Position numbers and translations under genes: made by a program
In this document: one piece after another, positions 1 to 64,000 of the stretch
Numbering within the stretch: position 1 is the first letter of the stretch
How the letters are laid out: every line of letters starts with the position of its first letter
Sequence record: MN794232.1
Length of the DNA stretch: 64,000 nucleotides
Direction: 5' to 3' (one strand)
Notes under the pieces: model-generated
Databases searched by the model: none
What the model was told of the DNA's origin: nothing
The model's input: the letters and a program-made list of their open reading frames with translations, nothing else

Positions 1-256
1 TATGTTATACTATTGGACTACGTTTGTGGAGACCACTCTTGTTTCGCACACGGATTCGCTAGATACACAAATTCTGAGCGCAGAAAATCGCTGCGTAAAA
101 TCATATCAGAATGTGTATTCGAATGTGTCATGGAAACTCTCTAAACGTTAAAATAAAAATGTTTTTGTTTGTATAATAGTACTTATAACACCAAATTTGA
201 CGATTTGCGGTATTTTCGCAGAAAATTGAAAAAAAAATCAACTTTCTGCGATTTTC

Positions 257-502
257 TTATCGACCTAGGTGTTTTCGCTTGTTCATTTCAACGAGGATTT
301 CATCGTTGTAATGACGGTTCAGTTCAACATACTTCTTGTGCTGATCTGAAGTCAACTCGTTGGTGTCATTCAGATGTTTCAAGAATCCAAGAGGTTTGCG
401 AAACGACTTGCGATATTCGTTCAGACGCTCGTCCGTTAGATTATGCAGTTGTTTCGGAGTCAGTAACGTTTTATTGATGTCAAAACTCATGTTGTACCTC
501 AC
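257..502 (-). CDS. hypothetical protein (81 aa) within the tRNA operon
   Basis: ORF track; GAGGT SD upstream of ATG; starts just 3' of the tRNA-like gene at 516-631. Confidence 0.7.
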   Translation of the reverse strand: MRYNMSFDINKTLLTPKQLHNLTDERLNEYRKSFRKPLGFLKHLNDTNELTSDQHKKYVELNRHYNDEILVEMNKRKHLGR

Positions 503-515
503 TTGTTATTAAAAT

Positions 516-631
516 TGGTAGTCGGGGCTGGATTCGAACCAGCGACCACGTGCTTAACAGGCAATTGAAGGAGTGCTGGAGCGATACTTGACAGTATCAT
601 TCTTCGTGCTCTACCACTGAGCTACCCGACT
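516..631 (-). tRNA. tRNA-Asn(GTT) scaffold with a 41-nt insertion between positions 28 and 29
   Basis: Acceptor AGTCGGG/CCCGACT, A73, encoded CCA; D arm GCTC-AGTGGTA-GAGC; T arm GCTGG-TTCGAAT-CCAGC. Removing 41 nt joins CG+TGC, which pairs perfectly with GCACG around loop CT-GTT-AA. Confidence 0.75.
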
Positions 632-636
632 ATGAA

Positions 637-1158
637 TTATTTAACTTTGAACTTCAAATTACGCCAGTCAAAGTTTCGTTTGTTCTTTGTGTTGTAGAAC
701 GTGCCCCAATCAATAGCAATCGGACAGTTCTTACTACCTACACGAGCGATAAAGACATCGTGAGTCTCGCTGTAACGCTCTCTAAGCTCTTTTAAACGCT
801 TATCGTAGTTAGCGATATACTCTGCACACGCTTTGTTGTAAGCTGCTTTAGAGAAGCGTTCGTCACTCGAAAATACATTACCCAGATAAGGTCGAATAAC
901 ACGAACTCGTTCTTTAGACCAACCCATACTAAAGCTGTTTTCAATCTCACCTGAGATTTCACCAGTCTTCTTACATCTAGCAAGAATGACCCAGCAACGT
1001 TCACGCCGAAAATCTTTTCGTACGTACACGTTAACGTGCTTGTCAATGTACTCTTGATAACGAGCGTTATACTCAGCACGCAGTTTATTGCGCACTTCAG
1101 GCGACATTGCAGCCCGTTCTTCTTTCGAAAACGCTTGTGCGAATTTCAATGGTTTCAT
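637..1158 (-). CDS. hypothetical protein (173 aa; start reassigned to MKPLKF)
   Basis: The longer track start lies inside the T arm of the upstream RNA; GAGGAA SD precedes the ATG at 1158. Confidence 0.75.
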   Translation of the reverse strand: MKPLKFAQAFSKEERAAMSPEVRNKLRAEYNARYQEYIDKHVNVYVRKDFRRERCWVILARCKKTGEISGEIENSFSMGWSKERVRVIRPYLGNVFSSDERFSKAAYNKACAEYIANYDKRLKELRERYSETHDVFIARVGSKNCPIAIDWGTFYNTKNKRNFDWRNLKFKVK

Positions 1159-1171
1159 TATAATTTCCTCT

Positions 1172-1411
1172 TGGCGCCGCTCGTGTGAATCGAACACACG
1201 TCAAACACAACACCTCGTCCACCCAATTAGAGTTTCGAAGTAAGAGCTAATCAGCATTTCGGAGCAGTCGAGCGTTATTTCTACGAGTGAGCTTTCGACA
1301 ACTCACACGCACTTTCTACCCGGTCCCAGTGATTCGGTACCAACGCAGGTTGCGAACCTACGTCTGCACTAATGCTGGGAAAACACTGCGTATTGTACAC
1401 CAGTTAGCGGC
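1172..1411 (-). ncRNA. 240-nt structured RNA with tRNA-like ends (tmRNA-like topology)
   Basis: 5' GCCGCT pairs with 3' AGCGGC-G-CCA; T arm GTGTG-TTCGATT-CACAC preceded by GAC; stemless D-like loop ACTGGTG; several internal helices; fills the gap between two ORFs. Confidence 0.7.
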
Positions 1412-1413
1412 AT

Positions 1414-1644
1414 TTAAAGATAGCTATCAAAGACAGCATCATCAACTTCTTCAATATTGATGTCAGCGTAACACTCATTCGCAATTGCTTGAATTTCATC
1501 TATTGAAACTGTACCTGCGTACAATACAACAGCGTCGTTCGGAATCACGACATCACACATGTATTTGTTAAACATTGCAGTTCTGAAATCAGAATCAACA
1601 GAGTAACCGTGCATTGATGTGATAACTAGCAATTTATGTGACAT
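1414..1644 (-). CDS. hypothetical protein (76 aa)
   Basis: ORF track; GAGG SD; directly downstream of a sigma70-type promoter. Confidence 0.75.
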   Translation of the reverse strand: MSHKLLVITSMHGYSVDSDFRTAMFNKYMCDVVIPNDAVVLYAGTVSIDEIQAIANECYADINIEEVDDAVFDSYL

Positions 1645-1674
1645 AATGTTTTCCTCGTGTAGTTGATAATGTGT

Positions 1675-1703
1675 ATACTACACGTTGATGAAACGCCTGT
1701 CAA
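1675..1703 (-). promoter_or_regulatory. sigma70-type early promoter
   Basis: TTGACA-17 nt-TAGTAT with an A-rich UP element upstream. Confidence 0.75.
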
Positions 1704-1723
1704 CAACTTTTTCAAATTATTTT

Positions 1724-1800
1724 TGGTAGCCCCTCTCGGATTCGAACCGAGAACCTGACGATTATGAGTCGTCTGCTACTACCGTTACAGCTAAGGGGCT
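1724..1800 (-). tRNA. tRNA with CAT anticodon (elongator Met or Ile2)
   Basis: Canonical 77-nt cloverleaf: AGCCCCT/AGGGGCT, GACGA-CTCATAA-TCGTC, CTCGG-TTCGAAT-CCGAG, encoded CCA. Confidence 0.92.
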
Positions 1801-2167
1801 ATCGTTCTAGAAATCTACCGACTTTAGCAGCGAAGATGTTTGCTTCTTCTGCAATCAAAGCAGTTGATTTCATTTGATGAAAAGCGTCTTGTTGATGCAG
1901 AACATCTAGTTTACCAGCGCATTTCATCAGTTCTTTTACTGATTGCATAATCTCAATGTTATCAAGCTGACTCGTGTCAGGGTGATGATTGAGACTATCC
2001 AAGACAGGGAGTACTTGTTGATAGTAACCCATGCCGATGAAGTTTATCATAAGTCTGTACTGCATTTCAACAGCAAATGTACAATATTTTCGAAGATTGC
2101 GTTTTACAATCTCACAGCGATGTAAGATACAATCAAGTTCGTCATTTATGTCATCAAACTTATTCAT
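1799..2167 (-). CDS. hypothetical protein (122 aa; start reassigned to MNKFDD)
   Basis: The track start lies in the T arm of the upstream tRNA-like gene; GAGG SD precedes the ATG at 2167. Confidence 0.75.
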   Translation of the reverse strand: MNKFDDINDELDCILHRCEIVKRNLRKYCTFAVEMQYRLMINFIGMGYYQQVLPVLDSLNHHPDTSQLDNIEIMQSVKELMKCAGKLDVLHQQDAFHQMKSTALIAEEANIFAAKVGRFLER

Positions 2168-2181
2168 AAAACCTCGAAAAT

Positions 2182-2301
2182 TGGTGGAGAGTGATGGATT
2201 TGAACCACCGACCAAAAGATTTACCAGTTAAGGTTTGCAGCATGAATGCTTGTCAGTATTCTTTAACATTCTTTTGCTCTACCAGACTGAGCTAACTCTC
2301 C
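2182..2301 (-). ncRNA. 120-nt tRNA-like RNA (Thr GGT-like loop) with expanded anticodon arm
   Basis: GGAGAGT/ACTCTCC-A-CCA; D arm GCTC-AGTCTGGTA-GAGC; T arm GGTGG-TTCAAAT-CCATC; about 45 extra nt carrying the shared module before CT-GGT-AA. Confidence 0.75.
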
Positions 2302-2306
2302 ATTGT

Positions 2307-2417
2307 ATTACTACTTTGTTTCGCTTGTCAGGGCGTCGAAACGCTACCTAACCAAGGATTCGAACCTTTTAACCAACACCTCGCGAAAATTATTTTTCTC
2401 GTTGGCAAAGTAGTAAT
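2307..2417 (-). ncRNA. 111-nt structured RNA with an internal T-loop hairpin
   Basis: Perfect 12-bp closing helix ATTACTACTTTG/CAAAGTAGTAAT; AAGG-TTCGAAT-CCTT; GCGT-TTCG-ACGC; no ORF. Confidence 0.55.
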
Positions 2418-2431
2418 GTAAAAACATATAG

Positions 2432-2554
2432 TTGCGGGTGCAGGATTCGAACCTACATCACGATCTTATGAATGATATGCGAAATTGATTGCCGTACAGA
2501 TTCTTATCAGAATCAGTTTTGTGCTACGTGTGCTACCACTTACACCAACCCGCA
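2432..2554 (-). ncRNA. fMet-like tRNA scaffold (CAT) with 50-nt insertion, no encoded CCA
   Basis: TGCGGGT/ACCCGCA-A then CTA; D arm GTGT/GCAC; CG[50 nt]ATC pairs with GATCG around an 8-nt loop ATTCATAA; acceptor extended to 15 bp (2425-2562). Confidence 0.7.
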
Positions 2555-2625
2555 ACTATATGCTTTCGGGATGCTTACGCAGGTTCTTCTCTACGTAAGC
2601 ACAGTTCCTCAATGTATATTTTGCC

Positions 2626-2790
2626 TTAGCCAATCACAACACAACCCAACCCAATATCGTGCGCTTTAATTACGGGATTGATGACCCGTTCGCATGTGAT
2701 TAGCGTAAAAGTATGATTACGCACCTTTTCTTCTTCAATGTCCAAGGCAAAGAGGACTATGAATACTAGTGCGAGAAGATATACAATCAA
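2626..2790 (-). CDS. possible small membrane protein (54 aa, TTG start)
   Basis: GAGGTG SD before TTG; hydrophobic N-terminus IVYLLALVFIVLFAL; region also has hairpins and could be non-coding. Confidence 0.35.
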   Translation of the reverse strand: MIVYLLALVFIVLFALDIEEEKVRNHTFTLITCERVINPVIKAHDIGLGCVVIG

Positions 2791-2823
2791 ATTGCTCACC
2801 TCGCTTAATAAGTGAGAGTACAT

Positions 2824-2946
2824 TGGTCGAGTGTAACGGAATCGAACCGTTCCCACGATCTCCCTATGATATGCGTAAATTGGTTGCTGAATATAATCAT
2901 GTCTGATTACAGTATGCTACGTGTGCTGCCACTACACCAACACTCG
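2824..2946 (-). ncRNA. Pro-like tRNA scaffold (AGG) with 49-nt insertion
   Basis: CGAGTGT/ACACTCG-A-CCA; D arm GTGT-AGTGGCA-GCAC; CG[49 nt]ATC-ATAGGGA-GATCG; T arm AACGG-TTCGATT-CCGTT; terminal helix extended to 21 bp (2814-2960). Confidence 0.72.
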
Positions 2947-2961
2947 ACCAATGTACTCTCG

Positions 2962-3113
2962 ATATTTTAAATGTGCGCTACTTGCACGCCGACTGAGCGA
3001 ATTTTAACTCAGCTAGTTTTTGATTGAGACCTCGTCCGCTAAGACTATTCCCTGCACGCCAGAACTTATACTGGCTCTATGTATTCATTGCGGCTAACGC
3101 ACATTTAAAATAT
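2962..3113 (-). ncRNA. 152-nt structured RNA of unknown class
   Basis: Perfect 16-bp closing helix ATATTTTAAATGTGCG/CGCACATTTAAAATAT; two internal hairpins each followed by GGCGTGCA; no ORF. Confidence 0.55.
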
Positions 3114-3114
3114 T

Positions 3115-3219
3115 ACTCATCTTCAGCGAAGAGACAGAAACGATGAGTCTAGTCTGTTTAATCAATGTTGTTCATCTTCAAGAAGAGGCGAGAACGATGA
3201 ACTCAGCTCGCTTAATCAA
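3115..3219 (-). repeat. two tandem 55-nt H-type pseudoknot repeats
   Basis: TTGATTAA-GCGAG-CTGA-GTTCATC-GTT-CTCGC-CTCTTCTTGAA-GATGAAC and TTGATTAA-ACAGA-CTAG-ACTCATC-GTT-TCTGT-CTCTTCGCTGAA-GATGAGT; stems co-vary between copies. Confidence 0.7.
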
Positions 3220-3227
3220 CTGTGTTA

Positions 3228-3255
3228 ATCTTATCAGCTTCTCAGCGAAAGTCAA
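3228..3255 (-). promoter_or_regulatory. sigma70-type promoter driving the repeat/ncRNA/tRNA operon
   Basis: TTGACT-16 nt-TAAGAT with A-rich UP element. Confidence 0.65.
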
Positions 3256-3319
3256 CATCTTTTTCAAATATTTCATCGAGTTGAAAGTTTGTTTTCTGTC
3301 TCTCGACTCGATGAAATAC

Positions 3320-3347
3320 ATTCTACATCCTTTTCAGATGAAGTCAA
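3320..3347 (-). promoter_or_regulatory. second (upstream) sigma70-type promoter
   Basis: TTGACT-16 nt-TAGAAT; followed by a long hairpin at 3269-3318. Confidence 0.65.
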
Positions 3348-3363
3348 CAACTATTTTAACTTT

Positions 3364-3627
3364 TTAAACGGAAATGATAATGCCGCTTTCAGTCTCACCT
3401 CGTTCAAGCGCAGCGTGCTTGATCTGAAGTTGTGATACTGCTTGCTGAAGTTCAATAATAGCTTTGTCATAAAGCTTGTTGTTCTCTTTAAGCAAAGCAA
3501 TCTGATCGGTCTGCATACCAATGATGTACGTTAGTAGAACAACGTTCTCATCAGTCGTCAGCGTTTCAGGCGCTTCATTGTACTTCTTCAGCACCGCTTC
3601 GGTAGATAGATCAGTCATTATTAGCAA
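3364..3627 (-). CDS. hypothetical coiled-coil protein (87 aa)
   Basis: ORF track; overlaps the end of 57B; heptad-like central region. Confidence 0.7.
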   Translation of the reverse strand: MLIMTDLSTEAVLKKYNEAPETLTTDENVVLLTYIIGMQTDQIALLKENNKLYDKAIIELQQAVSQLQIKHAALERGETESGIIISV

Positions 3628-4066
3628 CCCATTCTAGATCTAGTGGTTCGATATATTCATCGACAAGGCGAACCTCTGTATTGATGAACATAGGTGTGAT
3701 TACGTCGTCATAAGATAATGTGACGTGCGGAGTATAGTCAGGGTAATCGTGAGTACCACCGATAGAGATAAGGTCTTCGTGACGTTCTACAAGAGCAGGA
3801 CATGACATCTTAGCAACGACCGCGTGTTTACCGTCTTGCGTTTTCCAACAGTCAACTTGTTCAACAGTGGCAACGAAAGTGGTATCTACAACAGGCACAT
3901 CAATTTGCTTACGACTATAAAGCACAGTCACGTGAAATTTATCTGGATCTAACGGATTTTTTAGACGAAGCGTTTTTTGCAAGCGAACTAGCTCTTGCTT
4001 ACTTGCTTCGTCTAATTTGATACCAACGTAAGTTCCCTGACTCTCAAGGAACTTAGATAGTTTCAT
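3611..4066 (-). CDS. 57B: gp57B / Acb1-family 2H phosphoesterase (anti-CBASS cyclic nucleotide nuclease homologue)
   Basis: Two HxT motifs (FHVTVLYS, PHVTLSY), WKTQDG and EPLDLEW as in T4 gp57B; synteny 1-57A-57B. Confidence 0.9.
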   Translation of the reverse strand: MKLSKFLESQGTYVGIKLDEASKQELVRLQKTLRLKNPLDPDKFHVTVLYSRKQIDVPVVDTTFVATVEQVDCWKTQDGKHAVVAKMSCPALVERHEDLISIGGTHDYPDYTPHVTLSYDDVITPMFINTEVRLVDEYIEPLDLEWVANND

Positions 4067-4332
4067 TATTCAGCTTCTTTCTCTTTTTCGCCGTCGCCTT
4101 CTACAGGGCGTTCAGCTTTACCGGTTAGATAAGCGACTTCATCAACATAGTTCTGTAGAGAACTTGCTTTTTCTTGATCGAAGTCTAGCAGTTGAGCTAG
4201 TACACCAACGAATTGACCAAATGAATTGCGTTCAGCTTGAAGTGCTTCTTGCAAGTCAAATGTACGAACTTTCAGATCTTTGATTTGCGCTTCTTTCTGT
4301 TCGATTACTTGTTCTGGAGTTTGTTGTGACAT
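4066..4332 (-). CDS. 57A: gp57A tail fibre assembly chaperone
   Basis: 88-aa acidic coiled-coil protein between gene 1 and 57B (T4 synteny). Confidence 0.75.
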   Translation of the reverse strand: MSQQTPEQVIEQKEAQIKDLKVRTFDLQEALQAERNSFGQFVGVLAQLLDFDQEKASSLQNYVDEVAYLTGKAERPVEGDGEKEKEAE

Positions 4333-4341
4333 TTCTTCACC

Positions 4342-4980
4342 TTAAAATAATTTGTTGATTTGTTCATGTAGTTCTTCAAGAGAACCATTATTGTCTATTT
4401 GAATTGCGTCTTCAATAAAACCCAATTCAGTATCGCTAACGTGATTAGATGCAAGCGAACCTTCTCGGTTAACTTGAAGCATCGTGCCACCAAGCTCTTG
4501 TACCAATTCTAATTCGTTTTGAAAACGAACATCAGTGATTATAAACACCAAATCCGGGTTTTTAAACACTAGCTCATTGTATTTATTACGTGCGTAATTG
4601 ATCCAATGTTGTTCATCAAGCGAACGTGCAACGTCAGTGCCAGTCATTTGCAGTAAATCACGAATGCTGAACAGTTTCGTGTGAGGGAGCAACGTGTAGT
4701 AGACATAATCATAATCAGCGTCTACATTTGCGTACTCACAACAAGTCAAAACAAGTTCAATTGCTTCGTCGAGGGTAAATGTCGGGACTTCTCTATCAAA
4801 ATTGTTTTGCCCGTCGATGTCTGCATACTCATAGCCATATTCTTTCAATCCAATGTACAAACCCTCTTTAATCGGGTCTGCAAACTTGTAAATGTAAGCA
4901 TTATCACTATGAATATCTTGAATGGCTTGAGCTACAGTATCTTTGCCTGAGCGTTTTTGTCCATTTATTCCTATTATCAT
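4342..4980 (-). CDS. 1: gp1 deoxynucleoside monophosphate kinase
   Basis: P-loop IIGINGQKRSGKDT, FADPIKE, RDLLQMTGTD, ITDVRFQNE, HVSD. Confidence 0.95.
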   Translation of the reverse strand: MIIGINGQKRSGKDTVAQAIQDIHSDNAYIYKFADPIKEGLYIGLKEYGYEYADIDGQNNFDREVPTFTLDEAIELVLTCCEYANVDADYDYVYYTLLPHTKLFSIRDLLQMTGTDVARSLDEQHWINYARNKYNELVFKNPDLVFIITDVRFQNELELVQELGGTMLQVNREGSLASNHVSDTELGFIEDAIQIDNNGSLEELHEQINKLF

Positions 4981-5016
4981 AATGAGTTACCAGTCAATAG
5001 TGTGTTTCGTCTCTTG

Positions 5017-5200
5017 ATTATACGACGAAAGTGCTATCTTCTAAACATGCACCAGGCATACTAGTTTCTCTAATATTTCTAATATCTCTAACTTCACTAA
5101 AACTACTAATACTACTAAGATGATGCCCAATTTTTGGGCCTCAAATCCAATCCTGCCGCTTCGCTCTAGATTCAGATACAAAAAAGCCCCGAAAGGGGCT
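5017..5200 (-). repeat. composite intergenic element copy 1 (terminator, GCGAAGC, hairpin, 7 TTAG/CTAG units at 9-bp period, GTTTAGA-17-TATAAT promoter)
   Basis: CTAG/CTAA on plus at 5061, 5070, 5079, 5088, 5097, 5106, 5115; similar to 31051-31220 and 57351-57496. Confidence 0.8.
5180..5200 (-). terminator. intrinsic terminator after gene 3
   Basis: AGCCCC-TTTC-GGGGCT followed by a T tract on the minus strand. Confidence 0.85.
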
Positions 5201-5212
5201 TATTGCTTTTTA

Positions 5213-5746
5213 CTAACCCATATAGGGTGTGATGACTTCTTCTTTGCCATCGACTTTATGGATCATTTCAAAGTACGAGTATTCAAACTCAACATCACAC
5301 GTTACAGTTTCAACATCACCTGCTTCAGTGTAGTTCCATTCAATAGCACTTAGAGACTTTGGAAACGCATTGACAAAGCGATACGTTGCAACAATCTTGT
5401 CTTTGTTATTGTCTAAAACATGAAGCAACATAGTAACTGGAACAATCCCGTCACTTGTACTAGCACCAGTTGGGTTATTCATAGTGATTAACCACTTGTA
5501 TAACTCAGCATACGTACGCATTTCTTCATCGACTAGAAACTGAATAGACAGGTCATCGTAAGATGTACCAGAACCTGCTACATGGTTGTTTGCTAGTTTG
5601 GCATACTTGGGACCTCGTGTAATACTTGCAATTTCCATATTAACACCCGGGATAGTGGCAGTTTGAATCTGCCACTGGAACGTTTGTGTTGCGTTATTAT
5701 CTGGGATGTCGATTCGGAAATTATTCTTCATCGTCAAGTTTTTCAT
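5213..5746 (-). CDS. 3: gp3 tail tube terminator / tail completion protein
   Basis: NNFRIDIPD, QTATIPGV, YDDLSIQFLVDEEMRTY, CDVEFEYSYF. Confidence 0.92.
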   Translation of the reverse strand: MKNLTMKNNFRIDIPDNNATQTFQWQIQTATIPGVNMEIASITRGPKYAKLANNHVAGSGTSYDDLSIQFLVDEEMRTYAELYKWLITMNNPTGASTSDGIVPVTMLLHVLDNNKDKIVATYRFVNAFPKSLSAIEWNYTEAGDVETVTCDVEFEYSYFEMIHKVDGKEEVITPYMG

Positions 5747-7716
5747 TAGTTCACGTTACCTCTTGTAGACGGGATCTTAGCTTCACCACTTGTAGTCAAT
5801 GGACGAGTGAAGTTGGTTGTATTTTGCACTGAGCTTACAGCGTTGTTGACGAAGTTCGTCCCAACTTCTTTTGTTTGCTGTGCTGCTCTGTATGCTGCTT
5901 CACGCGCTGCTACAGCTTCTAAGATTACTGAACGCTTAATCTCTTGGAATGGCTTAATCAAGCCCTCTTCAATCATGCGTTGTCTCTCAGCCGCAACAAT
6001 AGCGTCTTCTTGCATTTGCTTCTTCTCAACTTCAGCCGCTAGGAACTTGTCTAACGATTCGGTTGAACTTGCTAATGACTCGACAGGTCGTTTGATTGCA
6101 TCGGCAGCGTTCTTAGCACCGTCTATAACCGCTTGTGCTGTATTCTTAGCACCGTCTACGATCATATCCCCTGCTTTCCCTAGATAGTCAGTTTGATAGC
6201 GTGCATTGAGTCTGTCCTTGACTTCAGCCTTGCTTGCGTCAATACGCGCTCGGTTGCCTTCGATGTCTGCGCCAGCAATGAACTTCTCCATGCCTTCCGA
6301 CTTCAGAAAATCAGGTAGTGCATTTAATGCATTCACGACGAACTCTTTAACGTTTAACATTAGGTCATCTATTGCTAACATAAGAAGTCTGAATGAGTCA
6401 GGAATTGATAGCCAACTTGCAATGATCTTATTAACCGCATTGACATACATTTGAAACGCACTTCTAACGAAAGAAGTTACTTTCTCGAAGCCAGATACGA
6501 TTCCCTCAACTGCGCCTTCTGGTACAGCGTCTTTGATGTTTTCACCAACGATTCCAAACCATTCACCAATCCCTCGAACCATATCCGTGAACCAGTTCGA
6601 GATTATACTGAATAGCATTGCTCGTTTTTCGGGGTCGCTAAAAATGTTCTTCAGTGCGGCGAAGATTCTGTCTAGCTCTTCTTCGAAGATTTTGTAAATA
6701 CCATAACCTGCAACCATTGCAACTAGAGCCGCTGGGTTTAGCATTATCGCAACCATTCTACCTAGACCTAAGAATAATTGACGAACAACCGTCCACATCC
6801 ACCCTTTTATGGTGCCGCTCATATCAGTAGCAAGTGCTTGAACGATATTACCCGTTCCTTTACTGAACTTACCGAATCCTAGAAGAATGTTAGATGCGAT
6901 TTTCCCGAGTGTTCCGAATTTTGTTGCAGTCGAAGCAGCCATTGCCATTGATGTACTAAATGTCACCAATTGACCACCTAACATAACCAACCCAACACCG
7001 ACAAGTCTGAATAATTTAGCAATCCAGCCTAGTTTTTCGCCAGCAAGGTGATTCGCGATACGTCGCAGATCACTAGCTTGATTGCGCTGAACTTTCATAT
7101 TCTCTTTGTAGCGTAGTTGTTCAGTCTTACGATTGCGAGTTTCGGTAACTACTTGATACGCGAAAATCTTCTTGTACAATGCGCTTATAAAGCCCACAGT
7201 CAACGGGGCGTTATTACCTGCACCGTTCTGTAGGAAACTGTTTAAATCGTCGGCAGCCGTCTTCTGAAGCCCTATAACTCGCTTCATGTCGTTGACTCTA
7301 AAGATCAGACGTTCAAACCAACGATTAAAGCCCTCCTGCATACGTGCGAACTGCATTTTTGCAGTTAAGCGCATTTCTTGAATGCCACGATCAATACGAG
7401 ACAAATGTCCTTTAAAGTCAAGAGTAGTCTTGATAATATCCGTTAGTGATATAATCGAAGCACGAACTTTATTGGAAGTTTGCTCAAAGTTTTCGATAAC
7501 GCGCTGAAACAGATTCTTTTGCTGCGCCACCGCCTTTTCGTTTGTTTTAAACACCGACTGCATAGTTTCGAGCATAGACGTGGTCGTAATATCAATGTTG
7601 TTGATATGACGAGCGACACGCTGCATCGTATAAACTTCAGGTCGGTCTTCTTGTTGGAGAATGATATGATCTAATCTTCCGATTATCTCATTCATTTTCT
7701 TGTCGTCAGCCGCCAT
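5746..7716 (-). CDS. 29: gp29-like tape measure / baseplate hub protein (656 aa)
   Basis: Long helical protein with central hydrophobic Gly/Ala-rich segment, next to 51/26; assignment by composition and context. Confidence 0.65.
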   Translation of the reverse strand: MAADDKKMNEIIGRLDHIILQQEDRPEVYTMQRVARHINNIDITTTSMLETMQSVFKTNEKAVAQQKNLFQRVIENFEQTSNKVRASIISLTDIIKTTLDFKGHLSRIDRGIQEMRLTAKMQFARMQEGFNRWFERLIFRVNDMKRVIGLQKTAADDLNSFLQNGAGNNAPLTVGFISALYKKIFAYQVVTETRNRKTEQLRYKENMKVQRNQASDLRRIANHLAGEKLGWIAKLFRLVGVGLVMLGGQLVTFSTSMAMAASTATKFGTLGKIASNILLGFGKFSKGTGNIVQALATDMSGTIKGWMWTVVRQLFLGLGRMVAIMLNPAALVAMVAGYGIYKIFEEELDRIFAALKNIFSDPEKRAMLFSIISNWFTDMVRGIGEWFGIVGENIKDAVPEGAVEGIVSGFEKVTSFVRSAFQMYVNAVNKIIASWLSIPDSFRLLMLAIDDLMLNVKEFVVNALNALPDFLKSEGMEKFIAGADIEGNRARIDASKAEVKDRLNARYQTDYLGKAGDMIVDGAKNTAQAVIDGAKNAADAIKRPVESLASSTESLDKFLAAEVEKKQMQEDAIVAAERQRMIEEGLIKPFQEIKRSVILEAVAAREAAYRAAQQTKEVGTNFVNNAVSSVQNTTNFTRPLTTSGEAKIPSTRGNVN

Positions 7717-7883
7717 TATTGTTGTTCCTTATTCTTTTCTTGAATGTAATGTATAAGCTGTGCGGCATAGATTTCACGCTCGAATAGAACCATCGTTTCT
7801 AAGTCGTGAAGAGAAAAATTGCCATGAGTGATCATGGCAAAGTTTTCCTTGTAATACTCTTCAAGTGAGTATCTACCGAGCAT
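7716..7883 (-). CDS. 51: short-form gp51 baseplate hub assembly protein (55 aa; not in ORF track)
   Basis: MLGRYSLEEYYKENFAMITHGNFSLHDLETMVLFEREIYAAQL..., coupled TAATG to genes 26 and 29. Confidence 0.8.
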   Translation of the reverse strand: MLGRYSLEEYYKENFAMITHGNFSLHDLETMVLFEREIYAAQLIHYIQEKNKEQQ

Positions 7884-8731
7884 TATACGAAAAAATCTTC
7901 GATGCCTCTTAGCGTAACTTTCTCGTGATTACCACACTTAGGACATTTCACGTCAACGTATGTCGTGATGCGTGGAACTGAATCGACGAATGTCTGAACT
8001 TTTTTGAATGCTGCCGTATCAAGTTCGCCCATGATGTTCACAAGCTGCCCTTGCTCTTCAAGTTCTTCTTTGGTGTAAACAGTATCACCAACATGAACTT
8101 CTTTAATTGATTCAACCGCAATATTGAACAGACCTTGTGGTGTATTCGGGTCGTTGTTCTCATACACTCGAATTGTCGGGTGTTGGAGTTTGATAACAAC
8201 TTTTGGGTTGACTCGAACTGTATCTTCACCTGTAAATTCAGGCACGAACGCAGCTTTCAAGTCGATGTTGGTTCTGATACGTTCACCGCATAAGTGCTTC
8301 TCAGGTGCAAACACTGCTTCAATCGCTTCTTCGTTTGATTGATTCATAATCTCGGCAAAAATATCATCAGCAGATTTAGCCAGTTCAGCCTCTTCTTCCT
8401 CAGAAAGCTTTTGAAGTTCTTCTTCTGACTTCGGAGCACAGCAGTTGTATTCTGCTTGAATGTTAGTCACACCGTTACTGTTCATGTACATATGCAGAAA
8501 CAGATACTCAGAGTCACCAACCGTCAGGTCATCCATTTTGATGTCAGATACAATGCAGTTTTCAAGACACTGTTCGATTGCGTCAATCTTCTCATCAGAT
8601 TCATTTGCGATAAGCAATGCTTTATGCTCTTTTGCAAGCATTGCACGCAGTTTAATTTCTTCACCAGTTGATGGTAGTTTTACAGTATATTGTGGCGCAG
8701 CAAGTACGCTAATATCAAATGCTTTAGTCAT
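7883..8731 (-). CDS. 26: gp26 baseplate hub subunit
   Basis: PQYTVKLPSTGEEIKLRAMLAKEHK, GDSEYLFL, C-terminal CPKCG..LRGIEDFF. Confidence 0.9.
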   Translation of the reverse strand: MTKAFDISVLAAPQYTVKLPSTGEEIKLRAMLAKEHKALLIANESDEKIDAIEQCLENCIVSDIKMDDLTVGDSEYLFLHMYMNSNGVTNIQAEYNCCAPKSEEELQKLSEEEEAELAKSADDIFAEIMNQSNEEAIEAVFAPEKHLCGERIRTNIDLKAAFVPEFTGEDTVRVNPKVVIKLQHPTIRVYENNDPNTPQGLFNIAVESIKEVHVGDTVYTKEELEEQGQLVNIMGELDTAAFKKVQTFVDSVPRITTYVDVKCPKCGNHEKVTLRGIEDFFV

Positions 8732-8742
8732 GATGTTTTACC

Positions 8743-9489
8743 TTAGAATAGACCTGAAATGGCTTCAGCGCCTGTATTGAAAAAGCTGTTATATGTTTTC
8801 TCGAAGTTTTGAGTAATACCCAGTTTATCCGAGATTGTGCTTGATAGATCTTCAGTCATGTATGTTGCGCTTTCGTAAACAAACTCGACTTCGAATTCAG
8901 CCACTGCGTTGTTATTCTCGTATCCTAACTGAACCCCACCTACTCGAATCGGATACGCATTCTTCAAGCTAGTCATCGTAACCATTTCTGCGTTACGATT
9001 GTATGTGTAAATCTCAATTGTTCGAGCATAGTTCGAGAAGAAACCGACTTGAGCAGAATCATTTGAATAAATCTGCTTAAACCAACCAAGTAACATTTTA
9101 CGTTCTGGGTGTGTTGGTGACAGATACAATGACATGGTCACTGTTTCGTCGGTTTTCGCTTTTACTACGTGATGTGGCTTACGTCTAGTTTTATCTACGT
9201 CAGTTTCGTATGACGACCCTGGGATATTAACTGATTTCACCATCATTCCGATGTTTCGTTCGAACTCAAACCCCGAGCCGAAAAGAGAAGCAGTTGACGC
9301 AAGGGCATCTTGTACCCCTACGCCTTTGATGTCTGAAAAGTCAGCATTCAAAAATGACTCACCTGTATTCATCAACTGCTTTGCTGTATCTTGTAGCGAT
9401 GCAAATCGCACCGCATACAAGTTTTGTCTGGCTAAGTCGTTCTTTGTAATTTGAGATAAGAACTTCTTAACATCTATTCCGATTGCCAT
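8743..9489 (-). CDS. 54: gp54 baseplate tail tube initiator
   Basis: gp19-like fold motifs LARQNLYAVRF, VKSVNIPG, NAYPIRVGGVQL, FEVEFVY. Confidence 0.85.
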   Translation of the reverse strand: MAIGIDVKKFLSQITKNDLARQNLYAVRFASLQDTAKQLMNTGESFLNADFSDIKGVGVQDALASTASLFGSGFEFERNIGMMVKSVNIPGSSYETDVDKTRRKPHHVVKAKTDETVTMSLYLSPTHPERKMLLGWFKQIYSNDSAQVGFFSNYARTIEIYTYNRNAEMVTMTSLKNAYPIRVGGVQLGYENNNAVAEFEVEFVYESATYMTEDLSSTISDKLGITQNFEKTYNSFFNTGAEAISGLF

Positions 9490-9492
9490 TCG

Positions 9493-10089
9493 TTATCTCC
9501 TTCTATAACGATCATCGTAAGCACGAACAGCAGAAATGTTGCGACCATTTTTAGCAACGAATTGTTGCAATGGCATGTGAATAACGTTGTACCAGTCATG
9601 TGGCTTGACTTCTTCAAGCGACCCTTTAATTCGCTTGAGAATGTATAATTTCACCATATGTTTACTGAACTTGATGTTTTTCACTCGACCCCAATCGATC
9701 ATTAATCGTGTGGAGTTGCTCACTGTTTTCGTGTTAGCATATCTAAGTAATGTGGTTAAAAATTTCTCGCGATCTTTGGGTGGGATGTAATGCAAGTTCA
9801 AGCCTAGCATATAGCCTTTTTGTTGCCCCAAGCAGATGATGCACGGAAATTTATCCCAGTATGGTAACTGGTGTTTAGTTTTTGCGTCGTACGCGAAAAC
9901 ATACATGTTGCCTTTGTGAGGAACTTGCACTTTTCGACTACGAATTGCATCATGAACGCGCTTTTTGAACCACGCCAGTGATTTGCGCTGATTCTTTGCA
10001 ATTGGAGTACGACCAAGCTCGTGTGTTTGAGCCTTGAAGCTATCAAGAAGACTTTCTTTTTTCTTCTTTGCTCTTTCTGGTCTAGCCAT
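9493..10089 (-). CDS. 2: gp2 DNA end protector
   Basis: KSLAWF, YDAKTKHQLPYWDKFP, GLNLHYIPP. Confidence 0.93.
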   Translation of the reverse strand: MARPERAKKKKESLLDSFKAQTHELGRTPIAKNQRKSLAWFKKRVHDAIRSRKVQVPHKGNMYVFAYDAKTKHQLPYWDKFPCIICLGQQKGYMLGLNLHYIPPKDREKFLTTLLRYANTKTVSNSTRLMIDWGRVKNIKFSKHMVKLYILKRIKGSLEEVKPHDWYNVIHMPLQQFVAKNGRNISAVRAYDDRYRRR

Positions 10090-10544
10090 TACACTCTCAG
10101 TCCTATTAGTTTACGAAGTCCGACTTCAGTCAAGACTTTGAATTGCCATCCTTTCTGCTTTGCGAATTTAATCGCAGCAGCCCACTTATCTTGGTTTACT
10201 TGATACGTATATATCTCTTTCAGTAAACGCTTCTTAGCCTTTTCAGTAAGTCTCTGTGGTTTCTCGGGTGGCAATGTTTCTTTGTTGGGTTTGATCTCGA
10301 ATATGAATTCTCGACCGTCACTGAACTTCACGTAAAAGTCCATGAAATATCTACGTTTTTTCCCACCGTCAGCAGAACTAACATAAGGGATAACGATTTC
10401 TTCAGAGTTCCAGCGAACTACATGCGGGTTGTTGTCACACCAGCGCATGAAAGACAATTCCCATGAGCTTCTGTACTCAATTTTCTGATAGTTGCCTTTG
10501 TATTTCGATTTGTTTGTTGGAACGTATTTGCCAGAATATGCCAT
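10089..10544 (-). CDS. 4: gp4 head completion nuclease
   Basis: MAYSGKY, YRSSWE, WNSEE, RRYFMDF, EIKP, NQDKWAAA. Confidence 0.95.
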   Translation of the reverse strand: MAYSGKYVPTNKSKYKGNYQKIEYRSSWELSFMRWCDNNPHVVRWNSEEIVIPYVSSADGGKKRRYFMDFYVKFSDGREFIFEIKPNKETLPPEKPQRLTEKAKKRLLKEIYTYQVNQDKWAAAIKFAKQKGWQFKVLTEVGLRKLIGLRV

Positions 10545-10610
10545 AAAACGCCTCCTTTCATTTATTTAGTATCGAGTCTAAATACAGATATATTTTAAAG
10601 GAGATCTAAC

Positions 10611-11750
10611 ATGGGATTTTTAAGTTACGTCGGTCTTAGCGGAAAACAAAGTGATACTCTTGATCGTGTACTGTCTTTTGATGGAGGCGTTGAAAGTAGT
10701 ACAACTGAGATTACCCAAGACACAGATCAGGGCAGAGTTAGCACGTCTAATATAGTTGCACTGACATATCCGCCCAATCTTGGCGCGAGATCTGGACACT
10801 CGAACTTTTTTATTTTTCGAGCGTATGACTTGGCTAGCACAACAAAGCAACATTACACTGACATGCGGCAGTCATTCACGGCATCATCGAAAGAATCTAA
10901 GCAGGCGTCTGAAATTCCTAGTGAGTTGATGGCGACTATGGCTCTTTACGCGCCAAACTTAGTTGAAGAAGTTTCGCATGAATATGACAAAACACCGACT
11001 TCAGTTTTGAATGACTTCTTAGCCGCTGCCGCTACAGCAGCCGGTGCAGATACTGTTTCTCAGGGTGTAGAAGCGGGTAAGAAAGCCGTATCAACCGCAG
11101 CCGGTGCTACGTTAGCACAGATCAAGCGTTCGTTCATTCAATCAAATGCTGCCGGTCAGCTTGAGAAGAACAGCAGCGTAGTTACGGATAACGTTACTGT
11201 AACTGCGTACAAAGGGACCGCTCAACGTCAGCAAACATTGATGTATCAATTTCACCCGAAATCACTAGATGAACTGAAGATCGTCGGTGAGGTCATCAAA
11301 ACATTCTATCGACTTTCTCTACCAGTGAAAGGTCAGATTAGTTCTGATTTGCTAGATACTGGTAATGCTGCATTAGGTTCAGGGTTTTCAAATGGCTTTG
11401 CGAAGTATGCAACGCTATTGAAGACGCCGCCAGTGTGGATGATTGAAGAAGTTTCAGATGTTGACGCGACACGATACACCCCGAGATTCGTTTTCGGACC
11501 CGCGGGTATCACGTCAGTGAAATTAAACAGAACACCAGATCAGTATTGGCGCACATTTCGCGGTACAGCAGGCGACCCAGCAGGCATTGAACTTGAAGTA
11601 ACATTCACTGAGCTTATCCCTATGGATCGTGCAATGTACGAGCGAGATCAAGCAAGTAGCATTCGTGGTTACGACAACGGTACCACTACTGCAAGTGGTA
11701 ACAGTAATGATTCTGGTTCATTCTTTGGTGATATTGGGAGTTTATTCTAA
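10611..11750 (+). CDS. 48: gp48 baseplate tail tube cap
   Basis: Divergent from gene 4 behind a TAAATA late promoter; gp48-like C-terminus (FGPAGITSVKL, IELEVTFTEL). Confidence 0.8.
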   Translation: MGFLSYVGLSGKQSDTLDRVLSFDGGVESSTTEITQDTDQGRVSTSNIVALTYPPNLGARSGHSNFFIFRAYDLASTTKQHYTDMRQSFTASSKESKQASEIPSELMATMALYAPNLVEEVSHEYDKTPTSVLNDFLAAAATAAGADTVSQGVEAGKKAVSTAAGATLAQIKRSFIQSNAAGQLEKNSSVVTDNVTVTAYKGTAQRQQTLMYQFHPKSLDELKIVGEVIKTFYRLSLPVKGQISSDLLDTGNAALGSGFSNGFAKYATLLKTPPVWMIEEVSDVDATRYTPRFVFGPAGITSVKLNRTPDQYWRTFRGTAGDPAGIELEVTFTELIPMDRAMYERDQASSIRGYDNGTTTASGNSNDSGSFFGDIGSLF

Positions 11751-12328
11751 TGATTTTCGCGATATTTGACAAGACTGAATATCTTGGTGTTGAGACTGCG
11801 AATATTTTCAAGAATTTGAATTATTATCATAAGCAGATCATCCCATCATTCACGACTATTCAGTACAAAATCAGGGGCGACTATCGCCCCGAACAGATTG
11901 CATATGAACTGTATGGCGATACGTCGTTATACTGGTTGATTATGCTTCTAAACGAACGAGTTGACCCTTTTTATGATTGGGTTCAGCCCAACGAATCAGT
12001 TTCTGAGAACGCTATTTATCGTTATCAGTTTATTGGCGGCAACGAGCAAGTTCATCATCACGTAGATGAGCAAGGTCGATGGTGGTATGACGTGGTCGAA
12101 GACCCAGAAAATCCTCGAAATTGGTACAATAAATTCGATTGGGAAAACAACGCGCCTGAAGAAGGGCAGGAAGATTATCGTGAGCTTCTATATCACGGCG
12201 TGATGATCCCTGTTTCCGTTGACGAATATGAATTCAACCGAAACGAAGAAAATCGCGTAATCAATGTACTATCGAGGGATGATGTTAGTACATACATTAG
12301 CACATTCATGAAATTAGCAGGGGTATAA
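11750..12328 (+). CDS. 53: gp53 baseplate wedge subunit
   Basis: RPEQIAYELYGDTSLYWLIMLLN, DPFYDW. Confidence 0.92.
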   Translation: MIFAIFDKTEYLGVETANIFKNLNYYHKQIIPSFTTIQYKIRGDYRPEQIAYELYGDTSLYWLIMLLNERVDPFYDWVQPNESVSENAIYRYQFIGGNEQVHHHVDEQGRWWYDVVEDPENPRNWYNKFDWENNAPEEGQEDYRELLYHGVMIPVSVDEYEFNRNEENRVINVLSRDDVSTYISTFMKLAGV

Positions 12329-12329
12329 C

Positions 12330-13601
12330 ATGTTTGAAATGCGCTCCGCTAACCCAATTGAGAACTTTGTGGTTAGCAAGATTCACATACGCGGTCTTGA
12401 TTTTGCAGCGTCGGTGGAGAATGAAATCACACACATGGAAATTTATGAATCGCTTAACGGGTTGGTTTCTGGCATGTTCATGTTCAAGGATTCGGTTGGC
12501 GTCGTTGACACAATTCGAATGACTGGATTTGAAGCAATTGACGTTGAATTTGCGTCGTATGTCGGGGAGCAAGCAAATCGAGTCTATCAAAAATCATTTC
12601 GTGCAACGGGTATTTCTAGAATGCCCGCACGTACTGGTGGTTTTGAGACTGTATTGGTGCGTTTCACAAATAACTTACTGACTCTTAACGATTACGTTAA
12701 AAGACCTTATGTATTCAAGAAGACTAGTATTTCGAATATCATAAAATCTATTTTGGATAATCTAGGCGATGAGAAGCCAAAATATGAAATTGAAACGTCG
12801 TTATATCAACGTGATTTTGTGACTAAGATCGGTAAACCGTACGACATCATCCAAAGCATCGTCGATCATGCTAGTACAGACGTGAATAACAGTTGTAAAT
12901 TCATGTTCTATGAAGATCGCGACTCAGTTAAATTCGCATCACTCGGGTCAATTCGTGACAAAGAATACGAATACATCATCCGTAAAGGTGCTGATACTGG
13001 CGATGGTAAATGGACATCAGGTAACACGAATACAATCACAGCATTGCGAGTTGTGGTGAAAGAACAATCTAATATGCACGAGATTTCTAGTGGTTTATTC
13101 GGTTCTAGAACATATTCTCATAGTTTAATTCGCAAGAAATTGACTACAAAAGATGTTCGTCGAAATGATTATATCGCGCAAGTTGGTATTTTGAATGACC
13201 GCGCTCATATGTACACGAATGAACTTGAGTTTGCAAGTGAAGTTCCTGAAACTGAACAGCCATTGAACAGTATTCAGCTACTACCAAACGATGGTTTTTA
13301 CGAGCATGACAACAAACACCCACTAGGGTCTATTCACGGCGTATCTCTTATGGAAGAGACGTATTTGAAGGCTAAGCAGATCATCGTTGAAATACCCGGG
13401 AACACTAACATCACGGTTGGTGACGTTGTATTTCTTGATTATCACGCGGTGACTGGTGAGAATCATTCTAGTTTAGATGCATCGGGTCGTTGGATTGTTC
13501 ATGAGTTGAAGCACCGTGTTGAACCCAACTCATTTATAACTACTCTTGAATTGTCTAGTGATTCATCGGTTAATATCGCAATTGCGGGGAGCAAGAAATA
13601 A
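12330..13601 (+). CDS. 27: gp27-like baseplate hub protein
   Basis: EIYESL, FMFYEDRD, IPGNTNITVGD, SGRWIVHELKH; directly before gene 5. Confidence 0.8.
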   Translation: MFEMRSANPIENFVVSKIHIRGLDFAASVENEITHMEIYESLNGLVSGMFMFKDSVGVVDTIRMTGFEAIDVEFASYVGEQANRVYQKSFRATGISRMPARTGGFETVLVRFTNNLLTLNDYVKRPYVFKKTSISNIIKSILDNLGDEKPKYEIETSLYQRDFVTKIGKPYDIIQSIVDHASTDVNNSCKFMFYEDRDSVKFASLGSIRDKEYEYIIRKGADTGDGKWTSGNTNTITALRVVVKEQSNMHEISSGLFGSRTYSHSLIRKKLTTKDVRRNDYIAQVGILNDRAHMYTNELEFASEVPETEQPLNSIQLLPNDGFYEHDNKHPLGSIHGVSLMEETYLKAKQIIVEIPGNTNITVGDVVFLDYHAVTGENHSSLDASGRWIVHELKHRVEPNSFITTLELSSDSSVNIAIAGSKK

Positions 13602-14866
13602 TGTTTATGGGATTAGATGGGTTCGAGTGGTGGACTGGCGTTGTCGAAGATCGAACAACCGACCCACTCAAACTTGGTAGAATTAAAGTTCGAATGATTG
13701 GTCTGCACCCAGATAAGAAAAGTTCAGAACAAGGTATTCGAACTGAAGAACTGCTTTGGGTTCATCCAATGCAGTCTCTTGATAATGCAGCAATGAACGG
13801 AATCGGGAATGCTCCTATAGGCGTCGTTGAGGGAACGTGGGTTTTTGGTTTCTTCAGAGACAAGTTGCGTCAAGATGCAGTCGCCATGGGTGTATTGCCC
13901 GGGATTCCCGAAGATTTGCCGAACGGTAGCGTTGGGTTTAATGACCCGAATGAGAAATATCCGTTAGCAGATAAGCTTAATGAGCCAGATACAAACCGTC
14001 TAGCTCGTAATGACGTTGACCCTGACGTATATGACGAAAGTCAATCTCAGACTGCGTTTGATAACGGCGAAGCGCCTTATGTATATCGACCGCACCCGAT
14101 CATTGCAAGTAAACGAGCGGCTGAAGAGAAAGAAATCCCGCTTGCTGGTTACAATGCAGAGGGTCCGAAGTACGATGAGAAAGTTACTCCGTATGCAGCA
14201 CAGTACCCATACAATCATGTTCGTGAATCAGAATCAGGTCACATTCATGAGATTGATGACACAGAGGGGGCGGAGCGTCTTCATACGTATCATAGAACTG
14301 GAACGTTTGAAGAAATTCACCCAGATGGTAGCCGAGTTACAAAGATTGTAGGTGATGATTTTGAGATTGTTCATAAAAATCAAAACGTGTACATCAAAGG
14401 TAATTTGAATATCACCGTTGTGGGTGACGCGACTTTTTATTGTCAGCAAAACGTTACTCAACAGATTGACGGTGATTTGAAACAACATGTCAAGGGTAAT
14501 GTAGATCAGCATGTAGAAATGAACGTAACTCAGACAGTTGACCAAGATGTGACTCAAGTCGTTCATCAGAACGTTACACAAACCGTCGATATGAATGTCA
14601 CTCAGACAGTGCATCAGAACGTTACACAGACGGTTGACGGGAATGTTAGTCAAACTGTGGGCGGTAACGTTCAAAGTAACGTCACGGGCGATTACACGCA
14701 GAATATCAGCGGTAATTACACAATCACAGTGGGCGGTTCTATGTCTGAAAGTGTTAGTTCATCGTATACTCGTTCAGCAGCATCAATCAGTGATGATGGT
14801 GGTGGCGCAACTTTGAATTTAGCAGGTTCAGCAGCATTGGACGGCACAACAGTAAGTCTAGGTTAA
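13601..14866 (+). CDS. 5: gp5 baseplate central spike, no lysozyme domain
   Basis: N-terminal OB fold (WWTGVVEDR, LGRIKVRMIG), ESESGH, 8-residue VxQxV beta-helix repeats; 421 aa. Confidence 0.93.
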   Translation: MFMGLDGFEWWTGVVEDRTTDPLKLGRIKVRMIGLHPDKKSSEQGIRTEELLWVHPMQSLDNAAMNGIGNAPIGVVEGTWVFGFFRDKLRQDAVAMGVLPGIPEDLPNGSVGFNDPNEKYPLADKLNEPDTNRLARNDVDPDVYDESQSQTAFDNGEAPYVYRPHPIIASKRAAEEKEIPLAGYNAEGPKYDEKVTPYAAQYPYNHVRESESGHIHEIDDTEGAERLHTYHRTGTFEEIHPDGSRVTKIVGDDFEIVHKNQNVYIKGNLNITVVGDATFYCQQNVTQQIDGDLKQHVKGNVDQHVEMNVTQTVDQDVTQVVHQNVTQTVDMNVTQTVHQNVTQTVDGNVSQTVGGNVQSNVTGDYTQNISGNYTITVGGSMSESVSSSYTRSAASISDDGGGATLNLAGSAALDGTTVSLG

Positions 14867-14870
14867 TTGA

Positions 14871-15356
14871 ATGGCTAGTATTACACCAACAACATTGCCA
14901 ATCATTGCAGAGGGTGAGAACGTCGATGTGACGTTCTCCGCTGTTATGGATGAAGGCGAAACATTGGTTGACATAAACATCACGAATTTTATACCAAATA
15001 CGGGTATCACGATTGTGGGTGCTCGTTATTACGGTCAATATCAGGATTCGTTTGATTTGGGACCAAGTGGCTTGAAGTATCGCGACACGCGAGACAACAG
15101 CTATCATGAAGTGAGTAAGTTCAGTGATTTACCCGCGAACCCCGCTCATGGTCACGTGTATCGCTTTGAAGCGCCTAGTCCGCTGTCAACTGATTACACA
15201 TACGAAGTAACAGTCAATTACGAGTATGAAGATCCACTTGTGCCTGGTGTTATCGAAGAGCGTCAGCTAATAGAAACGTTCAGTCAGACCGTAAAGGGTA
15301 AATGGGATAATTGGGCACAGCAACTTAGAGATTATATAGCAGCGGGAGGTAATTAA
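14871..15356 (+). CDS. 5.1: gp5.1-like protein
   Basis: ITPTTLPII..., C-terminal QTVKGKWDNWAQQLRDYI; synteny. Confidence 0.8.
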   Translation: MASITPTTLPIIAEGENVDVTFSAVMDEGETLVDINITNFIPNTGITIVGARYYGQYQDSFDLGPSGLKYRDTRDNSYHEVSKFSDLPANPAHGHVYRFEAPSPLSTDYTYEVTVNYEYEDPLVPGVIEERQLIETFSQTVKGKWDNWAQQLRDYIAAGGN

Positions 15357-15652
15357 TGCCAGCTTTAGCAGGTGCAGACGAACCGACTACTGGTCACGGA
15401 ACATATCCACCGACAGTAGTAACAGGGGGTAGTGGGAGAGTTACAGTACAAGGCAAACCTGCGTTATCGAAAGATAACATGGTTCATGTTACTCATTGTA
15501 ACACAGTTCCGAATCATGATTGTCACGCCGGTAGTGCAGCAACGTTTAGTCCGAAAGTGTTTATTGAGGGGAGTAATGCAATCCGTATCGGCGACACATT
15601 GACGTGCGGCGATACGGTAGCAGGTGGTGCAGGGAAGGTTACTAGTTCGTAG
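15356..15652 (+). CDS. 5.4: gp5.4 PAAR-like spike tip
   Basis: TTGHGTYPP, H..H metal ligands, KVFIEG, RIGDTLTCGD. Confidence 0.88.
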   Translation: MPALAGADEPTTGHGTYPPTVVTGGSGRVTVQGKPALSKDNMVHVTHCNTVPNHDCHAGSAATFSPKVFIEGSNAIRIGDTLTCGDTVAGGAGKVTSS

Positions 15653-16001
15653 CGTTGTGCGATTTGATTCGCTCTTCACTATTCAGAGTCGTAACGTCAA
15701 CTTCTTCAGCTTTGAATGAATTATCGACCATTTTGGGTGCTTCGACAGTCGTCATTGGATCGACTTTGTATTTTGCAGTGTCGTTTACGACTTCGGTCGC
15801 TGTAGGGCGTGTGATTGGTGATGTGAACACTTTAAACGCGCCAGCAGCAAGTGTCAGAACTAGAGCTACTGCAATGATTTTGCCGTAAGGTAGTTTCAAA
15901 TCAAACTTGAAGATCTTTGACAAGATGAACGCAACAAGCAAGATTAGCAGTAATGAAACGAATACGCCAACGACTGGTGCGAGAACTAATAAAAATTCCA
16001 T
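15642..16001 (-). CDS. membrane protein, two predicted TM segments (119 aa)
   Basis: Two hydrophobic N-terminal stretches, polar C-terminus; follows the SPFH gene. Confidence 0.75.
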   Translation of the reverse strand: MEFLLVLAPVVGVFVSLLLILLVAFILSKIFKFDLKLPYGKIIAVALVLTLAAGAFKVFTSPITRPTATEVVNDTAKYKVDPMTTVEAPKMVDNSFKAEEVDVTTLNSEERIKSHNATN

Positions 16002-16022
16002 TGTATTTTCCTATTTCGTGTG

Positions 16023-16048
16023 AAACAAAGGGGCGACATAGCCGCCCC
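16023..16048 (-). terminator. intrinsic terminator after the SPFH gene
   Basis: GGGGCG/CGCCCC stem followed by TTTGTTT on minus. Confidence 0.65.
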
Positions 16049-16055
16049 GTTTTGA

Positions 16056-16931
16056 TTATTTAATCGGAGTTTGCACTGCGATTTTGTCAAGCATTTCAGT
16101 AGGTACGAATACCTTGTTGTTTGATTTCGCAAGCTCACGTAGAGTTTTTTGCTCTTCTAGGAAGCGTACGTTGTTGTTCATCAGCTTGTCAGCAACTAGT
16201 TTCTTGGTTTCTGCTTCGTACAGTTCGATTTCGCGTTGACGTTTTGAAACTTCTTCACGAGTCGCAATCTGTAGCAGGTCAAGTTTACGCTGTGCTTTTA
16301 CAGTATCTTCTTGCTGACGACGTTCAGCCGATGCTTCTTGTGCAGCAGTAATCGTTTTAGGGTAAACTACGTCAGTAACACCCACGACTTTAAGAATGAA
16401 TGGCGTATCTTTCAGTTCTTGATTAAGACGCTGTTTCACGAACTGGTTAAGCTTTTCGCGGTTAGATGCGACTTCCGAAATGCTGTATTCAGCAATGATT
16501 GACGGAATAATCGTGTTCAGTTTAGCTCGTGCATAACGAACGAACACATCTTGCTGTGCAATCACACCTAGTTGATCAGTTTGCGATTTGAACGGCACCT
16601 TCGCAAAAACGAAGTTGTATTTCGCCGGATCGACCGCCATGGTCATTTCAACGTCGTACTTCAGCATTAGTTCGTCTTTCGGCATGAAAGTGTCAAACTT
16701 CATTTCGTAGAAGCTGTCAGATACATCAAGCAGTACTAGACGATCTGGGTAGCGCCATGCCCAATCGAGGCGGAACTTAGATGGTTGACGTGGCTCTTGA
16801 GTCAAATCGAAGCCGTCTTTAGTCTGAATCTTACCAACGAAGCCGGTTGGGATTTCAGCAGGAGTACCACAGCCAGTTAGTGCAAAGCCCAGTGCTGCTA
16901 CTGAAAGAAGTTTAGCGATATTTTTAAACAT
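16056..16931 (-). CDS. SPFH/band-7 family lipoprotein
   Basis: Lipobox LTGC; EIPTGFVG; SNREKLNQ..LNQEL; C-terminal coiled coil. Confidence 0.82.
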   Translation of the reverse strand: MFKNIAKLLSVAALGFALTGCGTPAEIPTGFVGKIQTKDGFDLTQEPRQPSKFRLDWAWRYPDRLVLLDVSDSFYEMKFDTFMPKDELMLKYDVEMTMAVDPAKYNFVFAKVPFKSQTDQLGVIAQQDVFVRYARAKLNTIIPSIIAEYSISEVASNREKLNQFVKQRLNQELKDTPFILKVVGVTDVVYPKTITAAQEASAERRQQEDTVKAQRKLDLLQIATREEVSKRQREIELYEAETKKLVADKLMNNNVRFLEEQKTLRELAKSNNKVFVPTEMLDKIAVQTPIK

Positions 16932-16963
16932 GTTTTGCTCTCTTAGTTAAGTTGACGATGTGA

Positions 16964-16992
16964 ATGATACGTTGTGTAGTTCAGCATGTCAA
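16964..16992 (-). promoter_or_regulatory. early promoter of the SPFH cassette
   Basis: TTGACA-17-TATCAT with UP element. Confidence 0.75.
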
Positions 16993-17048
16993 GTTGTTTT
17001 TCACAAATTTCTCATTTTGTTTGTGCGCTTCGTTGCGCTGAGGAGTAC

Positions 17049-17077
17049 ATAGTAGGCAAAACAAATACCCCTGTCAA
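17049..17077 (-). promoter_or_regulatory. second early promoter of the SPFH cassette
   Basis: TTGACA-17-TACTAT. Confidence 0.7.
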
Positions 17078-17085
17078 CACTTTTC

Positions 17086-17093
17086 TATAAATA
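17086..17093 (+). promoter_or_regulatory. T4-type late promoter for gene 25
   Basis: Exact TATAAATA. Confidence 0.8.
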
Positions 17094-17116
17094 AATTTAA
17101 AATTCGGAGAAAATCT

Positions 17117-17536
17117 ATGGCAATTGCAGAGTTGAACACTCTAAAGCCAGGGAGTTACTACTTCAGTGACATCCCAGCAAATTTCGGCAAGAGTGTTGTA
17201 AACAATGACTTGAGCGCATCATATGACTTGAAAGCAATACAGGAATCAATCATCGGAATCGTGAGTACAAAGAAAGGCGAGCGACCTTTCAATCCCGAAT
17301 TCGGATGTGACATCAGCAATCAGCTATTTGAAAACATTTCGCCTGCAAGTGCGTTTGCAATCAAATACAGTATTGAGAACGCGATTTCTAAATGGGAACC
17401 GCGTGTGGTGATTCAAAAGATTGAAGTTCTACCGCTTTATGATAAGAACACATACGAAATTGTGGTTCAGTATCATCTACGCACCAACTTTGATCGACTA
17501 TTTGCGCTTAAAACAAGACTTGTGAATCGTCTTTAA
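17117..17536 (+). CDS. 25: gp25 baseplate wedge subunit / sheath initiator
   Basis: TKKGERPFNPEFGCDI, WEPRV. Confidence 0.93.
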   Translation: MAIAELNTLKPGSYYFSDIPANFGKSVVNNDLSASYDLKAIQESIIGIVSTKKGERPFNPEFGCDISNQLFENISPASAFAIKYSIENAISKWEPRVVIQKIEVLPLYDKNTYEIVVQYHLRTNFDRLFALKTRLVNRL

Positions 17537-17541
17537 TAAAC

Positions 17542-17566
17542 AGCCCGCCATTGTGCGGGCTTTTTT
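17542..17566 (+). terminator. intrinsic terminator after gene 25
   Basis: AGCCCGC/GCGGGCT plus T tract. Confidence 0.8.
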
Positions 17567-17620
17567 GTGCATTAAATATAAGAAACGAAATTTACATAAT
17601 TTTACCAACAGGGGAATAAC

Positions 17621-19579
17621 ATGACAACTAACTCGAATTTGCCTGTTAGTTCTGGCTCGTTTGAGACAATCAAACAAGACCTTATTCAATATCTGAAAGG
17701 TCAAGACGAGTTCAAGGATTACGACTTTAAAGGTAGTCGCCTGAACGTACTAACAGATTTGCTTGCATACAACACAATGTATCTTCAGCACTACTCGAAT
17801 GCAGCACTATTCGAGGGATTTATTCGCACTGCACAGAAACACAGCAGTGTGGTTCAGCACGCTCAAGATATGGGTTATGCGCCAAGCTCTTTGTCGGCAG
17901 CAACACATACTATCGGTATCAAAGCGTATCACGCTGAAAACCCAGTTGAGATCACATTAGGTACAGGTACTCGATTCAGTGCAGACGTTGACGGCGTTGA
18001 TTACTACAGCTACATCGTATGGGAACCTCATATTCTAATCGGTGCGAAGCAAGACCCACTTGATCCTGCGAGTCCCTTAGTGTATCAAGACCAGATTGAT
18101 TTGGTTCAAGGAACGCTAGGTCGTTATGAAACGATTTTCAGTGAAAGTGAGTCGATTACGATCAAAGACCCAGATTTAGACAGAAATTATGTTCGTGTGT
18201 TCGTAGATAATGCAGAATGGACGAACTGGACTGATAAATCAATCGTGAACGTAACTGGTGGCTCGAATGTATTCTATCTTCGCGAAACAGTAGACGGGTA
18301 CACTGAGGTTTACTTCGGCGAGGGTGTTCTGACTGATTTTACTGAGAACGCAGGTGCATACAATCCCGGTTATATCGGTGGTTTGCGACCAATTGAAGGT
18401 CAGCGCATTCGTGTTCAATACGTGAAAACATCGGGACCGCTTGCGAACGGCTCACAGCGTTTCACATGGGCAGATGACATCCCGAATTTCCAATTGGATG
18501 ACAAGAACATCGACGATAATCCGAATAACGATGAGAACTTCGTGGGATCTATCGGCGGTGGTTATGCTGAAGGCACAGAACGCATCAGAGAACTAGCACC
18601 GATTTTCCGCGAATCGCAACGTCGCTGTGTCACCAAGCTTGACTATGAAACGTTTGTGTCTCAGAAGTTCGGTAATATCGTACAAGCAGTTCAAGCGTTC
18701 GGTAGCTCAGACAAGCCGGGATATGTATTCATTTCGATTAAGCCGAAAAGCGGATTGACTCTGCCTCAAGTTGCTCGTAACGACATCGAAGAATATCTGA
18801 AAGAATTCAATATTGTAACGGTTACTCCTAAAGTTGTTGACCCTGATTACTTGTACATCAAGCACAATCTGAGAATCAACTATCGTACCGGTTCATTGGC
18901 TGAAGGTGCTGACTATCTGAAAGCTCAGATCATCAATGCGATTTCAGATTACTACTACAACGAAGTTGAGATTTTCAACGCATCGTTTCACGTGTCAAAG
19001 ATGTTGAGCTACGTAGATGACGCACACCCGTCTATTCTAGGTTCACGCTGTGACATCAGCTTGATTCGCGAATTGACCAACTTTGCACAAACTCCTATGA
19101 GTGGCTACAGTTTCTTGAACCCAATTACACCAGCAACTGTGAAGTCCGAAGACATCACGTTTACCCCGGGTAATTACAAAGTTCAAATGAGAACAACTGA
19201 AGCTCGTACTGCGCCAACACAAGAAGATATTGGTACAATTTTATTGGGTCCATTTGCAGCAGGTGACATCACAGCGCCTATTGACCCAGAGACTGGCTTG
19301 CCAACTGGCGCATACACAGACAACGACTTTGATCGCGAAGTAATTGGCGGTCGCAGTCTATATTACCGTGTGGGTACAATTAACTACGCATCGGGCATGA
19401 TGGATTATGACTTCATCAACTTGGGTATCAACTCATCAGATTGGGATGTTACTGGCAACCTGATCGTGTCAGCAACGCCAACACGTGTGAATATATACAC
19501 AGACGACGGTAGCTTGATTGTATACGAGAACGAGCTGCGTCCTCAATACACAGACATCGTCCTAGAGGGTATTTCTTAA
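17621..19579 (+). CDS. 6: gp6 baseplate wedge subunit
   Basis: FETIKQDL, DYDFKGSRLNVLTDLLAYNT, QRRCVTKLDY, YIFISIKP-like motif. Confidence 0.95.
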   Translation: MTTNSNLPVSSGSFETIKQDLIQYLKGQDEFKDYDFKGSRLNVLTDLLAYNTMYLQHYSNAALFEGFIRTAQKHSSVVQHAQDMGYAPSSLSAATHTIGIKAYHAENPVEITLGTGTRFSADVDGVDYYSYIVWEPHILIGAKQDPLDPASPLVYQDQIDLVQGTLGRYETIFSESESITIKDPDLDRNYVRVFVDNAEWTNWTDKSIVNVTGGSNVFYLRETVDGYTEVYFGEGVLTDFTENAGAYNPGYIGGLRPIEGQRIRVQYVKTSGPLANGSQRFTWADDIPNFQLDDKNIDDNPNNDENFVGSIGGGYAEGTERIRELAPIFRESQRRCVTKLDYETFVSQKFGNIVQAVQAFGSSDKPGYVFISIKPKSGLTLPQVARNDIEEYLKEFNIVTVTPKVVDPDYLYIKHNLRINYRTGSLAEGADYLKAQIINAISDYYYNEVEIFNASFHVSKMLSYVDDAHPSILGSRCDISLIRELTNFAQTPMSGYSFLNPITPATVKSEDITFTPGNYKVQMRTTEARTAPTQEDIGTILLGPFAAGDITAPIDPETGLPTGAYTDNDFDREVIGGRSLYYRVGTINYASGMMDYDFINLGINSSDWDVTGNLIVSATPTRVNIYTDDGSLIVYENELRPQYTDIVLEGIS

Positions 19580-22500
19580 TGGCAAATGTATTACAGGCAC
19601 CGCCAATTATGGAAGTGTCGATTAACAAATTGACACGAAACTATGCTGAACTTTCGTGGACAACCGTGGGTGAGAATTTCCGTTATGAAATTCACGTGCG
19701 CTCGGCGGTCAGTGCTGAACTGCTTTTAACGCAGCCTTTCGCGCCGTTATACCCAAACCCGTTCACGGCTGAAACACGTCTGTTTACAAACATTAATGAA
19801 TCAGTGCGCTACTATCAGTGGCGCATTCGTTCAGTTTATCAAGGATTTAATCCAAGTGAATGGATTCAGTCAGACATCGGTTACACGTCTGAAACAAACG
19901 ATTACGATATTGTCACGCAAGACGAATTCACTCCTGCTAGTTCGTTCATTGAAGCGCGTCTTAACAACGACAACGATCAGTATCTTAACAGCCGTAACCA
20001 GTTGCAAGCAACCTTAGTAAGACCCGGGTTTGAATTTGACCCAAATATGTTCAATGCTGATTCAGCCGCGTATTGGTTCGTTACTAACCCAGGATTCAGC
20101 GCAAATTACGGGAAAGTTCCGTCAGTTTGTCAGAGCAATAGTCGAGTGATCCCGTCGGTGATCGACGATGTGATATATGCATTCGAGCGTTGGCAACAAG
20201 TTTGTAAAGTATCAAACGACGGTGGGAAAACATGGCAGACATACAAGGCAACTAACTCGCGTCTAGGCAGCCCAGTGTATGATTGTATCTGTAAGCAGTC
20301 TAACACGTTTAGTTATCTTCTAGGGTACGATTACCTTATTCAAGGCGTTTCGTCTACTGACGTTGATTACTCGCACGATAACGGGTTGGAATACTCACAT
20401 GCCTCGGTTGATCTGACGTTCGATAAACTAGACTTTGACTTGGGGTTTGGTTTTGATGTTGAGCGTTTCAAAGATCTTGCTATTTTACCACCACAAGTGC
20501 GTCATAAAGCAGATGCGTTCGGGGTTGATGATGTAATGACCGTCGTGACATACGGAAACACATACGTATGGCACAACAATAGAATCCCTCGCATTTTCGA
20601 CAACGTTCAATCTGATCTATACGGTGAGCGTATTTTCGAAACAGTAGGTGAGCTTGATAATGAGCCAGTATACTTTGAAGCTCGTATTGTTCAGAACGAT
20701 ATTAGTCGCCCAGATTTCGACGAAAATACTGCCGATGTTTGCGTGAAAAAGATTCAGTACTTTGATGATCCTGAGCAAGGTCTTGATTATCAAGATGGTC
20801 ACATGTATGCACTAGTGATCGGTGAATGGGAACACGATAGTAACGGCAAACGAATCGGAACTTCTGATCCAAATGAGATTCGCGGTGTATATCGTCTGAA
20901 TCGTACTGCGATTATGAATGGTGACATCGTTGTGGGCTACTCAGGTCTAGTATGGGAGCGTGTATACGGGAACATTGCTGAAGAGCGTTTGCTGCTAAAC
21001 GAACGTTCGGTTATTTCTCGCGATAACACTCATCTAATCGTTGGGCATGACTTGACAAAGAACTATGGTGAAGAAGGCAACCCTGCTTATGATAATCGTC
21101 AAGAATCTAGCGGCGCGCCTGGCAACTATCACTCAACTCCCGGTAGCAATTACGGCACAGTCGATGACCCGTACCTAGTTGCAGACAACGATGAAGTTGA
21201 CGAAGCAGTTCGCATGTTTACTAAGCCGTTCTTTACGACTTATGTTAAGCCGATGACTCAGATTATCGCAACGAAAGACGGGAATACGTGGGATTATAAG
21301 CCACAAGATTACTACGGTTCAGCGCACTTTAACTGGATGCAGCGTGCAGAAACGCGAGATTGGAAATCGTGGGCAAACGAAATCATGTACTACAAGAAAG
21401 AGTCTATCTTCCGCCATGATTTTGCTGATCTTGATGATGTTCGTTGGAAAGAAACGTTCAACGAAGGCGAATACACATTTGAAGCACCGAACTTATCTAT
21501 TTTCGGTTTCAATGGGTATGCGGCAGGTGCAATCATTCACTCAAAGAATGATAACAAAGTGATTGGTTACTACAAGTTCCCCTATCGCGTTGACATCACC
21601 GCACCGATTCGTTGGTCGCCAGAGCGTCGTGTGATAACTGCTAGTCTGTCAAATTACACACCTGTAATCATCGAGCCGCCAGCAGAAGATCCATCGACTA
21701 TGCTCGATCCTACGTTGACGCCACTGATTTACAAAATGATGCCAGAAAACTACTTAGATGCAGACGGCTTTTACAAGCAATTCGCGAAGCACTACTTGGA
21801 TTTCATCAGTAAAGGCGACGGAACAGCGTATAATAACGTGTACAACTTGCTGAACAGCAAAAACCCGTTAGATGACCATTACACTGAATACTTGCACAAG
21901 CTTGTATACGAACGAAATCGTATTCTTGAGCCTGAGAAACGCGACGCAGTTGTTAAGTTCTTCTTAGCACGCAGAGCAGACTTTTACAGCACGAAGGGTA
22001 TTTTGGACTCGTACAAGTTTCTGTTCAAGTTACTGTACAACGAAGATGTTGAAGTTGAGATTGAATCGCTTAACACATTTGAGTATGCAATTGTGGTGAA
22101 TTCAAATGATGTAACAGATGATATTGTCGGTCGACGTATCTACTCAGGTACAGGCAATGCGGATGTTACGTATATCGCTAGACATTACATTGAGGGTAAA
22201 CGTTACTGGAAATTGACGTTGAACAACTTAATCGGTGAATTGAACATCGGTGATGTGCTGTCAATTGACGGTCTTGATTTTACCGCTACTGCGATTACTC
22301 GCGTACAAGGTGAACGAATCGACTACGACTCAAACGAGTTCTTAGATCGAAGCAAGTCATACTACGTGATGAAATTGCGTTCTGAAATGCAATTGAGTCA
22401 GTACAAAGATGATGTAATTCGCTTTGTGCATCCTATTGGATTTGGATTCTTGGGTATTACGCTACTAACTGTACTGATCAATCATGGTATCTCAGTAGAG

Positions 22501-23076
22501 CACCATGAAACAATCGTTGATTCGTATCGTTTGATTAGATACGACAATGGTATCGGTCTAAACTTCACAGAAGAAACGTCATTACTTGACATGTATGAAG
22601 AGCGTGTTTACAACTCGTTCGGTGAGCTTCAAGTGAAGCCGCATCCGTTAGCTCTTGAAAATCCGTTAGATCATGTGATTCATGACCGTATTCTGAACAC
22701 GCAAGGCGTGACAATCACAGAGTACAACGACTACTGGCGTAATGATCGCGTAATCGCTCTTGACGAATCGGCTGCGATTGATGAGCAACGATATATAGAG
22801 ACAGATACGGGCGACATTAACGACATTTGGGGAGGGAAACAGCGCGTGCTTAACCCGAATTACAACCCAACTGCGAAAATTCAACCCGCAGACGCGAACA
22901 ACTCAGAACAATGGGGGATGACGCCGTACGAACGTGCGCCTGCATTCATGTTTGACTGGTCGACAGGGGCAACGAGTATTTCAGATATGTACGAAGATAC
23001 TGACTACAGACTGAAAGACAACGTAGGTAACCCATACGACCCAGAAACGCCGACTCAAAAACAAATAGGTGAATAA
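19579..23076 (+). CDS. 7: gp7 baseplate wedge initiator
   Basis: FYSTKGILDSYKFLFKLLYNEDV, FVHPIGFGFLGI; 1165 aa. Confidence 0.93.
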   Translation: MANVLQAPPIMEVSINKLTRNYAELSWTTVGENFRYEIHVRSAVSAELLLTQPFAPLYPNPFTAETRLFTNINESVRYYQWRIRSVYQGFNPSEWIQSDIGYTSETNDYDIVTQDEFTPASSFIEARLNNDNDQYLNSRNQLQATLVRPGFEFDPNMFNADSAAYWFVTNPGFSANYGKVPSVCQSNSRVIPSVIDDVIYAFERWQQVCKVSNDGGKTWQTYKATNSRLGSPVYDCICKQSNTFSYLLGYDYLIQGVSSTDVDYSHDNGLEYSHASVDLTFDKLDFDLGFGFDVERFKDLAILPPQVRHKADAFGVDDVMTVVTYGNTYVWHNNRIPRIFDNVQSDLYGERIFETVGELDNEPVYFEARIVQNDISRPDFDENTADVCVKKIQYFDDPEQGLDYQDGHMYALVIGEWEHDSNGKRIGTSDPNEIRGVYRLNRTAIMNGDIVVGYSGLVWERVYGNIAEERLLLNERSVISRDNTHLIVGHDLTKNYGEEGNPAYDNRQESSGAPGNYHSTPGSNYGTVDDPYLVADNDEVDEAVRMFTKPFFTTYVKPMTQIIATKDGNTWDYKPQDYYGSAHFNWMQRAETRDWKSWANEIMYYKKESIFRHDFADLDDVRWKETFNEGEYTFEAPNLSIFGFNGYAAGAIIHSKNDNKVIGYYKFPYRVDITAPIRWSPERRVITASLSNYTPVIIEPPAEDPSTMLDPTLTPLIYKMMPENYLDADGFYKQFAKHYLDFISKGDGTAYNNVYNLLNSKNPLDDHYTEYLHKLVYERNRILEPEKRDAVVKFFLARRADFYSTKGILDSYKFLFKLLYNEDVEVEIESLNTFEYAIVVNSNDVTDDIVGRRIYSGTGNADVTYIARHYIEGKRYWKLTLNNLIGELNIGDVLSIDGLDFTATAITRVQGERIDYDSNEFLDRSKSYYVMKLRSEMQLSQYKDDVIRFVHPIGFGFLGITLLTVLINHGISVEHHETIVDSYRLIRYDNGIGLNFTEETSLLDMYEERVYNSFGELQVKPHPLALENPLDHVIHDRILNTQGVTITEYNDYWRNDRVIALDESAAIDEQRYIETDTGDINDIWGGKQRVLNPNYNPTAKIQPADANNSEQWGMTPYERAPAFMFDWSTGATSISDMYEDTDYRLKDNVGNPYDPETPTQKQIGE

Positions 23077-24100
23077 AGTGGCAAAAATTTACAGATCAAC
23101 AATCACAACAGAATATCGAGTTAACAACTTGATGAACTTCTACGAAAACGTAGGTGATGAAGACGACAAGAACACAATTTACCTTATGTTCGGTCGTAAT
23201 GAGCCTTGGTCAGACCGCGAAGATGAAATAAACTTCGCGCCACCTTACCCGAACGACAGCCCAGACGGAAAAGCCGACGTTTGGGCGCGTGCGCTCGGTC
23301 TGATCAAGATTCCAAAATCACAGCTTCGCCCTGTTCTTCCTCGTAAGGACTGGGGCGACCCTGATTTGAATAACTCGCTTCGATTCACATTCGGTGATAT
23401 TGTAACAGTTAACACTATGCCGATCAATAGTCACCCAAGTGCATTGAACGGTTACATGGTTTATCGTTGTATCGACATCCCAGAAACAGACCCGAATAAC
23501 ACAAACATTCGCGGTACGTGTTCGATTGCGACAGTAACGAACAAAAATGACTGTGTAGCAGTCGGCGGGGAATGGAATGCACCATCATCACCAGGTAACC
23601 AAGAAAACATCCCACACGGCACAGGGAATGCTATCGAAACAGGTGATGGGTACGTATGGGAATATCTTTACACGATTCCACCGAGTGAAGTTCTTACGAA
23701 CGTAACTCAAGAATACATCGTTTGCCCGTTCCCTGAAGACATTATCGCAGATCGTGTTGCATGGGGTCTAGATCAGAACATCGTTTTCAATGAAAACTAC
23801 GATGAGACGATTTACAGTGTAGGCGCAGTGCAGTTGCGTTTTCGAGCTAAACTAGCAGGTGCAGACTTCATTCACTTGTTTGGTCCCGGCAATCAGGGCT
23901 ATCGCCAGATTTCGCTGGTTCAAAACCCGTTGCTAGTTCGAGAAGAAGGCGCAACGTCGGATACGAAAGCGACTGAAACACGTTATGACCCACACGAGAT
24001 TCAAGCAGGGACTGGTCAGATAATTTACATGGAAAATCGCCAGCCGATTCGTAAAACACTTGACCAAGTAGAAGAGTTCAACTTGATCTACAACTTCTAA
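23069..24100 (+). CDS. 8: gp8 baseplate wedge subunit
   Basis: YLMFGRNEPW, GDGYVWEYLYTIP, QGYRQISL, IYMENRQPI. Confidence 0.95.
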   Translation: MNKVAKIYRSTITTEYRVNNLMNFYENVGDEDDKNTIYLMFGRNEPWSDREDEINFAPPYPNDSPDGKADVWARALGLIKIPKSQLRPVLPRKDWGDPDLNNSLRFTFGDIVTVNTMPINSHPSALNGYMVYRCIDIPETDPNNTNIRGTCSIATVTNKNDCVAVGGEWNAPSSPGNQENIPHGTGNAIETGDGYVWEYLYTIPPSEVLTNVTQEYIVCPFPEDIIADRVAWGLDQNIVFNENYDETIYSVGAVQLRFRAKLAGADFIHLFGPGNQGYRQISLVQNPLLVREEGATSDTKATETRYDPHEIQAGTGQIIYMENRQPIRKTLDQVEEFNLIYNF

Positions 24101-24155
24101 TAAATAAAGTAAACAACTCATTAGGCGCGTGTTCGCGCCTTTCTTGGAGATTAAG

Positions 24156-25112
24156 ATGGGACGACAAAGATTAGAAACTGGTACTGCGGGTTCGGTTGGT
24201 ACTGGTGATACAATTCACAACGGTGGTAATAAGCTGCGTGACAACTCTGACGAGTTCTACCACATTAACGCAGACTTTGAACTAACTGAAGCAGGTGAAA
24301 GCTATATCCCTGCTTACAATGACACGTCGCCACGCCCTTTTGCAGGTGGCTATTGGCAGAGAATTCCGCCAAGCTCAACTGCGGGTGGTTCAGGTGGTCC
24401 GAACAACACTAACTTGCTAACATCAATCATTACTGGTGGTAAGTATGACATTGACACGTCAGCACTAGGCGGCGGGGCATCAATGACATTAAACTTGCCG
24501 AAAATCGGTACAACAGCGGGTATGGCAAAGCGCGGTGAGAGAATTGAATTTCAAAACACGACTGCGACTCTAGACACAAACCCGATTGTTATCGCACCAT
24601 CAGCAGGTGATGCAATTGTTGGTGCGACTGAACTAAACGGCACACAAATCGTTCGTAACAATTACTGCCACATAATCTGTACAGTAATTGATGATGGTAC
24701 TGGTCTAGCAGGCACACCTCAGTGGGGTATTAAAATCATCCCAATTTTAGGTGACTTCGGTGCGCCAGTTAACGACACGATTTACACAATCCCAGAGACA
24801 GTGACAGTCACAATGCCGCTATTTGATACTTTATCGTATGCAGCGTGTAAGTTGATGGTTTACGCAGAAAACAGCGACCCAGCTCAGGGTGGTGCGGTTA
24901 CTCGTCGTATGTCATCAGAATTGTTGCTGCTAAATAATGTAACAGACGTTTATATTGATGAATACTCAGTAATCAATACAGACAAAGATTTCGGTAACTT
25001 GGTTCTAATTGAACCGCGAGTTGATAACGGAACAATCGTTCTCGATATTACATCAAATGACGATAACGTGTCAATTTCAATCAAATCTATCGAAACAATC
25101 AGACTATCGTAA
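24156..25112 (+). CDS. 9: gp9 long tail fibre socket
   Basis: GTGDTIHNGGNKL; GGAG SD before MGRQ; synteny. Confidence 0.88.
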   Translation: MGRQRLETGTAGSVGTGDTIHNGGNKLRDNSDEFYHINADFELTEAGESYIPAYNDTSPRPFAGGYWQRIPPSSTAGGSGGPNNTNLLTSIITGGKYDIDTSALGGGASMTLNLPKIGTTAGMAKRGERIEFQNTTATLDTNPIVIAPSAGDAIVGATELNGTQIVRNNYCHIICTVIDDGTGLAGTPQWGIKIIPILGDFGAPVNDTIYTIPETVTVTMPLFDTLSYAACKLMVYAENSDPAQGGAVTRRMSSELLLLNNVTDVYIDEYSVINTDKDFGNLVLIEPRVDNGTIVLDITSNDDNVSISIKSIETIRLS

Positions 25113-25121
25113 GGGACAATA

Positions 25122-27368
25122 ATGAAACAGACGATCAACGTCGGGCAAATTGTTGATGACGGTACTGGTGATTACCTACGACAAGGTGGCATTAAGACCC
25201 GTGACAATTTCGACGAAATATACAGTCACTTAGGCGACGGTAGCAGACTCTATGCTGCCGGTGCTTGGCGCAATTGGAAATTTGCTTCTACATATCTAAA
25301 CGGTGATACATCGTACAACCCTGCTAACGCTGAACTGTATTTCGACGAGAACGGCGATGGTCAGGGTCCTGAACTACATACGAATTTCGGCGAGTCATGG
25401 ACAGTCGATACGTCGCTTGGTGCAGTCGATGTGTATCTCCCAAGTGGTGTTGAAGAAGCCGACTATGGTAAAGCGATTCGCGTGCGTGATGTTAAAGGTA
25501 CGTGGGACAAACAACTTGTAACAATATACCCAGATTCGAAAGACTCAATCAAACGTGTTGCGGGTTCAACTCAGAACGAACTAGGTTCAGGTGCCGAATT
25601 CAGCAACGCATATCAAGATCTTGAACTAGTGTTTACGCCACCCCGTCACTGGGAATATGTTGCTCAGAAATACGTAAACGGGTTGACATTTGGCGATGTT
25701 CCGAGTGTATTACGTCGCGCAATTATTGCACGTCAAGATCAACGTGATTTCAACATGTCACTTGAATTGAATGGTGGCGTGTACAACCAAGCCGCGGTTG
25801 AAGTATACCGTCGCGGTAACTTGCTGTACTTCGGAAACGACCTGAATGACTTCAGTGACTACGGATCAGTTCCGCTTCACACAGTCGATCCATGGGTTGC
25901 TAATAACCCTGAAACGTATTACGTAGGTGACTTAGTTCGCGGTGACGTGGTTACAGGTCGGGATGACCGAGTATGGCAGTGTATTGTTGAACACAACAGC
26001 ATCGGTACGTGGGAAGAGAACAACTGGGCGGAATTTGCAGATTTTCCTGATTATCAACCACATGCAGGTTCAACTGCATATTCAGTAGGTGATGTGGTTA
26101 CTCAGGTTGTAGGCGGTTTTGTTCAAACATTTGAATGCTTGATTTCACATACATCAGCGGCGGGTACAACTGACTTAACTACTGATAATCGCTGGAAGCA
26201 ATTGACAAATGACGACTTAGCACCACTTGATGGGCGTACAATTCGTCTTCGATTGCCTGCAAATGAAGCAGACCCGGTCGCAATGGTCACTTATTTGAGT
26301 GACGTATCAAGCTTCCGTAGTAGCTATGTTCTGAAGTCAATCAAAGTGATTGATGAAAATAACTATGGTGTTCAAGAATCACCAGGCGCGGTTGTTAAAA
26401 AAGATTTCGTACCGGGAATGGAAGTTACACTATCAGATTTTGGTCTGCCTGAATATACTCAATTCAATACAGAAACGCTTGAAGTTCTACTTAACGGTAC
26501 TCAGTTGACAAAATCAAACACTGCGGGGAATGGTGACAGCCAGAACGGTGGTGATTATGATTATGACTACATTCAAGATGCTGAAGGGCGCTGGAATACA
26601 ATCGTATTTGCAGAAGCATTGGCTGACAGTGATGTGATCACAGTCAGATGGTACGATAACGTAATCGGAACTCTTTTGACATGGGATGAAGGCGATGACA
26701 ACTTGCAAGAGCGTACACGTGAGATTTTCGTTTCTCGTGACGACTGGGCAGACGTTCGTCGATTCAACAAGATCATTTACACTGATCCACAAAACCCGTC
26801 TGCGGCTGTTACTGAAGTTCTACCGGACCCAGAGACATTTGCACCGGGCGGAACGCTAGTTTCGTTATTTGAAAGTATCTTCCCGATTGGCTCAGTGTAT
26901 ACGAATGCAAACAACCCGAACAACCCCGCCGATTACATGGGATTTGGTACTTGGGTTCGCTATGCGCCAGGTCGTACAATCGTGGGATGGAACCCAAATG
27001 ATGATGGGAAATTCCATCGAAACAATAACAACGAAAACATTGTTCAAGCAGGTGGTACAGGCGGTTCGATTGGTGTGACTCTTACTAAAGAGAACATCCC
27101 TGAGCTAATAAGTACAACAAACCCTGACTACAACAGTGAAGGTGAACGCGACATTGGAAATGTCAACGAGCAATATAGCTTAGTTGCGCGTTCAGCAACA
27201 TCGGGTGGTGACATTAACTTGAACGGCTGTCTTGGTGACCCAGAGAACACAGTTCCTCTAGCTTACTACAAAGAAGAGCCAATCAAAGTCAACCACGGTC
27301 AAATCGCACAAGCAGTTGACGTAACTCAGCCATACATCACTGCATACACTTGGTTAAGGACTGCATAA
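25122..27368 (+). CDS. 10: gp10 baseplate wedge / tail pin, with inserted carbohydrate-binding modules
   Basis: MKQTINVGQIVDDGTGDYLRQGG; FPIGSVY..NANNPNNP, C-terminal QPYITAYTWLRTA. Confidence 0.93.
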   Translation: MKQTINVGQIVDDGTGDYLRQGGIKTRDNFDEIYSHLGDGSRLYAAGAWRNWKFASTYLNGDTSYNPANAELYFDENGDGQGPELHTNFGESWTVDTSLGAVDVYLPSGVEEADYGKAIRVRDVKGTWDKQLVTIYPDSKDSIKRVAGSTQNELGSGAEFSNAYQDLELVFTPPRHWEYVAQKYVNGLTFGDVPSVLRRAIIARQDQRDFNMSLELNGGVYNQAAVEVYRRGNLLYFGNDLNDFSDYGSVPLHTVDPWVANNPETYYVGDLVRGDVVTGRDDRVWQCIVEHNSIGTWEENNWAEFADFPDYQPHAGSTAYSVGDVVTQVVGGFVQTFECLISHTSAAGTTDLTTDNRWKQLTNDDLAPLDGRTIRLRLPANEADPVAMVTYLSDVSSFRSSYVLKSIKVIDENNYGVQESPGAVVKKDFVPGMEVTLSDFGLPEYTQFNTETLEVLLNGTQLTKSNTAGNGDSQNGGDYDYDYIQDAEGRWNTIVFAEALADSDVITVRWYDNVIGTLLTWDEGDDNLQERTREIFVSRDDWADVRRFNKIIYTDPQNPSAAVTEVLPDPETFAPGGTLVSLFESIFPIGSVYTNANNPNNPADYMGFGTWVRYAPGRTIVGWNPNDDGKFHRNNNNENIVQAGGTGGSIGVTLTKENIPELISTTNPDYNSEGERDIGNVNEQYSLVARSATSGGDINLNGCLGDPENTVPLAYYKEEPIKVNHGQIAQAVDVTQPYITAYTWLRTA

Positions 27369-28054
27369 TGACAACTAAAGCAAGACATGCGTCACGAGTG
27401 TGGAGCAATGACTCGCGCATGAAGATTTTCGATCAAACAGCAATTGACGACTCGGGTTTATACCCGGGTGGTCGCTTCAATTTCCGCGGTGCGGTATTAG
27501 GCGATTCAACAATTGACGAAATTCAAGAAGGCGCGTGGGATCCGAACGTTCAAGCTGCAATTATGCAGCTTGCAATGGCAGCAATTTTGCCAGTCGGTAC
27601 TATTATCTCGTCAACAGACGCAACGAACCCGTTTAACACGAACCAGTTCAACGAAACAATTACATTCACTGGGACTTCGGCAGTTGATAACATCAGCTTA
27701 TATGGCGTTTCAGTGCAGTTGACTGTGGGCGATTCAGATAATGACATTGCAGAAAAAGTTTTCACGGCTCTGCACGCATCGAATCTGTTTGACACCGTTC
27801 CGACAGACCACGTCGCGCCGTCAAACACGTTTCTATTGAAGCACCGCAGTTCTAGACCGCATAATCCTGCGTACTCAACGACGTTTGAAGACATTTTAGA
27901 CCCAGAAGGTAGTCCAACTGGGATTCAAGCTAAAAGCGTCGTCACGGGTTCGTCAGACGGTCAGAAGAGCTTAGGTTACGGGGAATGGGAATTGTATCAC
28001 ACTGATACAACAACATTCACTGATACTGTATATTACTACAGAAGGATTGCATAA
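27368..28054 (+). CDS. 11: gp11 short tail fibre connector
   Basis: TAATG coupling to gene 10; LPVGTIIS; C-terminal YYYRRIA. Confidence 0.85.
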   Translation: MTTKARHASRVWSNDSRMKIFDQTAIDDSGLYPGGRFNFRGAVLGDSTIDEIQEGAWDPNVQAAIMQLAMAAILPVGTIISSTDATNPFNTNQFNETITFTGTSAVDNISLYGVSVQLTVGDSDNDIAEKVFTALHASNLFDTVPTDHVAPSNTFLLKHRSSRPHNPAYSTTFEDILDPEGSPTGIQAKSVVTGSSDGQKSLGYGEWELYHTDTTTFTDTVYYYRRIA

Positions 28055-29592
28055 TGTCAGGAACAAACATATTCACGCACGCGAGTGACGAGGCAAAATA
28101 TGTTTACCTGCAACCGTTCACTTCTCCCGGTTCAGCTTTTGAAGCGGGAGGAGATGTTCAGAGTATTTTGGAGCAAATTGATCCAAGCGCATTGCTACCA
28201 CTGCCGCCGTTACCTTATGCAACTTCGACTGAGGACGGTGCAGTTGAGTACTCAACTCAAGCAGAAGCTAATGCACTTGATGATTTATTGACTGTTCTTA
28301 CACCCGAAACATTAGACGGTGTTGATCAGTTTGTATCACCAGCAACCGATACTCAGCTAGGTAACTTACTTGAATTACGTTCAAGTGATTTGACTCGAAC
28401 ATATGCATCATCAGATGCCAGTCGTTTGCTTTCATATCGTCGTCTTGAAGAAATGATGACGACTAGAAATGCACTTGCAGATGACACAACCAATGATTCT
28501 CAGGGGTTTGCTCAGTTTGCAACTCTAGCTGAATCATTAGCATACAACCCATCACGCATAATCTCGCCTATGCGAACTTGGAACTTGATTAAAAAAGAAA
28601 TTCCAAACCCATGGGCGCAAGCAACGGAGACATCAACTGGCGTTGTTAGAACAGTAGCACCGAGTGATTCATTGAAATCAGATGCTTCTATCGCGATTAG
28701 TGTTAAAGGTTTGAATCATGTGTCAGCGACAACTTCAAAGCGAGGTGCGTTTAAGTTAACACAAAACAACTATGACCGCAATGCAAGTGATGCAAACGAA
28801 TATGCAATAACTCCCGGTACGATTGATAATTTATTGGCAACGAGTGATAAGGTTGGATTCTTTCAACTTCCTGCTACGTTCACAAATGACTCAACTCAAG
28901 CAACTAGTGCGGCATTAGGCTACGAACTTGCAAGTAAACTGGGTCCAGATGGTGGTACGATTACAGGCACGCTTCAATGTGACAACATTTACAGTAATAT
29001 TGTCACGAGACAAAAGCAATACAGCTATGGCGGCTCATATTACGTTAATGTAAAAGAGACACGAGAAGTATTCCCGAATAATCAACTTGATGCTAAAATC
29101 GGATTAGCAGGTCGACCAGTCGGAAGTATTTTCCATTGTACTGAAAATGTAGACCCGAATGTTGTATTTGGTGGCGTGTGGTATAGAATCAGAGCAGGTC
29201 AAACAATGATCGGTCAAGGTACGGGTGATGATGGCGTGCGTCGTCGTTACTTCTCAGCCGGAACATATCGTGATGATGATCGAGTTACATTGTACGAACG
29301 TCATTTGCCTAGTCACAGTCACAAAAGCTGGGGTGAAACATACACAGGTTCGAAATCTTCATGTGTTAAGTACGGTACATATCGAAACCCGTACGGCGTG
29401 ACATATTACTGTAAAGAATACAGTTATGTTGATTACTGGCGATTCGGTTATACGGGTAGTCGGAATAATATAGGCATGGGTTCTACTGACCGAGATAATT
29501 ACATGTATTACACATCACCGGTAGGTGGCGGTCAAGCTCATGAAAACATGATGCCATTCTATCCCGTTTATATTTGGAGACGAGTTAAATGA
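28054..29592 (+). CDS. 12: gp12 short tail fibre, paralogue A (512 aa)
   Basis: NIFTHASDEAKYV, ATETSTGVVR fibre repeats, collar PVGSIF, HSH metal motif, C-terminal YIWRRVK. Confidence 0.8.
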   Translation: MSGTNIFTHASDEAKYVYLQPFTSPGSAFEAGGDVQSILEQIDPSALLPLPPLPYATSTEDGAVEYSTQAEANALDDLLTVLTPETLDGVDQFVSPATDTQLGNLLELRSSDLTRTYASSDASRLLSYRRLEEMMTTRNALADDTTNDSQGFAQFATLAESLAYNPSRIISPMRTWNLIKKEIPNPWAQATETSTGVVRTVAPSDSLKSDASIAISVKGLNHVSATTSKRGAFKLTQNNYDRNASDANEYAITPGTIDNLLATSDKVGFFQLPATFTNDSTQATSAALGYELASKLGPDGGTITGTLQCDNIYSNIVTRQKQYSYGGSYYVNVKETREVFPNNQLDAKIGLAGRPVGSIFHCTENVDPNVVFGGVWYRIRAGQTMIGQGTGDDGVRRRYFSAGTYRDDDRVTLYERHLPSHSHKSWGETYTGSKSSCVKYGTYRNPYGVTYYCKEYSYVDYWRFGYTGSRNNIGMGSTDRDNYMYYTSPVGGGQAHENMMPFYPVYIWRRVK

Positions 29593-31010
29593 GTAAAGGA
29601 ACTCAAATTTTCAATCACGTGATTGATGATGCGGGTACGGTTACAGTTGAAGTCGCTGGTACTGCCTTTGACGGGCAGACTGGCGGCAACGATGATCTTC
29701 AGACGTGCCTTGAATTGATTCAAGATCACGCTGTTCAGCCGTTACCTGATTACCCAGTCGCGTCAACGACTGTGGCTGGTATTACGAAATTAAGTGATGA
29801 AGCCGCTGTAGTTGATCCGCTAAACACAGATAGCGCGGTTACGCCAAGTTCGCTTGATTATTGGATGCAAAATCACGCAACCGCAACTGAATTGCAGTAT
29901 GGTTTCGTAAAGCTGATAACCGAAAGCACAATCGACACAGTAGCACCGTCAGACCCCGTAGAAGCTGCACAAAAGCACGCATTCACGTTAAAAACGCTGA
30001 ACTACGCTCTTAACACTCGATTTTACGCGACTGAATCTGATCCGGGTGCTGTGCGTCTCGCGACGAATGCGCAAGCAACGACAACAGGCACACTTTCAAC
30101 GACTGTAGCAATGACGCCGCAGCGAGTTAAAGAAATGCTTGACGTATGGGCAAACACAACTGCATCAGACGCATCCGAAACTACAAAGGGGTTGATTCGA
30201 CTAGCAAACGGGACTGAAGTCAACAGTACATTAGCGACTGAAGATAACTTGGCAATTTCGCCATATCGTTTTAACTTTAGAACAGCAACTACGACTCGTA
30301 AGGCAGGGTTTTATCTACCCGACGCTACAGTTGCCAACGCTCGTGCGTCGAACGAACATGCAGTTACAGTGGGCACATTGAATCTATTCAGTGCAAATAG
30401 TTCTCGTGTGGGTGTTGCTAAAATAGCAAACAATCTGACGACGAATGATCCGTTACAAGCTCTAAGCGCAGCAATGGGTTATAAGTTGAACAACGAGAAG
30501 ATTGGCGATGCAGGTGGTACAGTCACGGGTACTCTGAAGATCAACAATGTTCAGTCAGTTGGCGGAACTCAGTTGATGACTAATGGTCTAATTGAATCAC
30601 GAGCAATGCTTAATATGTATCCAGTCGGTTCAGTTTACATGTCGTTAGTATCAACATCACCTGCTACGCTTTTCGGCGGTACGTGGGCTAGATTAGCACA
30701 AGGTCGTGTTCTTGTTTCAGAGGGTTCATATGGCGGTCGAACTTTTGCAGTTCGTCAGACTGGCGGTGAGTATGAAGTTCAGTTAACCGAAGCAACAATA
30801 CCAGCTCATAAACACGCTGGTTGGGGTGAACATTACGACGGTAACGGTATCGGGTTTGGCGTTGCGAAGCAATACGGGCGTAATAACCCAGGTTCTCGTA
30901 GAACAGACAGTGACAACTATCTATACTACACATCACCGACCGGTGGTAACCAAGCACACAACAACGTACAGCCATACTATACTGTTTACATGTGGGAAAG
31001 AACTGCATAA
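29589..31010 (+). CDS. 12: gp12 short tail fibre, paralogue B (473 aa)
   Basis: ASTTVAGITKL/ASETTKGLIRL repeats, YPVGSVY, HKH, YMWERTA. Confidence 0.85.
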   Translation: MSKGTQIFNHVIDDAGTVTVEVAGTAFDGQTGGNDDLQTCLELIQDHAVQPLPDYPVASTTVAGITKLSDEAAVVDPLNTDSAVTPSSLDYWMQNHATATELQYGFVKLITESTIDTVAPSDPVEAAQKHAFTLKTLNYALNTRFYATESDPGAVRLATNAQATTTGTLSTTVAMTPQRVKEMLDVWANTTASDASETTKGLIRLANGTEVNSTLATEDNLAISPYRFNFRTATTTRKAGFYLPDATVANARASNEHAVTVGTLNLFSANSSRVGVAKIANNLTTNDPLQALSAAMGYKLNNEKIGDAGGTVTGTLKINNVQSVGGTQLMTNGLIESRAMLNMYPVGSVYMSLVSTSPATLFGGTWARLAQGRVLVSEGSYGGRTFAVRQTGGEYEVQLTEATIPAHKHAGWGEHYDGNGIGFGVAKQYGRNNPGSRRTDSDNYLYYTSPTGGNQAHNNVQPYYTVYMWERTA

Positions 31011-31050
31011 AGACAAGCATAGTATAACGCATATGTCAATGTGAATAAAC

Positions 31051-31220
31051 GGGTGAGATTGATTTCTCACCCTTTTTTGTATGAGCGAAGCGATAGAAAC
31101 GGATCGAGGCGGAAAAATTCCGCCTCATCTTAGTAGTATTAGTGGTTTTAGTGAAGTTAGAGATATTAGTATGATTAGTATTAAATACTTGTTTAAATCC
31201 ATGAATGTACCTGCTATTAT
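31051..31220 (+). repeat. composite intergenic element copy 2 (terminator, GCGAAGC, hairpin, 6 TTAG at 9-bp period, GTTTAAA-17-TATTAT)
   Basis: TTAG at 31130, 31139, 31148, 31157, 31166, 31175; hairpin GAGGCGGAAAAATTCCGCCTC. Confidence 0.8.
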
Positions 31221-31261
31221 AAACGCATAAAGACATCTCCCTCCTTGATCCTTTGTATTGC

Positions 31262-31269
31262 TATAAATA
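31262..31269 (+). promoter_or_regulatory. late promoter for wac
   Basis: TATAAATA. Confidence 0.8.
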
Positions 31270-31308
31270 GTAGTAAGCTATGTTCATTTACAATACAAGG
31301 GAACAAAA

Positions 31309-32988
31309 ATGACAATTCAAAAGCCTATCATTACAGAGCTTAGATATGTAAATGGTCAACCAGATCCTTCTCAACGTCCCGATCAAACTCGAATTAACTG
31401 GGCTAAGAATGGTGAAAGCATCAATGGTGCTTCTGGTGACACAGTTTCTGACGGTGTGTTAAACCGAGCAGGAGTACAGATCCAAGAAAACGTTCTGAAC
31501 ACACATTACAATACAAAAGCACAGCAAACGACAATTGAAGAACTTGTCGATACCGTAAACGAACTGACGGGTGGTGGCGACGCAAACCTTGGTGCTCGTG
31601 TTTCTCAGACTGAATTCGATATTGATGTTCTTGAAAATCAAGTAGATGATCTTCAAGACAATGTTGGTGTACCGTCTACTATTGATGTTATGGCAACCGG
31701 TTTATATCGTCGCGCTGAAGACATCGAAGCTGATATTGGTGTTCGTAACCCAAATGACATCCCAAATGACGTTGAGAATAATGACACGATTCGTAAAGAC
31801 TTGTATTTCATCAAACGTCGTATCGGTAACGACCGTAACTATGATGTAAACGGGAATTCTTCTCCAAGTACAAACCCAACTGGTATGAAATATCAGATTG
31901 AAGATTTGTACAACAAAACTGCAACAATCAATGCTGAAATTGGTGAAAACACAATCCCGTTGACAATCAATGGTCGTCTGTATGAGTTGGAGCAGAACTC
32001 ACAGGTCGGTGATGTTGCTGAAATTCGTAGCGAAATCGGTGATTCTCAAGATGCAGACCCTGCTCGTACGATTTATTTGCGCCTTGACGACGCAGAAAGT
32101 GCGATTAGTGACAACTCATCAGACATCAATTTGTTGCAACAAGAAATCGAAACTCCAACAACTGGTCTAATTGATCGTGTTTCGGCTAATGAAACTGCAA
32201 TTTCAGACGGTCAGACGCAAATCACTGCTAATGCTCAGTCGATTACTGATATTACAACTGATCTCGGATCGTACTCAGTAGGTGACGTGTATGCAGGTAC
32301 GGTTAAAGCTCGTCTATCGACGTTTAACGACGACATTTCTAATCTATGGAGCCGTTTAGGGGCTACTGACGCAGAGACTGGCACAGTGTCTTATAGAGTG
32401 GCAGGATTAGAGGCTAGTCTCGGGGATCGCGATAGCCCGGTTGAATTCACAGCTTGGTACACTATTCAAGAAAACCGTGGTCTGATTGATTCTGCTCAGT
32501 CGGATGTTGACGGTCTTTTGACTGTGGTTGGTCAGAGTGATACTGAAGTGGGTACTTTGCGTGCTCGTGTTCTTGAGCTTGAAGCCAACTTGGATTATGC
32601 AATGTTGACTTCAGACACGCCAAACACAGCATCATTGACAACAACACCGACAGACATGTTCAGTTTATTCAACGTTGAATCGGACGTAAGTGGTTTTACA
32701 TACACTGGTGGCGTTTTGACCAGAACTGGTCTTGATATTAAGAAGCCGATCATGTTGAACTGGGTAGTTGTTTCTCCGACTACAACAACACTTACAATCA
32801 AGATTGATATTGTCAATCCGAGTGGTAGTGTTACTATCGAAAAAACACGTACGCTTCGTGCGGGATTGGTTACACCGATCAATATTGTTCACGTTGCTGA
32901 CATTGAAGACACTGGTGACATTACTATTCTTGCTAGTACTGCGGCAAACGTTACGATTGAACACGAATCGTTCTTCATGCAACTATAA
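31309..32988 (+). CDS. wac: fibritin (neck whiskers)
   Basis: N-terminal RINWAKNGE..GVLNR..QIQENV, segmented coiled coil; no T4 foldon. Confidence 0.9.
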   Translation: MTIQKPIITELRYVNGQPDPSQRPDQTRINWAKNGESINGASGDTVSDGVLNRAGVQIQENVLNTHYNTKAQQTTIEELVDTVNELTGGGDANLGARVSQTEFDIDVLENQVDDLQDNVGVPSTIDVMATGLYRRAEDIEADIGVRNPNDIPNDVENNDTIRKDLYFIKRRIGNDRNYDVNGNSSPSTNPTGMKYQIEDLYNKTATINAEIGENTIPLTINGRLYELEQNSQVGDVAEIRSEIGDSQDADPARTIYLRLDDAESAISDNSSDINLLQQEIETPTTGLIDRVSANETAISDGQTQITANAQSITDITTDLGSYSVGDVYAGTVKARLSTFNDDISNLWSRLGATDAETGTVSYRVAGLEASLGDRDSPVEFTAWYTIQENRGLIDSAQSDVDGLLTVVGQSDTEVGTLRARVLELEANLDYAMLTSDTPNTASLTTTPTDMFSLFNVESDVSGFTYTGGVLTRTGLDIKKPIMLNWVVVSPTTTTLTIKIDIVNPSGSVTIEKTRTLRAGLVTPINIVHVADIEDTGDITILASTAANVTIEHESFFMQL

Positions 32989-32998
32989 GGGGTAATTT

Positions 32999-33922
32999 AT
33001 GCAAGCGTATAACGCTACATCGCCTCGCGAAATGAAAGATTTGATTTTAAGGCGCCTAGGTGCGCCTATTGTCAACGTCGAAGTATCTGAAGATCAGGTA
33101 TACGACTGTATTTCTCGTGCGCTTGAATTATACATTGAGTATCACCCAGACGGTGTTAATAAAACGTATTCTATCATTTCATTATCTGAAGAGCAAGCTC
33201 AGACAGGCATCATCGACTTGGATATCCCTGCGACTGCTATCACTAAGATTTTGCGTGCAGAAAGTTCGTTTTTCACTATGGATGGTAATGCTACTTACTC
33301 ATGGTTTAGTGATTTTCTACAAGGTCTAGCTGGCGGTCCCGGTGCAGGATCGTGTAACTCATATCATCAGGGGATGTTAGGTCAAGGTAGTCTAAGTGAC
33401 TACTGGAACTTGATGTCCTACAAAAATATGTTGACTGACTTGTTATCGCCTGAATACGATTATTGGTATAATGGCGTAAACAAGCAGCTTCGAATCAATG
33501 CAAACTTGAGTGCAGGTGAGCTTATTGTAGTTGAAGCATTTGTTCCTAGCGCGTTATTGGTTTCTGAATCAGCAACTGGTATTATAGGTAACAAAGCAGC
33601 GACTATCGGCTCGTATGAAGATACGACTTCACAAGAACGTTGGGATGACCCATACAGCATTCTTCGTCAGAACAACACAATCGGTAACCCGAACCAATTC
33701 GCTGAACAAAATGCTTATTCAGTTCGCTGGGTTAAAGACATGGCAACCGCTATGACTAAGCAAATGAACGGCATTATCTTGAAGAAACATCAAGGGTTGC
33801 AATTGCCAGGTGGAATTACAATTGATGGTAAGGAAATTTACGATGAGGCAACTCAAGAGATTGAGAGACTACGTGAAGAGCTAATGTCATTGACTGTTCC
33901 ACTAGGCGTATTCATGGGGTGA
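32999..33922 (+). CDS. 13: gp13 neck protein
   Basis: ILRRLGAPIVNVEV, LPGGITIDG. Confidence 0.95.
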   Translation: MQAYNATSPREMKDLILRRLGAPIVNVEVSEDQVYDCISRALELYIEYHPDGVNKTYSIISLSEEQAQTGIIDLDIPATAITKILRAESSFFTMDGNATYSWFSDFLQGLAGGPGAGSCNSYHQGMLGQGSLSDYWNLMSYKNMLTDLLSPEYDYWYNGVNKQLRINANLSAGELIVVEAFVPSALLVSESATGIIGNKAATIGSYEDTTSQERWDDPYSILRQNNTIGNPNQFAEQNAYSVRWVKDMATAMTKQMNGIILKKHQGLQLPGGITIDGKEIYDEATQEIERLREELMSLTVPLGVFMG

Positions 33923-33925
33923 TTT

Positions 33926-34762
33926 ATGGGAGCATACGACACTAATACGGGTGGTATGTTCGCTAAGTTAGAAAGTCAAAAAGGGTATGATCAGATTTAC
34001 AACAATCACTTGGTCAACCCTTATTTTAACTGGGTGAATCATACTAATGAGCAGAATCTAACTGACATGCTTGTAGCAGAATCAATCATCAACCGAGGGG
34101 TTGAATGTGTGTATCTGCGAAGAGAAATGGAAAAAGTCGATCTTGTGTTCGGCGAAGACCCAATGAGTAAATTCACTCAGAACTTTCGAATGTCTCTTTA
34201 CGTCGAATCATTTGAGGGGTGGGATGGTGACGGCGATTGGTACAGTAAATTCGGATTTCAAGTGAATGATGAAATGAACGTCTGTATCAACCCGAAATTA
34301 TTCGCTCAACAAGGCGACGGTAAGCAGCCGTTAATGGGTGATTTAATTTACTTCCCGCTTGCAAATAGTCTTTTTGAGATTAGTTGGATTGAGCGCGAAG
34401 ACCCGTGGTATATGAACGGTGTTTTACCTATGCGCAAGATGAAAATGACCAAATTCGTTTACTCTGGTGAAGAAATTAATCTTGAGAAGCCAGAGGCAGT
34501 CATTGATTCAATTGACGATATTCTAAACTTTGGAGAAGATACTGACGAAATGATTGACATTGACAAAATCAATGCACTTGACGGGCGTTGGGATATTGGT
34601 ATCGAACAAGGTGCTGAAATTACTCAAATCGAAGATGAAGTTGACAAGTTCTATGAGTCTGAGCAAGTCGTGCCTAGCGGCAGTGATGTTCAGCCTACAG
34701 ACCCGCGCAACGCAACGATTGGTTTCAATGTAAATAACAGTAATCCATTCGACAGTTTTTAA
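33926..34762 (+). CDS. 14: gp14 neck protein
   Basis: EQNL..LVAESI, FGEDP, SKFGFQV, GDLIYFP. Confidence 0.95.
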   Translation: MGAYDTNTGGMFAKLESQKGYDQIYNNHLVNPYFNWVNHTNEQNLTDMLVAESIINRGVECVYLRREMEKVDLVFGEDPMSKFTQNFRMSLYVESFEGWDGDGDWYSKFGFQVNDEMNVCINPKLFAQQGDGKQPLMGDLIYFPLANSLFEISWIEREDPWYMNGVLPMRKMKMTKFVYSGEEINLEKPEAVIDSIDDILNFGEDTDEMIDIDKINALDGRWDIGIEQGAEITQIEDEVDKFYESEQVVPSGSDVQPTDPRNATIGFNVNNSNPFDSF

Positions 34763-34771
34763 GGGGGCATC

Positions 34772-36124
34772 GTGAAAGGGTATTTCTATCACAGATCGAT
34801 ACGAAAATACGTTCTCTTGATGGGAAACTTGTTCTCTAACATATACGTGTCTCGCGGAGACGGGTATAGAAAGGTGCCAATTACAGTTTCATCAAAGGAG
34901 CACTTTGTTGCATCTTTGAACAGTCAAGAGCTTAACGGCGACGGTAGCGTGGCAAATGTAGCTACGCTGCTACCAAGAATTGGCTTGGACATGGTTTCGT
35001 GTACGTATGACGCTACGCGAAAGACAAACATTGCAAATCGTAAGCTGACACGTGACTTTACGGGAGACCGACCTAAGTCGAACAAGTTGTTTAACCCTGT
35101 CCCTTACGACTTCGAATTTGAAGTGAGCGTTTATACGCGACATCAGGATGATGCATTTCAGATTATAGAACAAATACTACCATACTTTCAACCTCAGTTC
35201 AATACAATGATCAAAGAGCTTGATGAAAATGAAGTTGTGGTAGACCAGCGTGATATTCCGATCATCTTAGAATCGGCTGTTCCTGAGACAACGTTCGAGG
35301 GTGCGGCTGGTGATATGAGACACATCGAATGGACGCTTAACTTGCGAATGAAAGGTTGGCTATATCCGCCTACAAACGCACAGTTTGGTGAAATCAGAAC
35401 GATTTACCTAAACTTTCAAGATGAAGAACAAACGATCATTCACGCAGAGCGCGAAGCGGTTACAAGCTCTTACGACATTCTTTGGAAAGTTCGCTCAGAG
35501 GTTGAAGCACTTAATACGTTCGGATGGCGTCATAGCGTTGATAGTCTATACGGTCTTGTATGGAACACACGTGGTGATATTGTCAGCGATCTTGAAATTG
35601 ACTGGAATCGTCGATTCAGCATCACAGATGCATTGCAAATTGATTGGTCAACACGTTCAAGCGCGAGTTCTGAGCTATTGGTTGATTGGAATATTCGTGA
35701 TGTCGTCGGTCGAGACTACGATGTTGACTGGTACAACCGTCAGATCATTGAAAGCACATACGAATCGCCTTGGGGCGTATCACCAATTGCTTCTAATGAA
35801 CTGGCAATCGACTGGGATACACGTGAGTTTGTTGAACTCAACACCGACATTCAGTGGTCAGAGGGTGCAATTGCTGAAAGTAGCTTAGATGTTGATTGGA
35901 ATCGTTCTCAATATGTTGAAGCAGTGTCAGACATAGATTGGTCGACTCGCGCAGTCGTAACATCGGTCAATGACATAGATTGGTCAACACGTTCTGAACT
36001 ATCGGCATCTACTGATATTAACTACAACATGTCTTCACAAGTAACAAGCAGCTACGTAATGTACTACCTACCGGGTGAACTTGCTTGGAACTTCACTGAC
36101 GTGACGTACAACATTGAAAACTAA
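34772..36124 (+). CDS. 15: gp15 tail sheath terminator with C-terminal Trp-repeat extension
   Basis: FYHRSIRKYVLLMGNLF, VPYDFEFE, EQILPYFQP in the first ~230 aa; then about 15 repeats of 14 aa. Confidence 0.9.
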   Translation: MKGYFYHRSIRKYVLLMGNLFSNIYVSRGDGYRKVPITVSSKEHFVASLNSQELNGDGSVANVATLLPRIGLDMVSCTYDATRKTNIANRKLTRDFTGDRPKSNKLFNPVPYDFEFEVSVYTRHQDDAFQIIEQILPYFQPQFNTMIKELDENEVVVDQRDIPIILESAVPETTFEGAAGDMRHIEWTLNLRMKGWLYPPTNAQFGEIRTIYLNFQDEEQTIIHAEREAVTSSYDILWKVRSEVEALNTFGWRHSVDSLYGLVWNTRGDIVSDLEIDWNRRFSITDALQIDWSTRSSASSELLVDWNIRDVVGRDYDVDWYNRQIIESTYESPWGVSPIASNELAIDWDTREFVELNTDIQWSEGAIAESSLDVDWNRSQYVEAVSDIDWSTRAVVTSVNDIDWSTRSELSASTDINYNMSSQVTSSYVMYYLPGELAWNFTDVTYNIEN

Positions 36125-36178
36125 TACGTATGGTCTTCTAAATATGAAGACCATCCTTATCTTTTTGGAGAGCTAACA

Positions 36179-36727
36179 ATGCCTATCGTAACAGGTGATT
36201 TGAAATTTAAGAAAAGTCTGCACGTAGTTGCAGCGGGACCGGGTAACGGCAATACGCATGATCTAGAAATTGATTCACTTGGTGGCGGTATTAGTGCTAC
36301 TGAATTAGTGTCTGGTGAATTGCACGGTCTTTTTGATGCTGTGCCGTCAGCGGAAGCAGCATCAGGACGTGTTGAGTATCGTTTGATTTACGTACAGAAC
36401 ACACACGCTACATTGACACTGTATGATGCGAAAGTATTCATCTTTGCAAATACAGCATCGCCAGATTCAACAATCGAAATCGGTCTGGATCCTGTAGCAG
36501 GCAATGGCGTTGACTCGCTGATCTTGCTAGATGATGAAGTTGACTCGGGTAATGAATTGTCTGCGGTAGTATTCGGTGAACATTCTGATTTCGCATCAGG
36601 TCTAGACATCGGTAATCTACAAGCAGGTGAACAACGCGCCGTTTGGGTTCGTCGTACAATCAGTCCGGGTGCAGCGGCAGCGGCAGAAACTGCAACAATA
36701 TCATTGCGCGGTGACACTGACGCTTAA
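36179..36727 (+). CDS. hypothetical virion-associated beta protein (182 aa)
   Basis: Late promoter TAAATA and GGAG SD; between genes 15 and 16; motifs LFDAV..AEAASGRVEYR, RAVWVRR. Confidence 0.8.
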   Translation: MPIVTGDLKFKKSLHVVAAGPGNGNTHDLEIDSLGGGISATELVSGELHGLFDAVPSAEAASGRVEYRLIYVQNTHATLTLYDAKVFIFANTASPDSTIEIGLDPVAGNGVDSLILLDDEVDSGNELSAVVFGEHSDFASGLDIGNLQAGEQRAVWVRRTISPGAAAAAETATISLRGDTDA

Positions 36728-36838
36728 ATGCTTATTTTAACGCTGTGTGCAGCTCGTACGCAGCGTTTGTCTATTTTATTGAGTGTTTGTACTCATATTA
36801 TTGAAAAGACGCTCACAGAGCGTTTTAGAGAGGAACGT

Positions 36839-39149
<2,311 letters not shown>

Positions 39150-39150
39150 T

Positions 39151-39158
39151 TATAAATA
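39151..39158 (+). promoter_or_regulatory. late promoter for gene 18
   Basis: TATAAATA. Confidence 0.8.
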
Positions 39159-39195
39159 TTGAATGAACAAACAACTTAATGGTAAGGAAAAATAA

Positions 39196-41211
39196 ATGAC
39201 TCTTTTATCTCCGGGCATCGAAAATAAAGAGATTAACCTTGCAAGTGCTATCGGTCGTGCGGCTACAGGTCGTGCGGCTATGGTGGGGAAATTTGAGTGG
39301 GGTCCAGCTTACAGCATCACTCAGGTAACTTCAGAGTCTGACTTGGTTACTATTTTCGGTCGTCCAAACGACTATACCGCAGCTTCATTCATGACTGCAA
39401 ACAACTTCTTGAAGTATGGTAACGATCTGCGTTTGGTTCGTATCTGTGATGCAACAACTGCACAGAACGCGACTCCGCTGTACAACGCAGTTGAATACAC
39501 TATCGGTGCTTCAAACGGTTGTGTTGTGGGTGATGACATTACAATCACTTACTCGGGCGTTGGTGCGCTAACTGCAAAGGGTAAAGTTCTAGAAGTTGAC
39601 GCTGGTAACAACAACGCTGCATCGAAGATTTTCTTGCCTTCTGCTGAAATCGTCGCTGCTGCGAAAGCTGACGGGAACTACCCGAGTGTGGGTACTATCA
39701 CACTTCAGCCAACTCAAGGTGACATTGCACTAACAAACATTAAAATTATCGACACGGGTTCAGTTTACTTCCCTAACATCGAGCTTGCTTTTGATGCGTT
39801 GACAGCAATCGAAACTGAAGGCGGTGCGCTGAAATACGCTGATCTAATCGAGAAGCAAGGTTTCCCACGTCTTTCTGCACGCTATGTAGGCGACTTTGGT
39901 GATGCAATCTCAGTAGAGATCATCAACTACGCTGATTATCAGACTGCATTTGCATTCGCAGCGGGTCACACACTAGGCGACATCGAACTTCCAATCTACC
40001 CAGATGGCGGTACACGTTCGATCAACCTATCGAGCTACTTCACATTCGGTCCGTCGAACAGCAATCAATACGCTGTAATCGTTCGTGTATCTGGTGAAGT
40101 TGAAGAAGCGTTCATCGTTTCGACTAACCCAGGCGACAAAGACGTAAACGGTCAATCAATCTTCATTGATGAGTACTTTGAAAACAGTGGGTCGGCTTAC
40201 ATCACTGCTATCGCAGAGGGATGGAAAACTGAATCTGGTGCGTACAACTTCGGTGGTGGCTCAGATGCTAACGCAGGTGCTGACGATTGGATGTTCGGTC
40301 TAGACATGCTATCTGACCCAGAAGTGCTTTACACTAACCTAGTTATTGCGGGTAACGCGGCGGCTGAAGAAGTTTCAATTGCTTCAACTGTTCAGAAATA
40401 CGCGATTGACTCAGTTGGTAACGTTCGTCAAGACTGTGTGGTATTCGTATCTCCGCCTCAGTCACTGATTGTTAACAAGCAAGCAGGTACTGCGGTAGCG
40501 AATATTCAAGGCTGGCGTACGGGCATCGACCCTACGAATGGTCAAGCAGTAGTTGACAATCTAAACGTAAGCACAACTTACGCAGTGATTGACGGCAACT
40601 ATAAGTATCAATACGACAAGTACAACGACCGCAATCGCTGGGTTCCACTAGCAGGTGATATTGCTGGTCTATGTGCGTACACTGATCAAGTATCGCAACC
40701 TTGGATGTCGCCAGCGGGCTTCAACCGTGGTCAGATCAAGGGCGTAAACCGTCTAGCAGTAGACTTGCGTCGTGCGCATCGTGATGCACTGTATCAAATC
40801 GGTATCAACCCTGTAGTCGGCTTTGCTGGTCAAGGTTTCGTACTGTACGGTGATAAGACTGCTACACAGCAAGCAAGTGCATTTGACCGCATCAACGTGC
40901 GTCGCCTGTTCAACTTGCTGAAGAAAGCAATCTCAGACGCTGCTAAGTACCGCCTATTTGAATTGAACGATGAGTTCACACGCTCAAGCTTCAAGTCAGA
41001 GATCGACGCTTACTTGACTAACATTCAAGATCTAGGTGGCGTATACGACTTCCGCGTTGTGTGTGATGAGACTAACAACCCTGGCTCTGTCATCGACAGA
41101 AACGAGTTTGTGGCAAGTATCTACGTGAAACCTGCTAAGTCAATCAACTTCATTACGCTGAACTTCGTAGCAACGTCAACTGACGCTGACTTCGCAGAAA
41201 TCATCGGTTAA
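39196..41211 (+). CDS. 18: gp18 tail sheath
   Basis: MTLLSPG, GKFEWGP, WMSPAGFNRG, FDRINVRRLF, KPAKSINFI. Confidence 0.97.
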   Translation: MTLLSPGIENKEINLASAIGRAATGRAAMVGKFEWGPAYSITQVTSESDLVTIFGRPNDYTAASFMTANNFLKYGNDLRLVRICDATTAQNATPLYNAVEYTIGASNGCVVGDDITITYSGVGALTAKGKVLEVDAGNNNAASKIFLPSAEIVAAAKADGNYPSVGTITLQPTQGDIALTNIKIIDTGSVYFPNIELAFDALTAIETEGGALKYADLIEKQGFPRLSARYVGDFGDAISVEIINYADYQTAFAFAAGHTLGDIELPIYPDGGTRSINLSSYFTFGPSNSNQYAVIVRVSGEVEEAFIVSTNPGDKDVNGQSIFIDEYFENSGSAYITAIAEGWKTESGAYNFGGGSDANAGADDWMFGLDMLSDPEVLYTNLVIAGNAAAEEVSIASTVQKYAIDSVGNVRQDCVVFVSPPQSLIVNKQAGTAVANIQGWRTGIDPTNGQAVVDNLNVSTTYAVIDGNYKYQYDKYNDRNRWVPLAGDIAGLCAYTDQVSQPWMSPAGFNRGQIKGVNRLAVDLRRAHRDALYQIGINPVVGFAGQGFVLYGDKTATQQASAFDRINVRRLFNLLKKAISDAAKYRLFELNDEFTRSSFKSEIDAYLTNIQDLGGVYDFRVVCDETNNPGSVIDRNEFVASIYVKPAKSINFITLNFVATSTDADFAEIIG

Positions 41212-41221
41212 GAGCAATCAC

Positions 41222-41241
41222 GAGGGGCTTTTTAGCCCCTC
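41222..41241 (+). terminator. hairpin after gene 18, abutting a TAAATA late promoter
   Basis: GAGGGGCT/AGCCCCTC; lacks a U tract. Confidence 0.5.
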
Positions 41242-41261
41242 TAAATAAAAGGTAAGAGAAA

Positions 41262-41762
41262 ATGGCACTTAATGTAGACAACATTAAAAGAGCTTTCAGC
41301 AACGGTGATTTCGCTCGTCCTAACTTGTTCGAAGTTGAGATTCCGTATCTGGGACAGAACTTTAAATTTCAATGTCGCGCCTCTTCAATGCCGCCGGGCA
41401 GCGTTGAGAAAGTGGAAGTTTCATATCAAAACCGTAAGTACAACATTGCGGGCGACCGTACGTTCGACGATTGGAACGTTACTGTGTACAACGATGAAAC
41501 TCACGACATTCGCAAAGCAATTATGGCATGGCAAGCTCGTGCTGTAGGCTTAGGCAAAGACATTTCAGGTGAAACGCCTGATCAGTACAAACGTACTGGT
41601 ACAATCACACAGTTAGACCGTAACGGTGATCCGACTACTTCGGCAACTGTATACGGAATTTTCCCAACTGTGGTGGGTGAAGTTGCGCTTGACTGGGACT
41701 CAAACAACGAGATCGAAACGTTTGAAGTAACATTCAGCCTTGATTACTTCACATTAGATTAA
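41262..41762 (+). CDS. 19: gp19 tail tube
   Basis: FARPNLFEV, AGDRTFDDWNVT, FPTVVGEVALDWDSNNEIETF. Confidence 0.97.
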   Translation: MALNVDNIKRAFSNGDFARPNLFEVEIPYLGQNFKFQCRASSMPPGSVEKVEVSYQNRKYNIAGDRTFDDWNVTVYNDETHDIRKAIMAWQARAVGLGKDISGETPDQYKRTGTITQLDRNGDPTTSATVYGIFPTVVGEVALDWDSNNEIETFEVTFSLDYFTLD

Positions 41763-41769
41763 GAACAAT

Positions 41770-41788
41770 AGGGGCGTTCAGCCCCTTT
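41770..41788 (+). terminator. terminator after gene 19
   Basis: GGGGC/GCCCC plus TTT. Confidence 0.65.
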
Positions 41789-41801
41789 ATTGAGGTAAAA
41801 T

Positions 41802-43349
41802 ATGTTAGAGTTTATGAAATTCTGGACAAAAGAAGAAGAGCAGGACATTCAAAAAATCGAGAAAAACCCTGTCCGTTCGTTTTCTGCGCCAGATAACGTA
41901 GATGGTGCTAAAGAGATTCATACTAACTTATTAGCACCTCAACTTGGTCATGCAATTATCCCGTCGGATGCTCAATCTGAAGGGACGATTCCAGTTAAGG
42001 AACTAATCAAGAGCTATCGTGCTCTAGCAGAATATCACGAAGTCGATGATGCGATTCAAGAAATCGTCGATGAAGCAATCGTTTATGAAAACGATAAAGA
42101 AGTTGTGTGGTTGAACTTAGACAACACCGACTTTTCAGAAAATATCAAAGCTAAGATCAATGAAGAATTCGACCGCGTTGTAAGCTTGCTTCAAATGCGT
42201 AAACATGGTTACAAGTGGTTTAGAAAGTGGTATGTTGACTCTCGAATCTATTTCCACAAAATCTTAGACAAAGATAACAACATTATCGAATTGCGCCCGC
42301 TAAACCCGATGAAAATGGAGCTAGTGCGCGAGATTCAGAAAGAAACTATTGATGGCGTAGAAGTTGTAAAAGGAACGCTTGAGTATTACGTTTACAAGCA
42401 GTCTGACTACAAAATGCCGTCATGGATGAGCGCAACAAACCGTGCTCAGACATCATTCAGAATTCCAAAAGATGCAATTGTTTTCGCTCACAGCGGATTA
42501 ATGCGTGGCTGTGCAGATGACCCGTACATTATCGGTTATCTTGATCGTGCTATCAAGCCAGCAAACCAGTTGAAGATGCTAGAAGATGCGTTGGTAATCT
42601 ATCGTCTAGCACGTGCTCCTGAGCGTCGCGTATTCTATGTTGACGTTGGTAACTTGCCGACTCAGAAAGCACAGCAATACGTAAATGGTATCATGCAAAA
42701 CGTTAAAAATCGCGTTGTGTACGACACACAGACTGGTCAAGTTAAAAATACGACTAATGCAATGTCGATGCTTGAAGACTACTACCTACCACGACGAGAA
42801 GGTTCGAAGGGTACTGAGGTAAGCACACTACCTGGCGGTCAGTCGCTTGGAGACATCGAAGACGTATTGTACTTCAACCGTAAGTTGTATAAAGCAATGC
42901 GAATTCCGACATCACGTGCAGCGTCTGAAGATCAGACGGGCGGTATTAACTTCGGTCAGGGTGCAGAAATCACACGTGACGAATTGAAGTTTACTAAATT
43001 CGTGAAGCGTTTGCAAACAAAATTCGAAACTGTAATTACCGATCCGCTTAAACATCAGTTGATTGTAAATAATATCATAACTGAAGAAGAGTGGGATGCT
43101 AATCACGAAAAACTTTACGTTGTATTCAACCAAGACTCATATTTTGAAGAGGCTAAGGAATTAGAGATTCTAAATAGTCGTATGAACGCAATGCGTGACA
43201 TTCAAGATTATGCTGGGAAATATTACAGTCATAAATACATTCAGAAAAACATTTTACGTTTGTCTGACGATCAGATCACTGCAATGCAGAGCGAAATTGA
43301 TGAAGAAGAGACAAACCCACGATTCCAACAAGACGATCAAGGATTTTAG
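41802..43349 (+). CDS. 20: gp20 portal protein
   Basis: NQLKMLEDALVIYRLARAPERRVFYVDVGNLP, ITRDELKF. Confidence 0.97.
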   Translation: MLEFMKFWTKEEEQDIQKIEKNPVRSFSAPDNVDGAKEIHTNLLAPQLGHAIIPSDAQSEGTIPVKELIKSYRALAEYHEVDDAIQEIVDEAIVYENDKEVVWLNLDNTDFSENIKAKINEEFDRVVSLLQMRKHGYKWFRKWYVDSRIYFHKILDKDNNIIELRPLNPMKMELVREIQKETIDGVEVVKGTLEYYVYKQSDYKMPSWMSATNRAQTSFRIPKDAIVFAHSGLMRGCADDPYIIGYLDRAIKPANQLKMLEDALVIYRLARAPERRVFYVDVGNLPTQKAQQYVNGIMQNVKNRVVYDTQTGQVKNTTNAMSMLEDYYLPRREGSKGTEVSTLPGGQSLGDIEDVLYFNRKLYKAMRIPTSRAASEDQTGGINFGQGAEITRDELKFTKFVKRLQTKFETVITDPLKHQLIVNNIITEEEWDANHEKLYVVFNQDSYFEEAKELEILNSRMNAMRDIQDYAGKYYSHKYIQKNILRLSDDQITAMQSEIDEEETNPRFQQDDQGF

Positions 43350-43361
43350 AGGTAGCAGATT

Positions 43362-43529
43362 ATGAGCTTAGAAACAATGGTAGCAGCGGCACGCGACGGT
43401 AAACTAGCAGATTTTGAAGCGCAATTCCGCCAAGAAATCGGGCAACGTGTAGCGGCTCGCATTGACGACATGAAGCAAGAGCTTGGTCGCTCAATCAAAG
43501 TAGACGGTGAAATCAATCAGGAGGACTAA
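43362..43529 (+). CDS. 67: gp67 prohead core protein (55 aa; not in ORF track)
   Basis: MSLETMVAAARDGKLADFEAQF..., GAGG SD, TAATG coupling to gene 68. Confidence 0.8.
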   Translation: MSLETMVAAARDGKLADFEAQFRQEIGQRVAARIDDMKQELGRSIKVDGEINQED

Positions 43530-44020
43530 TGAAGTTCATTTCCGAAGCCGTACAAGAGAAAATGGTTGAAGACTTGGTTGAAGCAGTACTTGGCGGTCAT
43601 CTTGATCGTCAAGATATTAGCGACACAATCAAGGCGTTCGCCGAAGCTGAAGACATCGGCGTACACAGCAATAAAGACATCACAGATGAAGTCAATGTTG
43701 TTCTTGACGTGCTGAGTTCTCTTGAAAACGGATTAACATTTGAAGAAGCATGTGCAGAGTTCAATCTGTCTGAAAAACTGGTTAAGCAAGTATCGGTAGC
43801 TAATCAGAAAGCGGGCGGGCCTCTGATCTCTAAGCGCATCGACCGAAAAACTGCCTCACGAAAAGCGACGCAGACAACTGGTCTAAGTAAATCGAAGAGA
43901 CAAAAAACGGCTCGCAAAGCAGCTAAAACGCGCAGACGCCAAAAGGGCACGAGTGCAGAGCGAAAAGCTAATAAGTTGCGTAAAAAATCGCTGAAGAAGC
44001 GTAAGCAAATGGGGCTTTAA
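43529..44020 (+). CDS. 68: gp68 prohead core protein
   Basis: Acidic N-terminus, very basic C-terminus; between 67 and 21. Confidence 0.85.
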   Translation: MKFISEAVQEKMVEDLVEAVLGGHLDRQDISDTIKAFAEAEDIGVHSNKDITDEVNVVLDVLSSLENGLTFEEACAEFNLSEKLVKQVSVANQKAGGPLISKRIDRKTASRKATQTTGLSKSKRQKTARKAAKTRRRQKGTSAERKANKLRKKSLKKRKQMGL

Positions 44021-44022
44021 TT

Positions 44023-44664
44023 ATGGAATTACAACTCTTAATTGAAGACTGGGGCGTATCGAGCTATGCAACCGCTGAGACGGGCGAAAAGCCACTTGTT
44101 GAAGCGAAAATGCCCGCTGAAAAAGGCGGCGACTTGTACATTGAGGGTATTTTCATGCAATCGAATGTTGTGAACCGTAATGGTCGCAGATATCCGAAAA
44201 AAGTCATGGAAAATGCCGTATCTAAATACATTCAAGAGCAAGTCAAGACGAATCAAGCGTTGGGCGAGCTTAATCACCCTAGCCGTTCAAACGTCGATCC
44301 TGCTGAAGCTGCAATTCGTATTACTGAGTTGTGGTGGGATGGCGATAACGTAATGGGAAAAGCAATCGTACTAAATACTCCGAAGGGACAAATCGTACGC
44401 GGTCTAATCGAAGGCGGTTGGGTTCCGGGCGTAAGTTCACGAGGTCTTGGTTCAGTTAAGCAAGTTGACGGGATCAACGAAGTACAAGACTTTCGTCTTA
44501 CAGTTGGTGTAGATGTAGTGTGGGGTCCGAGTGCGCCTGCTGCATACGTTAAGCCAGTAACTGAGTCAAATGAAGCTGCTAAATCAGTAAAAACAGAAGA
44601 AATTACAGAAAGTAATGACGCTGAGTTTGCGAAACTAGCGGAAACGTTAAAAACTCTCTTATAA
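44023..44664 (+). CDS. 21: gp21 prohead protease
   Basis: NRNGRRYP, ALGELNHP, GVSSRGLGS, DVVWGPSAP. Confidence 0.97.
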   Translation: MELQLLIEDWGVSSYATAETGEKPLVEAKMPAEKGGDLYIEGIFMQSNVVNRNGRRYPKKVMENAVSKYIQEQVKTNQALGELNHPSRSNVDPAEAAIRITELWWDGDNVMGKAIVLNTPKGQIVRGLIEGGWVPGVSSRGLGSVKQVDGINEVQDFRLTVGVDVVWGPSAPAAYVKPVTESNEAAKSVKTEEITESNDAEFAKLAETLKTLL

Positions 44665-44667
44665 ATA
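44660..44667 (+). promoter_or_regulatory. late promoter for gene 22
   Basis: TATAAATA. Confidence 0.75.
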
Positions 44668-44696
44668 TATAAAACATATTTAAGGAATTGAAGAAG

Positions 44697-45539
44697 ATGC
44701 AAATCAAAGAGCAACTACTTGAAGCGGTATCAAAAGACGATACTAAAATCACTACTGCTTTGGATGGCATTTTTGAATCAGTTGAACTTTCCGAAGATGT
44801 TCGTAATAAGTTCAGCACTGTTTTCGAAAGTGTAATCAAGACTAAAGCCGTTGAGCTTGCTGAAGCACATATTGCTGAAGCTGCTGAAAAGGCTGAAGCA
44901 GTAATCAACGAACACAAAGAAGAGCTAAATGAAGCTGCTGAAAAATACGGCGAACATCTAGCAGAGCAAATGGCGAACAAACTTGATTCATACCTAGATC
45001 ACGTTGTTGAAGCTTGGATGGCTGAAAACAAACTAGCGGTTGAAAATGGTCTGAAAGTTTCTATGTTCGACGGCTTGATGGAAGGCATGAAAAATGTATT
45101 CATCGAGAACAACGTTCACTGCCCAGACGAGAAGATCGACATGATCGAAGCTCTTGAAGAAAACATTCAAGATCTTGAAAGCCGTCTAGACGCAGTTATC
45201 GTCGAAAACCGCCAACACAAAGAATACGCTAACTACGTAGAGAAAAACATCATCATCGAGCGCGTGACTGCTGGTATGGCTGAATCTCAAAAAGAGAAAG
45301 TTGCTGACCTAGCCGAGTCAATCCGCTTCGACGAGAACTTTGAAGACAATCTAAATAGTGTTATCAAGTTCGCTTCTGGTATCAAGCTTGCTGAAAAAGA
45401 AGATATGGAAGACGACAAGAAGCCGGCTGAGAAAAAAGACGGTGAAGACGACGCTGAGAAGAAAGACGACAAAGAAATGAAAGAATCCGCAGTACCATCT
45501 ATGGCTGCATACTTGAAAGCTGCTCGTACTACTCGATAA
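44697..45539 (+). CDS. 22: gp22 major prohead scaffold
   Basis: Acidic coiled coil, YLDHVVEAWMAEN; AAGGA SD favours ATG 44697. Confidence 0.93.
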   Translation: MQIKEQLLEAVSKDDTKITTALDGIFESVELSEDVRNKFSTVFESVIKTKAVELAEAHIAEAAEKAEAVINEHKEELNEAAEKYGEHLAEQMANKLDSYLDHVVEAWMAENKLAVENGLKVSMFDGLMEGMKNVFIENNVHCPDEKIDMIEALEENIQDLESRLDAVIVENRQHKEYANYVEKNIIIERVTAGMAESQKEKVADLAESIRFDENFEDNLNSVIKFASGIKLAEKEDMEDDKKPAEKKDGEDDAEKKDDKEMKESAVPSMAAYLKAARTTR

Positions 45540-45563
45540 GCAATAAAACGTGATTTCACGTTA

Positions 45564-45571
45564 TATAAATA
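45564..45571 (+). promoter_or_regulatory. late promoter for gene 23
   Basis: TATAAATA. Confidence 0.8.
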
Positions 45572-45609
45572 CTTTTGTAAATTTTAGAATTAATTAAGGA
45601 ATCATTCAA

Positions 45610-47154
45610 ATGAACCTAACTGAAAAATGGAAAGACTTGCTTGAAGCAGAAGGTGCGGATATGCCAGAGATTGCAACTGCAACTAAGCAAAAAATCATGT
45701 CGAAAATCTTTGAAAACCAAGATCGCGACATCAACAACGATCCGATGTATCGTGACCCGCAACTAGTTGAAGCATTCAACGCTGGTCTTAACGAAGCTGT
45801 AGTTAACGGCGACCACGGTTACGATCCTGCGAATATCGCACAAGGCGTTACTACTGGTGCAGTAACTAACATCGGTCCTACCGTAATGGGTATGGTACGT
45901 CGTGCTATTCCACAGCTTATCGCTTTCGATATTGCTGGTGTTCAGCCAATGACTGGTCCGACTAGCCAAGTATTCACACTTCGCTCAGTGTACGGTAAAG
46001 ATCCTCTAACTGGCGCAGAAGCATTCCATCCGACTCGTCAAGCTGACGCTTCGTTCTCTGGTCAAGCTGCTGCATCGACAATTGCAGACTTCCCAACTAC
46101 TGGTGCTGCAACTGACGGTACTCCGTACAAAGCTGAAGTAACTACTTCTGGTGGCGACGTTTCAATGCGTTACTTCCTAGCACTAGGCGCTGTTACTCTA
46201 GCAGTAGCTGGTCAAATGACTGCAACTGAATACACTGACGGTGTTGCTGGTGGTCTGCTTGTTGAAATCGACGCTGGTATGGCAACTTCTCAGGCTGAAC
46301 TACAAGAGAACTTCAACGGTTCAAGCAACAACGAGTGGAACGAAATGTCATTCCGCATCGACAAACAAGTTGTTGAAGCGAAATCTCGTCAATTGAAAGC
46401 TCAATACTCAATCGAGCTTGCGCAAGACCTACGTGCTGTACACGGTCTAGACGCTGACGCTGAACTGAGCGGTATCCTAGCTAACGAAGTAATGGTTGAA
46501 CTGAACCGTGAAATCGTTAACCTAGTTAACTCTCAAGCTCAAATCGGTAAGTCTGGCTGGACTCAAGGCGCAGGTGCTGCTGGTGTGTTTGACTTCTCAG
46601 ACGCAGTAGACGTGAAAGGCGCTCGTTGGGCTGGTGAAGCTTATAAAGCTCTATTGATCCAAATCGAAAAAGAAGCGAACGAAATCGGTCGTCAAACTGG
46701 TCGTGGTAACGGTAACTTCATCATTGCATCACGCAACGTAGTTTCTGCACTATCAATGACTGATACTCTTGTTGGCCCTGCTGCACAAGGTATGCAAGAC
46801 GGTTCAATGAACACTGACACAAATCAAACTGTGTTCGCGGGTGTTCTAGGTGGTCGCTTCAAAGTGTACATCGACCAATACGCAGTGAACGATTACTTCA
46901 CAGTTGGTTTCAAAGGTTCTACTGAAATGGACGCTGGTGTGTTCTACTCACCTTACGTACCGCTGACTCCACTACGTGGTTCAGACAGCAAGAACTTCCA
47001 ACCAGTAATCGGGTTCAAGACTCGTTACGGTGTGCAAGTTAACCCATTCGCAGATCCAACTGCTTCGGCAACTAAAGTTGGTAACGGTGCTCCAATCGCT
47101 GCATCAATGGGCAAAAACGCTTACTTCCGTCGCGTATTCGTTAAGGGTCTGTAA
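45610..47154 (+). CDS. 23: gp23 major capsid protein
   Basis: GVQPMTGPT, AKSRQLKAQYSIELAQDLRAVHGLDA, FQPVIGFKTRYG. Confidence 0.98.
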   Translation: MNLTEKWKDLLEAEGADMPEIATATKQKIMSKIFENQDRDINNDPMYRDPQLVEAFNAGLNEAVVNGDHGYDPANIAQGVTTGAVTNIGPTVMGMVRRAIPQLIAFDIAGVQPMTGPTSQVFTLRSVYGKDPLTGAEAFHPTRQADASFSGQAAASTIADFPTTGAATDGTPYKAEVTTSGGDVSMRYFLALGAVTLAVAGQMTATEYTDGVAGGLLVEIDAGMATSQAELQENFNGSSNNEWNEMSFRIDKQVVEAKSRQLKAQYSIELAQDLRAVHGLDADAELSGILANEVMVELNREIVNLVNSQAQIGKSGWTQGAGAAGVFDFSDAVDVKGARWAGEAYKALLIQIEKEANEIGRQTGRGNGNFIIASRNVVSALSMTDTLVGPAAQGMQDGSMNTDTNQTVFAGVLGGRFKVYIDQYAVNDYFTVGFKGSTEMDAGVFYSPYVPLTPLRGSDSKNFQPVIGFKTRYGVQVNPFADPTASATKVGNGAPIAASMGKNAYFRRVFVKGL

Positions 47155-47179
47155 TAGACTCTTAATTGAAACAGACAAC

Positions 47180-47206
47180 AAAAGGGACTCTTCGGAGTCC
47201 CTTTTT
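47180..47206. terminator. bidirectional terminator between gene 23 and cca
   Basis: AAAAGGGACTC-TTCG-GAGTCCCTTTTT. Confidence 0.9.
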
Positions 47207-47210
47207 GCGT

Positions 47211-48308
47211 TTATAGACTATGCAAATAATTGTAGGCGATACTGACTCGCTTATCTTCTAGTGCTTCGCCGTATGCAGGTCCCGGTTCAACGTCAACTTT
47301 GACATTTCGAGTTAGTTCAATTAACTCAATAAGCATTTTACGCTTCACTTCATCTTTTACTTGCGATAATGCAACTTCGAACGGTAGACCTTCTTTGTAT
47401 GCACCTAGTTTACGTAAAACAATGACAATCGTTTCATCAAATGCATTAGCAACGTTTAGACTCATCAAGATCTCAGATGCTTTATCAAATTGCTTAGTCG
47501 CACCGAATTTTCGAGTGTAACGATTACGATGGTCGAATGATGCCCATTTAGCAATTAGCTGCACGTCTTCACACTTGAAAGGCATACGATTGTAGAACTT
47601 CAATTCAAGCAATTCGCGTGCGCTTGGTACTGCACAGAACCCAATTTGACCTAAAAATGCGAAGTACATGTGCGCGTCTTTCTCAGACAGTGCTTTTTGA
47701 GTCTCTAGCCACACACGTTCTTTAGGTAGATTCTCAAGCATGCCGTCATTGATCATTTTCTTGCATAGTTCAATCGTTTCTTCTGCGACTGTAAATCCCA
47801 TGCTGTAGTAACGAGCATAGAAACGAGCAACACGCAGAACACGCAATGGATCTTCAGCAAATGCTTCAGTCGTGTGACGAAGAATCTTGTTTTTTAAGTC
47901 ATCTAGACCCCCGTACGGGTCGATGACATCATCAGTCGAGCCCCACATAAACAGACTATTTGGTGTCATGTCTGGTATAGCCATTGAGTTGATAGTCAAA
48001 TCTCGACGAGATAAGTCGTCTTCTAACGTAACACCGTCAGTCGTGAAAGTGAAGTCAGTAGTTTTGCCGCCAGTACTGCGTTCAACACGCGCAAGCGCGA
48101 CTTCATTGCCGTCTTTATCGAGCCAAACAGGGAAATCAGCGCCGATTGGTTCACCGTACATAGCCATCATTTGCTCATGCGTACAACCGGTTACGACGTA
48201 ATCAATGTCTTTCGGGAATCTAGACCAACCCTCGACATGTTTCAGAATAGAGTCGCGTACTGCGCCACCGACAATGTATTTTTTCATCAAGTTAAGATTC
48301 GCTTTCAT
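47211..48308 (-). CDS. cca: tRNA nucleotidyltransferase (CCA-adding enzyme)
   Basis: YIVGGAVRD, DIDYVV, EDDLSRRDLTINSMA, EDPLRVLRVARF, ERVWLE. Confidence 0.95.
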   Translation of the reverse strand: MKANLNLMKKYIVGGAVRDSILKHVEGWSRFPKDIDYVVTGCTHEQMMAMYGEPIGADFPVWLDKDGNEVALARVERSTGGKTTDFTFTTDGVTLEDDLSRRDLTINSMAIPDMTPNSLFMWGSTDDVIDPYGGLDDLKNKILRHTTEAFAEDPLRVLRVARFYARYYSMGFTVAEETIELCKKMINDGMLENLPKERVWLETQKALSEKDAHMYFAFLGQIGFCAVPSARELLELKFYNRMPFKCEDVQLIAKWASFDHRNRYTRKFGATKQFDKASEILMSLNVANAFDETIVIVLRKLGAYKEGLPFEVALSQVKDEVKRKMLIELIELTRNVKVDVEPGPAYGEALEDKRVSIAYNYLHSL

Positions 48309-48401
48309 TGTGTTCTCCTTTTGAACCTATACAGTACATGACTAAATAATATAAGTCAACCTGTCTAAATATAATTGAATGAATAAATTTGGAGATTCAC
48401 G

Positions 48402-48893
48402 ATGAGTCAATTGAAAACACACGCAGATTCACTAACTAAAGCAGAACTAGATGAGTTTGCACAAGAATATTACGGCATCGAGCTTGATCGTCGTAAATCA
48501 AAAGGCGCTATGACTAAAGCTCTTCTTGAAGGCGCTGAAGGTAAAACTCCACTGAAGCAACTTCCGTGGGAAGAACTTCTTCTTGAAGAAACACCTGAGC
48601 CAGTCGTAGAGACGAAAGTCAAAGAAGAATCCGAAGCTGTTAAAGTTGAGCTTCCGAAAGATGATTCTTTCGAGCCTCTACCACTACCTTTCAAGCGCGG
48701 ACATGAACGTTTCATGATTGCGTCTGATTCTGCCGTTGAATCGGCAAAGGGAATTGTTGCAGGTAAAGTCTCGCTTGACGATGTGCTTGCATCAGATCTT
48801 CGCGTAGTTAAATCAATCTTGCATTATGTCGAACAAGACGGCAAGGTGCTAGTGCGTGAAACTCGCAATAGTCAATTCATCACAATTAAATAG
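48402..48893 (+). CDS. inh: Inh-like prohead protease inhibitor, paralogue 1
   Basis: YGIELDRRKS N-terminal motif and C-terminal KSILHYVEQDGKVLVRETRNSQF as in T4 Inh; TAAATA promoter at 48366. Confidence 0.8.
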   Translation: MSQLKTHADSLTKAELDEFAQEYYGIELDRRKSKGAMTKALLEGAEGKTPLKQLPWEELLLEETPEPVVETKVKEESEAVKVELPKDDSFEPLPLPFKRGHERFMIASDSAVESAKGIVAGKVSLDDVLASDLRVVKSILHYVEQDGKVLVRETRNSQFITIK

Positions 48894-48901
48894 GAACTGA
48901 A

Positions 48902-49234
48902 ATGACAACACCAATCAACACTGATATGAACCTTGCAGTCACTCTTGATGATTTGACTGTAGCAGCGGCAATCGCTGCAAAAAGTGGGTACGATGATGTT
49001 ACAACTTCCGCACTAAATCACGCGGGTGAGTCATACATCATTGTAGACAAGCAAACTTATGAAGAGCTTAAAGCTGCGATTGAGACTGCTAGTCCGTTGA
49101 GTTCAATCACTGGTCTTTCTCAAGAGTGCATTGACATTCTAGCAGGAGCAGTTGATTCAGCAACGACACTTTGCCGCGAACACACTAACAGTCGATTCTT
49201 CCGAATCGCATGGACTGTTACAGTAACGCCATAA
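48902..49234 (+). CDS. hypothetical late protein (110 aa)
   Basis: AGGA SD; co-transcribed with the inh-like gene; followed by a terminator. Confidence 0.75.
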   Translation: MTTPINTDMNLAVTLDDLTVAAAIAAKSGYDDVTTSALNHAGESYIIVDKQTYEELKAAIETASPLSSITGLSQECIDILAGAVDSATTLCREHTNSRFFRIAWTVTVTP

Positions 49235-49237
49235 TAG

Positions 49238-49264
49238 AAAAGCCCGCATTTAGCGGGCTTTTTT
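49238..49264. terminator. bidirectional terminator
   Basis: AAAAGCCCGC/GCGGGCTTTTT. Confidence 0.85.
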
Positions 49265-49292
49265 GTGTCTACGAGACGCGCTGTAAGCGATT

Positions 49293-50477
49293 CTAAGCGA
49301 CGAACGCTACACGCTGTACGATTGTCTGTTTTTCGTCGCGAAACTCGTCGTGAGCTTTTACAGTCGCTTTTACAGTTACTGTAGTGCCGTTCTCAATCGT
49401 TTCGCCGTCTTTGTCGCGTAGGCGAGTTGAGCCAAACCACACGATTAGGTTGTTTTGTTCGTCGCGGAAATGATGAATGAACGTGTCGCCATAGTAGCCT
49501 TCAGATACGATGACTTTTTCAAGTGTAACATTGAAGTTTTCACGTTTTTTGATAGTACCAACGTGCTCAGATTCTGGTAACTCTGCTTTACGTTCAGCTT
49601 CGCGTTTAGCTAGAATCTCGCGCTCTTTTGCTTTGTTAAAAGCCAAGATAGCTGCTGCAATGTAACCAGTTTGTTTGTACTCGATGAATGGAGCAGCACA
49701 TGACGCGATAACATTGTGCATGAAATCGTTCGTCGCTTCTTGAGTTGCAACCCATTCTAAGATCTCTTTTGCTTGCTCTTCACACTTATCGTAATCGTAT
49801 TCAGCAAGCATTGCATCACGCTCTTCACGCAGTGCTGGTGAACCAACATTAATCATGTCGATAACCCACTGACGAGTCACGCCACCACCATGGTAACAGC
49901 CTTTGTGCTTAACATACATAGCAGCCCATGTAACAATCTGAAGTGCGTTGTATGAGATTTTACGAGAACCACCACCCCATGACTCTTCATCACCGAAATC
50001 AGCGATTGCAGTGTAGAACGTAGCTAGTGAGTCGATAGATTTAGTTGGTAGGTAGTATTTCAAGCATGAACCACCGACGCGCATTTCTTCTTTCGTCTCT
50101 TCATTTTGAATGACGTAAGTTACATTACGCTGACGCTTAGAGTTGCAGTGATCGCAAGTTGTGTCACCTAGAAGATGACGATGATTAGTCTCGTTGTTAG
50201 AGCGAACAAGATTTGTTGCGTGGTCAAGTTGAGTCAAGAAAGACCAACCTTTAGTTGACGGGTATTCACCGCGAATAGTCACATCAACGTAATATTCACG
50301 ATATTTTTGATGAATGATTATAATGACTTCCGAGTACACTTCACCGAACTCAAATGTGATTTCAGCAACACCAAGACGTTTTGCAATCTTGTTAGTAGAT
50401 GCAACACGCGCTTCGAACTCGCTCATGTAGATTGATTTGATTGTGTAAGTGTTTTCGAATTTGTTTAGTGAAGTCAT
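49293..50477 (-). CDS. conserved phage protein with CxxC...C motif and C-terminal OB-fold-like domain (394 aa)
   Basis: CDHC..R.R, GGSC; HVGTIKKR...VKATVKAH; own promoter TTGATG-17-TAATAT. Confidence 0.8.
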   Translation of the reverse strand: MTSLNKFENTYTIKSIYMSEFEARVASTNKIAKRLGVAEITFEFGEVYSEVIIIIHQKYREYYVDVTIRGEYPSTKGWSFLTQLDHATNLVRSNNETNHRHLLGDTTCDHCNSKRQRNVTYVIQNEETKEEMRVGGSCLKYYLPTKSIDSLATFYTAIADFGDEESWGGGSRKISYNALQIVTWAAMYVKHKGCYHGGGVTRQWVIDMINVGSPALREERDAMLAEYDYDKCEEQAKEILEWVATQEATNDFMHNVIASCAAPFIEYKQTGYIAAAILAFNKAKEREILAKREAERKAELPESEHVGTIKKRENFNVTLEKVIVSEGYYGDTFIHHFRDEQNNLIVWFGSTRLRDKDGETIENGTTVTVKATVKAHDEFRDEKQTIVQRVAFVA

Positions 50478-50586
50478 AATATTCTCTCTTGTCGTGGACG
50501 ATTCGTTTCGTTGATAGAGATATTACGGCTTTTTGGTGTAGTCATCAACCAATAGATACAAAAAAAGCGCAAAAATGCGCTTTTCT

Positions 50587-51549
50587 TTATTTGTCGAGCA
50601 TGAATATTGTCACATCATCTTGAGATTCAAACGATGGTTTGTAACCGTATTGCGGTCCAAGACGTTTGAATAAACGCTTGTACAGACTGATTCGTTTCTC
50701 GTTTCCATCTTTGATTGATGTTGCAATTGTCTCACAGTTGTATTTCTTAGCAAAGTTCACTGTTTCATTGACTACCGTTGCAAATACTTGCATTGGGTTT
50801 TCAGAAGCAGTCAGATCATTAGTCCAACCACTCTCACCGCGAACTTGAAAATGCACTTCAACAGCTTTTACAAACTCAGGCGGATTGAAATTGAAAATCT
50901 CATCATTACCACCCCAATCAATGCCTCGCGGTATTAGAATGACGCGATAAACTTGTTTACCTATCTGAAATAGACCCTCAATTGGTTTCTTGTCACCCAC
51001 GGGAACGTCGCCTTTCGGGTACATGACTTTCGCGGGCTTGTCAAGTGATTCTGTCAAATTAACCGAAGACAGCCATTCGCGCCATGTCTTTTTATTTCCG
51101 ATTTTCGCAAACGGAATATCGTCATGGTCTAGCCACTGTGCCGAGCGGTCATACGACTGAGAAGTATCAAATCCGCGGTAATCATCGCCAACCCATAGCC
51201 ATTTATGATGCCAGATTTGATTGACTTGACGTGGCTTAGAAACAGCACCGTCTTTGTAAGTGTTCATCATACCCGCGGCTGGTTCTTGTACAGTGTCAAA
51301 TTCAACTGAGTCATAGAACGCAACGCCACCTTTTTTATAGTCAATTCTGACAATGTTCGGTGTGAATTGCGGATTTGCTATTGATACTTGAGTACGAGCA
51401 TCAGCAACCATTTGCTTGAACTCGTCAGGAACATAGTCAACGTGAACATATAATGAACCGCCAATGTCTTTACCAACGCCCCATTTGCTGCGTTTTACTG
51501 CACTACCTTTTCGGGTTTTTAATGTAGCGCGTTCAAAAATTATGCTCAT
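50587..51549 (-). CDS. two-domain protein: phosphorothioation-associated methyltransferase-like accessory domain plus uncharacterised phage domain
   Basis: GVGK.IGG.LYVH, FDTVQEPA, IWHHK..V..DY; linker NLTES; C-terminal VFATV...R..LY.RL. Confidence 0.65.
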   Translation of the reverse strand: MSIIFERATLKTRKGSAVKRSKWGVGKDIGGSLYVHVDYVPDEFKQMVADARTQVSIANPQFTPNIVRIDYKKGGVAFYDSVEFDTVQEPAAGMMNTYKDGAVSKPRQVNQIWHHKWLWVGDDYRGFDTSQSYDRSAQWLDHDDIPFAKIGNKKTWREWLSSVNLTESLDKPAKVMYPKGDVPVGDKKPIEGLFQIGKQVYRVILIPRGIDWGGNDEIFNFNPPEFVKAVEVHFQVRGESGWTNDLTASENPMQVFATVVNETVNFAKKYNCETIATSIKDGNEKRISLYKRLFKRLGPQYGYKPSFESQDDVTIFMLDK

Positions 51550-51551
51550 TA

Positions 51552-52145
51552 TTACCTCGTTGCTGCGTTTGTGATATTTCTGATCATACGCACTGCGAAT
51601 TGAGTGTCGCCTGTCATGGCTGCTGACGCCGCCTTATCAACGTAAAACGTGCTATCTTCGATCATGTTCAAGTGATGATAGATTTCACGAAAATCGTGAC
51701 GGTCGAACTCTTTAGTCGTGAATCGAAGTGCACCTGCTTTCTTGTCATCATCGTGAACACGTTTGTATTCATCAATGACTCGAATCATTTCACTAGCGTA
51801 TTTCTTCATTTCCATGTTATCGAGCTTCAAACGTTTTGCTGCTTGAATTACCTCGTCACGAGGACGCTCAAGTTCAATCGCATCTTTAAGAATGTTCAGA
51901 CTGTGAATGGTATTCACTGCTGCCTTTTCCATTTGTAATTTGTGATCTTCAAGCGTTCGATTGTGCTTTCTCAACTCACCAGTTGCGGTAGCACTTGCAA
52001 TCAAGCCAGCAAAAACGCCCCAGAACCCGCCTTTACGCTGCAAGCGTTTCTTAACTTCGCCTTTCGAACCTGCTGTAATTGCTTGAAATTGCGCCCATTT
52101 TCCGCTTTTTCTTGCTTTATCCATTTCTGTTAAAAATTCAATCAT
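51552..52145 (-). CDS. putative internal head protein (197 aa)
   Basis: N-terminal MIEFLTE resembles a capsid targeting/gp21 cleavage motif; TAAATA late promoter at 52171-52176. Confidence 0.7.
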   Translation of the reverse strand: MIEFLTEMDKARKSGKWAQFQAITAGSKGEVKKRLQRKGGFWGVFAGLIASATATGELRKHNRTLEDHKLQMEKAAVNTIHSLNILKDAIELERPRDEVIQAAKRLKLDNMEMKKYASEMIRVIDEYKRVHDDDKKAGALRFTTKEFDRHDFREIYHHLNMIEDSTFYVDKAASAAMTGDTQFAVRMIRNITNAATR

Positions 52146-52186
52146 AGTTTTAACCCCTTATTGTTTACTGTATTTAGACGTAAACG

Positions 52187-52213
52187 AAAAAAGGGCGACC
52201 GAAGTCACCCTTT
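52187..52213 (-). terminator. intrinsic terminator
   Basis: AAAGGGTGAC-TTCG-GTCGCCCTTTTTT on minus. Confidence 0.85.
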
Positions 52214-52227
52214 AACAGTTGGTTAAA

Positions 52228-52854
52228 TTAACCGTAGATTGCTTTGATGTTATCAAAGAATGCGCTTGATTTGTTCACTTTCGCAATGACATATCGAGCG
52301 TTAGTGCAAACTAGCGACTTAACATTGATGTTCTCTAGTTCAGATTTCGTTAGATTTGCGTTTTGCACAAGTGTTAGGATCTCACGAGCGTCGTCGCGTA
52401 GTGCAATAGATGCCAAATAACGAACCTGCTGCTTTGTTTCGAGATTCTTGAAGGCATCAATCGCATTCTGACCTGCGATAGCTACTGAAGCGCCTAGACC
52501 ACGATTCAGTGCGCGAGTCAAAAGCTTCTCAAGACCAACAATCGGGTTTCGCGGTGTTCCACGCTGTGGAATATCAACTGAAAGCTTACCACTGTTCTTC
52601 AGTGAGTATACGTGAACTTCTTTCGATCCGAACTTCTCAAAACGACATACGATAATCTCGTCTGATTTTTGAACGTTGTCTTGAACTCGACGGCGAAGTT
52701 GTTCGTTATATTCACCGCCATTCAGCGCATACACGATTTCAGCAACTGTTAGATCGCGTTTCGAAAGGAGTTCGATGATCGCAGGGCGAAAATTAGTACG
52801 GCTAACAGTTTCGTTGTTTGCTAGTGCTTTGCGTACGATTTCAATATTTTTCAT
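52228..52854 (-). CDS. hypothetical protein, possible N-terminal winged helix (208 aa)
   Basis: ORF track; IIELLSKRDLTVAEIVYAL pattern; GAGAG SD. Confidence 0.7.
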   Translation of the reverse strand: MKNIEIVRKALANNETVSRTNFRPAIIELLSKRDLTVAEIVYALNGGEYNEQLRRRVQDNVQKSDEIIVCRFEKFGSKEVHVYSLKNSGKLSVDIPQRGTPRNPIVGLEKLLTRALNRGLGASVAIAGQNAIDAFKNLETKQQVRYLASIALRDDAREILTLVQNANLTKSELENINVKSLVCTNARYVIAKVNKSSAFFDNIKAIYG

Positions 52855-52870
52855 GATATAATTCTCTCAA

Positions 52871-53146
52871 TTAAATTTGTTTTTCGACGGGAACTTGTGT
52901 TTCGTTGAAATACTTACCTGTATATTCAGTGTAAGCTTCGTGAAAGCTGTCAAGCTCATCATCTACAATAATCTGTTCGCCGGTTTCGAATGTATACATG
53001 ATACAATCATATAAACCCGTGGCAGCATTGTACATTGGTTCAGTTGTGAATCTCACACCGCACGGCGTGAAAAGCTCAATTCTGACTTCAGGGACTGGTA
53101 CTTGCTCTGCATTGTGTACTGCAAATGCTTGTTCTAATCTAGTCAT
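52871..53146 (-). CDS. hypothetical early protein (91 aa)
   Basis: GAGAG SD before MTRLEQ; TTGACC-type promoter upstream. Confidence 0.65.
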   Translation of the reverse strand: MTRLEQAFAVHNAEQVPVPEVRIELFTPCGVRFTTEPMYNAATGLYDCIMYTFETGEQIIVDDELDSFHEAYTEYTGKYFNETQVPVEKQI

Positions 53147-53207
53147 AATGTGCTCTCTGTATTGTCTCAACGAAAACAAGTTTAGGTCAAGACAATACTA
53201 ATGTCAA

Positions 53208-53696
53208 TTACTTTTTGCGCCATTTTGCAAGTTTTTCATCGTATTCACTGTGCTTCCACAAATCAAACACGATAGTACCGCTCTGAAACCACCACACAAG
53301 TGAGATTGTATCATTCAGCTTAGGATCTTTAGGGTTCTTTCCTAAGTAAAGCTCAGTACTCGGGTGCGAGTGGTAGATTGCTTTTTTGACAGCGAACTTA
53401 TATCCGCCTTCTGGCATACCAATTTCTTTCGGTGGGTAGATATTACCCAGATACGCTACTTGATATACTGTGTTTTTGAACACAACACGAGCCGAGTCAA
53501 TATTGAAAAGCAAGTTTTGATACTTAGCAGCATTCGGGGCAATCTTCCATTTATTCTTAGGCTTGGTTTCGAGTAGTTTATCAATCTCGGGTTCTGGTAT
53601 CAATTTACCGAGATTGTGATTTCCCCATTCTTCCTCAAGAGAAAGACTAATATGAATGCCGTAAAGCGTGTTTTCATATTCGTTAAATCGAAGCAT
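53208..53696 (-). CDS. hypothetical protein, putative internal head protein (162 aa)
   Basis: MLRFNEYE N-terminus; GAGGT SD; follows inh. Confidence 0.7.
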   Translation of the reverse strand: MLRFNEYENTLYGIHISLSLEEEWGNHNLGKLIPEPEIDKLLETKPKNKWKIAPNAAKYQNLLFNIDSARVVFKNTVYQVAYLGNIYPPKEIGMPEGGYKFAVKKAIYHSHPSTELYLGKNPKDPKLNDTISLVWWFQSGTIVFDLWKHSEYDEKLAKWRKK

Positions 53697-53700
53697 GTTG

Positions 53701-54207
53701 TTACCTCAGATAAGTGAAGCTATTTGAATTGCGTTCATGAACTAACAATTCACCGCGAAGCTTAACCCAATGTTCAATTGTCTTTAGATCGTGCGAGTCT
53801 CGACGACCGATGTGCCAATCATGAATGATTTCAGCCGATAACGGTTGATATAATTCATCACCGCGACGATATGTAGGCATCCATTTAGGTTTGAATTCAT
53901 CTTCGACCTTAATCGCATCAACTGGATCGACTAGAACTACGTCAACACGTTCTAAATGCTCGTGAGATTCAACGTCAACGAATTCAGTGTCTTTGGCATC
54001 TGATTCATCGACTAAATCACAACGAGTCTCAGAATCAATTACAGCGCATTCTAGCGGTACTTCGGTTTGAGATACGATTTCATGAGCGATAAGCTCTTCG
54101 ATCATTTTGCTCTTGGTAAGTGATTTGTCAAGTTCGATGTCATAATGTTTCAACGCGAATTCAGCGACACCTCGCTTAGTCTGTTTCTTTAGATATTCAG
54201 TAATCAT
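53701..54207 (-). CDS. inh: Inh prohead protease inhibitor, paralogue 2 (syntenic with uvsW)
   Basis: YDIELDKSLTKSKM and LKTIEHWVKLRGELLVHERNSNSF; AAGGA SD before MITEY. Confidence 0.8.
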   Translation of the reverse strand: MITEYLKKQTKRGVAEFALKHYDIELDKSLTKSKMIEELIAHEIVSQTEVPLECAVIDSETRCDLVDESDAKDTEFVDVESHEHLERVDVVLVDPVDAIKVEDEFKPKWMPTYRRGDELYQPLSAEIIHDWHIGRRDSHDLKTIEHWVKLRGELLVHERNSNSFTYLR

Positions 54208-54215
54208 ATTATTCC

Positions 54216-54422
54216 TTAGCAATTAATAGTGACCCATTCGTTTTGGTTCAAGTCAAAGAATGTCAGAGTATCGACACAACGTTCATTCTTCCTCATTTCT
54301 TCGCGATTCGTTTCAAGAACAGGCAAATAATGCTTGCACAATGTGGCGTGATATTGGCACCCGTCGCGTTCTAATTTAAGACATCCTTGTGTCATACAGG
54401 ACATCATTTCTTCTCGTGTCAT
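54216..54422 (-). CDS. small protein, possible WYL-like SH3 fold (68 aa)
   Basis: C-terminal FFDLNQNEWVTI; minus-strand TAAATA at 54454-54459. Confidence 0.6.
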   Translation of the reverse strand: MTREEMMSCMTQGCLKLERDGCQYHATLCKHYLPVLETNREEMRKNERCVDTLTFFDLNQNEWVTINC

Positions 54423-54435
54423 GATTTTAGACCTC

Positions 54436-54443
54436 TATAAATA
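54436..54443 (+). promoter_or_regulatory. late promoter for uvsW
   Basis: TATAAATA. Confidence 0.8.
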
Positions 54444-54485
54444 CAGTTATACATATTTAGACAAAACTCGCATAGAGAGAAAAAC

Positions 54486-56009
54486 ATGACAGATATTAAA
54501 ATTGAGTACTTCGATGAGAGTTATGCGAGAGTCGTAGCCGAGCCAAGCATTACTCATGAAATGATTGATTACTTTTCATTTCTAACTGACGGGTACAAAT
54601 TCAACCCTAAATTTAAAATGGGCATATGGGATGGCAAGATTCGACTAATGACGTATCAAGGTCTATTGCCATACGGTCTAGTCGGTCAAGCTAAAGCGTT
54701 TGCATCAAACATGATGTACACGATTGAAACTGATCCACTACTTGATCCGATTGAGAAAATTTCTCGTGAAGATTTTGAAGCATGGGTTGCTTCTCTTGAT
54801 ATTTACGGTGGCAGCAATAAAATTAGCCCGTACTGGTATCAAATGGATTCAGTATTTCACGGTATTAACAATCAGCACAGCCTTTTGAATCTACCAACAT
54901 CGGCGGGTAAATCGCTGATTCAGTCACTTTTGACACGTTGGTTTTTAGAAAATCACGAAGCTCAGAAAGTGTTGATTATCGTCCCAACAACTGCACTAGT
55001 TCAGCAAATGCGTGACGACTTTTTAGACTATCGCTTGTTTGAACACGGTGACATATATCAAATCCGAGGTGGCGTAGATAGAGACGCAATCGGAGATTGT
55101 CGTATTGTTGTTTCAACATGGCAATCGGCTGTTAAGCAAGATAAAGCATGGTTCGATCAGTTCGGTATGCTTCTAGTCGATGAATGTCACTTAGCAACGG
55201 GTAAGTCGCTTGACGGCATCATCAAAAAAATGACCAGTTGTGAATACAAAATCGGTCTTACTGGTTCACTTAGAGACGGTAAAGCTAATATTCTACAGTA
55301 CGTGGGTTCATTTGGTGATATTTTCAGACCTGTATCGACTGCACAGCTAATGGAAGAAGGGCAAGTAACTGATCTGAAGATCAATTGCTTGATGCTTGAA
55401 TATCCTCAGCCACTACGTGATGAAATGAAAGGCAGTTCATATCAAGAAGAAATGAAATTCATTCTTGAGAACAAACAGCGAAATCGTTACCTGATTAAGC
55501 TTGCTCATCATCTGAGTGCTAAGAAAGGCGAGAACACGCTATTACTGTTCAAGAACATCAAACATGGTAAATTGCTCTACGAAGCATTGAAGAAAGTCTA
55601 CGATCCTGAGAAAGTGTTCTACGTATCAGGTGAAACTAAGACTGACGACCGTACACATGTTAAGAAAATTGCAGAAGATATTGACGGGGCAGTTATTGTC
55701 GCATCATACGGTGTATTCTCGACTGGTATCAGTATCAAGAAACTACACAACGTAATTTTCGCACACCCGACAAAGAGTAAGATCATCAACTTACAGTCGA
55801 TTGGTCGTATTCTACGTAAGCACGGTTCGAAAGTTACTGCGAAGCTGTTTGACATTATCGACAACTTGGCGATCAAGCCGAAACGAGCTAACGCTAAGAA
55901 GCCGTATACGCATGTCAATTATACTATGAAGCATGGGATGCAGCGTATTGAGCTTTACAACCAAGAAGAGTTCAAGTACGCAGTCAAAAAAGTTGACCTT
56001 GCTGCATAA
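54486..56009 (+). CDS. uvsW: UvsW SF2 helicase
   Basis: PTSAGKS, VDECH, GLTGS, STGISIK, LQSIGRILR. Confidence 0.97.
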   Translation: MTDIKIEYFDESYARVVAEPSITHEMIDYFSFLTDGYKFNPKFKMGIWDGKIRLMTYQGLLPYGLVGQAKAFASNMMYTIETDPLLDPIEKISREDFEAWVASLDIYGGSNKISPYWYQMDSVFHGINNQHSLLNLPTSAGKSLIQSLLTRWFLENHEAQKVLIIVPTTALVQQMRDDFLDYRLFEHGDIYQIRGGVDRDAIGDCRIVVSTWQSAVKQDKAWFDQFGMLLVDECHLATGKSLDGIIKKMTSCEYKIGLTGSLRDGKANILQYVGSFGDIFRPVSTAQLMEEGQVTDLKINCLMLEYPQPLRDEMKGSSYQEEMKFILENKQRNRYLIKLAHHLSAKKGENTLLLFKNIKHGKLLYEALKKVYDPEKVFYVSGETKTDDRTHVKKIAEDIDGAVIVASYGVFSTGISIKKLHNVIFAHPTKSKIINLQSIGRILRKHGSKVTAKLFDIIDNLAIKPKRANAKKPYTHVNYTMKHGMQRIELYNQEEFKYAVKKVDLAA

Positions 56010-56017
56010 TAGATACG

Positions 56018-56045
56018 AAAAAGGGAGCAAATTGCTCCCTTTTTT
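56018..56045. terminator. bidirectional terminator
   Basis: AAAAAGGGAGCAA-A-TTGCTCCCTTTTTT. Confidence 0.85.
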
Positions 56046-56046
56046 A

Positions 56047-56157
56047 TTAGTCAGAAAAGATTGCCGAGAGAATCGCACCGATTAACTCGAACAGAAATTC
56101 AAATGGCGCCCAGAGCCAGTCGAAAAACCCACGATCTCGTTTACGATCTCTGCTCAT
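56047..56157 (-). CDS. 36-aa peptide, basic N-terminus then hydrophobic helix (not in ORF track)
   Basis: MSRDRKRDRGFFDWLWAPFEFLFELIGAILSAIFSD; AAGG SD; fills the gap before the terminator. Confidence 0.55.
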   Translation of the reverse strand: MSRDRKRDRGFFDWLWAPFEFLFELIGAILSAIFSD

Positions 56158-56161
56158 ACCT

Positions 56162-56332
56162 TTACCCGTTTAGAAGTTGTGTTTCGACAAGTTGCTGATC
56201 GCCGCCAGATTCAGAAATAGCCATTTCTGCTAGATGTTGCTGACATTGACCTGCGTGAACTGTGCCTTGTGGCGTATCAATCGTGACATCGCCTTCTTTG
56301 ATAGGTTGCTTGCATACAACACAATGTGCCAT
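56162..56332 (-). CDS. uvsY.-2: UvsY.-2-like small zinc-binding protein (56 aa)
   Basis: CVVCKQPI...GTVHAGQC...SES...ETQLL resembles T4 UvsY.-2. Confidence 0.75.
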   Translation of the reverse strand: MAHCVVCKQPIKEGDVTIDTPQGTVHAGQCQQHLAEMAISESGGDQQLVETQLLNG

Positions 56333-56505
56333 TAGTCTAACCCCGATTTTGTAAGTGATTGGTAGAGTGCGAAGTCGTTGACTTGCAATGAGCCATTCAA
56401 TTCCCACCCGTCGTTTAGTAGCTCTTGCACCTCTTCTTCGAATTCATCTGCGAACTCGTGACGCCGAGATACTACTTTGTATTTATGTCTAAGCCAGTTC
56501 TGCAT
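56332..56505 (-). CDS. DUF1737-like protein (57 aa; not in ORF track)
   Basis: YKVV...FEEEVQELLNDGWELNGS..YQSL; TAATG coupling. Confidence 0.6.
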   Translation of the reverse strand: MQNWLRHKYKVVSRRHEFADEFEEEVQELLNDGWELNGSLQVNDFALYQSLTKSGLD

Positions 56506-56506
56506 A

Positions 56507-56920
56507 CTACATACCTATTGCTAGTTTGAATAGAGCAGACGCTTTACCACCATCGAAAACTTTACCTGTAGCCTTTAGAGCGCCCATAAGTTTGCCCATA
56601 TCACGCATAGAATCTGCACCAGTCTCTAGCACGAAGTTAGAAACAAACGTGTCTAGATCTGAATCAGATATTTTTGCTGGTAGCAAAGACTCAAGAACAG
56701 CGTTTTCAGCGTTCAGGATGTCAACATGGTCGCCCTGTGCGTGTTCAAGTGCGAGTTTGTTGTTGTCGATTGCGCTTGAGATCACTTTGATGCAAGATTC
56801 ATCATCGTGTTTTTGACGACGGTCAAGTTCACCCATAATGACACCCAAGACAGACGCAACTGCGTTGTTGCGGTCTTTACGAGCTTGTAGGCGTGTTGCT
56901 TTGATTGTTTCGATGATCAT
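56507..56920 (-). CDS. GatB/YqeY-domain protein
   Basis: IKATRLQARK...ENAVLESLLP..DMGKLMGALK..FDGGKAS. Confidence 0.85.
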   Translation of the reverse strand: MIIETIKATRLQARKDRNNAVASVLGVIMGELDRRQKHDDESCIKVISSAIDNNKLALEHAQGDHVDILNAENAVLESLLPAKISDSDLDTFVSNFVLETGADSMRDMGKLMGALKATGKVFDGGKASALFKLAIGM

Positions 56921-57330
56921 ACTATACCACTCTCAATTTTTCTATTATCAATAATGTGTTTAATTGTGAAGCCCATTTGGCTAATGCCTTTCAAAGCTTC
57001 TTCGATGAAAGATAACACATCTTTCATGTGTTGAAAACGTGCAATCGCTAATTGAAGAGCTTCATCACCAGCGAGTGCGTATTTCATTTCACTTTTTTCA
57101 ACGATAAAATCACAAACTTCATCGTCATGCTTGCCGCTATAAAAGAGCCAGCGGTCTTTTCTCACTGCTTCCATTTTCATTTCAGCTTTAATAAGAAGCT
57201 GTCTTGCATCGGCTCTATATGCAAGCCACTTTGCATGAAGTACTGGGATTCGAATGGCTGCTGTTTCTAGTGCAGTCGTATCGATCTTAACGTCTTCATG
57301 GTATTCTGCTTTTAAATCTTGTAACTTCAT
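56917..57330 (-). CDS. uvsY: UvsY recombination mediator
   Basis: IDTTALE...LHAKWL..YSGK..GISQMGFTIKHII..RKIESG; GAGGG SD. Confidence 0.93.
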   Translation of the reverse strand: MKLQDLKAEYHEDVKIDTTALETAAIRIPVLHAKWLAYRADARQLLIKAEMKMEAVRKDRWLFYSGKHDDEVCDFIVEKSEMKYALAGDEALQLAIARFQHMKDVLSFIEEALKGISQMGFTIKHIIDNRKIESGIV

Positions 57331-57350
57331 ATAATACCCTCGCTTCATCA

Positions 57351-57496
57351 AGTATACATATCAAACGGGTTTTTGTAAACACGAATCTCACTAATACTTC
57401 TAATATCACTAAAAGCACTAATTCTACTAAGATGATGCGGAATTTTTCCGCCTCTTACCTTTTGCTTCGCGTATAAAAAAAGCCCCGAAGGGCTTT
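57351..57496 (-). repeat. composite intergenic element copy 3 (terminator, GCGAAGC, hairpin, 5 TTAG at 9-bp period, GTTTACA-17-TATACT uvsY promoter)
   Basis: CTAA on plus at 57391, 57400, 57409, 57418, 57427; hairpin GAGGCGGAAAAATTCCGCATC. Confidence 0.8.
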
Positions 57497-57497
57497 C

Positions 57498-60182
57498 TTA
57501 TTGCATTGCGTAATCAATCGCAGTGATTGTGTCTTCATAGAAGCAAGCAACTTTGACTTCAGACACGATAGGCAAAGCCCACATTGTCTGACTTTCAGTT
57601 ACAGATCCCTCATCACGATAGCGCAAGAACATCTTGGCGTGGTCTGATTTCCATCTGTAGAAGCTAACTGCGTTCGTTGTGTATGAACCAACGCCTTTTG
57701 CTGTTAAGCTACTTGGATCATCTTCAGGGTTGTAAACGCCGAAGTAGTTTTCATATTTGTCTTGGAACGCTTGATGTTGAGCATCTGTCCACGTATGCGG
57801 TAGAATGAATGCTTGCATCAGAATCCATTTTCCGTTAGCGGCTGGGAAGTTATCAACACGATCAATCGTTGCATATGTTGAAGCATCTGTCCCATCAGCT
57901 AATTTCAATGTGCTAAACGCATCAGCGCCATCTTTGACTCGACAACTAAAATGTAAATAACCCGCGTCTTTATCAATTGAGTTTACCCACAATGACAAGA
58001 AGTATGGTCTTGTCGGGTCAATATTGATTTCAGACATTTCAATCATTGATTGTGTTCCCGTAGAGCGTGTGAAACACTTCTCGCCATTCGAAAGAACATA
58101 ATTCCCCCAATGAACGTTATCTGTTTCTCTGACTGGCATATTGACATTCTCGTATAGATTCGAGTTCGAGTTGTATGCATTAAACCAGCTTGTGTCATTC
58201 ACTACGTTGCCTGATATTGGTGAATTTACAATATCTTGAGCAGCTAGACCATTTATATTCGAAATCAAATGAGGAGTTCCGCTAGGAACTGCAAACCCGC
58301 CTTTGTAAACGAGTGCATAATCGAAGTACTCTTGGTCAAGATCTGACCAAACGCCAAATGTAACTGCACCTGCTGGGACTTGAACAAAAAACTCTTGAGT
58401 TTCGAATAATTCCGATGACCCGAAGAAAATATTCTGCCTTGCAACTTCAGTGTTCACTGCATTGTACATTCTCAAGTTACACGACTTCGTACCGCCACCG
58501 ATAGCAGTAGTTCTATCAATACACGCTCTTACTTTGTAGATCAGGTATTGACCTTCAACAACACCGAAGTCAGATAGATTGTATCGAGTATCAACGGGTA
58601 CCGTATCACGTGCTAGAAGCGCGTTTCCGAATCCTGCTGAACCGATTCCGTCTTTGTCTTCGAATGCAGTATCAACAATGCTGTCGCCGTCTGACGGGTG
58701 GTCGAATATACATCGATCATATACAATACCTAAATCAGCACGACCGAATGCTGCATAACTGTAGCTGTATTGGCTGAAGTACGAACTTCCTCTATACTCG
58801 ACGGGATTGTATTGATTGATTGCAGCATCAACCGCCACATCGCCGTACATCGAACCGTTCGATACGATGATGAATATTTCATTCGTCAGGTTATTCAACG
58901 CATTGACGAAGTTTCCGCGTTCAGTTGAACTACTCAAAAGATACTTGCTGCTTGTTTTCACTGTCAAATCATCATTCATAATCAGAAGACGAATTTGATA
59001 TGCTTGTTTAGTTTCGGGCGTGAATAGACTAATATCATTCAAATAACATGATGCTAGATTCGAACTACCGTTTGCAACACCAGTAGCAACTAGACGATAA
59101 TTGTTATTCGAGAACTCGCGAATGTGTCTAGCCGCAAGTTCATATTCACCTACTCGTGATCCTACAGGCGCATAGATCCACAATTCAGTTACATTGACTG
59201 TTTGTCCGGGACCTGGCGTAGAGCCGCCCGACGCAGCTTGCGCACCGATTGCATAATACCAGTTTGAGTGATTCACTGACCCATCAGCAAGTGAGTTTGA
59301 GCCTGTGTTGTACTCAATACCACCCCAATACTGAACGTCAGATTGGATTGAAATCGCTTCGTAGCCACGAACCCCACCAGTACGAGCATCATAATCCCCT
59401 GTGTAGTTTTTAATCAACGGAGCATCGGAAATCATGAAGTTAGTCAACCAACGTTTTCCAGTTGGTAGTTTAGCAACATCTGACGTATACCCACAATACC
59501 AGTACATATTACTTGTTGACAGAGTACTAGGCGTCGTGAAACGAGCATAATGACGCTTCCATAGAATTCCATCAACTATGCGTTCATTGCCGGCTGACTC
59601 AAACACATCACCCGGGATGTGACCTAGTGTATATGGGTTTGATGCACCGTCATACCAGCGAGAATGAAACAGAGCTGCGGTATCATGATCAGTATCGACT
59701 TCATATCCAACCCAACATGACATTGTGTATGTTCGATTCGGAAGAAGTCGAGTTTGTGGAACTGAAAATACAATTTGATCGAAGATCGCCGCAGTTGGCT
59801 GTTCGACGACGTATTTTGATGACCCTGGGTTTTCTTTTTCAACAACGACCCATGATCCTGTTTTTGTCGTTTGTTCAGTAACAAATTGACCACCAGCCAG
59901 GTTACCGTTTGTCAGATACTGACCTACTCCTTTCGCTGCGAAGTTGTTACTTTGTTTCCAAATATTCGTAATGCCGACTTCAGGGTAATGCAGCTTGAAT
60001 TGGAATTTACCGTCCTCACGACGAAATTCTTCAAGTGAGTTTAACGCACTGAATTTGGCTTCAATGTCGGGATCCGTCCCGACACTTCTAGCCTCAGCAT
60101 CGGAGGTGAAAAATACACCTCCTGTAGAATCATGGCGAAAGATTAGTAACCAATCGCCTTCACGTTTAAGTCTTTCGTACAT
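57498..60182 (-). CDS. 35: enlarged gp35-like long tail fibre hinge protein (894 aa)
   Basis: Directly downstream of gene 34; central region recalls the T4 gp35/ILEI-like domain; extra N- and C-terminal beta domains. Confidence 0.7.
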   Translation of the reverse strand: MYERLKREGDWLLIFRHDSTGGVFFTSDAEARSVGTDPDIEAKFSALNSLEEFRREDGKFQFKLHYPEVGITNIWKQSNNFAAKGVGQYLTNGNLAGGQFVTEQTTKTGSWVVVEKENPGSSKYVVEQPTAAIFDQIVFSVPQTRLLPNRTYTMSCWVGYEVDTDHDTAALFHSRWYDGASNPYTLGHIPGDVFESAGNERIVDGILWKRHYARFTTPSTLSTSNMYWYCGYTSDVAKLPTGKRWLTNFMISDAPLIKNYTGDYDARTGGVRGYEAISIQSDVQYWGGIEYNTGSNSLADGSVNHSNWYYAIGAQAASGGSTPGPGQTVNVTELWIYAPVGSRVGEYELAARHIREFSNNNYRLVATGVANGSSNLASCYLNDISLFTPETKQAYQIRLLIMNDDLTVKTSSKYLLSSSTERGNFVNALNNLTNEIFIIVSNGSMYGDVAVDAAINQYNPVEYRGSSYFSQYSYSYAAFGRADLGIVYDRCIFDHPSDGDSIVDTAFEDKDGIGSAGFGNALLARDTVPVDTRYNLSDFGVVEGQYLIYKVRACIDRTTAIGGGTKSCNLRMYNAVNTEVARQNIFFGSSELFETQEFFVQVPAGAVTFGVWSDLDQEYFDYALVYKGGFAVPSGTPHLISNINGLAAQDIVNSPISGNVVNDTSWFNAYNSNSNLYENVNMPVRETDNVHWGNYVLSNGEKCFTRSTGTQSMIEMSEINIDPTRPYFLSLWVNSIDKDAGYLHFSCRVKDGADAFSTLKLADGTDASTYATIDRVDNFPAANGKWILMQAFILPHTWTDAQHQAFQDKYENYFGVYNPEDDPSSLTAKGVGSYTTNAVSFYRWKSDHAKMFLRYRDEGSVTESQTMWALPIVSEVKVACFYEDTITAIDYAMQ

Positions 60183-60190
60183 AAGTCACC

Positions 60191-63100
60191 TTAAATTGCG
60201 TGACCGAATGTGAACTCCAGCACGCCTTGATTGTTTGTTGACATTCTTACAGAGCCAACTTGAATGTAGTCTCTGTATTTAACGTTGTCACCAGTACCGC
60301 CATCTGGCGTGAACAAGTCAATTCGCTCAGATAGAGTCTTACCTGCACCAGCCGATAGAGCTTGGTGTGGGTCTGAAGCATTCACTGGGTCTGCTGTACG
60401 CACATCACTTGTTACTTGAACAATACCTGGGTTCGTACGACTTGACTTGATTAGTCGGTCGTTCGAGATCGTACCGCTCGTGATGTTCTCACCTGAGTGA
60501 TTGTGACTATTGTCGTTAACTTGCACGTTTGTAGAAACGTTTCCGCTTCCGTCAATTGTGAAGTTACCAGTCAAGTCGCCAGTGAACGTCACTGTACGCG
60601 CTGTAACCCACTTCTCAGCCGCTTTTGCTACGTTATTGATACCCAAGTACTTCTGACGAAGTGTACCTGCTGCTGGGCTTGAATAAGTCCCGTATGTTGC
60701 ATCAACGTTTGCGCTTGATTCGTTTTCAGTAACTGTGCTACCGAAAGTCGCACCACTTGCTTGTGTAGTATAACCAGACGAATTAACTTGCCAGCGAACA
60801 AAATCAGCCGCGCCTTGAATCGAGAACGTAGCAGTTGATGAAGCACCGCTTCCCCCGACGCGAATGCGGGGAGCAGAATCAAACCAATCTAGCTTAACAA
60901 TATCACCAGACGGTGCATTCTGTACTTGAAGCCAGCCACCTGCATTAATTTCGACGTTTTTAGCATTGAACGTATAAGTTCCGTTGATCGTTTGATTAAT
61001 ATCACGACGAGCAAACTGAGTACTGTCTAAACCATCTAGCAATTCTGAGTCATCAGCCTTTGCATTCAATGGCAAGTAGTTGCGCAATGCATAATGCAAG
61101 CTGTACGGCGTAACTGCATACGGTGTACGCAAGTAAGCTGTATATGCTTGAGTTGAACCGTCAGTGCTGTTACCAACGAATGTTTCTGCTGGCGTAGCTA
61201 GACGAACAACACCGAAGCGTGTTTCATCAGAACGTGAATTCGTAGAAGTACGAGTCCAACGAAGTAAGTCTTTTGGCGACACGTAAACTGGTGTGTTATC
61301 AACGCCACCGATTGTCGCAGTGTCAATTTCAGCATTTGTTGCACGACGTGCAAGACCGTATTGTGTTTCAGTTGCACGACGGCGATCAAGTGTCAATGGT
61401 GTGACAATTTTATCGGCTGCTGCTGCTGTGCCGTCCCAAGACGTACCGTTCCACGTTTGCTGAACTTTAGCTTCTGTTTCAGTCGCTGTTTCTAGAGTAC
61501 CGCGTTGCGTTGTTGTTGCAAGTGCGATTTCTAGATTGATGCCGTTCCAAATGTCACCTGTATGTGAGATACCCGATACGCCGTAACCCGCGCCTTGAGC
61601 AACGCCATCACTAGTAAAGTGATCGTATGCAAGCCATGTTGCAACTTTCAGAGGCGTAACGATACGTGTATCATCAGTCCCTGCGTCAACTTCGACTTGA
61701 GTTGCAATCTCAGCAACACCGCGACGAGATTCAGTCGCTGTACGACTGTTTAATGTCTCAGGTGTAACGAACACAGTTGTCCATGCTTCACCTGTTCCGC
61801 TGATTGCGTTTGTTTCAGCTTGAGTTGCTGAACGTGCAATACCGCGAATTGTTGAGCTTGCTTTCCACGCTGCTAATTTCTTAGGCGTGATGATTGCATC
61901 ATCAACTGTTGAGTCGTTTACACGAAGCTCAGTGCTCTTAGCAACCCATAGAGTACCAGGTTGGTTCTCAGTAGCTCGATATTCATCAAGCATTTTCGGA
62001 GTTACAATGCGAAGATGATCAGTTTTGTCATATACAGTATCAACAACACCGTTAACTGTTCTATCAGAACGCATATTTGCAGTAGAAGCTACTGTGCCAT
62101 TAGCGTTAATGTTGTTTGACGCCTTGACAAGTTCTGCAACGCCTGTTAAATTCTCTTCCGCTTGCGCAGCATGAAACTTCTTAGGCGTGATCACTTGCAC
62201 ATCGTTAGTTGTGCTACGTGTTTCAGTCTGTGTCGCAATTTCAACAACACCGCGACGTGTTTCAGTTGCTGTACGAGCGTTCAAGCTTCTCGGCGTGATC
62301 ATGATGTCATGACGGAATGCACTATCTGGGTAGCGAACTAACGCGCCAGAACGTGATTCTTCAAGTGCTTCATCAACACCAAGAGTTGCGATACGAGCCA
62401 TACCGACTTGATCTTCGGCTGCACGACGTGCATCTAAAGTTTCAACGGTAATTACGTGATCTTTCAACGGACTCTGATCAGCCCATGGTTTTGCAACATC
62501 TTCTGGATGTGCATATTCAATGCCGTGAGCTAGAGCCTCAGTTGGGTCAGCTAGTGGCACGATACCCGGACGTTTGCGGTGAAGTTCATCTGCAATGTCG
62601 ATACGAGTTGCAATGTTACCGAATGACCATACTTTACGAGTTCCGTCATAGTACAGTACGAATGAGTAACCGCTGTCATAGTCGCTAATATCGAACGATT
62701 CTACAAAGAATGGAACGAAATCGACGTAATGACGATATTTTTGATAACGGTAAGTCTCGAAGTCCAAGAATACTTTGTATTCATCTGGGCCGTGACCTGG
62801 GTCATCATCACCGAAATTCGGGTGAACTTGAACTGTTACAGGTTTGTGTGCAGTCTTGTTGTGTGAAATCTCGATCCAGTCACCATCAACTGGTTTTTCT
62901 GGTAGCGTGATTGTCATTGCACTAACTGCATCAGCGATTTCAATCGCGTAACGAGTACGTGGTTTTAGCGTAACTGCACTTGATTCACCCACATAGTTCC
63001 ACAAATGCGGGTTGTTCGCAATAGTGATAACCCAAACGCCAGTGCCGTTGTCATCAATAAACGTGATGTCAGCTCCACCGATTGTGTCTAAGCTGATTAC

Positions 63101-63961
63101 TGCACTGCGTTCACCTGAAACAGGGTCTTGAACAACCTGACCTACTGCTGTTGGTCGAACGCCGATTTGAATTGTCGTTTGACTTTCAAGATATGCAACA
63201 TCTTTAAGATGAATTGTATCACCCACGTTCGGGTGTAGCGGTAGAGAGATCGCGATTGTTTTTACTGAACCTTCGTATGTGACAGTTTCACCTACGTTCG
63301 TAAAGTAACCACCAGTAGTTAGATAGCCGCCTTGTTGACTCGGATGGCTGTCATCTAGGTACGTGTGGTATAGTTGCTGTTCAATTTGATACGTCCATGC
63401 AATCCCGTTGTACACAAGATAAATTGTACTGTTCGGGCGATTGAATGATAGACTTGCATCAGATTGAATTCCGCCATTAATGCCATACGACTGAATAGTT
63501 AGACCGCCTGCTGCTGCAATCGTACATGGGTAAGTCGATAAGATACCGCGCCCATCTTTGATTGTAACAGTATCGCCGGTTAATGGCGTTTCTGGTAGTG
63601 TAATTGTAATTGCTGAACTAGCTGTCAGCAATAAGAAGTCACCTACGTTTGCACCAACTGAAGAATCTGTATCTTCCCACTCTGGGTCGGTACGCATCTT
63701 CTTCCACTTCTGTGGGTCAAATGGTTCGGGCGCGGTGATTTCAATGATGTTTTTGTAGAGACGTTGGTTAAATTCAACGATGAAATCTACTTTGTAGTGC
63801 GCTCGTGATGGATCATACTCTTGAACAGTGTTTTCATCAATGAAGTAGCCTTGGTTAATACCGTCGAGCAATTCATCTACTCGTGGGTTTGCTACGTTAA
63901 TTACATTTTGACCACTTGCATCAAGACCTGACGCACGAAATGCTCTGCGGAATTCCGACAT
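60191..63961 (-). CDS. 34: gp34 long tail fibre proximal subunit (1256 aa)
   Basis: RRAFRASGLDASGQNVINVA, ATETRRGVVEIATQ fibre repeats, YRDYIQVGSVR C-terminus. Confidence 0.95.
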   Translation of the reverse strand: MSEFRRAFRASGLDASGQNVINVANPRVDELLDGINQGYFIDENTVQEYDPSRAHYKVDFIVEFNQRLYKNIIEITAPEPFDPQKWKKMRTDPEWEDTDSSVGANVGDFLLLTASSAITITLPETPLTGDTVTIKDGRGILSTYPCTIAAAGGLTIQSYGINGGIQSDASLSFNRPNSTIYLVYNGIAWTYQIEQQLYHTYLDDSHPSQQGGYLTTGGYFTNVGETVTYEGSVKTIAISLPLHPNVGDTIHLKDVAYLESQTTIQIGVRPTAVGQVVQDPVSGERSAVISLDTIGGADITFIDDNGTGVWVITIANNPHLWNYVGESSAVTLKPRTRYAIEIADAVSAMTITLPEKPVDGDWIEISHNKTAHKPVTVQVHPNFGDDDPGHGPDEYKVFLDFETYRYQKYRHYVDFVPFFVESFDISDYDSGYSFVLYYDGTRKVWSFGNIATRIDIADELHRKRPGIVPLADPTEALAHGIEYAHPEDVAKPWADQSPLKDHVITVETLDARRAAEDQVGMARIATLGVDEALEESRSGALVRYPDSAFRHDIMITPRSLNARTATETRRGVVEIATQTETRSTTNDVQVITPKKFHAAQAEENLTGVAELVKASNNINANGTVASTANMRSDRTVNGVVDTVYDKTDHLRIVTPKMLDEYRATENQPGTLWVAKSTELRVNDSTVDDAIITPKKLAAWKASSTIRGIARSATQAETNAISGTGEAWTTVFVTPETLNSRTATESRRGVAEIATQVEVDAGTDDTRIVTPLKVATWLAYDHFTSDGVAQGAGYGVSGISHTGDIWNGINLEIALATTTQRGTLETATETEAKVQQTWNGTSWDGTAAAADKIVTPLTLDRRRATETQYGLARRATNAEIDTATIGGVDNTPVYVSPKDLLRWTRTSTNSRSDETRFGVVRLATPAETFVGNSTDGSTQAYTAYLRTPYAVTPYSLHYALRNYLPLNAKADDSELLDGLDSTQFARRDINQTINGTYTFNAKNVEINAGGWLQVQNAPSGDIVKLDWFDSAPRIRVGGSGASSTATFSIQGAADFVRWQVNSSGYTTQASGATFGSTVTENESSANVDATYGTYSSPAAGTLRQKYLGINNVAKAAEKWVTARTVTFTGDLTGNFTIDGSGNVSTNVQVNDNSHNHSGENITSGTISNDRLIKSSRTNPGIVQVTSDVRTADPVNASDPHQALSAGAGKTLSERIDLFTPDGGTGDNVKYRDYIQVGSVRMSTNNQGVLEFTFGHAI

Positions 63962-64000
63962 TTCATTGCTCCTTTGTTTAGATATGCAATTCGCTATGTT

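What the first reader, a model, noticed from the sequence alone, without database searches (positions are those of the whole stretch)
516..2960. Four different tRNA scaffolds carry the same structured 41-50 nt module beside the anticodon
Seen: four minus-strand genes (516-631, 2182-2301, 2432-2554, 2824-2946) have intact acceptor, D and T arms but an insert on the 5' side of the anticodon. The inserts align with fixed spacing: 5-bp hairpin with 6-nt loop, 4-nt linker, C-N-GCA-(A/C), 2 nt, then mostly a closing stem. The cores are GATAC-TGTCAA-GTATC-GCTC-CAGCAC, AATAC-TGACAA-GCATT-CATG-CTGCAA, GATTC-TGATAA-GAATC-TGTA-CGGCAA and TAATC-AGACAT-GATTA-TATT-CAGCAA. Stem sequences differ but stay paired (one mismatch in copy 2), while loop and CNGCA are conserved, as expected under selection on structure. 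Scaffolds differ (Asn, Thr-like, fMet-like, Pro-like), so this is not one gene decaying after duplication. Established: T4 makes stable non-tRNA RNAs (species 1 and 2) from its tRNA cluster, and KVP40-type clusters include pseudo-tRNAs. Inference: these are tRNA-shielded aptamer or decoy RNAs (for example for host anticodon nucleases or a ligand) or a new class of minimal tRNA introns, and tRNA scanners would mislabel them as pseudogenes.
Basis: partly seen in the sequence, partly recalled or inferred. Interest (0 to 1): 0.92.

Follow-up and report, generated by a model that had tools for sequence, protein, structure and literature searches.

The report
Ro60-linked RNA handle inside phage tRNAs
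Four tRNA-shaped genes of this KVP40-type Vibrio phage each carry, inside the anticodon stem, a small conserved RNA "handle" that many phages encode next to their Ro60-like protein gene and that closely resembles the Class I RNAs of Dictyostelium, so they are probably tRNA-mimicking partner RNAs (or specially handled tRNAs) and not dead pseudogenes.

Summary
The window is Vibrio phage VH1_2019. Four minus-strand genes have normal acceptor, D and T arms plus a 41-50 nt insert. Three inserts lie between nucleotides 28 and 29 of the anticodon stem, and g2's lies between 31 and 32.

The conserved core is a 5-bp covarying stem, the loop CUGAYAAG (C-G and U-A pairs capping a GNNA tetraloop), a 4-nt linker and CNGCA(A).

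The module is widespread in phage contigs: 79 IMG/VR stretches, nearly all in tRNA genes. The 46 matches in 596 Gb of cellular genomes look like chance.

In many phages the same elements occur "opened", as AAG-stem-N3-4-CNGCAA...stem-CUG. Some are short RNAs that often display an anticodon-like loop. Others are circularly permuted tRNA-like RNAs. These units score below threshold to Rfam Dicty_Class_I_RNA and YrlA.

They usually lie within about 1 kb, on the same strand, of a DUF2828/vWA gene whose AlphaFold model matches Ro60. VH1_2019 has that gene 12.6 kb away.

Best reading: a hairpin-closed Y-RNA/Class-I-type protein handle grafted onto tRNA scaffolds. A spliced mini-intron is not excluded. 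I found no description in the literature I could search or in Rfam 15.

The parts
516..631 (-). g1: tRNA-shaped gene with encoded CCA, loop CUGUUAA (GUU) and discriminator A73. The 5' part is 605-631 and the 3' part is 516-563.
   Evidence: ARAGORN -i; Rfam tRNA 49.8 bits with a 54-nt insertion; my parse. The phage's canonical tRNA-Asn has G73 and a different body.
564..604 (-). g1 insert (41 nt) between nt 28 and 29 of the anticodon stem. Hairpin 583-598 (GAUAC-UGUCAA-GUAUC), linker GCUC, CAGCAC 573-578.
   Evidence: CM R1 31.6 bits. Deleting it restores CGUGC/GCACG. Orthologues in KVP40, ValKK3, nt-1 and K566 keep it with substitutions.
2182..2301 (-). g2: tRNA-shaped gene with encoded CCA and an intact anticodon stem AAAGA/UCUUU. 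The loop is 8 nt (CUGGUAAA). The 5' part is 2270-2301 and the 3' part is 2182-2227.
   Evidence: Rfam tRNA 55.8 bits with a 45-nt insertion; parse. The loop is CUAGGUAAA in KVP40 and CUAAGUAAA in K566. Cronobacter S13 has a 7-nt AUGGUAA version.
2228..2269 (-). g2 insert (42 nt) between nt 31 and 32. Hairpin 2245-2260 (AAUAC-UGACAA-GCAUU, one A.C mismatch), linker CAUG, CUGCAA 2235-2240.
   Evidence: CM R1 33.4 bits; parse.
2432..2554 (-). g3: tRNA-shaped gene with acceptor UGCGGGU/ACCCGCA, A73 and no encoded CCA. The loop is 8 nt, AUUCAUAA (CAU). The 5' part is 2527-2554 and the 3' part is 2432-2476.
   Evidence: ARAGORN -i; parse. Orthologues carry UUUCCAA (ValKK3) and AUUCUAA (K566) on the same body.
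2477..2526 (-). g3 insert (50 nt) between nt 28 and 29. Hairpin 2499-2514 (GAUUC-UGAUAA-GAAUC), linker UGUA, CGGCAA 2489-2494.
   Evidence: CM R1 37.6 bits. Stem changes in orthologues: CAAGC/GUUUG and CAAGU/GCUUG.
2824..2946 (-). g4: tRNA-shaped gene with acceptor CGAGUGU/ACACUCG, A73 and encoded CCA. The loop is AUAGGGA (AGG). The 5' part is 2920-2946 and the 3' part is 2824-2870.
   Evidence: ARAGORN -i; parse. K566 has compensatory acceptor changes and the loop AUUAGGA (UAG).
2871..2919 (-). g4 insert (49 nt) between nt 28 and 29. Hairpin 2894-2909 (UAAUC-AGACAU-GAUUA), linker UAUU, CAGCAA 2884-2889.
   Evidence: CM R1 37.2 bits. The loop-closing U-A is swapped to A-U, which is a compensatory change.

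Best explanation
Each insert is a protein-binding RNA handle, not decay. It is the hairpin-closed form of a module that phages also encode as free RNAs: 5'-AAG, a 5-bp stem strand, 3-4 nt, CNGCAA, a variable cargo, the other stem strand, CUG(A/U/G)-3'. In the window the 3' end (CUGA) and the 5' start (AAG) are joined through one pyrimidine into the loop CUGAYAAG. The cargo is a whole tRNA body with its anticodon loop.

By position and architecture these RNAs are the counterparts of Y RNAs for the phage's Ro60-like protein (DUF2828 plus a vWA domain; VH12019_00154 in this genome). The handle would tether a tRNA or anticodon-loop mimic to that protein. Likely roles are tRNA surveillance or repair, or acting as bait for host enzymes that attack anticodon loops.

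Shown: the module, its covariation, its restriction to phage contigs in this pattern scan, the open and closed topologies, the linkage to a gene whose predicted fold is Ro60-like, and the fast-changing anticodons.

Inferred: that the Ro60-like protein binds the handle, that the RNA acts unspliced, and what the complex does.
For: 1. The module is conserved and structured.

2. It is widespread in phages. There are 79 IMG/VR stretches with 92 matches, of which 70 have the hairpin, in many unrelated tRNA scaffolds. The 46 matches in 596 Gb of cellular genomes look like chance.

3. In 'chain' loci the stem half after one CUGAYAAG pairs with the half before the next one (21 of 23 cases).

4. The resulting units hit Rfam YrlA (up to 37.9 bits, full length) and Dicty_Class_I_RNA (up to 33.7 bits) in alternation. 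All hits are below the gathering scores.

5. The Class I features published by Kjellin 2021 all recur: AAG start, CUGU end, an invariant G-C pair, a 6-bp covarying stem, and the motif CCUUACAGCAA next to the 5' stem strand (PMC7919456).

6. Some long units have a closed acceptor stem, for example L020 CUGUGGG-GAAA-CCCAAAG and KP13-26 6705-6829, so they cannot be ordinary tRNAs. 39 of 51 long units have a T-loop.

7. 27 of 64 short units carry a hairpin with a 7-nt loop, mostly canonical anticodon loops such as CUUUUAA/C, CUUGUAA and CUGAUAA.

8. A DUF2828 gene lies on the same strand as the nearest module in all 30 IMG/VR loci that contain one, and within about 1.1 kb of it in 22 of them. The distance is 540 nt in Cronobacter S13 and 223 nt in Synechococcus phage ZZ01, where the module tRNAs sit apart from the main tRNA cluster.

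9. Open units also flank the gene in JH2, Campylobacter PC14 and Klebsiella KP13-26, and occur in VH1_2019 itself (L139 14145-14204 and 13187-13303).

10. The AlphaFold model of the protein (pLDDT 80.9) has Ro60/TROVE structures as its top 11 Foldseek PDB hits (E 3e-10 to 2e-6, TM up to 0.64). [quoted passage not shown]

11. Orthologous module tRNAs swap anticodons on an otherwise constant body: UUC, GUC, UCU and GUU in L018, L034, L041 and L046; g3 has CAU, UCC or UCU; g4 has AGG or UAG. Four lineages have 8-nt loops. The same phages carry ordinary tRNAs with those anticodons.

12. g1 has A73 where the phage's canonical tRNA-Asn has G73.
Against: - No binding, expression or size data exist.
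- In VH1_2019 and KVP40 the Ro60-like gene is about 12.6 kb from g1, not adjacent. The four genes keep open acceptor ends, three with encoded CCA.
- Most module tRNAs have canonical 7-nt loops with U33 and A37, and a split anticodon stem that becomes perfect if the insert is removed. That is what an intron would look like.
- All Rfam similarities are below gathering scores, and the window copies match only C6, G8, C9, A10 and A11 of the Class I motif.
- The collection of examples was seeded with a pattern that required a T-arm.
- The DUF2828 gene also sits next to tRNA clusters in general.
- The Listeria, Staphylococcus and Mycobacterium phage loci I checked contain DUF2828 but gave no unit with my search.
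Confidence: 0.5

Rival explanations
1. The inserts are short protein-dependent tRNA introns. The handle recruits a phage enzyme set that cuts out the insert and seals the nick in the anticodon stem. Candidates are the DUF458 RNase H-like nuclease next to the Ro60-like gene and an RNA ligase. The product would be working tRNAs whose activity the phage can time or shield.
For: - Removing the insert gives a perfect 5-bp anticodon stem and a cloverleaf in 43 of 61 distinct genes.
- Loops are mostly C/A-U-NNN-A-A, and CCA is encoded in g1, g2 and g4.
- g4 has C1-G72 and A73 with G35 and G36, as in bacterial tRNA-Pro (my own knowledge of identity rules).
- A DUF458 nuclease gene follows the Ro60-like gene in KVP40-type phages. 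It sits in tRNA clusters in S13, ZZ01, X1 and RpAliso, and is present in only 78 phage records.
- Listeria phage AG20 has RtcB and RNA ligase genes near its DUF2828 gene.
Against: - The same handle occurs in free RNAs that have no exons to join and in permuted RNAs with closed acceptor stems.
- Distances from the handle to both junctions vary (5-17 nt and 8-15 nt). The insert positions differ (26|27, 28|29, 31|32, 48|49), and there is no conserved junction sequence or bulge-helix-bulge.
- 8-nt loops recur.
- No insert-free orthologue was seen in six diverged genomes.
- Aeromonas phage phiAS5 has the module, but no DUF458 gene was detected.
- Xanthomonas phage X1 has DUF458, but no module was found in 40 kb.
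Confidence: 0.3
2. CUGA|YAAG is an RNA processing site. Cutting in the loop releases units from long tRNA-cluster transcripts. In the window genes it would split each tRNA into two halves held together by the 5-bp stem and the acceptor stem.
For: - Tandem units are joined exactly by CUGA-Y-AAG.
- Mature Dictyostelium Class I RNAs begin with AAG and end with CUGU.
- In JH2 the units are separated, ending in CUGG and starting with AAG.
Against: The compensatory U-A to A-U change in the g4 loop suggests that an intact, paired hairpin cap is under selection. Dictyostelium units are transcribed singly, so the conserved ends need not come from cleavage. No nuclease is known for such a site.
Confidence: 0.12
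3. They are pseudogenes: tRNA genes disrupted by a small selfish insertion and no longer functional.
For: KVP40 annotates them as tRNA-Pseudo. g2 and g3 have 8-nt loops. A fifth member (Pseudo-5) is absent from this phage.
Against: Both the body and the insert are conserved with compensatory changes over phages that are only about 74% identical here, and across unrelated phage lineages.
Confidence: 0.03

Closest known systems
Dictyostelium Class I RNAs (Rfam RF01414; Kjellin et al. 2021, PMC7919456)
   Same: A short covarying stem with an invariant G-C pair. AAG lies 5' of the stem and CUG(U) 3' of it. A single-stranded ...ACAGCAA motif follows directly after the 5' stem strand, and the rest of the RNA is variable. 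Free-standing phage units score 23-34 bits on the Rfam model.
   Different: The scores are below the gathering score of 41.5. The phage stem has 5 bp, not 6. In the window the two ends are fused into a hairpin loop and the module is buried in a tRNA. Only part of the 11-nt motif is kept in g1-g4. Class I RNAs were reported as unique to dictyostelids, and their known direct binder is an RRM protein (Rnp1A). Whether the resemblance is homology or convergence is open.
Bacterial and phage Y RNAs, YrlA type (Rfam RF02553; Chen et al. 2014, PMC4201824)
   Same: tRNA-like RNAs encoded near a Ro60-type gene on the same strand. A terminal stem with a short conserved motif on the 5' side, then V, T, acceptor-like and D elements. 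Related phage units hit YrlA at 25-38 bits.
   Different: The window genes are not permuted. They keep open acceptor ends and an anticodon hairpin. The motif is CNGCAA, not GNCGAAN0-1G. The scores are below the gathering score of 69. The Ro60-like gene is 12.6 kb away in this phage. The protein falls in Pfam DUF2828/DUF7788, not TROVE.
tRNA introns: archaeal and eukaryal bulge-helix-bulge introns, and bacterial group I introns in anticodon loops
   Same: An intervening sequence near the anticodon whose removal would restore a cloverleaf.
   Different: There is no bulge-helix-bulge. The position is 28|29 or 31|32, not 37|38. At 41-50 nt the insert is far too small for a group I core, and there is no Rfam intron hit.
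'Enigmatic' tRNA introns of Lak megaphages (Devoto et al. 2019; bioRxiv 10.1101/356790)
   Same: Over-long phage tRNAs called pseudo or undetermined, with conserved inserts of unknown mechanism.
   Different: The described Lak insert is said to encode a tRNA-like element. I saw that kind in Ruegeria phage RpAliso, and it does not match the module model. The Lak sequences themselves were not examined.
T4 stable RNAs species 1 and 2 (rnaC, rnaD)
   Same: Non-tRNA stable RNAs at the end of a T4-type tRNA cluster.
   Different: No match to the module model at E <= 1. rnaD only has loosely similar pieces, CUGAGUAAG and CAGCAG, in a different spacing.

Membership tests
tRNA (RF00005) | Cloverleaf with acceptor, D, anticodon and T arms that scores above the gathering score | tested here: met
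   g1 scores 49.8 and g2 55.8 bits against a gathering score of 29, with large insertions. g3 and g4 are found only by ARAGORN intron mode. Their acceptor, D and T pairings were checked by hand and are supported by compensatory changes in K566.
tRNA (RF00005) | Continuous anticodon stem and a 7-nt loop | tested here: not met
   The stem or loop is interrupted by 41-50 nt in all four genes. After notional removal g1 and g4 have 7-nt loops, but g2 and g3 have 8-nt loops.
Dictyostelium Class I RNA (RF01414) | Short stem with an invariant G-C pair, with structure but not sequence conserved | tested here: met
   The 5-bp stem plus the C-G pair is 97.5% paired, with 74 double-sided changes.
Dictyostelium Class I RNA (RF01414) | The stem joins the RNA's own 5' (AAG) and 3' (CUGU) ends | tested here: not met
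   In the window CUGA and AAG are fused into a hairpin loop inside a tRNA. The feature is met by free-standing units elsewhere in VH1_2019, for example L139 14145-14204 AAG-CAAUC...GAUUG-CUGU.
Dictyostelium Class I RNA (RF01414) | 11-nt motif CCUUACAGCAA next to the 5' stem strand | tested here: inconclusive
   The window copies read GCUCCAGCAC, CAUGCUGCAA, UGUACGGCAA and UAUUCAGCAA. C6, G8, C9 and A10 are kept at the right spacing, but U3, U4 and A5 are not. Many other phage copies read (C/G/A)UUACAGCAA.
Dictyostelium Class I RNA (RF01414) | Rfam gathering score of 41.5 bits | tested here: not met
   There is no hit in window 1-6000 at E <= 1. Related phage units score 23.4-33.7 bits.
Y RNA, YrlA type (RF02553) | Encoded within about 4 kb of a Ro60 orthologue, on the same strand | tested here: inconclusive
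   In VH1_2019 the strand is the same but g1 is 12.6 kb from the gene. The feature is met in S13 (540 nt), ZZ01 (223 nt) and 22 IMG/VR loci within about 1.1 kb. The Ro60-like fold rests on AlphaFold and Foldseek.
Y RNA, YrlA type (RF02553) | Permuted order (stem, V, T, closed acceptor-like stem, D, stem) with no anticodon arm | tested here: not met
   The window genes have the normal tRNA order, open acceptor ends and an anticodon hairpin. The feature is met by related long units such as KP13-26 6705-6829.
Y RNA, YrlA type (RF02553) | GNCGAAN0-1G motif near the 5' end, and the Rfam gathering score of 69 | tested here: not met
   The motif here is CNGCAA. There is no YrlA hit in the window. Relatives score 24.6-37.9 bits.
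Y RNA, YrlA type (RF02553) | Bound by the Ro60-type protein | not testable with these tools
   This needs pull-down or gel-shift experiments.
Bulge-helix-bulge tRNA intron | Two 3-nt bulges around a 4-bp helix at the junctions, and a splicing endonuclease | tested here: not met
   Folding of 30 distinct insert regions shows no recurrent junction structure. The flank lengths vary. No endonuclease homologue was looked for.
Group I intron in tRNA | A catalytic core of about 200 nt or more, inserted in the anticodon loop | tested here: not met
   The inserts are 41-50 nt and there is no Rfam intron hit at E <= 1.
T4 rnaC / rnaD | Sequence or structure similarity to T4 species 1 or 2 RNA | tested here: not met
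   Module model R1 finds nothing in T4 69000-74000 at E <= 1.

The most novel reading that the evidence does not exclude
The stem-plus-CNGCAA handle is the RNA half of an ancient partnership with Ro60-like (DUF2828/vWA) proteins that spans tailed phages and eukaryotes. On this reading the Dictyostelium Class I RNAs, whose function is unknown, are the amoeba's Y-RNA equivalents. Phages use the handle to load interchangeable cargos onto the protein: whole tRNA bodies as here, permuted tRNA bodies, or bare anticodon stem-loops. These cargos would act as fast-evolving bait or repair substrates against host anticodon nucleases.
Probability: 0.25. Interest if true: 0.95.

Novelty: new variant of a known kind. 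Interest (0 to 1): 0.86.

Why it matters
These genes have been filed as pseudo-tRNAs since the KVP40 genome was published. If the reading holds, several things follow.
- A large, unannotated RNA family in phage tRNA clusters gets a structure, a search model and a likely protein partner.
- The very common phage Ro60-like gene (701 phage records; more than 7,000 homologues in metagenomes) gets candidate RNA ligands.
- Anticodon switching on a fixed scaffold becomes a testable case of phage-host conflict over tRNAs.
- The Class I RNAs of Dictyostelium, reported as unique to dictyostelids and of unknown mechanism, gain an unexpected relative and a testable hypothesis.

If the inserts are spliced instead, they would be a new kind of bacterial-virus tRNA intron sitting inside a stem.

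Tried and rejected
- T4 rnaC/rnaD kinship: no match with the module model.
- Known ribozymes, riboswitches and introns: nothing in Rfam at E <= 1 over window 1-6000. The resemblance of CUGAYAAG to the hammerhead CUGAUGA, to box C/D and to the P22 boxB loop was considered from memory and dropped, because the partner elements are absent.
- Pairing of CNGCA with the 5' junction or with flanking sequence: seen in g3 and g4 (GUAGC with GCAAC) but not in other lineages.
- Bulge-helix-bulge: not found.
- A DNA-level reading (recombination sites, IS200/IS605-type hairpins): dropped, because the stems covary as RNA helices with G-U pairs and the arms pair in a regular chain.
- The 186-aa protein next to g1 (637-1197, minus) as a universal partner: it is restricted to KVP40-like and S13-like phages, with no Pfam hit for the K566 homologue.
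- The DUF458 RNase H-like protein as an obligatory partner: suggestive but not consistent.
- Identifying the uncultivated contigs by BLAST against isolate phages: no close relatives.
- Sequence searches of the DUF2828 protein against PDB: only non-significant Ro60/TROVE hits. The fold comparison was needed.
- The large protein search returned only close phage relatives and could not tell whether Dictyostelium has a homologue.
- Literature searches found no description of this module. Only the Lak 'enigmatic introns' came up.

Full report
**What the window is.** Bases 400-3200 are 100% identical to Vibrio phage VH1_2019 (MN794232), a KVP40-type Schizotequatrovirus. 61 phage records match, down to about 74% identity. 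The finding lies at the far end of the phage's large minus-strand tRNA cluster. KVP40 annotates the same genes as tRNA-Pseudo-3, -4 and -5.

**The observation.** Default ARAGORN sees only tRNA-Met at 1724-1800. In intron mode it reports four long tRNAs at 516-631, 2182-2301, 2431-2554 and 2824-2946. Rfam's tRNA model passes its threshold for g1 and g2 with 54- and 45-nt insertions, and no other family matches at E <= 1.

Read by hand, all four are regular cloverleaves. For g4 the acceptor is CGAGUGU/ACACUCG followed by A-CCA. K566 carries compensatory changes in that stem.

In g1, g3 and g4 the insert sits between nucleotides 28 and 29. The two bases CG before the insert and the three bases (UGC or AUC) after it together pair perfectly with the 3' strand. 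In g2 the 5' strand AAAGA is intact and the insert follows nucleotide 31. The inserts are 41, 42, 50 and 49 nt.

**The module.** The core is a 5-bp stem, the loop UGNNAA (AGACAU in g4), 4 nt, then CNGCA(A/C).
- In 40 distinct copies the six pairs, including the loop-closing U-A, are 97.5% paired, with 74 double-sided changes. Sliding the partner strand destroys the signal.
- g4's A...U in place of U...A is a compensatory change, so the cap is C-G, U-A and a GNNA tetraloop.
- A covariance model finds exactly four copies in the 64 kb, at 31.6-37.6 bits. The next best is 11.8 bits.
- Nothing conserved pairs with CNGCA or closes the insert.

**Distribution.** I scanned for CTGAYAAG-N8-CNGCA-N15-45-GGTTCRANYC.
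- IMG/VR gave 79 stretches. Of the 92 matches, 70 have the hairpin, and nearly all sit in tRNA genes of many unrelated scaffolds, on contigs of 4-520 kb.
- 596 Gb of bacterial and archaeal genomes gave 46 matches, about what chance predicts. Only 8 have 4 of 5 stem pairs, and I saw no tRNA context.
- So, as far as this pattern can see, the module in tRNA genes is confined to phage contigs.
- Of 61 distinct module tRNAs, 43 fit the 28|29 position exactly. Others are at 31|32, and some RNAs have two modules flanking the anticodon arm.

**Unusual behaviour of the anticodon.** Phages with 15-47 ordinary tRNAs usually have one module tRNA at a syntenic place. Orthologues keep the body and the handle but change the anticodon:
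- UUC, GUC, UCU and GUU in L018, L034, L041 and L046.
- g3 has CAU, UCC or UCU.
- g4 has AGG or UAG.

Four lineages have 8-nt loops of the form A-U-NNNN-A-A. VH1_2019 already has normal tRNAs for Asn(GUU) and Met(CAU), and Pro and Thr tRNAs with other anticodons. g1 has A73 where the normal tRNA-Asn has G73.

**Open forms of the module.** In several loci the two arms around CUGAYAAG do not pair with each other. Instead the arm after one motif pairs with the arm before the next one, in 21 of 23 cases. The arrays therefore consist of units of the form AAG-stem-N3-4-CNGCAA-cargo-stem-CUGA.
- Long units carry a variable region, a T arm, an acceptor-like stem closed by a loop (for example CUGUGGG-GAAA-CCCAAAG) and a D arm. 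That is a circularly permuted tRNA.
- Short units carry about 30-40 nt, which often fold into an anticodon-like hairpin.

Rfam, at E-value thresholds, labels these two kinds in alternation as YrlA (24.6-37.9 bits; gathering 69) and Dicty_Class_I_RNA (23.4-33.7 bits; gathering 41.5).

The published description of Class I RNAs lists a 6-bp terminal stem that covaries, an invariant 5' G pairing with the C of a conserved 3' CUGU, a conserved AAG start, and an 11-nt motif CCUUACAGCAA beside the 5' stem strand (PMC7919456). Every one of these recurs in the phage units. The window's loop CUGA-Y-AAG is simply the 3' end and the 5' start joined together.

A pattern search for open units found them at these places:
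- JH2: 4 units.
- Campylobacter phage PC14: 1 unit.
- Klebsiella phage KP13-26: 2 units, one of them a textbook permuted tRNA.
- ZZ01: 2 units.
- S13: 1 unit.
- VH1_2019 itself, just outside the window: L139 14145-14204 (AAG-CAAUC-UUU-CAGCAA...GAUUG-CUGU) and L139 13187-13303.

Over all loci there are 64 distinct short and 51 long units. 39 of the 51 long units have a T-loop. 27 of the 64 short units have a 4-6 bp stem with a 7-nt loop, mostly canonical anticodon loops such as CUUUUAA/C, CUUGUAA, CUGAUAA and CUGUUAA.

**The neighbouring protein.** Clustering the ORFs of the IMG/VR loci gave one family present in 29 loci. It is DUF2828 plus DUF7788, a vWA-type domain.
- Where it is present, the nearest module is on the same strand, and within about 1.1 kb in 22 of the 30 IMG/VR loci.
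- In S13 and ZZ01 the module tRNAs lie directly downstream of this gene and apart from the main tRNA cluster.
- tblastn finds the family in 701 phage records, including mycobacteriophage genes annotated as 'Ro-like RNA binding protein'.
- Sequence searches against PDB were not significant.
- An AlphaFold model (pLDDT 80.9, pTM 0.77) has Ro60, Rsr and TROVE structures as its top 11 Foldseek hits, over the full length (E 3e-10 to 1.6e-6, TM up to 0.64).

Ro60 proteins bind Y RNAs through a terminal stem. Bacterial YrlA RNAs are tRNA mimics encoded within about 4 kb of the Ro60 gene on the same strand (PMC4201824).

In VH1_2019 the Ro60-like gene is at 168490-169929, followed by a DUF458 RNase H-like gene at 167914-168438. 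Both are on the tRNA strand, 12.6 kb beyond g1.

**Interpretation.** The simplest account is that the insert is a Y-RNA/Class-I-type handle in hairpin-closed form, and that g1-g4 are tRNA bodies carrying it. They would be the non-permuted members of a phage family of partner RNAs for the Ro60-like protein. The cargo shown to the outside is a tRNA or an anticodon loop, and its anticodon changes quickly. This fits surveillance or repair of tRNAs, or bait for host anticodon-directed nucleases. That last step is inference only.

The main rival is splicing. The exons are what a working tRNA would need, and a nuclease gene sits next to the Ro60-like gene. However, DUF458 and the module do not always co-occur, the junctions are not conserved, and free units with the same handle have nothing to be spliced into. 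A processing-site reading and plain decay are less likely.

**Limits.**
- There are no expression or binding data.
- All Rfam similarities are below curated thresholds.
- The example set was seeded with patterns taken from the window.
- DUF2828 genes also lie next to tRNA clusters in general.
- My simple search found no units in the Listeria, Staphylococcus and Mycobacterium phage loci.
- I could not test whether Dictyostelium has a DUF2828 or Ro60-like protein.
- I found no paper or Rfam family describing the module. The nearest is the unexplained 'enigmatic introns' of Lak megaphages.

Noticed in passing
window 1175-1410 (minus): An RNA of about 235 nt that starts GCCGCU and ends with a good T arm (GUGUG-UUCGAUU-CACAC), AGCGGC-G-CCA. 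It has a tRNA-like acceptor and T arm with a large internal region that contains a second T-arm-like hairpin. It is unannotated in KVP40. Rfam gives only a weak tmRNA-type hit to the 3' end (14.8 bits).
   Followed up: partly
window 2302-2430 (minus): The spacer between g3 and g2 holds a T-arm-like GGUUCGAAUCC and a hairpin GUUUCG-ACGCCCUGACAAG-CGAAAC that contains CUGACAAG but has no CNGCA. KVP40 and ValKK3 have a fifth module tRNA (Pseudo-5) here or next to it. K566 has only 10 nt between g3 and g2.
   Followed up: partly
window 2960-3120 (minus): A structured stretch just upstream of g4 (AAAUGUGCGUUAGCCGCAAUG...CGGCGUGCAAGUAGCGCACAUUU). It includes a degenerate handle-like piece, AUG-UGCGU-UAGC-CGCAA...CGUGC-AG, at 3052-3104.
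   Followed up: no
window ~3615-4066 (minus): An ORF with two HxT motifs (FHVTVLY, PHVTLSY), which marks it as a 2H phosphoesterase. It is the homologue of T4 57B, annotated 'RNA ligase' in KVP40. From my own knowledge T4 57B is the anti-CBASS enzyme Acb1.
   Followed up: no
L139 13187-13303 and 14145-14204 (VH1_2019 179186-179302 and 180144-180203, minus strand; outside the window): Two free-standing handle RNAs inside the tRNA cluster. One is 60 nt with Class I architecture (AAG...CUGU). The other is 117 nt with a T arm.
   Followed up: partly
L138 2054-2172 (T4 rnaD): T4 species 2 RNA contains the hairpin GGUUCC-CUGAGUAAG-GAAUU and, 41 nt later, CUUACAUCACAGCAG. These pieces are reminiscent of the handle but in a different spacing. 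The module model does not match.
   Followed up: partly
L137 1101-1222 (Ruegeria phage RpAliso): A tRNA-Gln carries a different insert after the anticodon loop, containing its own T-arm-like hairpin. This resembles the nested-tRNA insert described for Lak megaphages.
   Followed up: no
L009 1620-1705; L035 5045-5404; L031 1-337: A Hatchet ribozyme (68.6 bits, above gathering) and phage-encoded tmRNAs lie next to the handle-RNA arrays in uncultivated phages.
   Followed up: no
L140 7755-9062 and 10622-11509 (Listeria phage AG20): The DUF2828 gene lies in a cluster with genes annotated as a tRNA splicing ligase, an RNA ligase and a metal-dependent phosphohydrolase. That looks like an RNA repair neighbourhood.
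   Followed up: no
L133 5488-6012; L134 19998-20474: The DUF458 RNase H-like proteins of KVP40-type and S13 phages end in a strongly basic Lys/Arg-rich tail, which the metagenomic homologue L033 lacks.
   Followed up: no

Follow-up and report, generated by a model that had tools for sequence, protein, structure and literature searches.

Pectobacterium phage phiTE carries pseudo-ToxI repeats without a toxin gene, which are recognisable through their sequence similarity to host ToxI and are a precedent for RNA counter-defence by a phage. T4-type phages encode the antitoxin mimic Dmd. A type III locus is made up of a promoter, tandem repeats, a terminator and a toxin gene (Blower et al., PMC3401426), and the repeats measure 31-62 nt and occur in about 1.9-5.6 copies (PMC3401426, Table 2). 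Those of tenpI are 39-57 nt long at ~2.2 copies, and tenpIN has been found in Vibrio cholerae (PMC3401426). In TenpI, two non-identical repeats often make up a 102-nt cassette; each is an H-type pseudoknot with single-stranded flanks, the complex with the toxin is 2:2, and Tandem Repeats Finder misses the repeats (PMC13682666). The cassette is placed right after the promoter (PMC13682666, PMC12283969). In TenpI and CptI the long loop that lies along stem 1 is A-rich and L1 is a single nucleotide (PMC13682666).

Small RNAs in phage tRNA clusters have been unexplained since the T4 species 1 and 2 RNAs. These products of rnaC and rnaD are stable non-tRNA RNAs from the syntenic 3-1-57A-57B...tRNA region of T4, where the gene order is 3, 1, 57A, 57B, ipI, trna.4-.2, tRNAs, segB, tRNA-Arg, rnaD, rnaC (PMC3014915).

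The 64-kb stretch of DNA analysed here (the window) is the final part of Vibrio phage VH1_2019 (MN794232), a KVP40-like Schizotequatrovirus, which it matches at 100% identity. Window position 1 corresponds to position 182060 of the record. The equivalent genes on the minus strand run gp3, gp1 (dNMP kinase), gp57A, gp57B and an 87-aa ORF (3364-3627), followed by a non-coding stretch. This stretch encodes a minus-strand non-coding RNA composed of two paralogous ~55-nt modules, the array, whose helices are kept by compensatory change (Table 1). It also opens a ~9-kb tRNA/ncRNA region of mostly untranslated genes, with ~30 tRNA genes on the same strand downstream of the array, and the original prediction was correct in placing the repeats at the head of an ncRNA operon. 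The array lies just downstream of acb1 (gp57B), with only the 87-aa ORF (phrog_15958) between them. In phage records gp57B is labelled 'RNA ligase' or 'hypothetical' despite its clear membership of the Acb1 family.

Table 1. Positions of the pseudoknot units and of neighbouring features in the window.
Feature	Position	Strand	Description
gp57B/acb1	3611-4066	-	Acb1 anti-CBASS family, Pfam PF23474, E = 1.7e-46
Promoter P1	3320-3347	-	TTGACT, 16 nt, TAGAAT; from promoter scan; hexamers invariant in 13 phages
Hairpin at 5' end of P1 transcript	3268-3319	-	-22.3 kcal/mol, z = -7.3; kept in relatives
Promoter P2	3228-3255	-	TTGACT, 16 nt, TAAGAT, extended -10 TG; sigma-70-type; from promoter scan
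Pseudoknot unit 1	3166-3219	-	Leader TTGATTAA, S1 GCGAG/CTCGC, L1 CTGA, S2 GTTCATC/GATGAAC, GTT, L3 11 nt, 4-nt linker
Parts of unit 1	leader 3212-3219, S1a 3207-3211, L1 3203-3206, S2a 3196-3202, GTT 3193-3195, S1b 3188-3192, L3 3177-3187, S2b 3170-3176	-	
Pseudoknot unit 2	3115-3165	-	Leader TTGATTAA, S1 ACAGA/TCTGT, L1 CTAG, S2 ACTCATC/GATGAGT, GTT, L3 12 nt
Parts of unit 2	leader 3158-3165, S1a 3153-3157, L1 3149-3152, S2a 3142-3148, GTT 3139-3141, S1b 3134-3138, L3 3122-3133, S2b 3115-3121	-	
~150-nt multibranch RNA	2960-3113	-	19-23-bp closing stem, three hairpins; single-sequence z = -4.1
tRNA-like RNA A	2822-2950	-	Long terminal stem, T-arm, D-arm-like element; z = -3.0
tRNA-like RNA B, paralogue of A	2432-2557	-	From repeat search

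The cassette is 105 nt long and consists of units of 54 and 51 nt; the ~55-nt register was also found by a repeat search, and Tandem Repeats Finder did not detect a repeat in the array. Both units are of H-type, with S1 (5 bp) closing before S2 (7 bp), a 4-nt L1, a GTT junction and an L3 of 11-12 nt. The L3 motif (CTCTTC..TGAA) is pyrimidine-rich and has only the terminal AA. The two units are identical at 38 of 55 positions, and 12 of their 16 substitutions fall in stems, where they make up six compensatory pairs (four of five in S1, two of seven in S2), exactly those claimed originally. Both strands of the 64-kb window were scanned with a descriptor for perfect Watson-Crick H-type knots of 5+7 bp with similar loops, and three matches resulted, namely the two units and an isolated match at 58882-58921, against ~0.6 expected by chance (analytic estimate). 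This last knot-like match, on the minus strand, has different loops and is probably fortuitous. Folding of the array with nested pairs only is unremarkable (z = +0.7), as expected given that half of its pairs are pseudoknotted, and every helix on its own has a favourable energy (-2.3 to -8.0 kcal/mol). S2 could be lengthened by pairing between the junction TT and the terminal AA of L3, both of which are invariant. Covariance model R1 scores unit 1 at 69.9 bits and unit 2 at 81.1 bits, high by construction with both units in its training alignment. A 14/15 near-copy of the leader, S1a and L1 of unit 1 occurs at 2773-2811 (minus strand), with an S1b-like pentamer 24 nt downstream. It lies at the start of a small annotated ORF, is missed by R1 and may be a decayed third unit.

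The region is present in fifty phage records. The window was aligned with the loci of 12 relatives (13 phages), and 11 of the 12 relatives have two units; the exception, phage 1.081.O, has a single unit, its S1 being that of unit 2 and its S2 that of unit 1. With filters off, an R1 search of the loci of 10 relatives found exactly two copies per locus and nothing else, and R1 detected no additional copies elsewhere in the window, in another 50 kb of the phage genome or in the T4 locus. In the two-unit alignment of 12 KVP40-like phages, all 24 pairs are 100% paired, four of them with changes in both partners and none with a change in just one, against 24-56% paired in slid controls. Among 19 distinct units (from 11 phages, plus one unit from Tara Oceans), all 225 stem cells pair and seven of the 12 pairs show double-sided change (slid controls 25-56% paired). 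For related sequences the shuffle controls cannot be read as probabilities; the slid controls and the comparison of the paralogous units agree in direction. Invariant positions are the 8-nt single-stranded leader, the CT.. of L1, the GTT junction and both ends of L3. The RNA is assigned to the minus strand on the strength of G-U pairs, one in phage 1.081.O and others, conserved, in the adjoining RNA, which are compatible with a minus-strand transcript only. We regard the fold as very probably real. The original prediction of two tandem 55-nt pseudoknot repeats, which turned on their presence and covariation in relatives, is confirmed and strengthened by these phages, which keep the structure with 100% of the stem cells paired.

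The original prediction also set the array a few bases after a promoter, and the promoter scan recovered this site (P2). Its hexamers are conserved in 12 of 13 phages, 1.081.O having TATCAT. P2 ends 8 nt before the array, and the predicted start near 3220-3221 puts the array within about 10 nt of it (a consensus-level prediction). With an early-type promoter immediately upstream, the modules should therefore form the first ~105 nt of the tRNA/ncRNA transcript, again as predicted from consensus. P2 is a diverged copy of the P1 module (73% over 41 nt). P1 transcription is expected to read through into P2 and the array, since the 5' hairpin of the P1 transcript is not followed by a U-run. Promoter plus stem-loop (PeSL) recombination modules have been described for nt-1 and KVP40 (PMC4122927), and P1 with its 5' hairpin (3268-3347, minus strand) fits that arrangement. 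Further promoter-like sites within the tRNA/ncRNA region were found by the scan at 2302-2331 and 1675-1703.

Directly downstream of the array in the same transcript is a ~150-nt multibranch RNA, whose closing stem begins 1-2 nt after unit 2. Compensatory changes were found in 22 of its 42 pairs (RNAalifold, 10 phages). It has no Rfam match, and covariance model R2 did not find it in the T4 locus or in the Tara Oceans contig described below. Its interior is ~73 nt shorter in phages VH7D and R10Z, which keep both knots. Beyond it lie the tRNA-like RNAs A and B, which are ~130 nt long, with a terminal stem of 10-13 bp and a long central arm; they are entered as tRNA-OTHER in some records, and neither ARAGORN nor Rfam calls them. 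By eye no tmRNA acceptor stem was recognised in RNA A, whose third acceptor pair is U-A rather than G-U. Two tRNA genes of the region, at 2185-2301 and 519-631 (minus strand; 55.8 and 49.8 bits), have anticodon-arm insertions of 45 nt and 54 nt, respectively. By eye both have a GTT (Asn) anticodon loop, and their inserts share a 5' motif. The positions of the inserts differ, one following the anticodon loop and the other splitting the 5' strand of the stem. Such insertion-bearing genes are labelled tRNA pseudogenes in KVP40, and a canonical tRNA-Asn is encoded elsewhere in the genome. At 1169-1411 (minus strand) a ~240-nt RNA has ends that pair beside a T-arm-like hairpin, a GCCA end and a weak beta-tmRNA match (14.8 bits); it is probably not a tmRNA, as its third acceptor pair is not G-U.

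Genome and metagenome pattern scans with a loose pattern gave, among the matches listed, one true distant homologue after the pairing filter. It lies on a Tara Oceans contig (CEVA01033652.1, identical in sequence to PBMB01000011.1) that has been binned as a Chloroflexota MAG. The contig has a single unit, in which the leader, L1, GTT and L3 are unchanged and the helices are new (GCACA/TGTGC and GATTATC/GATAATC). A canonical tRNA-Asn(GTT) begins 9 nt downstream of this unit, and a repeated promoter-like module lies ~190 nt away from it. In IMG/VR pattern scans the pairing test was passed only by KVP40 and VH7D, and all other matches failed. No plasmid DNA similar to the array was found by blastn. 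For the proteins of the contig, searches of PHROG and Pfam gave nothing but one sub-threshold DUF4942 match, and a tblastn search with one of its ORFs had no phage match; the contig is probably an unrecognised viral or mobile element that has been mis-binned. Its promoters are repeated and sigma-70-like, and it includes an ncRNA island of 1.9 kb. Some 350 nt on from the knot and its tRNA-Asn, it encodes a 95-nt T-arm-containing RNA (contig locus on the reverse strand, 3154-3248) that is 78% identical to window 2316-2408. The window copy (minus strand) occurs at >=99% identity, that is at least 99%, in only 8 phage records, where its flanks are ~88% identical, and it looks like a mobile ncRNA module. 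The position of this single knot, close before a tRNA-Asn and in a marine contig unrelated to the phages, suggests that the knot is a portable unit that travels with tRNA-type genes and uses tRNA processing.

The reading that we prefer, with a probability of about 0.3, is that the array is a protein-binding RNA, processed from the tRNA precursor, with an antitoxin-like decoy mechanism. That the pseudoknot RNA binds a protein is itself a somewhat better than even prospect. A rigid knot scaffold would present the invariant single-stranded nucleotides to the protein. The modules would be cut from the precursor along with the neighbouring tRNA-like RNAs and would accumulate early in infection. Once released, they could work in trans, decoying or inhibiting an RNA-directed enzyme of the host. 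A defence ribonuclease of the type III toxin kind would be the likeliest target, given that the cassette has the TenpI architecture, and the two copies might serve dosage or a dimeric partner. The maintained duplication, the portability, the TenpI-like architecture, the predicted early expression and the neighbouring acb1 all appear to favour a decoy. Against it, the array is kept throughout a genus of broad host range and also in an unrelated contig, as would be expected of a core function more than of a mimic of some sporadically distributed host system. Two further ideas, the GTT as an anticodon mimic for a tRNA-Asn-directed enzyme and L3 as an anti-Shine-Dalgarno-like sponge, were considered and dropped.

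A cis-acting leader of the tRNA/ncRNA operon, conferring termination resistance, precursor processing or slowed decay, is possible and nearly as likely as the decoy. The array stands within about 10 nt of the predicted transcript start in all KVP40-like phages, ahead of ~9 kb in which most genes are untranslated. Unit 2 borders directly on the closing stem of the structured RNA that follows, and the Tara unit, 9 nt upstream, is likewise in the 5' leader of a tRNA gene; untranslated operons such as those for rRNA, and HK022 put, give a precedent. One copy would be enough for a leader, yet two diverged copies are both under selection, and the internal promoter-like sites mean that a single element at the head is not obviously needed. 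The Tara unit is also ~190 nt away from the nearest promoter-like repeat, no Rfam family matches, and we know of no antitermination RNA that is a pseudoknot of this kind. The 1-2 nt that separate the S2 of unit 2 from the 19-23-bp closing helix raise another, rather unlikely reading, in which the knots are the 5' domain of one ~265-nt RNA that includes the ~150-nt multibranch RNA, comparable to the pseudoknots of tmRNA. Both parts are conserved together in all relatives, the array has a weak tmRNA match (14 bits), and the Tara knot directly precedes a cloverleaf RNA, a tRNA. Such a composite is disfavoured by the absence of the ~150-nt RNA from the Tara contig and by VH7D and R10Z, in which both knots outlast the loss of ~73 nt of that RNA. 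The tmRNA score is far under 47 bits, ARAGORN finds no tmRNA and none of its features are seen by eye.

Invariant loops on covarying helices are a signature of ligand-binding pseudoknots, and tandem aptamers are known. The original prediction offered a tandem ligand-binding aptamer as an alternative to an antitoxin mimic, and the units could be small-molecule aptamers that form a riboswitch-like sensor or that sequester a metabolite or signalling nucleotide; the neighbouring acb1 degrades cyclic-nucleotide immune signals. We consider this improbable. The array matched no riboswitch family in Rfam (preQ1, SAM-II/V, fluoride and others) at E up to 10, neither a terminator nor a ribosome-binding site follows either unit as an expression platform, and the downstream genes specify RNAs rather than enzymes or transporters, so that nothing beyond the conserved loops speaks for the aptamer. 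More speculative still is an RNA 'sponge' counter-defence, in which the knots would be high-copy aptamers that soak up a nucleotide immune signal or small defence messenger alongside Acb1; we give it very little weight. That there is no RNA element at all, only a chance repeat or part of a plus-strand ORF (3143-3367, KVP40.0320), is contradicted by the data. This 74-aa ATG ORF overlaps the array and is a hypothetical protein in KVP40, but it has no Pfam or PADLOC match, is unannotated in most records and has its frame broken by single-base indels in QD01, VS1, CZ01 and nt-1; the substitutions are instead pairwise compensatory for two crossing helices. A mini-ORF starting from an ATG inside S2b was also rejected, as the codon is not conserved (ATA in F86, K566 and D482).

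The motif, a tandem of TenpI-like pseudoknots that stands in a phage tRNA operon without a toxin gene, appears to be new; we found no Rfam model of it and, in a literature search, no description. It is compact and clearly supported by covariation, with a defined predicted promoter, a fixed place beside an anti-defence gene and a second home in a marine element. On either reading the motif merits its own entry among RNA families, and the 'hypothetical protein' annotated across it should be deleted. Should it prove to be a cis leader, long operons that are not translated would have a novel type of control element. Should it prove to be a TenpI-like orphan decoy, it would be the second known phage antitoxin-mimic RNA and the first RNA counter-defence against type III systems to be present genus-wide.

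Comparison with described RNAs gives several partial likenesses. At Rfam gathering scores no family matches the array, and the only match at E up to 10 is to the pseudoknot part of tmRNA (model positions 191-290), with 14 bits against a gathering score of 47. The array resembles PK2-PK4 of tmRNA in having consecutive H-type pseudoknots beside a tRNA-like structure; as a tmRNA it was rejected on this score, on the ARAGORN result and on the lack of a tag frame by eye. Pseudoknots upstream of the tRNA-shaped 3' end of plant RNA viruses are arranged as in the Tara contig, a knot 5' of a tRNA fold, an analogy without homology, and those domains are eukaryotic 3' UTR elements for translation and replication. 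The rnaC and rnaD genes of T4 have only the synteny of the region in common with the array, as they lie at the tail of the T4 cluster whereas the array is at the head, and neither R1 nor R2 matched the T4T locus, so no homology to rnaC or rnaD was found. The HK022 put RNA and the leaders of rRNA operons are promoter-proximal RNA elements that act against termination and are built of stem-loops or box elements. Like them, the array is a structured RNA that follows a promoter and heads a long unit, but it is made of pseudoknots and has no sequence or model match to them.

Several features of type III antitoxins are lacking. No terminator-like site was found by the promoter and terminator scan on the minus strand between 3115 and 2820, where the covarying ~150-nt RNA lies instead. 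The original prediction that no toxin gene is adjacent also holds: no ORF for ToxN, CptN or TenpN lies directly downstream, and neighbouring ORFs belong to no toxin or defence family by Pfam and PADLOC. Rfam includes a ToxI model, and no antitoxin in Rfam matched the array at E up to 10. L1 is 4 nt in the array and 1 nt in TenpI, the long loop is pyrimidine-rich rather than A-rich, and the array has a 3-nt GTT junction, which TenpI and CptI are not described as having. In contrast to type III antitoxins, which use both single-stranded tails, unit 2 has a 3' flank that pairs as part of the next RNA. The array is therefore not filed as a type III antitoxin, as it lacks a terminator, a toxin gene, an A-rich loop and a 1-nt L1, and its 3' flank is paired. 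It may work like one. The antitoxin-mimic or anti-defence role proposed originally is accordingly supported in part: the TenpI-like architecture, the presence of tenpIN in Vibrio and acb1 upstream speak for it, whereas the missing terminator, toxin gene and A-rich loop and the lack of an Rfam or plasmid match speak against it.

The points of agreement concern size, fold and position. The two units, at 54 and 51 nt, lie within the range of type III repeats in length and number, with only one copy in 1.081.O and in the Tara contig. Both helices of the H-type fold are 100% paired, with seven of 12 pairs covarying, and the sigma-70-type promoter occupies the position of a type III promoter, at consensus level. 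As in phiTE, toxin-less antitoxin-like repeats are carried by a lytic phage, with the difference that the array has no match to the Rfam ToxI model. With TenpI the array shares a ~100-nt promoter-proximal cassette of two non-identical ~50-nt H-type repeats that escape Tandem Repeats Finder.

Follow-up and report, generated by a model that had tools for sequence, protein, structure and literature searches.

The omega heptads and MetJ metboxes are tandem operator arrays of short units, and the Cox boxes of phage P2, six or more units of 9 bp, also occur in the satellite P4. Bacteriophage T4 has at least five replication origins; oriF and oriG each combine a promoter with an A+T-rich unwinding element some 100 bp long, oriE contains evenly spaced direct repeats and an early promoter, and plasmids bearing T4 origins replicate in infected cells (PMC3016281, in which recombination-dependent replication is also reviewed). 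PeSL and PmSL cassettes, described in nt-1 and KVP40, act as recombination substrates (PMC4122927). Here we describe a repeated intergenic element in a window of 64,000 nucleotides, the last 64 kb of Vibrio phage VH1_2019.

The same element, a non-coding module of roughly 90 bp, lies with its surroundings at 5017-5200 (minus strand), 31051-31220 (plus) and 57351-57496 (minus). An earlier note on this DNA had given these positions and the order terminator, GCGAAGC, hairpin GAGGC(SS)AAAAATT(SS)GC(M)TC, ATC, TTAG every 9 bp and G-TTTAnn-17-TAnnnT; direct reading and alignment confirmed both. Pattern searches of the 64 kb returned matches at these three places only, with none expected from 100 shuffles.

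In copy 1 (all features on the minus strand), an intrinsic terminator at 5175-5201, located by scan as a stem at 5184-5201 followed by a T run, ends the gp3 homologue and belongs to the context outside the conserved core. GCGAAGC follows at 5158-5164, inside AGAGCGAAGCGG, and then the hairpin GAGGCCCAAAAATTGGGCATC with ATC at 5119-5142, a CCC/GGG stem variant with a predicted RNA dG of -10.7 kcal/mol, whose stem is predicted in ssDNA as well. The array at 5056-5118 has six TTAG units and one CTAG in an exact 9-bp period. Beyond it the scan placed an early-type promoter, TTTAGA-17-TATAAT (5017-5045), again context, which drives the downstream gene 1 (dNMP kinase, 4342-4980), in synteny with KVP40. 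Copy 2, on the plus strand, begins after the gp12-2 homologue (29589-31010) with a contextual intrinsic terminator found by scan at 31051-31078, followed by GCGAAGC at 31085-31091, the hairpin GAGGCGGAA-AAA-TTCCGCCTC with ATC at 31106-31129 (a perfect 9-bp stem; RNA dG -15.8 kcal/mol, z -5.6) and six TTAG units with a 9-bp period at 31130-31183. The scan also found a promoter-like TTTAAA-17-TATTAT at 31192-31220, facing a non-coding stretch of about 40 bp that separates it from the wac late promoter (TATAAATA, 31262). A 49-aa ORF (31081-31230) crosses this copy; the records of VH1_2019, D480 and F86 annotate it as a hypothetical protein. In copy 3 (minus strand), a terminator-like hairpin, AAGCCC-TTCG-GGGCTT plus T7 (57475-57495), which was recognized by eye and not listed by the scan, stands directly 3′ of the gp35 stop codon as context. 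It is followed by GCGAAGC (57464-57470), the hairpin GAGGCGGAAAAATTCCGCATC with ATC (57431-57454; RNA dG -9.2 kcal/mol), an array of five TTAG units and one TTCG with a 9-bp period (57377-57430) and, by scan, an early-type promoter TTTACA-17-TATACT (57351-57379) that drives uvsY and is kept in phage 1.081.O. The 9-bp spacing reported earlier for five to seven TTAG units stands, with the refinement that copies 1, 2 and 3 read six plus CTAG, six, and five plus TTCG.

The conserved core is AAAAATTCCG(Y)(M)TCATC followed by (TTAGWRRWW)5-7, that is, five to seven 9-bp units arranged head to tail. AAAAATTCCG(Y)(M)TCATC adjoins the array and usually forms the 3′ arm and loop of a 6-9-bp hairpin. Stem variation includes a compensatory swap of CC/GG to GG/CC and G-U-compatible variants (CCGTCTC); in several island copies (described below) and one phage copy the stem is gone, with the 3′-arm sequence retained. 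GCGAAGC usually lies 25-75 bp upstream; four of the six KVP40 copies and all array-bearing islands have it on the same strand, at most 90 bp ahead of the array. TTAG is unchanged in 177 of 178 units, and positions 5-9 are limited to W-R-R-W-W. The top strand of the core is nearly free of C, which makes up 1.2% of the array top strand versus 20.5% genome-wide; within the window, the asymmetry of at most one C in 54 nt of the element strand is matched by arrays 1 and 2 only. Among 60-bp windows of the 64 kb, array 1 is the least stable duplex and array 2 ranks third (z about 4 for both), array 3 being seventeenth. Predictions for ssDNA show the array unstructured and the hairpin retained; for RNA, they show the array folding on itself through A-U and G-U pairs.

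These three copies are half of a six-copy set: the count of three in the earlier note is right for the window, but a wider motif search gave six per genome. In KVP40, VH7D and the divergent phage 1.081.O alike, the six intergenic positions are syntenic: the element precedes nrdH, KVP40_0136, a lipoprotein gene, gene 1, wac and uvsY. Six places are likewise found in nearly all full-genome-length Schizotequatrovirus and Mylasvirus records. The pattern matches 51 records in all, each a Vibrio phage. Searching one genome per species across 185,579 bacterial and archaeal species gave no match, and Rfam holds no family matching the element. Across genera, no presence/absence polymorphism was seen at the six sites, except for one local tandem duplication. 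Every copy is co-oriented with local genes, so that the orientation with local transcription first noted for the window extends to all six sites. Spacing is much more even than random: no two copies are closer than 26 kb in a genome of 245 kb (P about 0.006; for 1.081.O, 0.004). This evenness, like the constant orientation, represents one ancestral arrangement kept by synteny and not independent events. Between KVP40 and 1.081.O, identity is 71-100% in the core and 71-82% in the array, 51-64% in flanking intergenic DNA and 50-73% in the neighbouring, mostly coding, flanks. Copies within one genome are 86% identical and copies from different genomes 80%, orthologous and non-orthologous alike; the CCC/GGG hairpin variant occupies one locus in KVP40 and another in VH7D.

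The surroundings are less constant. Two of the six KVP40 copies have no terminator, one is followed by a TTGACA promoter and another by none, so the claim that terminator and promoter are integral to the cassette fails. An early-type promoter is present 13-33 bp beyond the element in four of the six copies. The lipoprotein copy sits in a tight intercistronic gap, overlapping the Shine-Dalgarno sequence and ATG in KVP40, VH7D and 1.081.O. The promoter described ahead of the wac late promoter is indeed seen in copy 2 but is not kept in 1.081.O, where the late promoter directly adjoins the element. Nor is the GTTTA type peculiar to the cassette: KVP40 has 22 strict matches versus 2.5 expected, 17 of them away from arrays, and this type is the general early class of the phage. 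Upstream terminator, GCGAAGC, full hairpin and downstream promoter are thus not obligatory.

The presence of the cassette in chromosomal islands of Vibrio and Photobacterium is a new finding. It occurs in nine of the 11 islands examined, 300-550 bp upstream of the island iterons and facing them, is absent from the other two, and is the sole DNA common to the phages and the island family. The islands have T4-type late promoters, iterons and a large serine recombinase; their core operons carry TATAAATA promoters, and a gene for a gp45-type clamp is present in one island. A long non-coding region holds the iterons, which adjoin a candidate initiator gene, and the islands also contain defence cargo. 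They encode a small protein similar to a portion of a helper lysis protein, and one of 95-99 aa that weakly resembles the TerS gp16 C-terminus. Promoter-like boxes leading to the iteron-adjacent ORF follow the cassette, and a further such box is found just upstream of it. Island cassettes match the locally circulating phage clade: the L151/L162 linker differs from that of D480 by one base, and three array units of L151 recur unchanged in F86. The islands look like satellites, putative parasites of these phages, and the TATAAATA late promoters, gp45-type clamp and shared TTAG cassette suggest that their presumed helper is T4-like. Because the islands have their own iterons and adjacent ORF, and two of 11 have no cassette, the cassette is not needed for the island replicon.

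The element is thus a cis-acting DNA site, specific to the phages, that occurs six times in each genome and is used in trans. Its retention at the same six sites in the phages and its copying by islands indicate that it is very probably a docking site for phage machinery. The earlier proposal, an iteron-type origin or the site of a middle-mode activator, is partly supported in that all findings fit one or the other. Our best reading, offered tentatively and at somewhat less than even confidence, is that the six copies are early replication origins. The TTAG units would be iterons for a sequence-specific, probably phage-encoded factor, and the array would also be the easily melted, strand-asymmetric stretch where the duplex opens. 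Opening may be helped by transcription entering from upstream or firing away from the downstream promoter, and the same transcription may provide RNA for priming, as happens at ori(uvsY) and ori(34) of T4. The helicase would be loaded on the structure-free, C-free displaced strand, with hairpins bounding its 5′ side, and the first fork would exit in the same sense as local transcription, and this would account for the constant orientation. In the putatively phage-dependent islands, the same cassette facing their own iteron replicon would let the phage machinery start island DNA synthesis, which in turn would load sliding clamps for the T4-type late promoters. What counts for origins is that one copy is directly upstream of uvsY, the position of T4 ori(uvsY), together with the six syntenic, evenly spaced and co-oriented sites, the conservation of core and array above that of their flanks, the strand asymmetry and low duplex stability of the arrays, the comparison with oriE, oriF and oriG, the island cassettes facing iterons, and the lack of matches in bacterial and archaeal genomes. 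Against them, four of the six copies have a strong terminator just upstream and their nearest promoter downstream of the array; the order terminator-array-promoter is the reverse of that in oriF and oriG, whose unwinding element comes after the promoter. Promoter regions, too, are often AT-rich and easily melted. Since T4 unwinding elements are sequence-independent and the sequence here is strictly kept, an initiator must be postulated; no initiator protein for the array was identified.

The T4 MotA box, like the TTAG unit, is 9 bp long, and the main rival to origins reads the array as an operator or enhancer on which a phage transcription factor acts, perhaps the functional MotA analogue of these AsiA-positive, MotA-negative phages; we consider this possible, if on balance unlikely. 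The factor would occupy the 9-bp units head to tail as monomers or dimers, with nucleation at the neighbouring TTCCGCATCATC, to activate or shut off the promoter just downstream, and islands would use the site to sense infection, much as P4 contains sites bound by regulators of its helper P2. KVP40-type phages have no recognisable MotA, as the earlier note stated, and an analogue has been suspected (Hinton 2010, PMC2988021); that they keep a true AsiA is borne out by a Pfam match in KVP40 (E 1e-49). The element is always upstream of the next gene and oriented with it, the early-type promoter after four of six copies has a -35 (GTTTAG/A/C) resembling the repeat unit, T4 has a MotA-dependent middle promoter before uvsY (PMC3016281), one of the array positions here, and the island cassette precedes promoter-like boxes directed toward the iteron-adjacent ORF. 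Yet a 245-kb genome has six such sites and 17 further GTTTA promoters with no array; one copy runs directly into a ribosome-binding site and ATG with no promoter, another stands before a consensus TTGACA promoter, for which no activator should be necessary, and the wac copy of 1.081.O abuts a late promoter. The distance from array to -35 varies, so that helical phase is not fixed, and regulation leaves the even genomic spacing and GCGAAGC unexplained. No candidate binding protein was found, the gene beside asiA having no detectable family.

Other explanations are less likely. The cassettes might be dispersed homology for T4-type recombination, hotspots or entry points for recombination-dependent replication and gene conversion: about 70-110 bp in islands would let phage ends invade and prime with no dedicated binding protein. 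T4 reportedly replicates plasmids that share homology with it, according to Kreuzer's plasmid work, and the greater identity within genomes (concerted evolution), the displaced CCC/GGG variant and the tracking of the local phage clade by island cassettes, as repeated conversion predicts, agree with this. It is nevertheless improbable, as homology alone does not account for an invariant TTAG in strict 9-bp phase across genera while spacers drift, nor for the C-free strand, constant orientation and six fixed sites, and direct repeats 26-54 kb apart should be costly in a highly recombinogenic phage unless otherwise selected. More doubtful still is action as RNA, in which a stem-loop and UUAG every 9 nt would be bound by a multimeric protein (compare TRAP, HutP and the gene 32 operator) controlling read-through, processing or translation. 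The element is always on the transcribed strand, its stem varies by compensatory and G-U-compatible changes and is stable as RNA, the last units of the intercistronic copy supply the Shine-Dalgarno sequence of the lipoprotein gene, and a promoter-like box lies just upstream of the island cassette. But in four of the six copies the element is set between a strong terminator directly upstream and the next promoter, and so would be missing from most transcripts; moreover, the stem is lost in several island copies and one phage copy with its 3′-arm sequence kept, Rfam offers no match, and the array is predicted to self-fold instead of forming a clean single-stranded platform. Packaging sites for a small terminase ring, one subunit per 9-bp unit, seem very unlikely. 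A satellite needs helper packaging and the cassette is its sole shared DNA, the 95-99-aa island protein is weakly like the TerS gp16 C-terminus, and an array of 54-63 bp could conceivably wrap part of a ring; however, the headful packaging of T4-type phages is regarded as independent of sequence, a set of six sites in both orientations with none near the terminase genes is unlike known pac arrangements, and two islands have no cassette. We give least credence to a passive or selfish repeat (PeSL-like or miniature mobile) or a small coding sequence. PeSL promoter/stem-loop cassettes are known in nt-1 and KVP40 (PMC4122927), and several GenBank records annotate the 49-aa ORF over copy 2, but the six sites are fixed and syntenic across genera, terminal inverted repeats and target duplications are absent, and the PeSL stem and hyperplastic-region location do not resemble this element; the other copies offer the ORF neither a start codon nor a conserved frame, their linkers differ in length, and TAG recurs every 9 nt in one frame of the array.

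Compared with known systems, early origins here would resemble the T4 R-loop origins ori(uvsY)/oriF and ori(34)/oriG in being about 100 bp long, A+T-rich, several per genome, intergenic or promoter-associated and oriented with transcription, with one copy at the uvsY promoter, and in being carried on foreign DNA (plasmids for T4, islands here). They differ in that the T4 origins share no motif and have a sequence-independent unwinding element downstream of a MotA-dependent promoter, whereas here one strictly conserved repeat is common to all six copies and precedes the nearest promoter, often following a terminator, in phages with no recognisable MotA. Iterons of the oriE type are likewise evenly spaced short direct repeats beside an early-type promoter and syntenic in relatives, their role in T4 being equally unproven (PMC3016281); but iteron systems have a period of 12 or about 22 bp and one cluster per genome, versus 9 bp and six identical clusters here, with no adjacent initiator gene such as repEB or plasmid Rep. 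The PeSL and PmSL cassettes of T4-like phages (Arbiol 2010; Comeau 2014, PMC4122927) are also repeated intergenic modules of stem-loop and early promoter, yet they have an A3-4G3-loop-C3T3-4 terminator stem, no TTAG array and many indel-associated copies in hyperplastic regions, in contrast to the six fixed sites of the TTAG cassette, most of which fall in the conserved core. The islands share with PLE of Vibrio cholerae, the ICP1 satellite, a large serine recombinase, defence cargo, a long iteron-bearing non-coding region with a candidate initiator gene and a lysis-protein-like small protein, although the gene families differ and the islands' presumed helper is T4-like. Finally, P2 Cox boxes, omega heptads and MetJ metboxes are, like these five to seven units, short head-to-tail arrays by promoters, and P2 and P4 offer the parallel of a helper-phage site copied by a satellite; their unit sequences are unrelated, and they lack the even genome-wide placement and the GCGAAGC/hairpin of the TTAG cassette.

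The earlier note had described the cassette at three places, and it is present at all of them: copy 1 at the gene 1 site (5017-5200, minus strand), copy 2 at the wac site (31051-31220, plus strand) and copy 3 at the uvsY site (57351-57496, minus strand). Read strand-specifically, the three share one order of parts: an intrinsic terminator, GCGAAGC, a GC-stemmed hairpin with an A-rich loop, ATC, TTAG units every 9 bp, and G-TTTAnn-17-TAnnnT. They can be aligned over ~130 columns, with a long invariant run from the hairpin to the fifth TTAG. Patterns of four TTAG units (one mismatch allowed) and of hairpin-ATC-TTAG (three mismatches allowed) each matched only these three copies in the 64 kb and yielded zero matches in shuffled sequences. 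By a consensus scan, all three copies have promoter-like sites, and copies 1 and 2 have terminators; the copy 3 terminator, unlisted by the scan, is clear by eye.

The window is identical to the end 64 kb of VH1_2019, a KVP40-like Schizotequatrovirus, and the count of three gives way to six when the whole KVP40 genome is searched for the motif. Three of the six precede nrdH, KVP40_0136 (an ORF heading a block that includes a DNA methylase and rIIA/B) and lipoprotein gene 0252; the others correspond to the copies of the window, copy 1 lying between genes 3 and 1, copy 2 between 12-2 and wac, and copy 3 between 35 and uvsY. A 125-bp query from copy 2 matched 51 phage records, all Vibrio phages of the KVP40-like group, and nearly all full-length genomes among them had six places each. 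This BLAST place count is the copy number for most phages; KVP40 and 1.081.O were read whole, and VH7D at all six loci. VH7D carries six copies (IMG/VR). The divergent phage 1.081.O has seven at the same six sites, the whole cassette at its gene 1 site being duplicated in tandem ~160 bp apart (L138:1490-1790), and its nrdH copy (position 63982) contains an internal duplication of three units (27 bp). These whole-unit duplications indicate that arrays change and grow by whole units. The wac-site element also occurs in nt-1, from another genus (Mylasvirus), and in D480 and F86. Searched with the specific pattern, IMG/VR returned KVP40 and VH7D only; a loose pattern of five TTAG units retrieved mostly giant-virus contigs unrelated to the cassette.

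As the earlier note had seen for its three copies, all copies run in the direction of the genes around them. On the KVP40 map, the gaps between copies are 43, 50, 54, 26, 28, and 42 kb. A minimum gap that large is improbable for six random points (P ~0.006 for KVP40 and 0.004 for 1.081.O), with the even spacing counting as a single inherited arrangement rather than repeated evidence.

Across the six KVP40 copies and their orthologues, what stays constant is AAAAATTCCG(Y)(M)TCATC (or the CCC/GGG variant of it) and, after it, 5 to 7 units. Among 178 units from 30 copies (flanking degenerate units uncounted), the 9-bp period is exact and positions 1 to 4 read TTAG in 177. Position 5 is T or A in 95% and position 6 is A or G in 98%; position 7 is mostly a purine, and A or T predominates at positions 8 and 9. 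Cytosine makes up 1.2% of the array top strand versus 20.5% genome-wide, and a 54-nt stretch with at most one C and at least ten G occurs nowhere in the window but in arrays 1 and 2. Between KVP40 and 1.081.O, identity is 71 to 100% in the 24-nt core and 71 to 82% in the array, compared with 51 to 64% in the linker and downstream DNA and 50 to 73% in the neighboring, mostly coding flanks. Judged from these alignments, selection between genomes holds TTAG, its phase and the purine/W pattern. Identity is 86% among the copies of one genome and 80% between orthologous copies of different genomes, as it is between nonorthologous ones (80%); this greater likeness within genomes shows that the copies evolve in concert by gene conversion.

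The hairpin is best formed in copy 2, where a perfect 9-bp stem closes an AAA loop (RNA ΔG −15.8 kcal/mol, z −5.6). Nearly all phage copies retain the upper 6 bp, and the lower stem tolerates G-A, G-T, and C-T. One double compensatory swap, GCGG/CCGC to GCCC/GGGC, is present in KVP40 at the gene 1 site and in VH7D both there and at the 0136 site; its distribution indicates a single event that conversion carried to other loci. In the nrdH copy of 1.081.O and several island copies the 5′ arm, and hence the stem, is destroyed while the 3′-arm sequence is kept, so the structure appears favored but dispensable. From this comparison, the feature that is always kept is the sequence adjoining the array, not the stem.

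The outer parts are less constant. The terminator and the GTTTA promoter had both been assigned to the cassette, and each accompanies four of the six KVP40 copies and is lacking at two. Where the upstream terminator is missing, the upstream ORF ends inside or just before the cassette. GCGAAGC lies on the same strand, at most 90 bp upstream, at 4/6 KVP40 arrays, a placement far beyond chance even though the 7-mer is 3.3-fold over-represented in that genome (60 versus 18). Downstream of one KVP40 copy, at the KVP40_0136 site, the promoter is TTGACA-17-TACTAT; the lipoprotein-gene copy has no promoter, and its final units extend into the Shine–Dalgarno sequence and the ATG. The wac copy of 1.081.O has no early-type promoter, and a late promoter lies ~25 bp away. 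A late promoter is not a constant partner, since only two of the six sites have TATAAATA within 350 bp. Nor does the GTTTA promoter type belong specially to the cassette, as had been thought: G-TTTAnn-N17-TA[TC][AT][AC]T has 22 strict matches in KVP40 (2.5 expected), 17 of them far from any array. The class is an ordinary T4-like early promoter of the phage, which the KVP40 genome paper reportedly did not identify.

The genes beside the six copies are nrdH, an acidic ORF with the methylase, a lipoprotein gene, a dNMP kinase gene, wac and uvsY. None encodes an initiator, and a search among the other phage genes examined identified no candidate. The acidic ORF downstream of the 79-kb cassette, KVP40_0136 (L002:29375-29902 in KVP40), is conserved, very acidic, 175 aa long and unannotated in RefSeq; it stands behind the consensus TTGACA-17-TACTAT promoter, ahead of the DNA methylase, and is placed like an early antirestriction gene.

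The arrays are among the most easily melted DNA of the window. When 60-bp duplex windows were ranked by stability across the 64 kb, arrays 1 and 2 were the least and third least stable (z ~4) and array 3 came 17th; at these ranks, the arrays offer the A+T-rich, easily unwound stretch of ~50 bp that is expected of the T4 origins oriF, or ori(uvsY), and oriG, or ori(34).

A pattern covering all phage variants had no match in one genome each of 185,579 prokaryotic species, which rejects a host binding site. Metagenomes gave six matches, two in KVP40-like phages and four in a different element, a chromosomal island of Vibrio and Photobacterium. We sampled eleven loci of this family (L150:4100-17300 and loci L147, L146, L144, L151, L152, L153, and L159-L162). 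At one end the islands carry a large serine recombinase; they also have a small resolvase, conserved small ORFs and variable cargo (among it Thoeris, restriction-modification, ParA and VapE), and a T4-type late promoter, TATAAATA, stands ahead of each core operon. A noncoding region of ~1 kb contains the TTAG cassette and a cluster of 6 to 7 iterons, next to an ORF of 325 to 382 aa for which we found no known family; several GCGAAGC and GAA-loop hairpins are present as well. By blastn, the cassette is the sole DNA common to three island loci and KVP40 or 1.081.O, the island cassette matching KVP40 over 67 to 74 bp at 94 to 97% identity. It is present in 9 of the 11 islands, always pointing at the iterons; the other two lack the whole ~200 bp module. 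The promoter-like boxes of the islands are absent from the phages.

By host group, each island cassette matches the corresponding phage clade. KVP40-type units occur in islands of the Harveyi clade and of V. cholerae, the linker GCGAAGCGAAAGAATGGACGAG is common to D480 and the V. cyclitrophicus and Photobacterium islands, and three consecutive array units are common to F86 and a V. cyclitrophicus island (L151). The islands are distinct from PICMI, whose helper size and core genes differ, and we found no description of them in the literature as satellites of T4-like phages. From their gene and promoter content, they look like undescribed satellites of T4-like vibriophages.

A few island proteins can be linked to phage proteins, two of them weakly. 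In one island, the cargo includes a protein bearing the gp45 sliding-clamp C-terminal domain of T4, PF09116 (L153:13476-14225, minus strand). In another, a 77-aa protein (L150:13277-13510, minus strand) resembles the N-terminal transmembrane/coiled part of KVP40.0297 (29% over 69 aa, pairwise E 3e-9), and the neighboring 99-aa protein (L150:13503-13802, minus strand) has a weak likeness to the C terminus of the gp16 small terminase, TerS (38% over 39 aa). In public run X1, a KVP40-like phage is represented by a 57-kb contig at depth 37, and the island-type cassette flank (aligned to L127:900-980) by a 960-bp contig at depth 6.4, so phage and island DNA co-occur in one sample. The small public runs examined as Logan contigs had an even, DNA-like depth and carried no transcript signal.

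The cassette is a conserved, phage-specific cis element in six copies, with a sequence-constrained 9-bp repeat, constant orientation, even dispersal and easy melting, and on sequence evidence it has been captured by islands that look phage-dependent. Conservation, orientation, dispersal, melting and capture together point to a site used by something supplied in trans during infection. The process is less certain. We tentatively place first, at somewhat under an even chance, the reading of the cassette as a candidate replication origin. This reading alone accounts for the even spacing; it also matches the position of T4 oriF at uvsY, agrees with how many origins a T4-like genome is expected to have, draws on iteron-like repeats and the most meltable DNA of the region, and supplies what an island with late promoters would need, clamp loading on the same DNA being required in T4 late transcription. 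A factor would bind the TTAG units, the duplex would open within the array, hairpins would form on the displaced C-free strand, and helicase loading would send the first fork in the direction of transcription.

The main rival, which we consider rather unlikely, makes the cassette an operator or enhancer that serves a suspected MotA analog of these AsiA-positive phages. At T4 oriF, origin and promoter-activation roles coincide, so the origin and operator readings may both hold here. The mechanism of middle-mode transcription in AsiA-positive phages without MotA is open (PMC2988021), and the gene beside asiA, a candidate for the analog, gave no lead in Pfam, PDB sequences or the Atlas. Also adjoining asiA, KVP40.0296 (L004:10076-10372) encodes a Tad2-like anti-Thoeris protein (Pfam E 9e-26), and Thoeris is among the cargo of several islands that have the cassette. 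That the copies serve as recombination homology is improbable, and an RNA element slightly more so: the array is predicted to fold on itself as RNA through A-U and G-U pairs and to be unstructured as single-stranded DNA, and no described RNA family (Rfam 15) applies, copy 2 reaching a best E of ~0.8, far below threshold, and the window yielding only three hits, all tRNA. Two of the sequences called tRNA by Rfam (519-631 and 2185-2301, minus strand; 113 and 117 nt) are uncalled by ARAGORN; both fall in the tRNA region of the window, for which the KVP40 record annotates over-long pseudo-tRNAs of 113 to 124 nt, which may be tRNA genes with insertions. A packaging site is very improbable, and a passive repeat or small ORF the least probable of all; the latter is rejected as an ORF by the absence of a conserved start or frame. 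The records of VH1_2019, D480, and F86 annotate a 49-aa ORF across copy 2 (31081-31230, plus strand) as a hypothetical protein, probably spuriously because no other copy keeps a start codon or frame.

Phage and island observations can be joined in one reading, possible but doubtful, in which the TTAG cassette would be a portable, phage-specified start signal bound by a phage factor, and PLE-like Vibrio/Photobacterium islands would have captured it for use with a T4-type helper. T4 late transcription needs clamps loaded on the same DNA molecule (PMC3016281). The helper would melt and replicate the DNA of the island and load gp45 clamps there, thereby turning on its TATAAATA late promoters. That Vibrio islands with T4-type late promoters have copied the same 70 to 110 bp is independent evolutionary evidence of use in trans.

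If the origin reading is true, the cassette would be the first sequence motif common to all origins of a T4-like phage, and the islands, if satellites, the first known for T4-like phages. The six identical, short and easily mutated candidate sites, in a large and ecologically important group of vibriophages, make the origin and MotA-less middle-mode questions directly testable. The capture points to unrecognized hitch-hikers on T4-like phages with defense cargo (Thoeris, restriction-modification), which would bear on the use of KVP40-like phages in phage therapy and aquaculture.

The cassette goes without mention in the PeSL, phiGrn1/phiSt2, 2025 ISME J Schizotequatrovirus, and PICMI papers. 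PeSL/PmSL elements consist of an A3-4G3-loop-C3T3-4 stem directly upstream of TTGYVH-N17-TAWWAT and occur in many copies, in hyperplastic regions and linked to indels; the cassette differs in stem sequence and in its six fixed syntenic sites, and the published description has no TTAG array. A MotA-dependent middle promoter has the box (a/t)3TGCTT(t/c)A 11 to 13 bp upstream of the −10 element, as in T4 uvsY, AATGCTTCA-N12-TATAAT. The cassette is not of this type: it has no MotA box, and in copy 3 the array is followed by TTTACA-17-TATACT. Upstream of uvsY, neither T4 nor Aeromonas phage phiWae14 showed an analogous array. Aeromonas phages 65 and Aeh1 share the AsiA-positive, MotA-negative state.

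T4 has been the model of multi-origin phage replication for 40 years; its origins have no common motif, and the role of the iterons of oriE is undefined (PMC3016281). At T4 oriF and oriG, the transcript of a phage-activated middle-mode promoter enters the unwinding element. In the cassette, by contrast, four of six copies have a terminator upstream and their nearest promoter downstream, and one has no promoter. Because the cassette is sequence-specific and the order of promoter and meltable stretch differs, we do not file it under the oriF/oriG family. Iteron-type origins have a cognate repeat-binding initiator, usually encoded nearby; what the cassette shares with them is a cluster of direct repeats at even spacing, each built on a conserved core.
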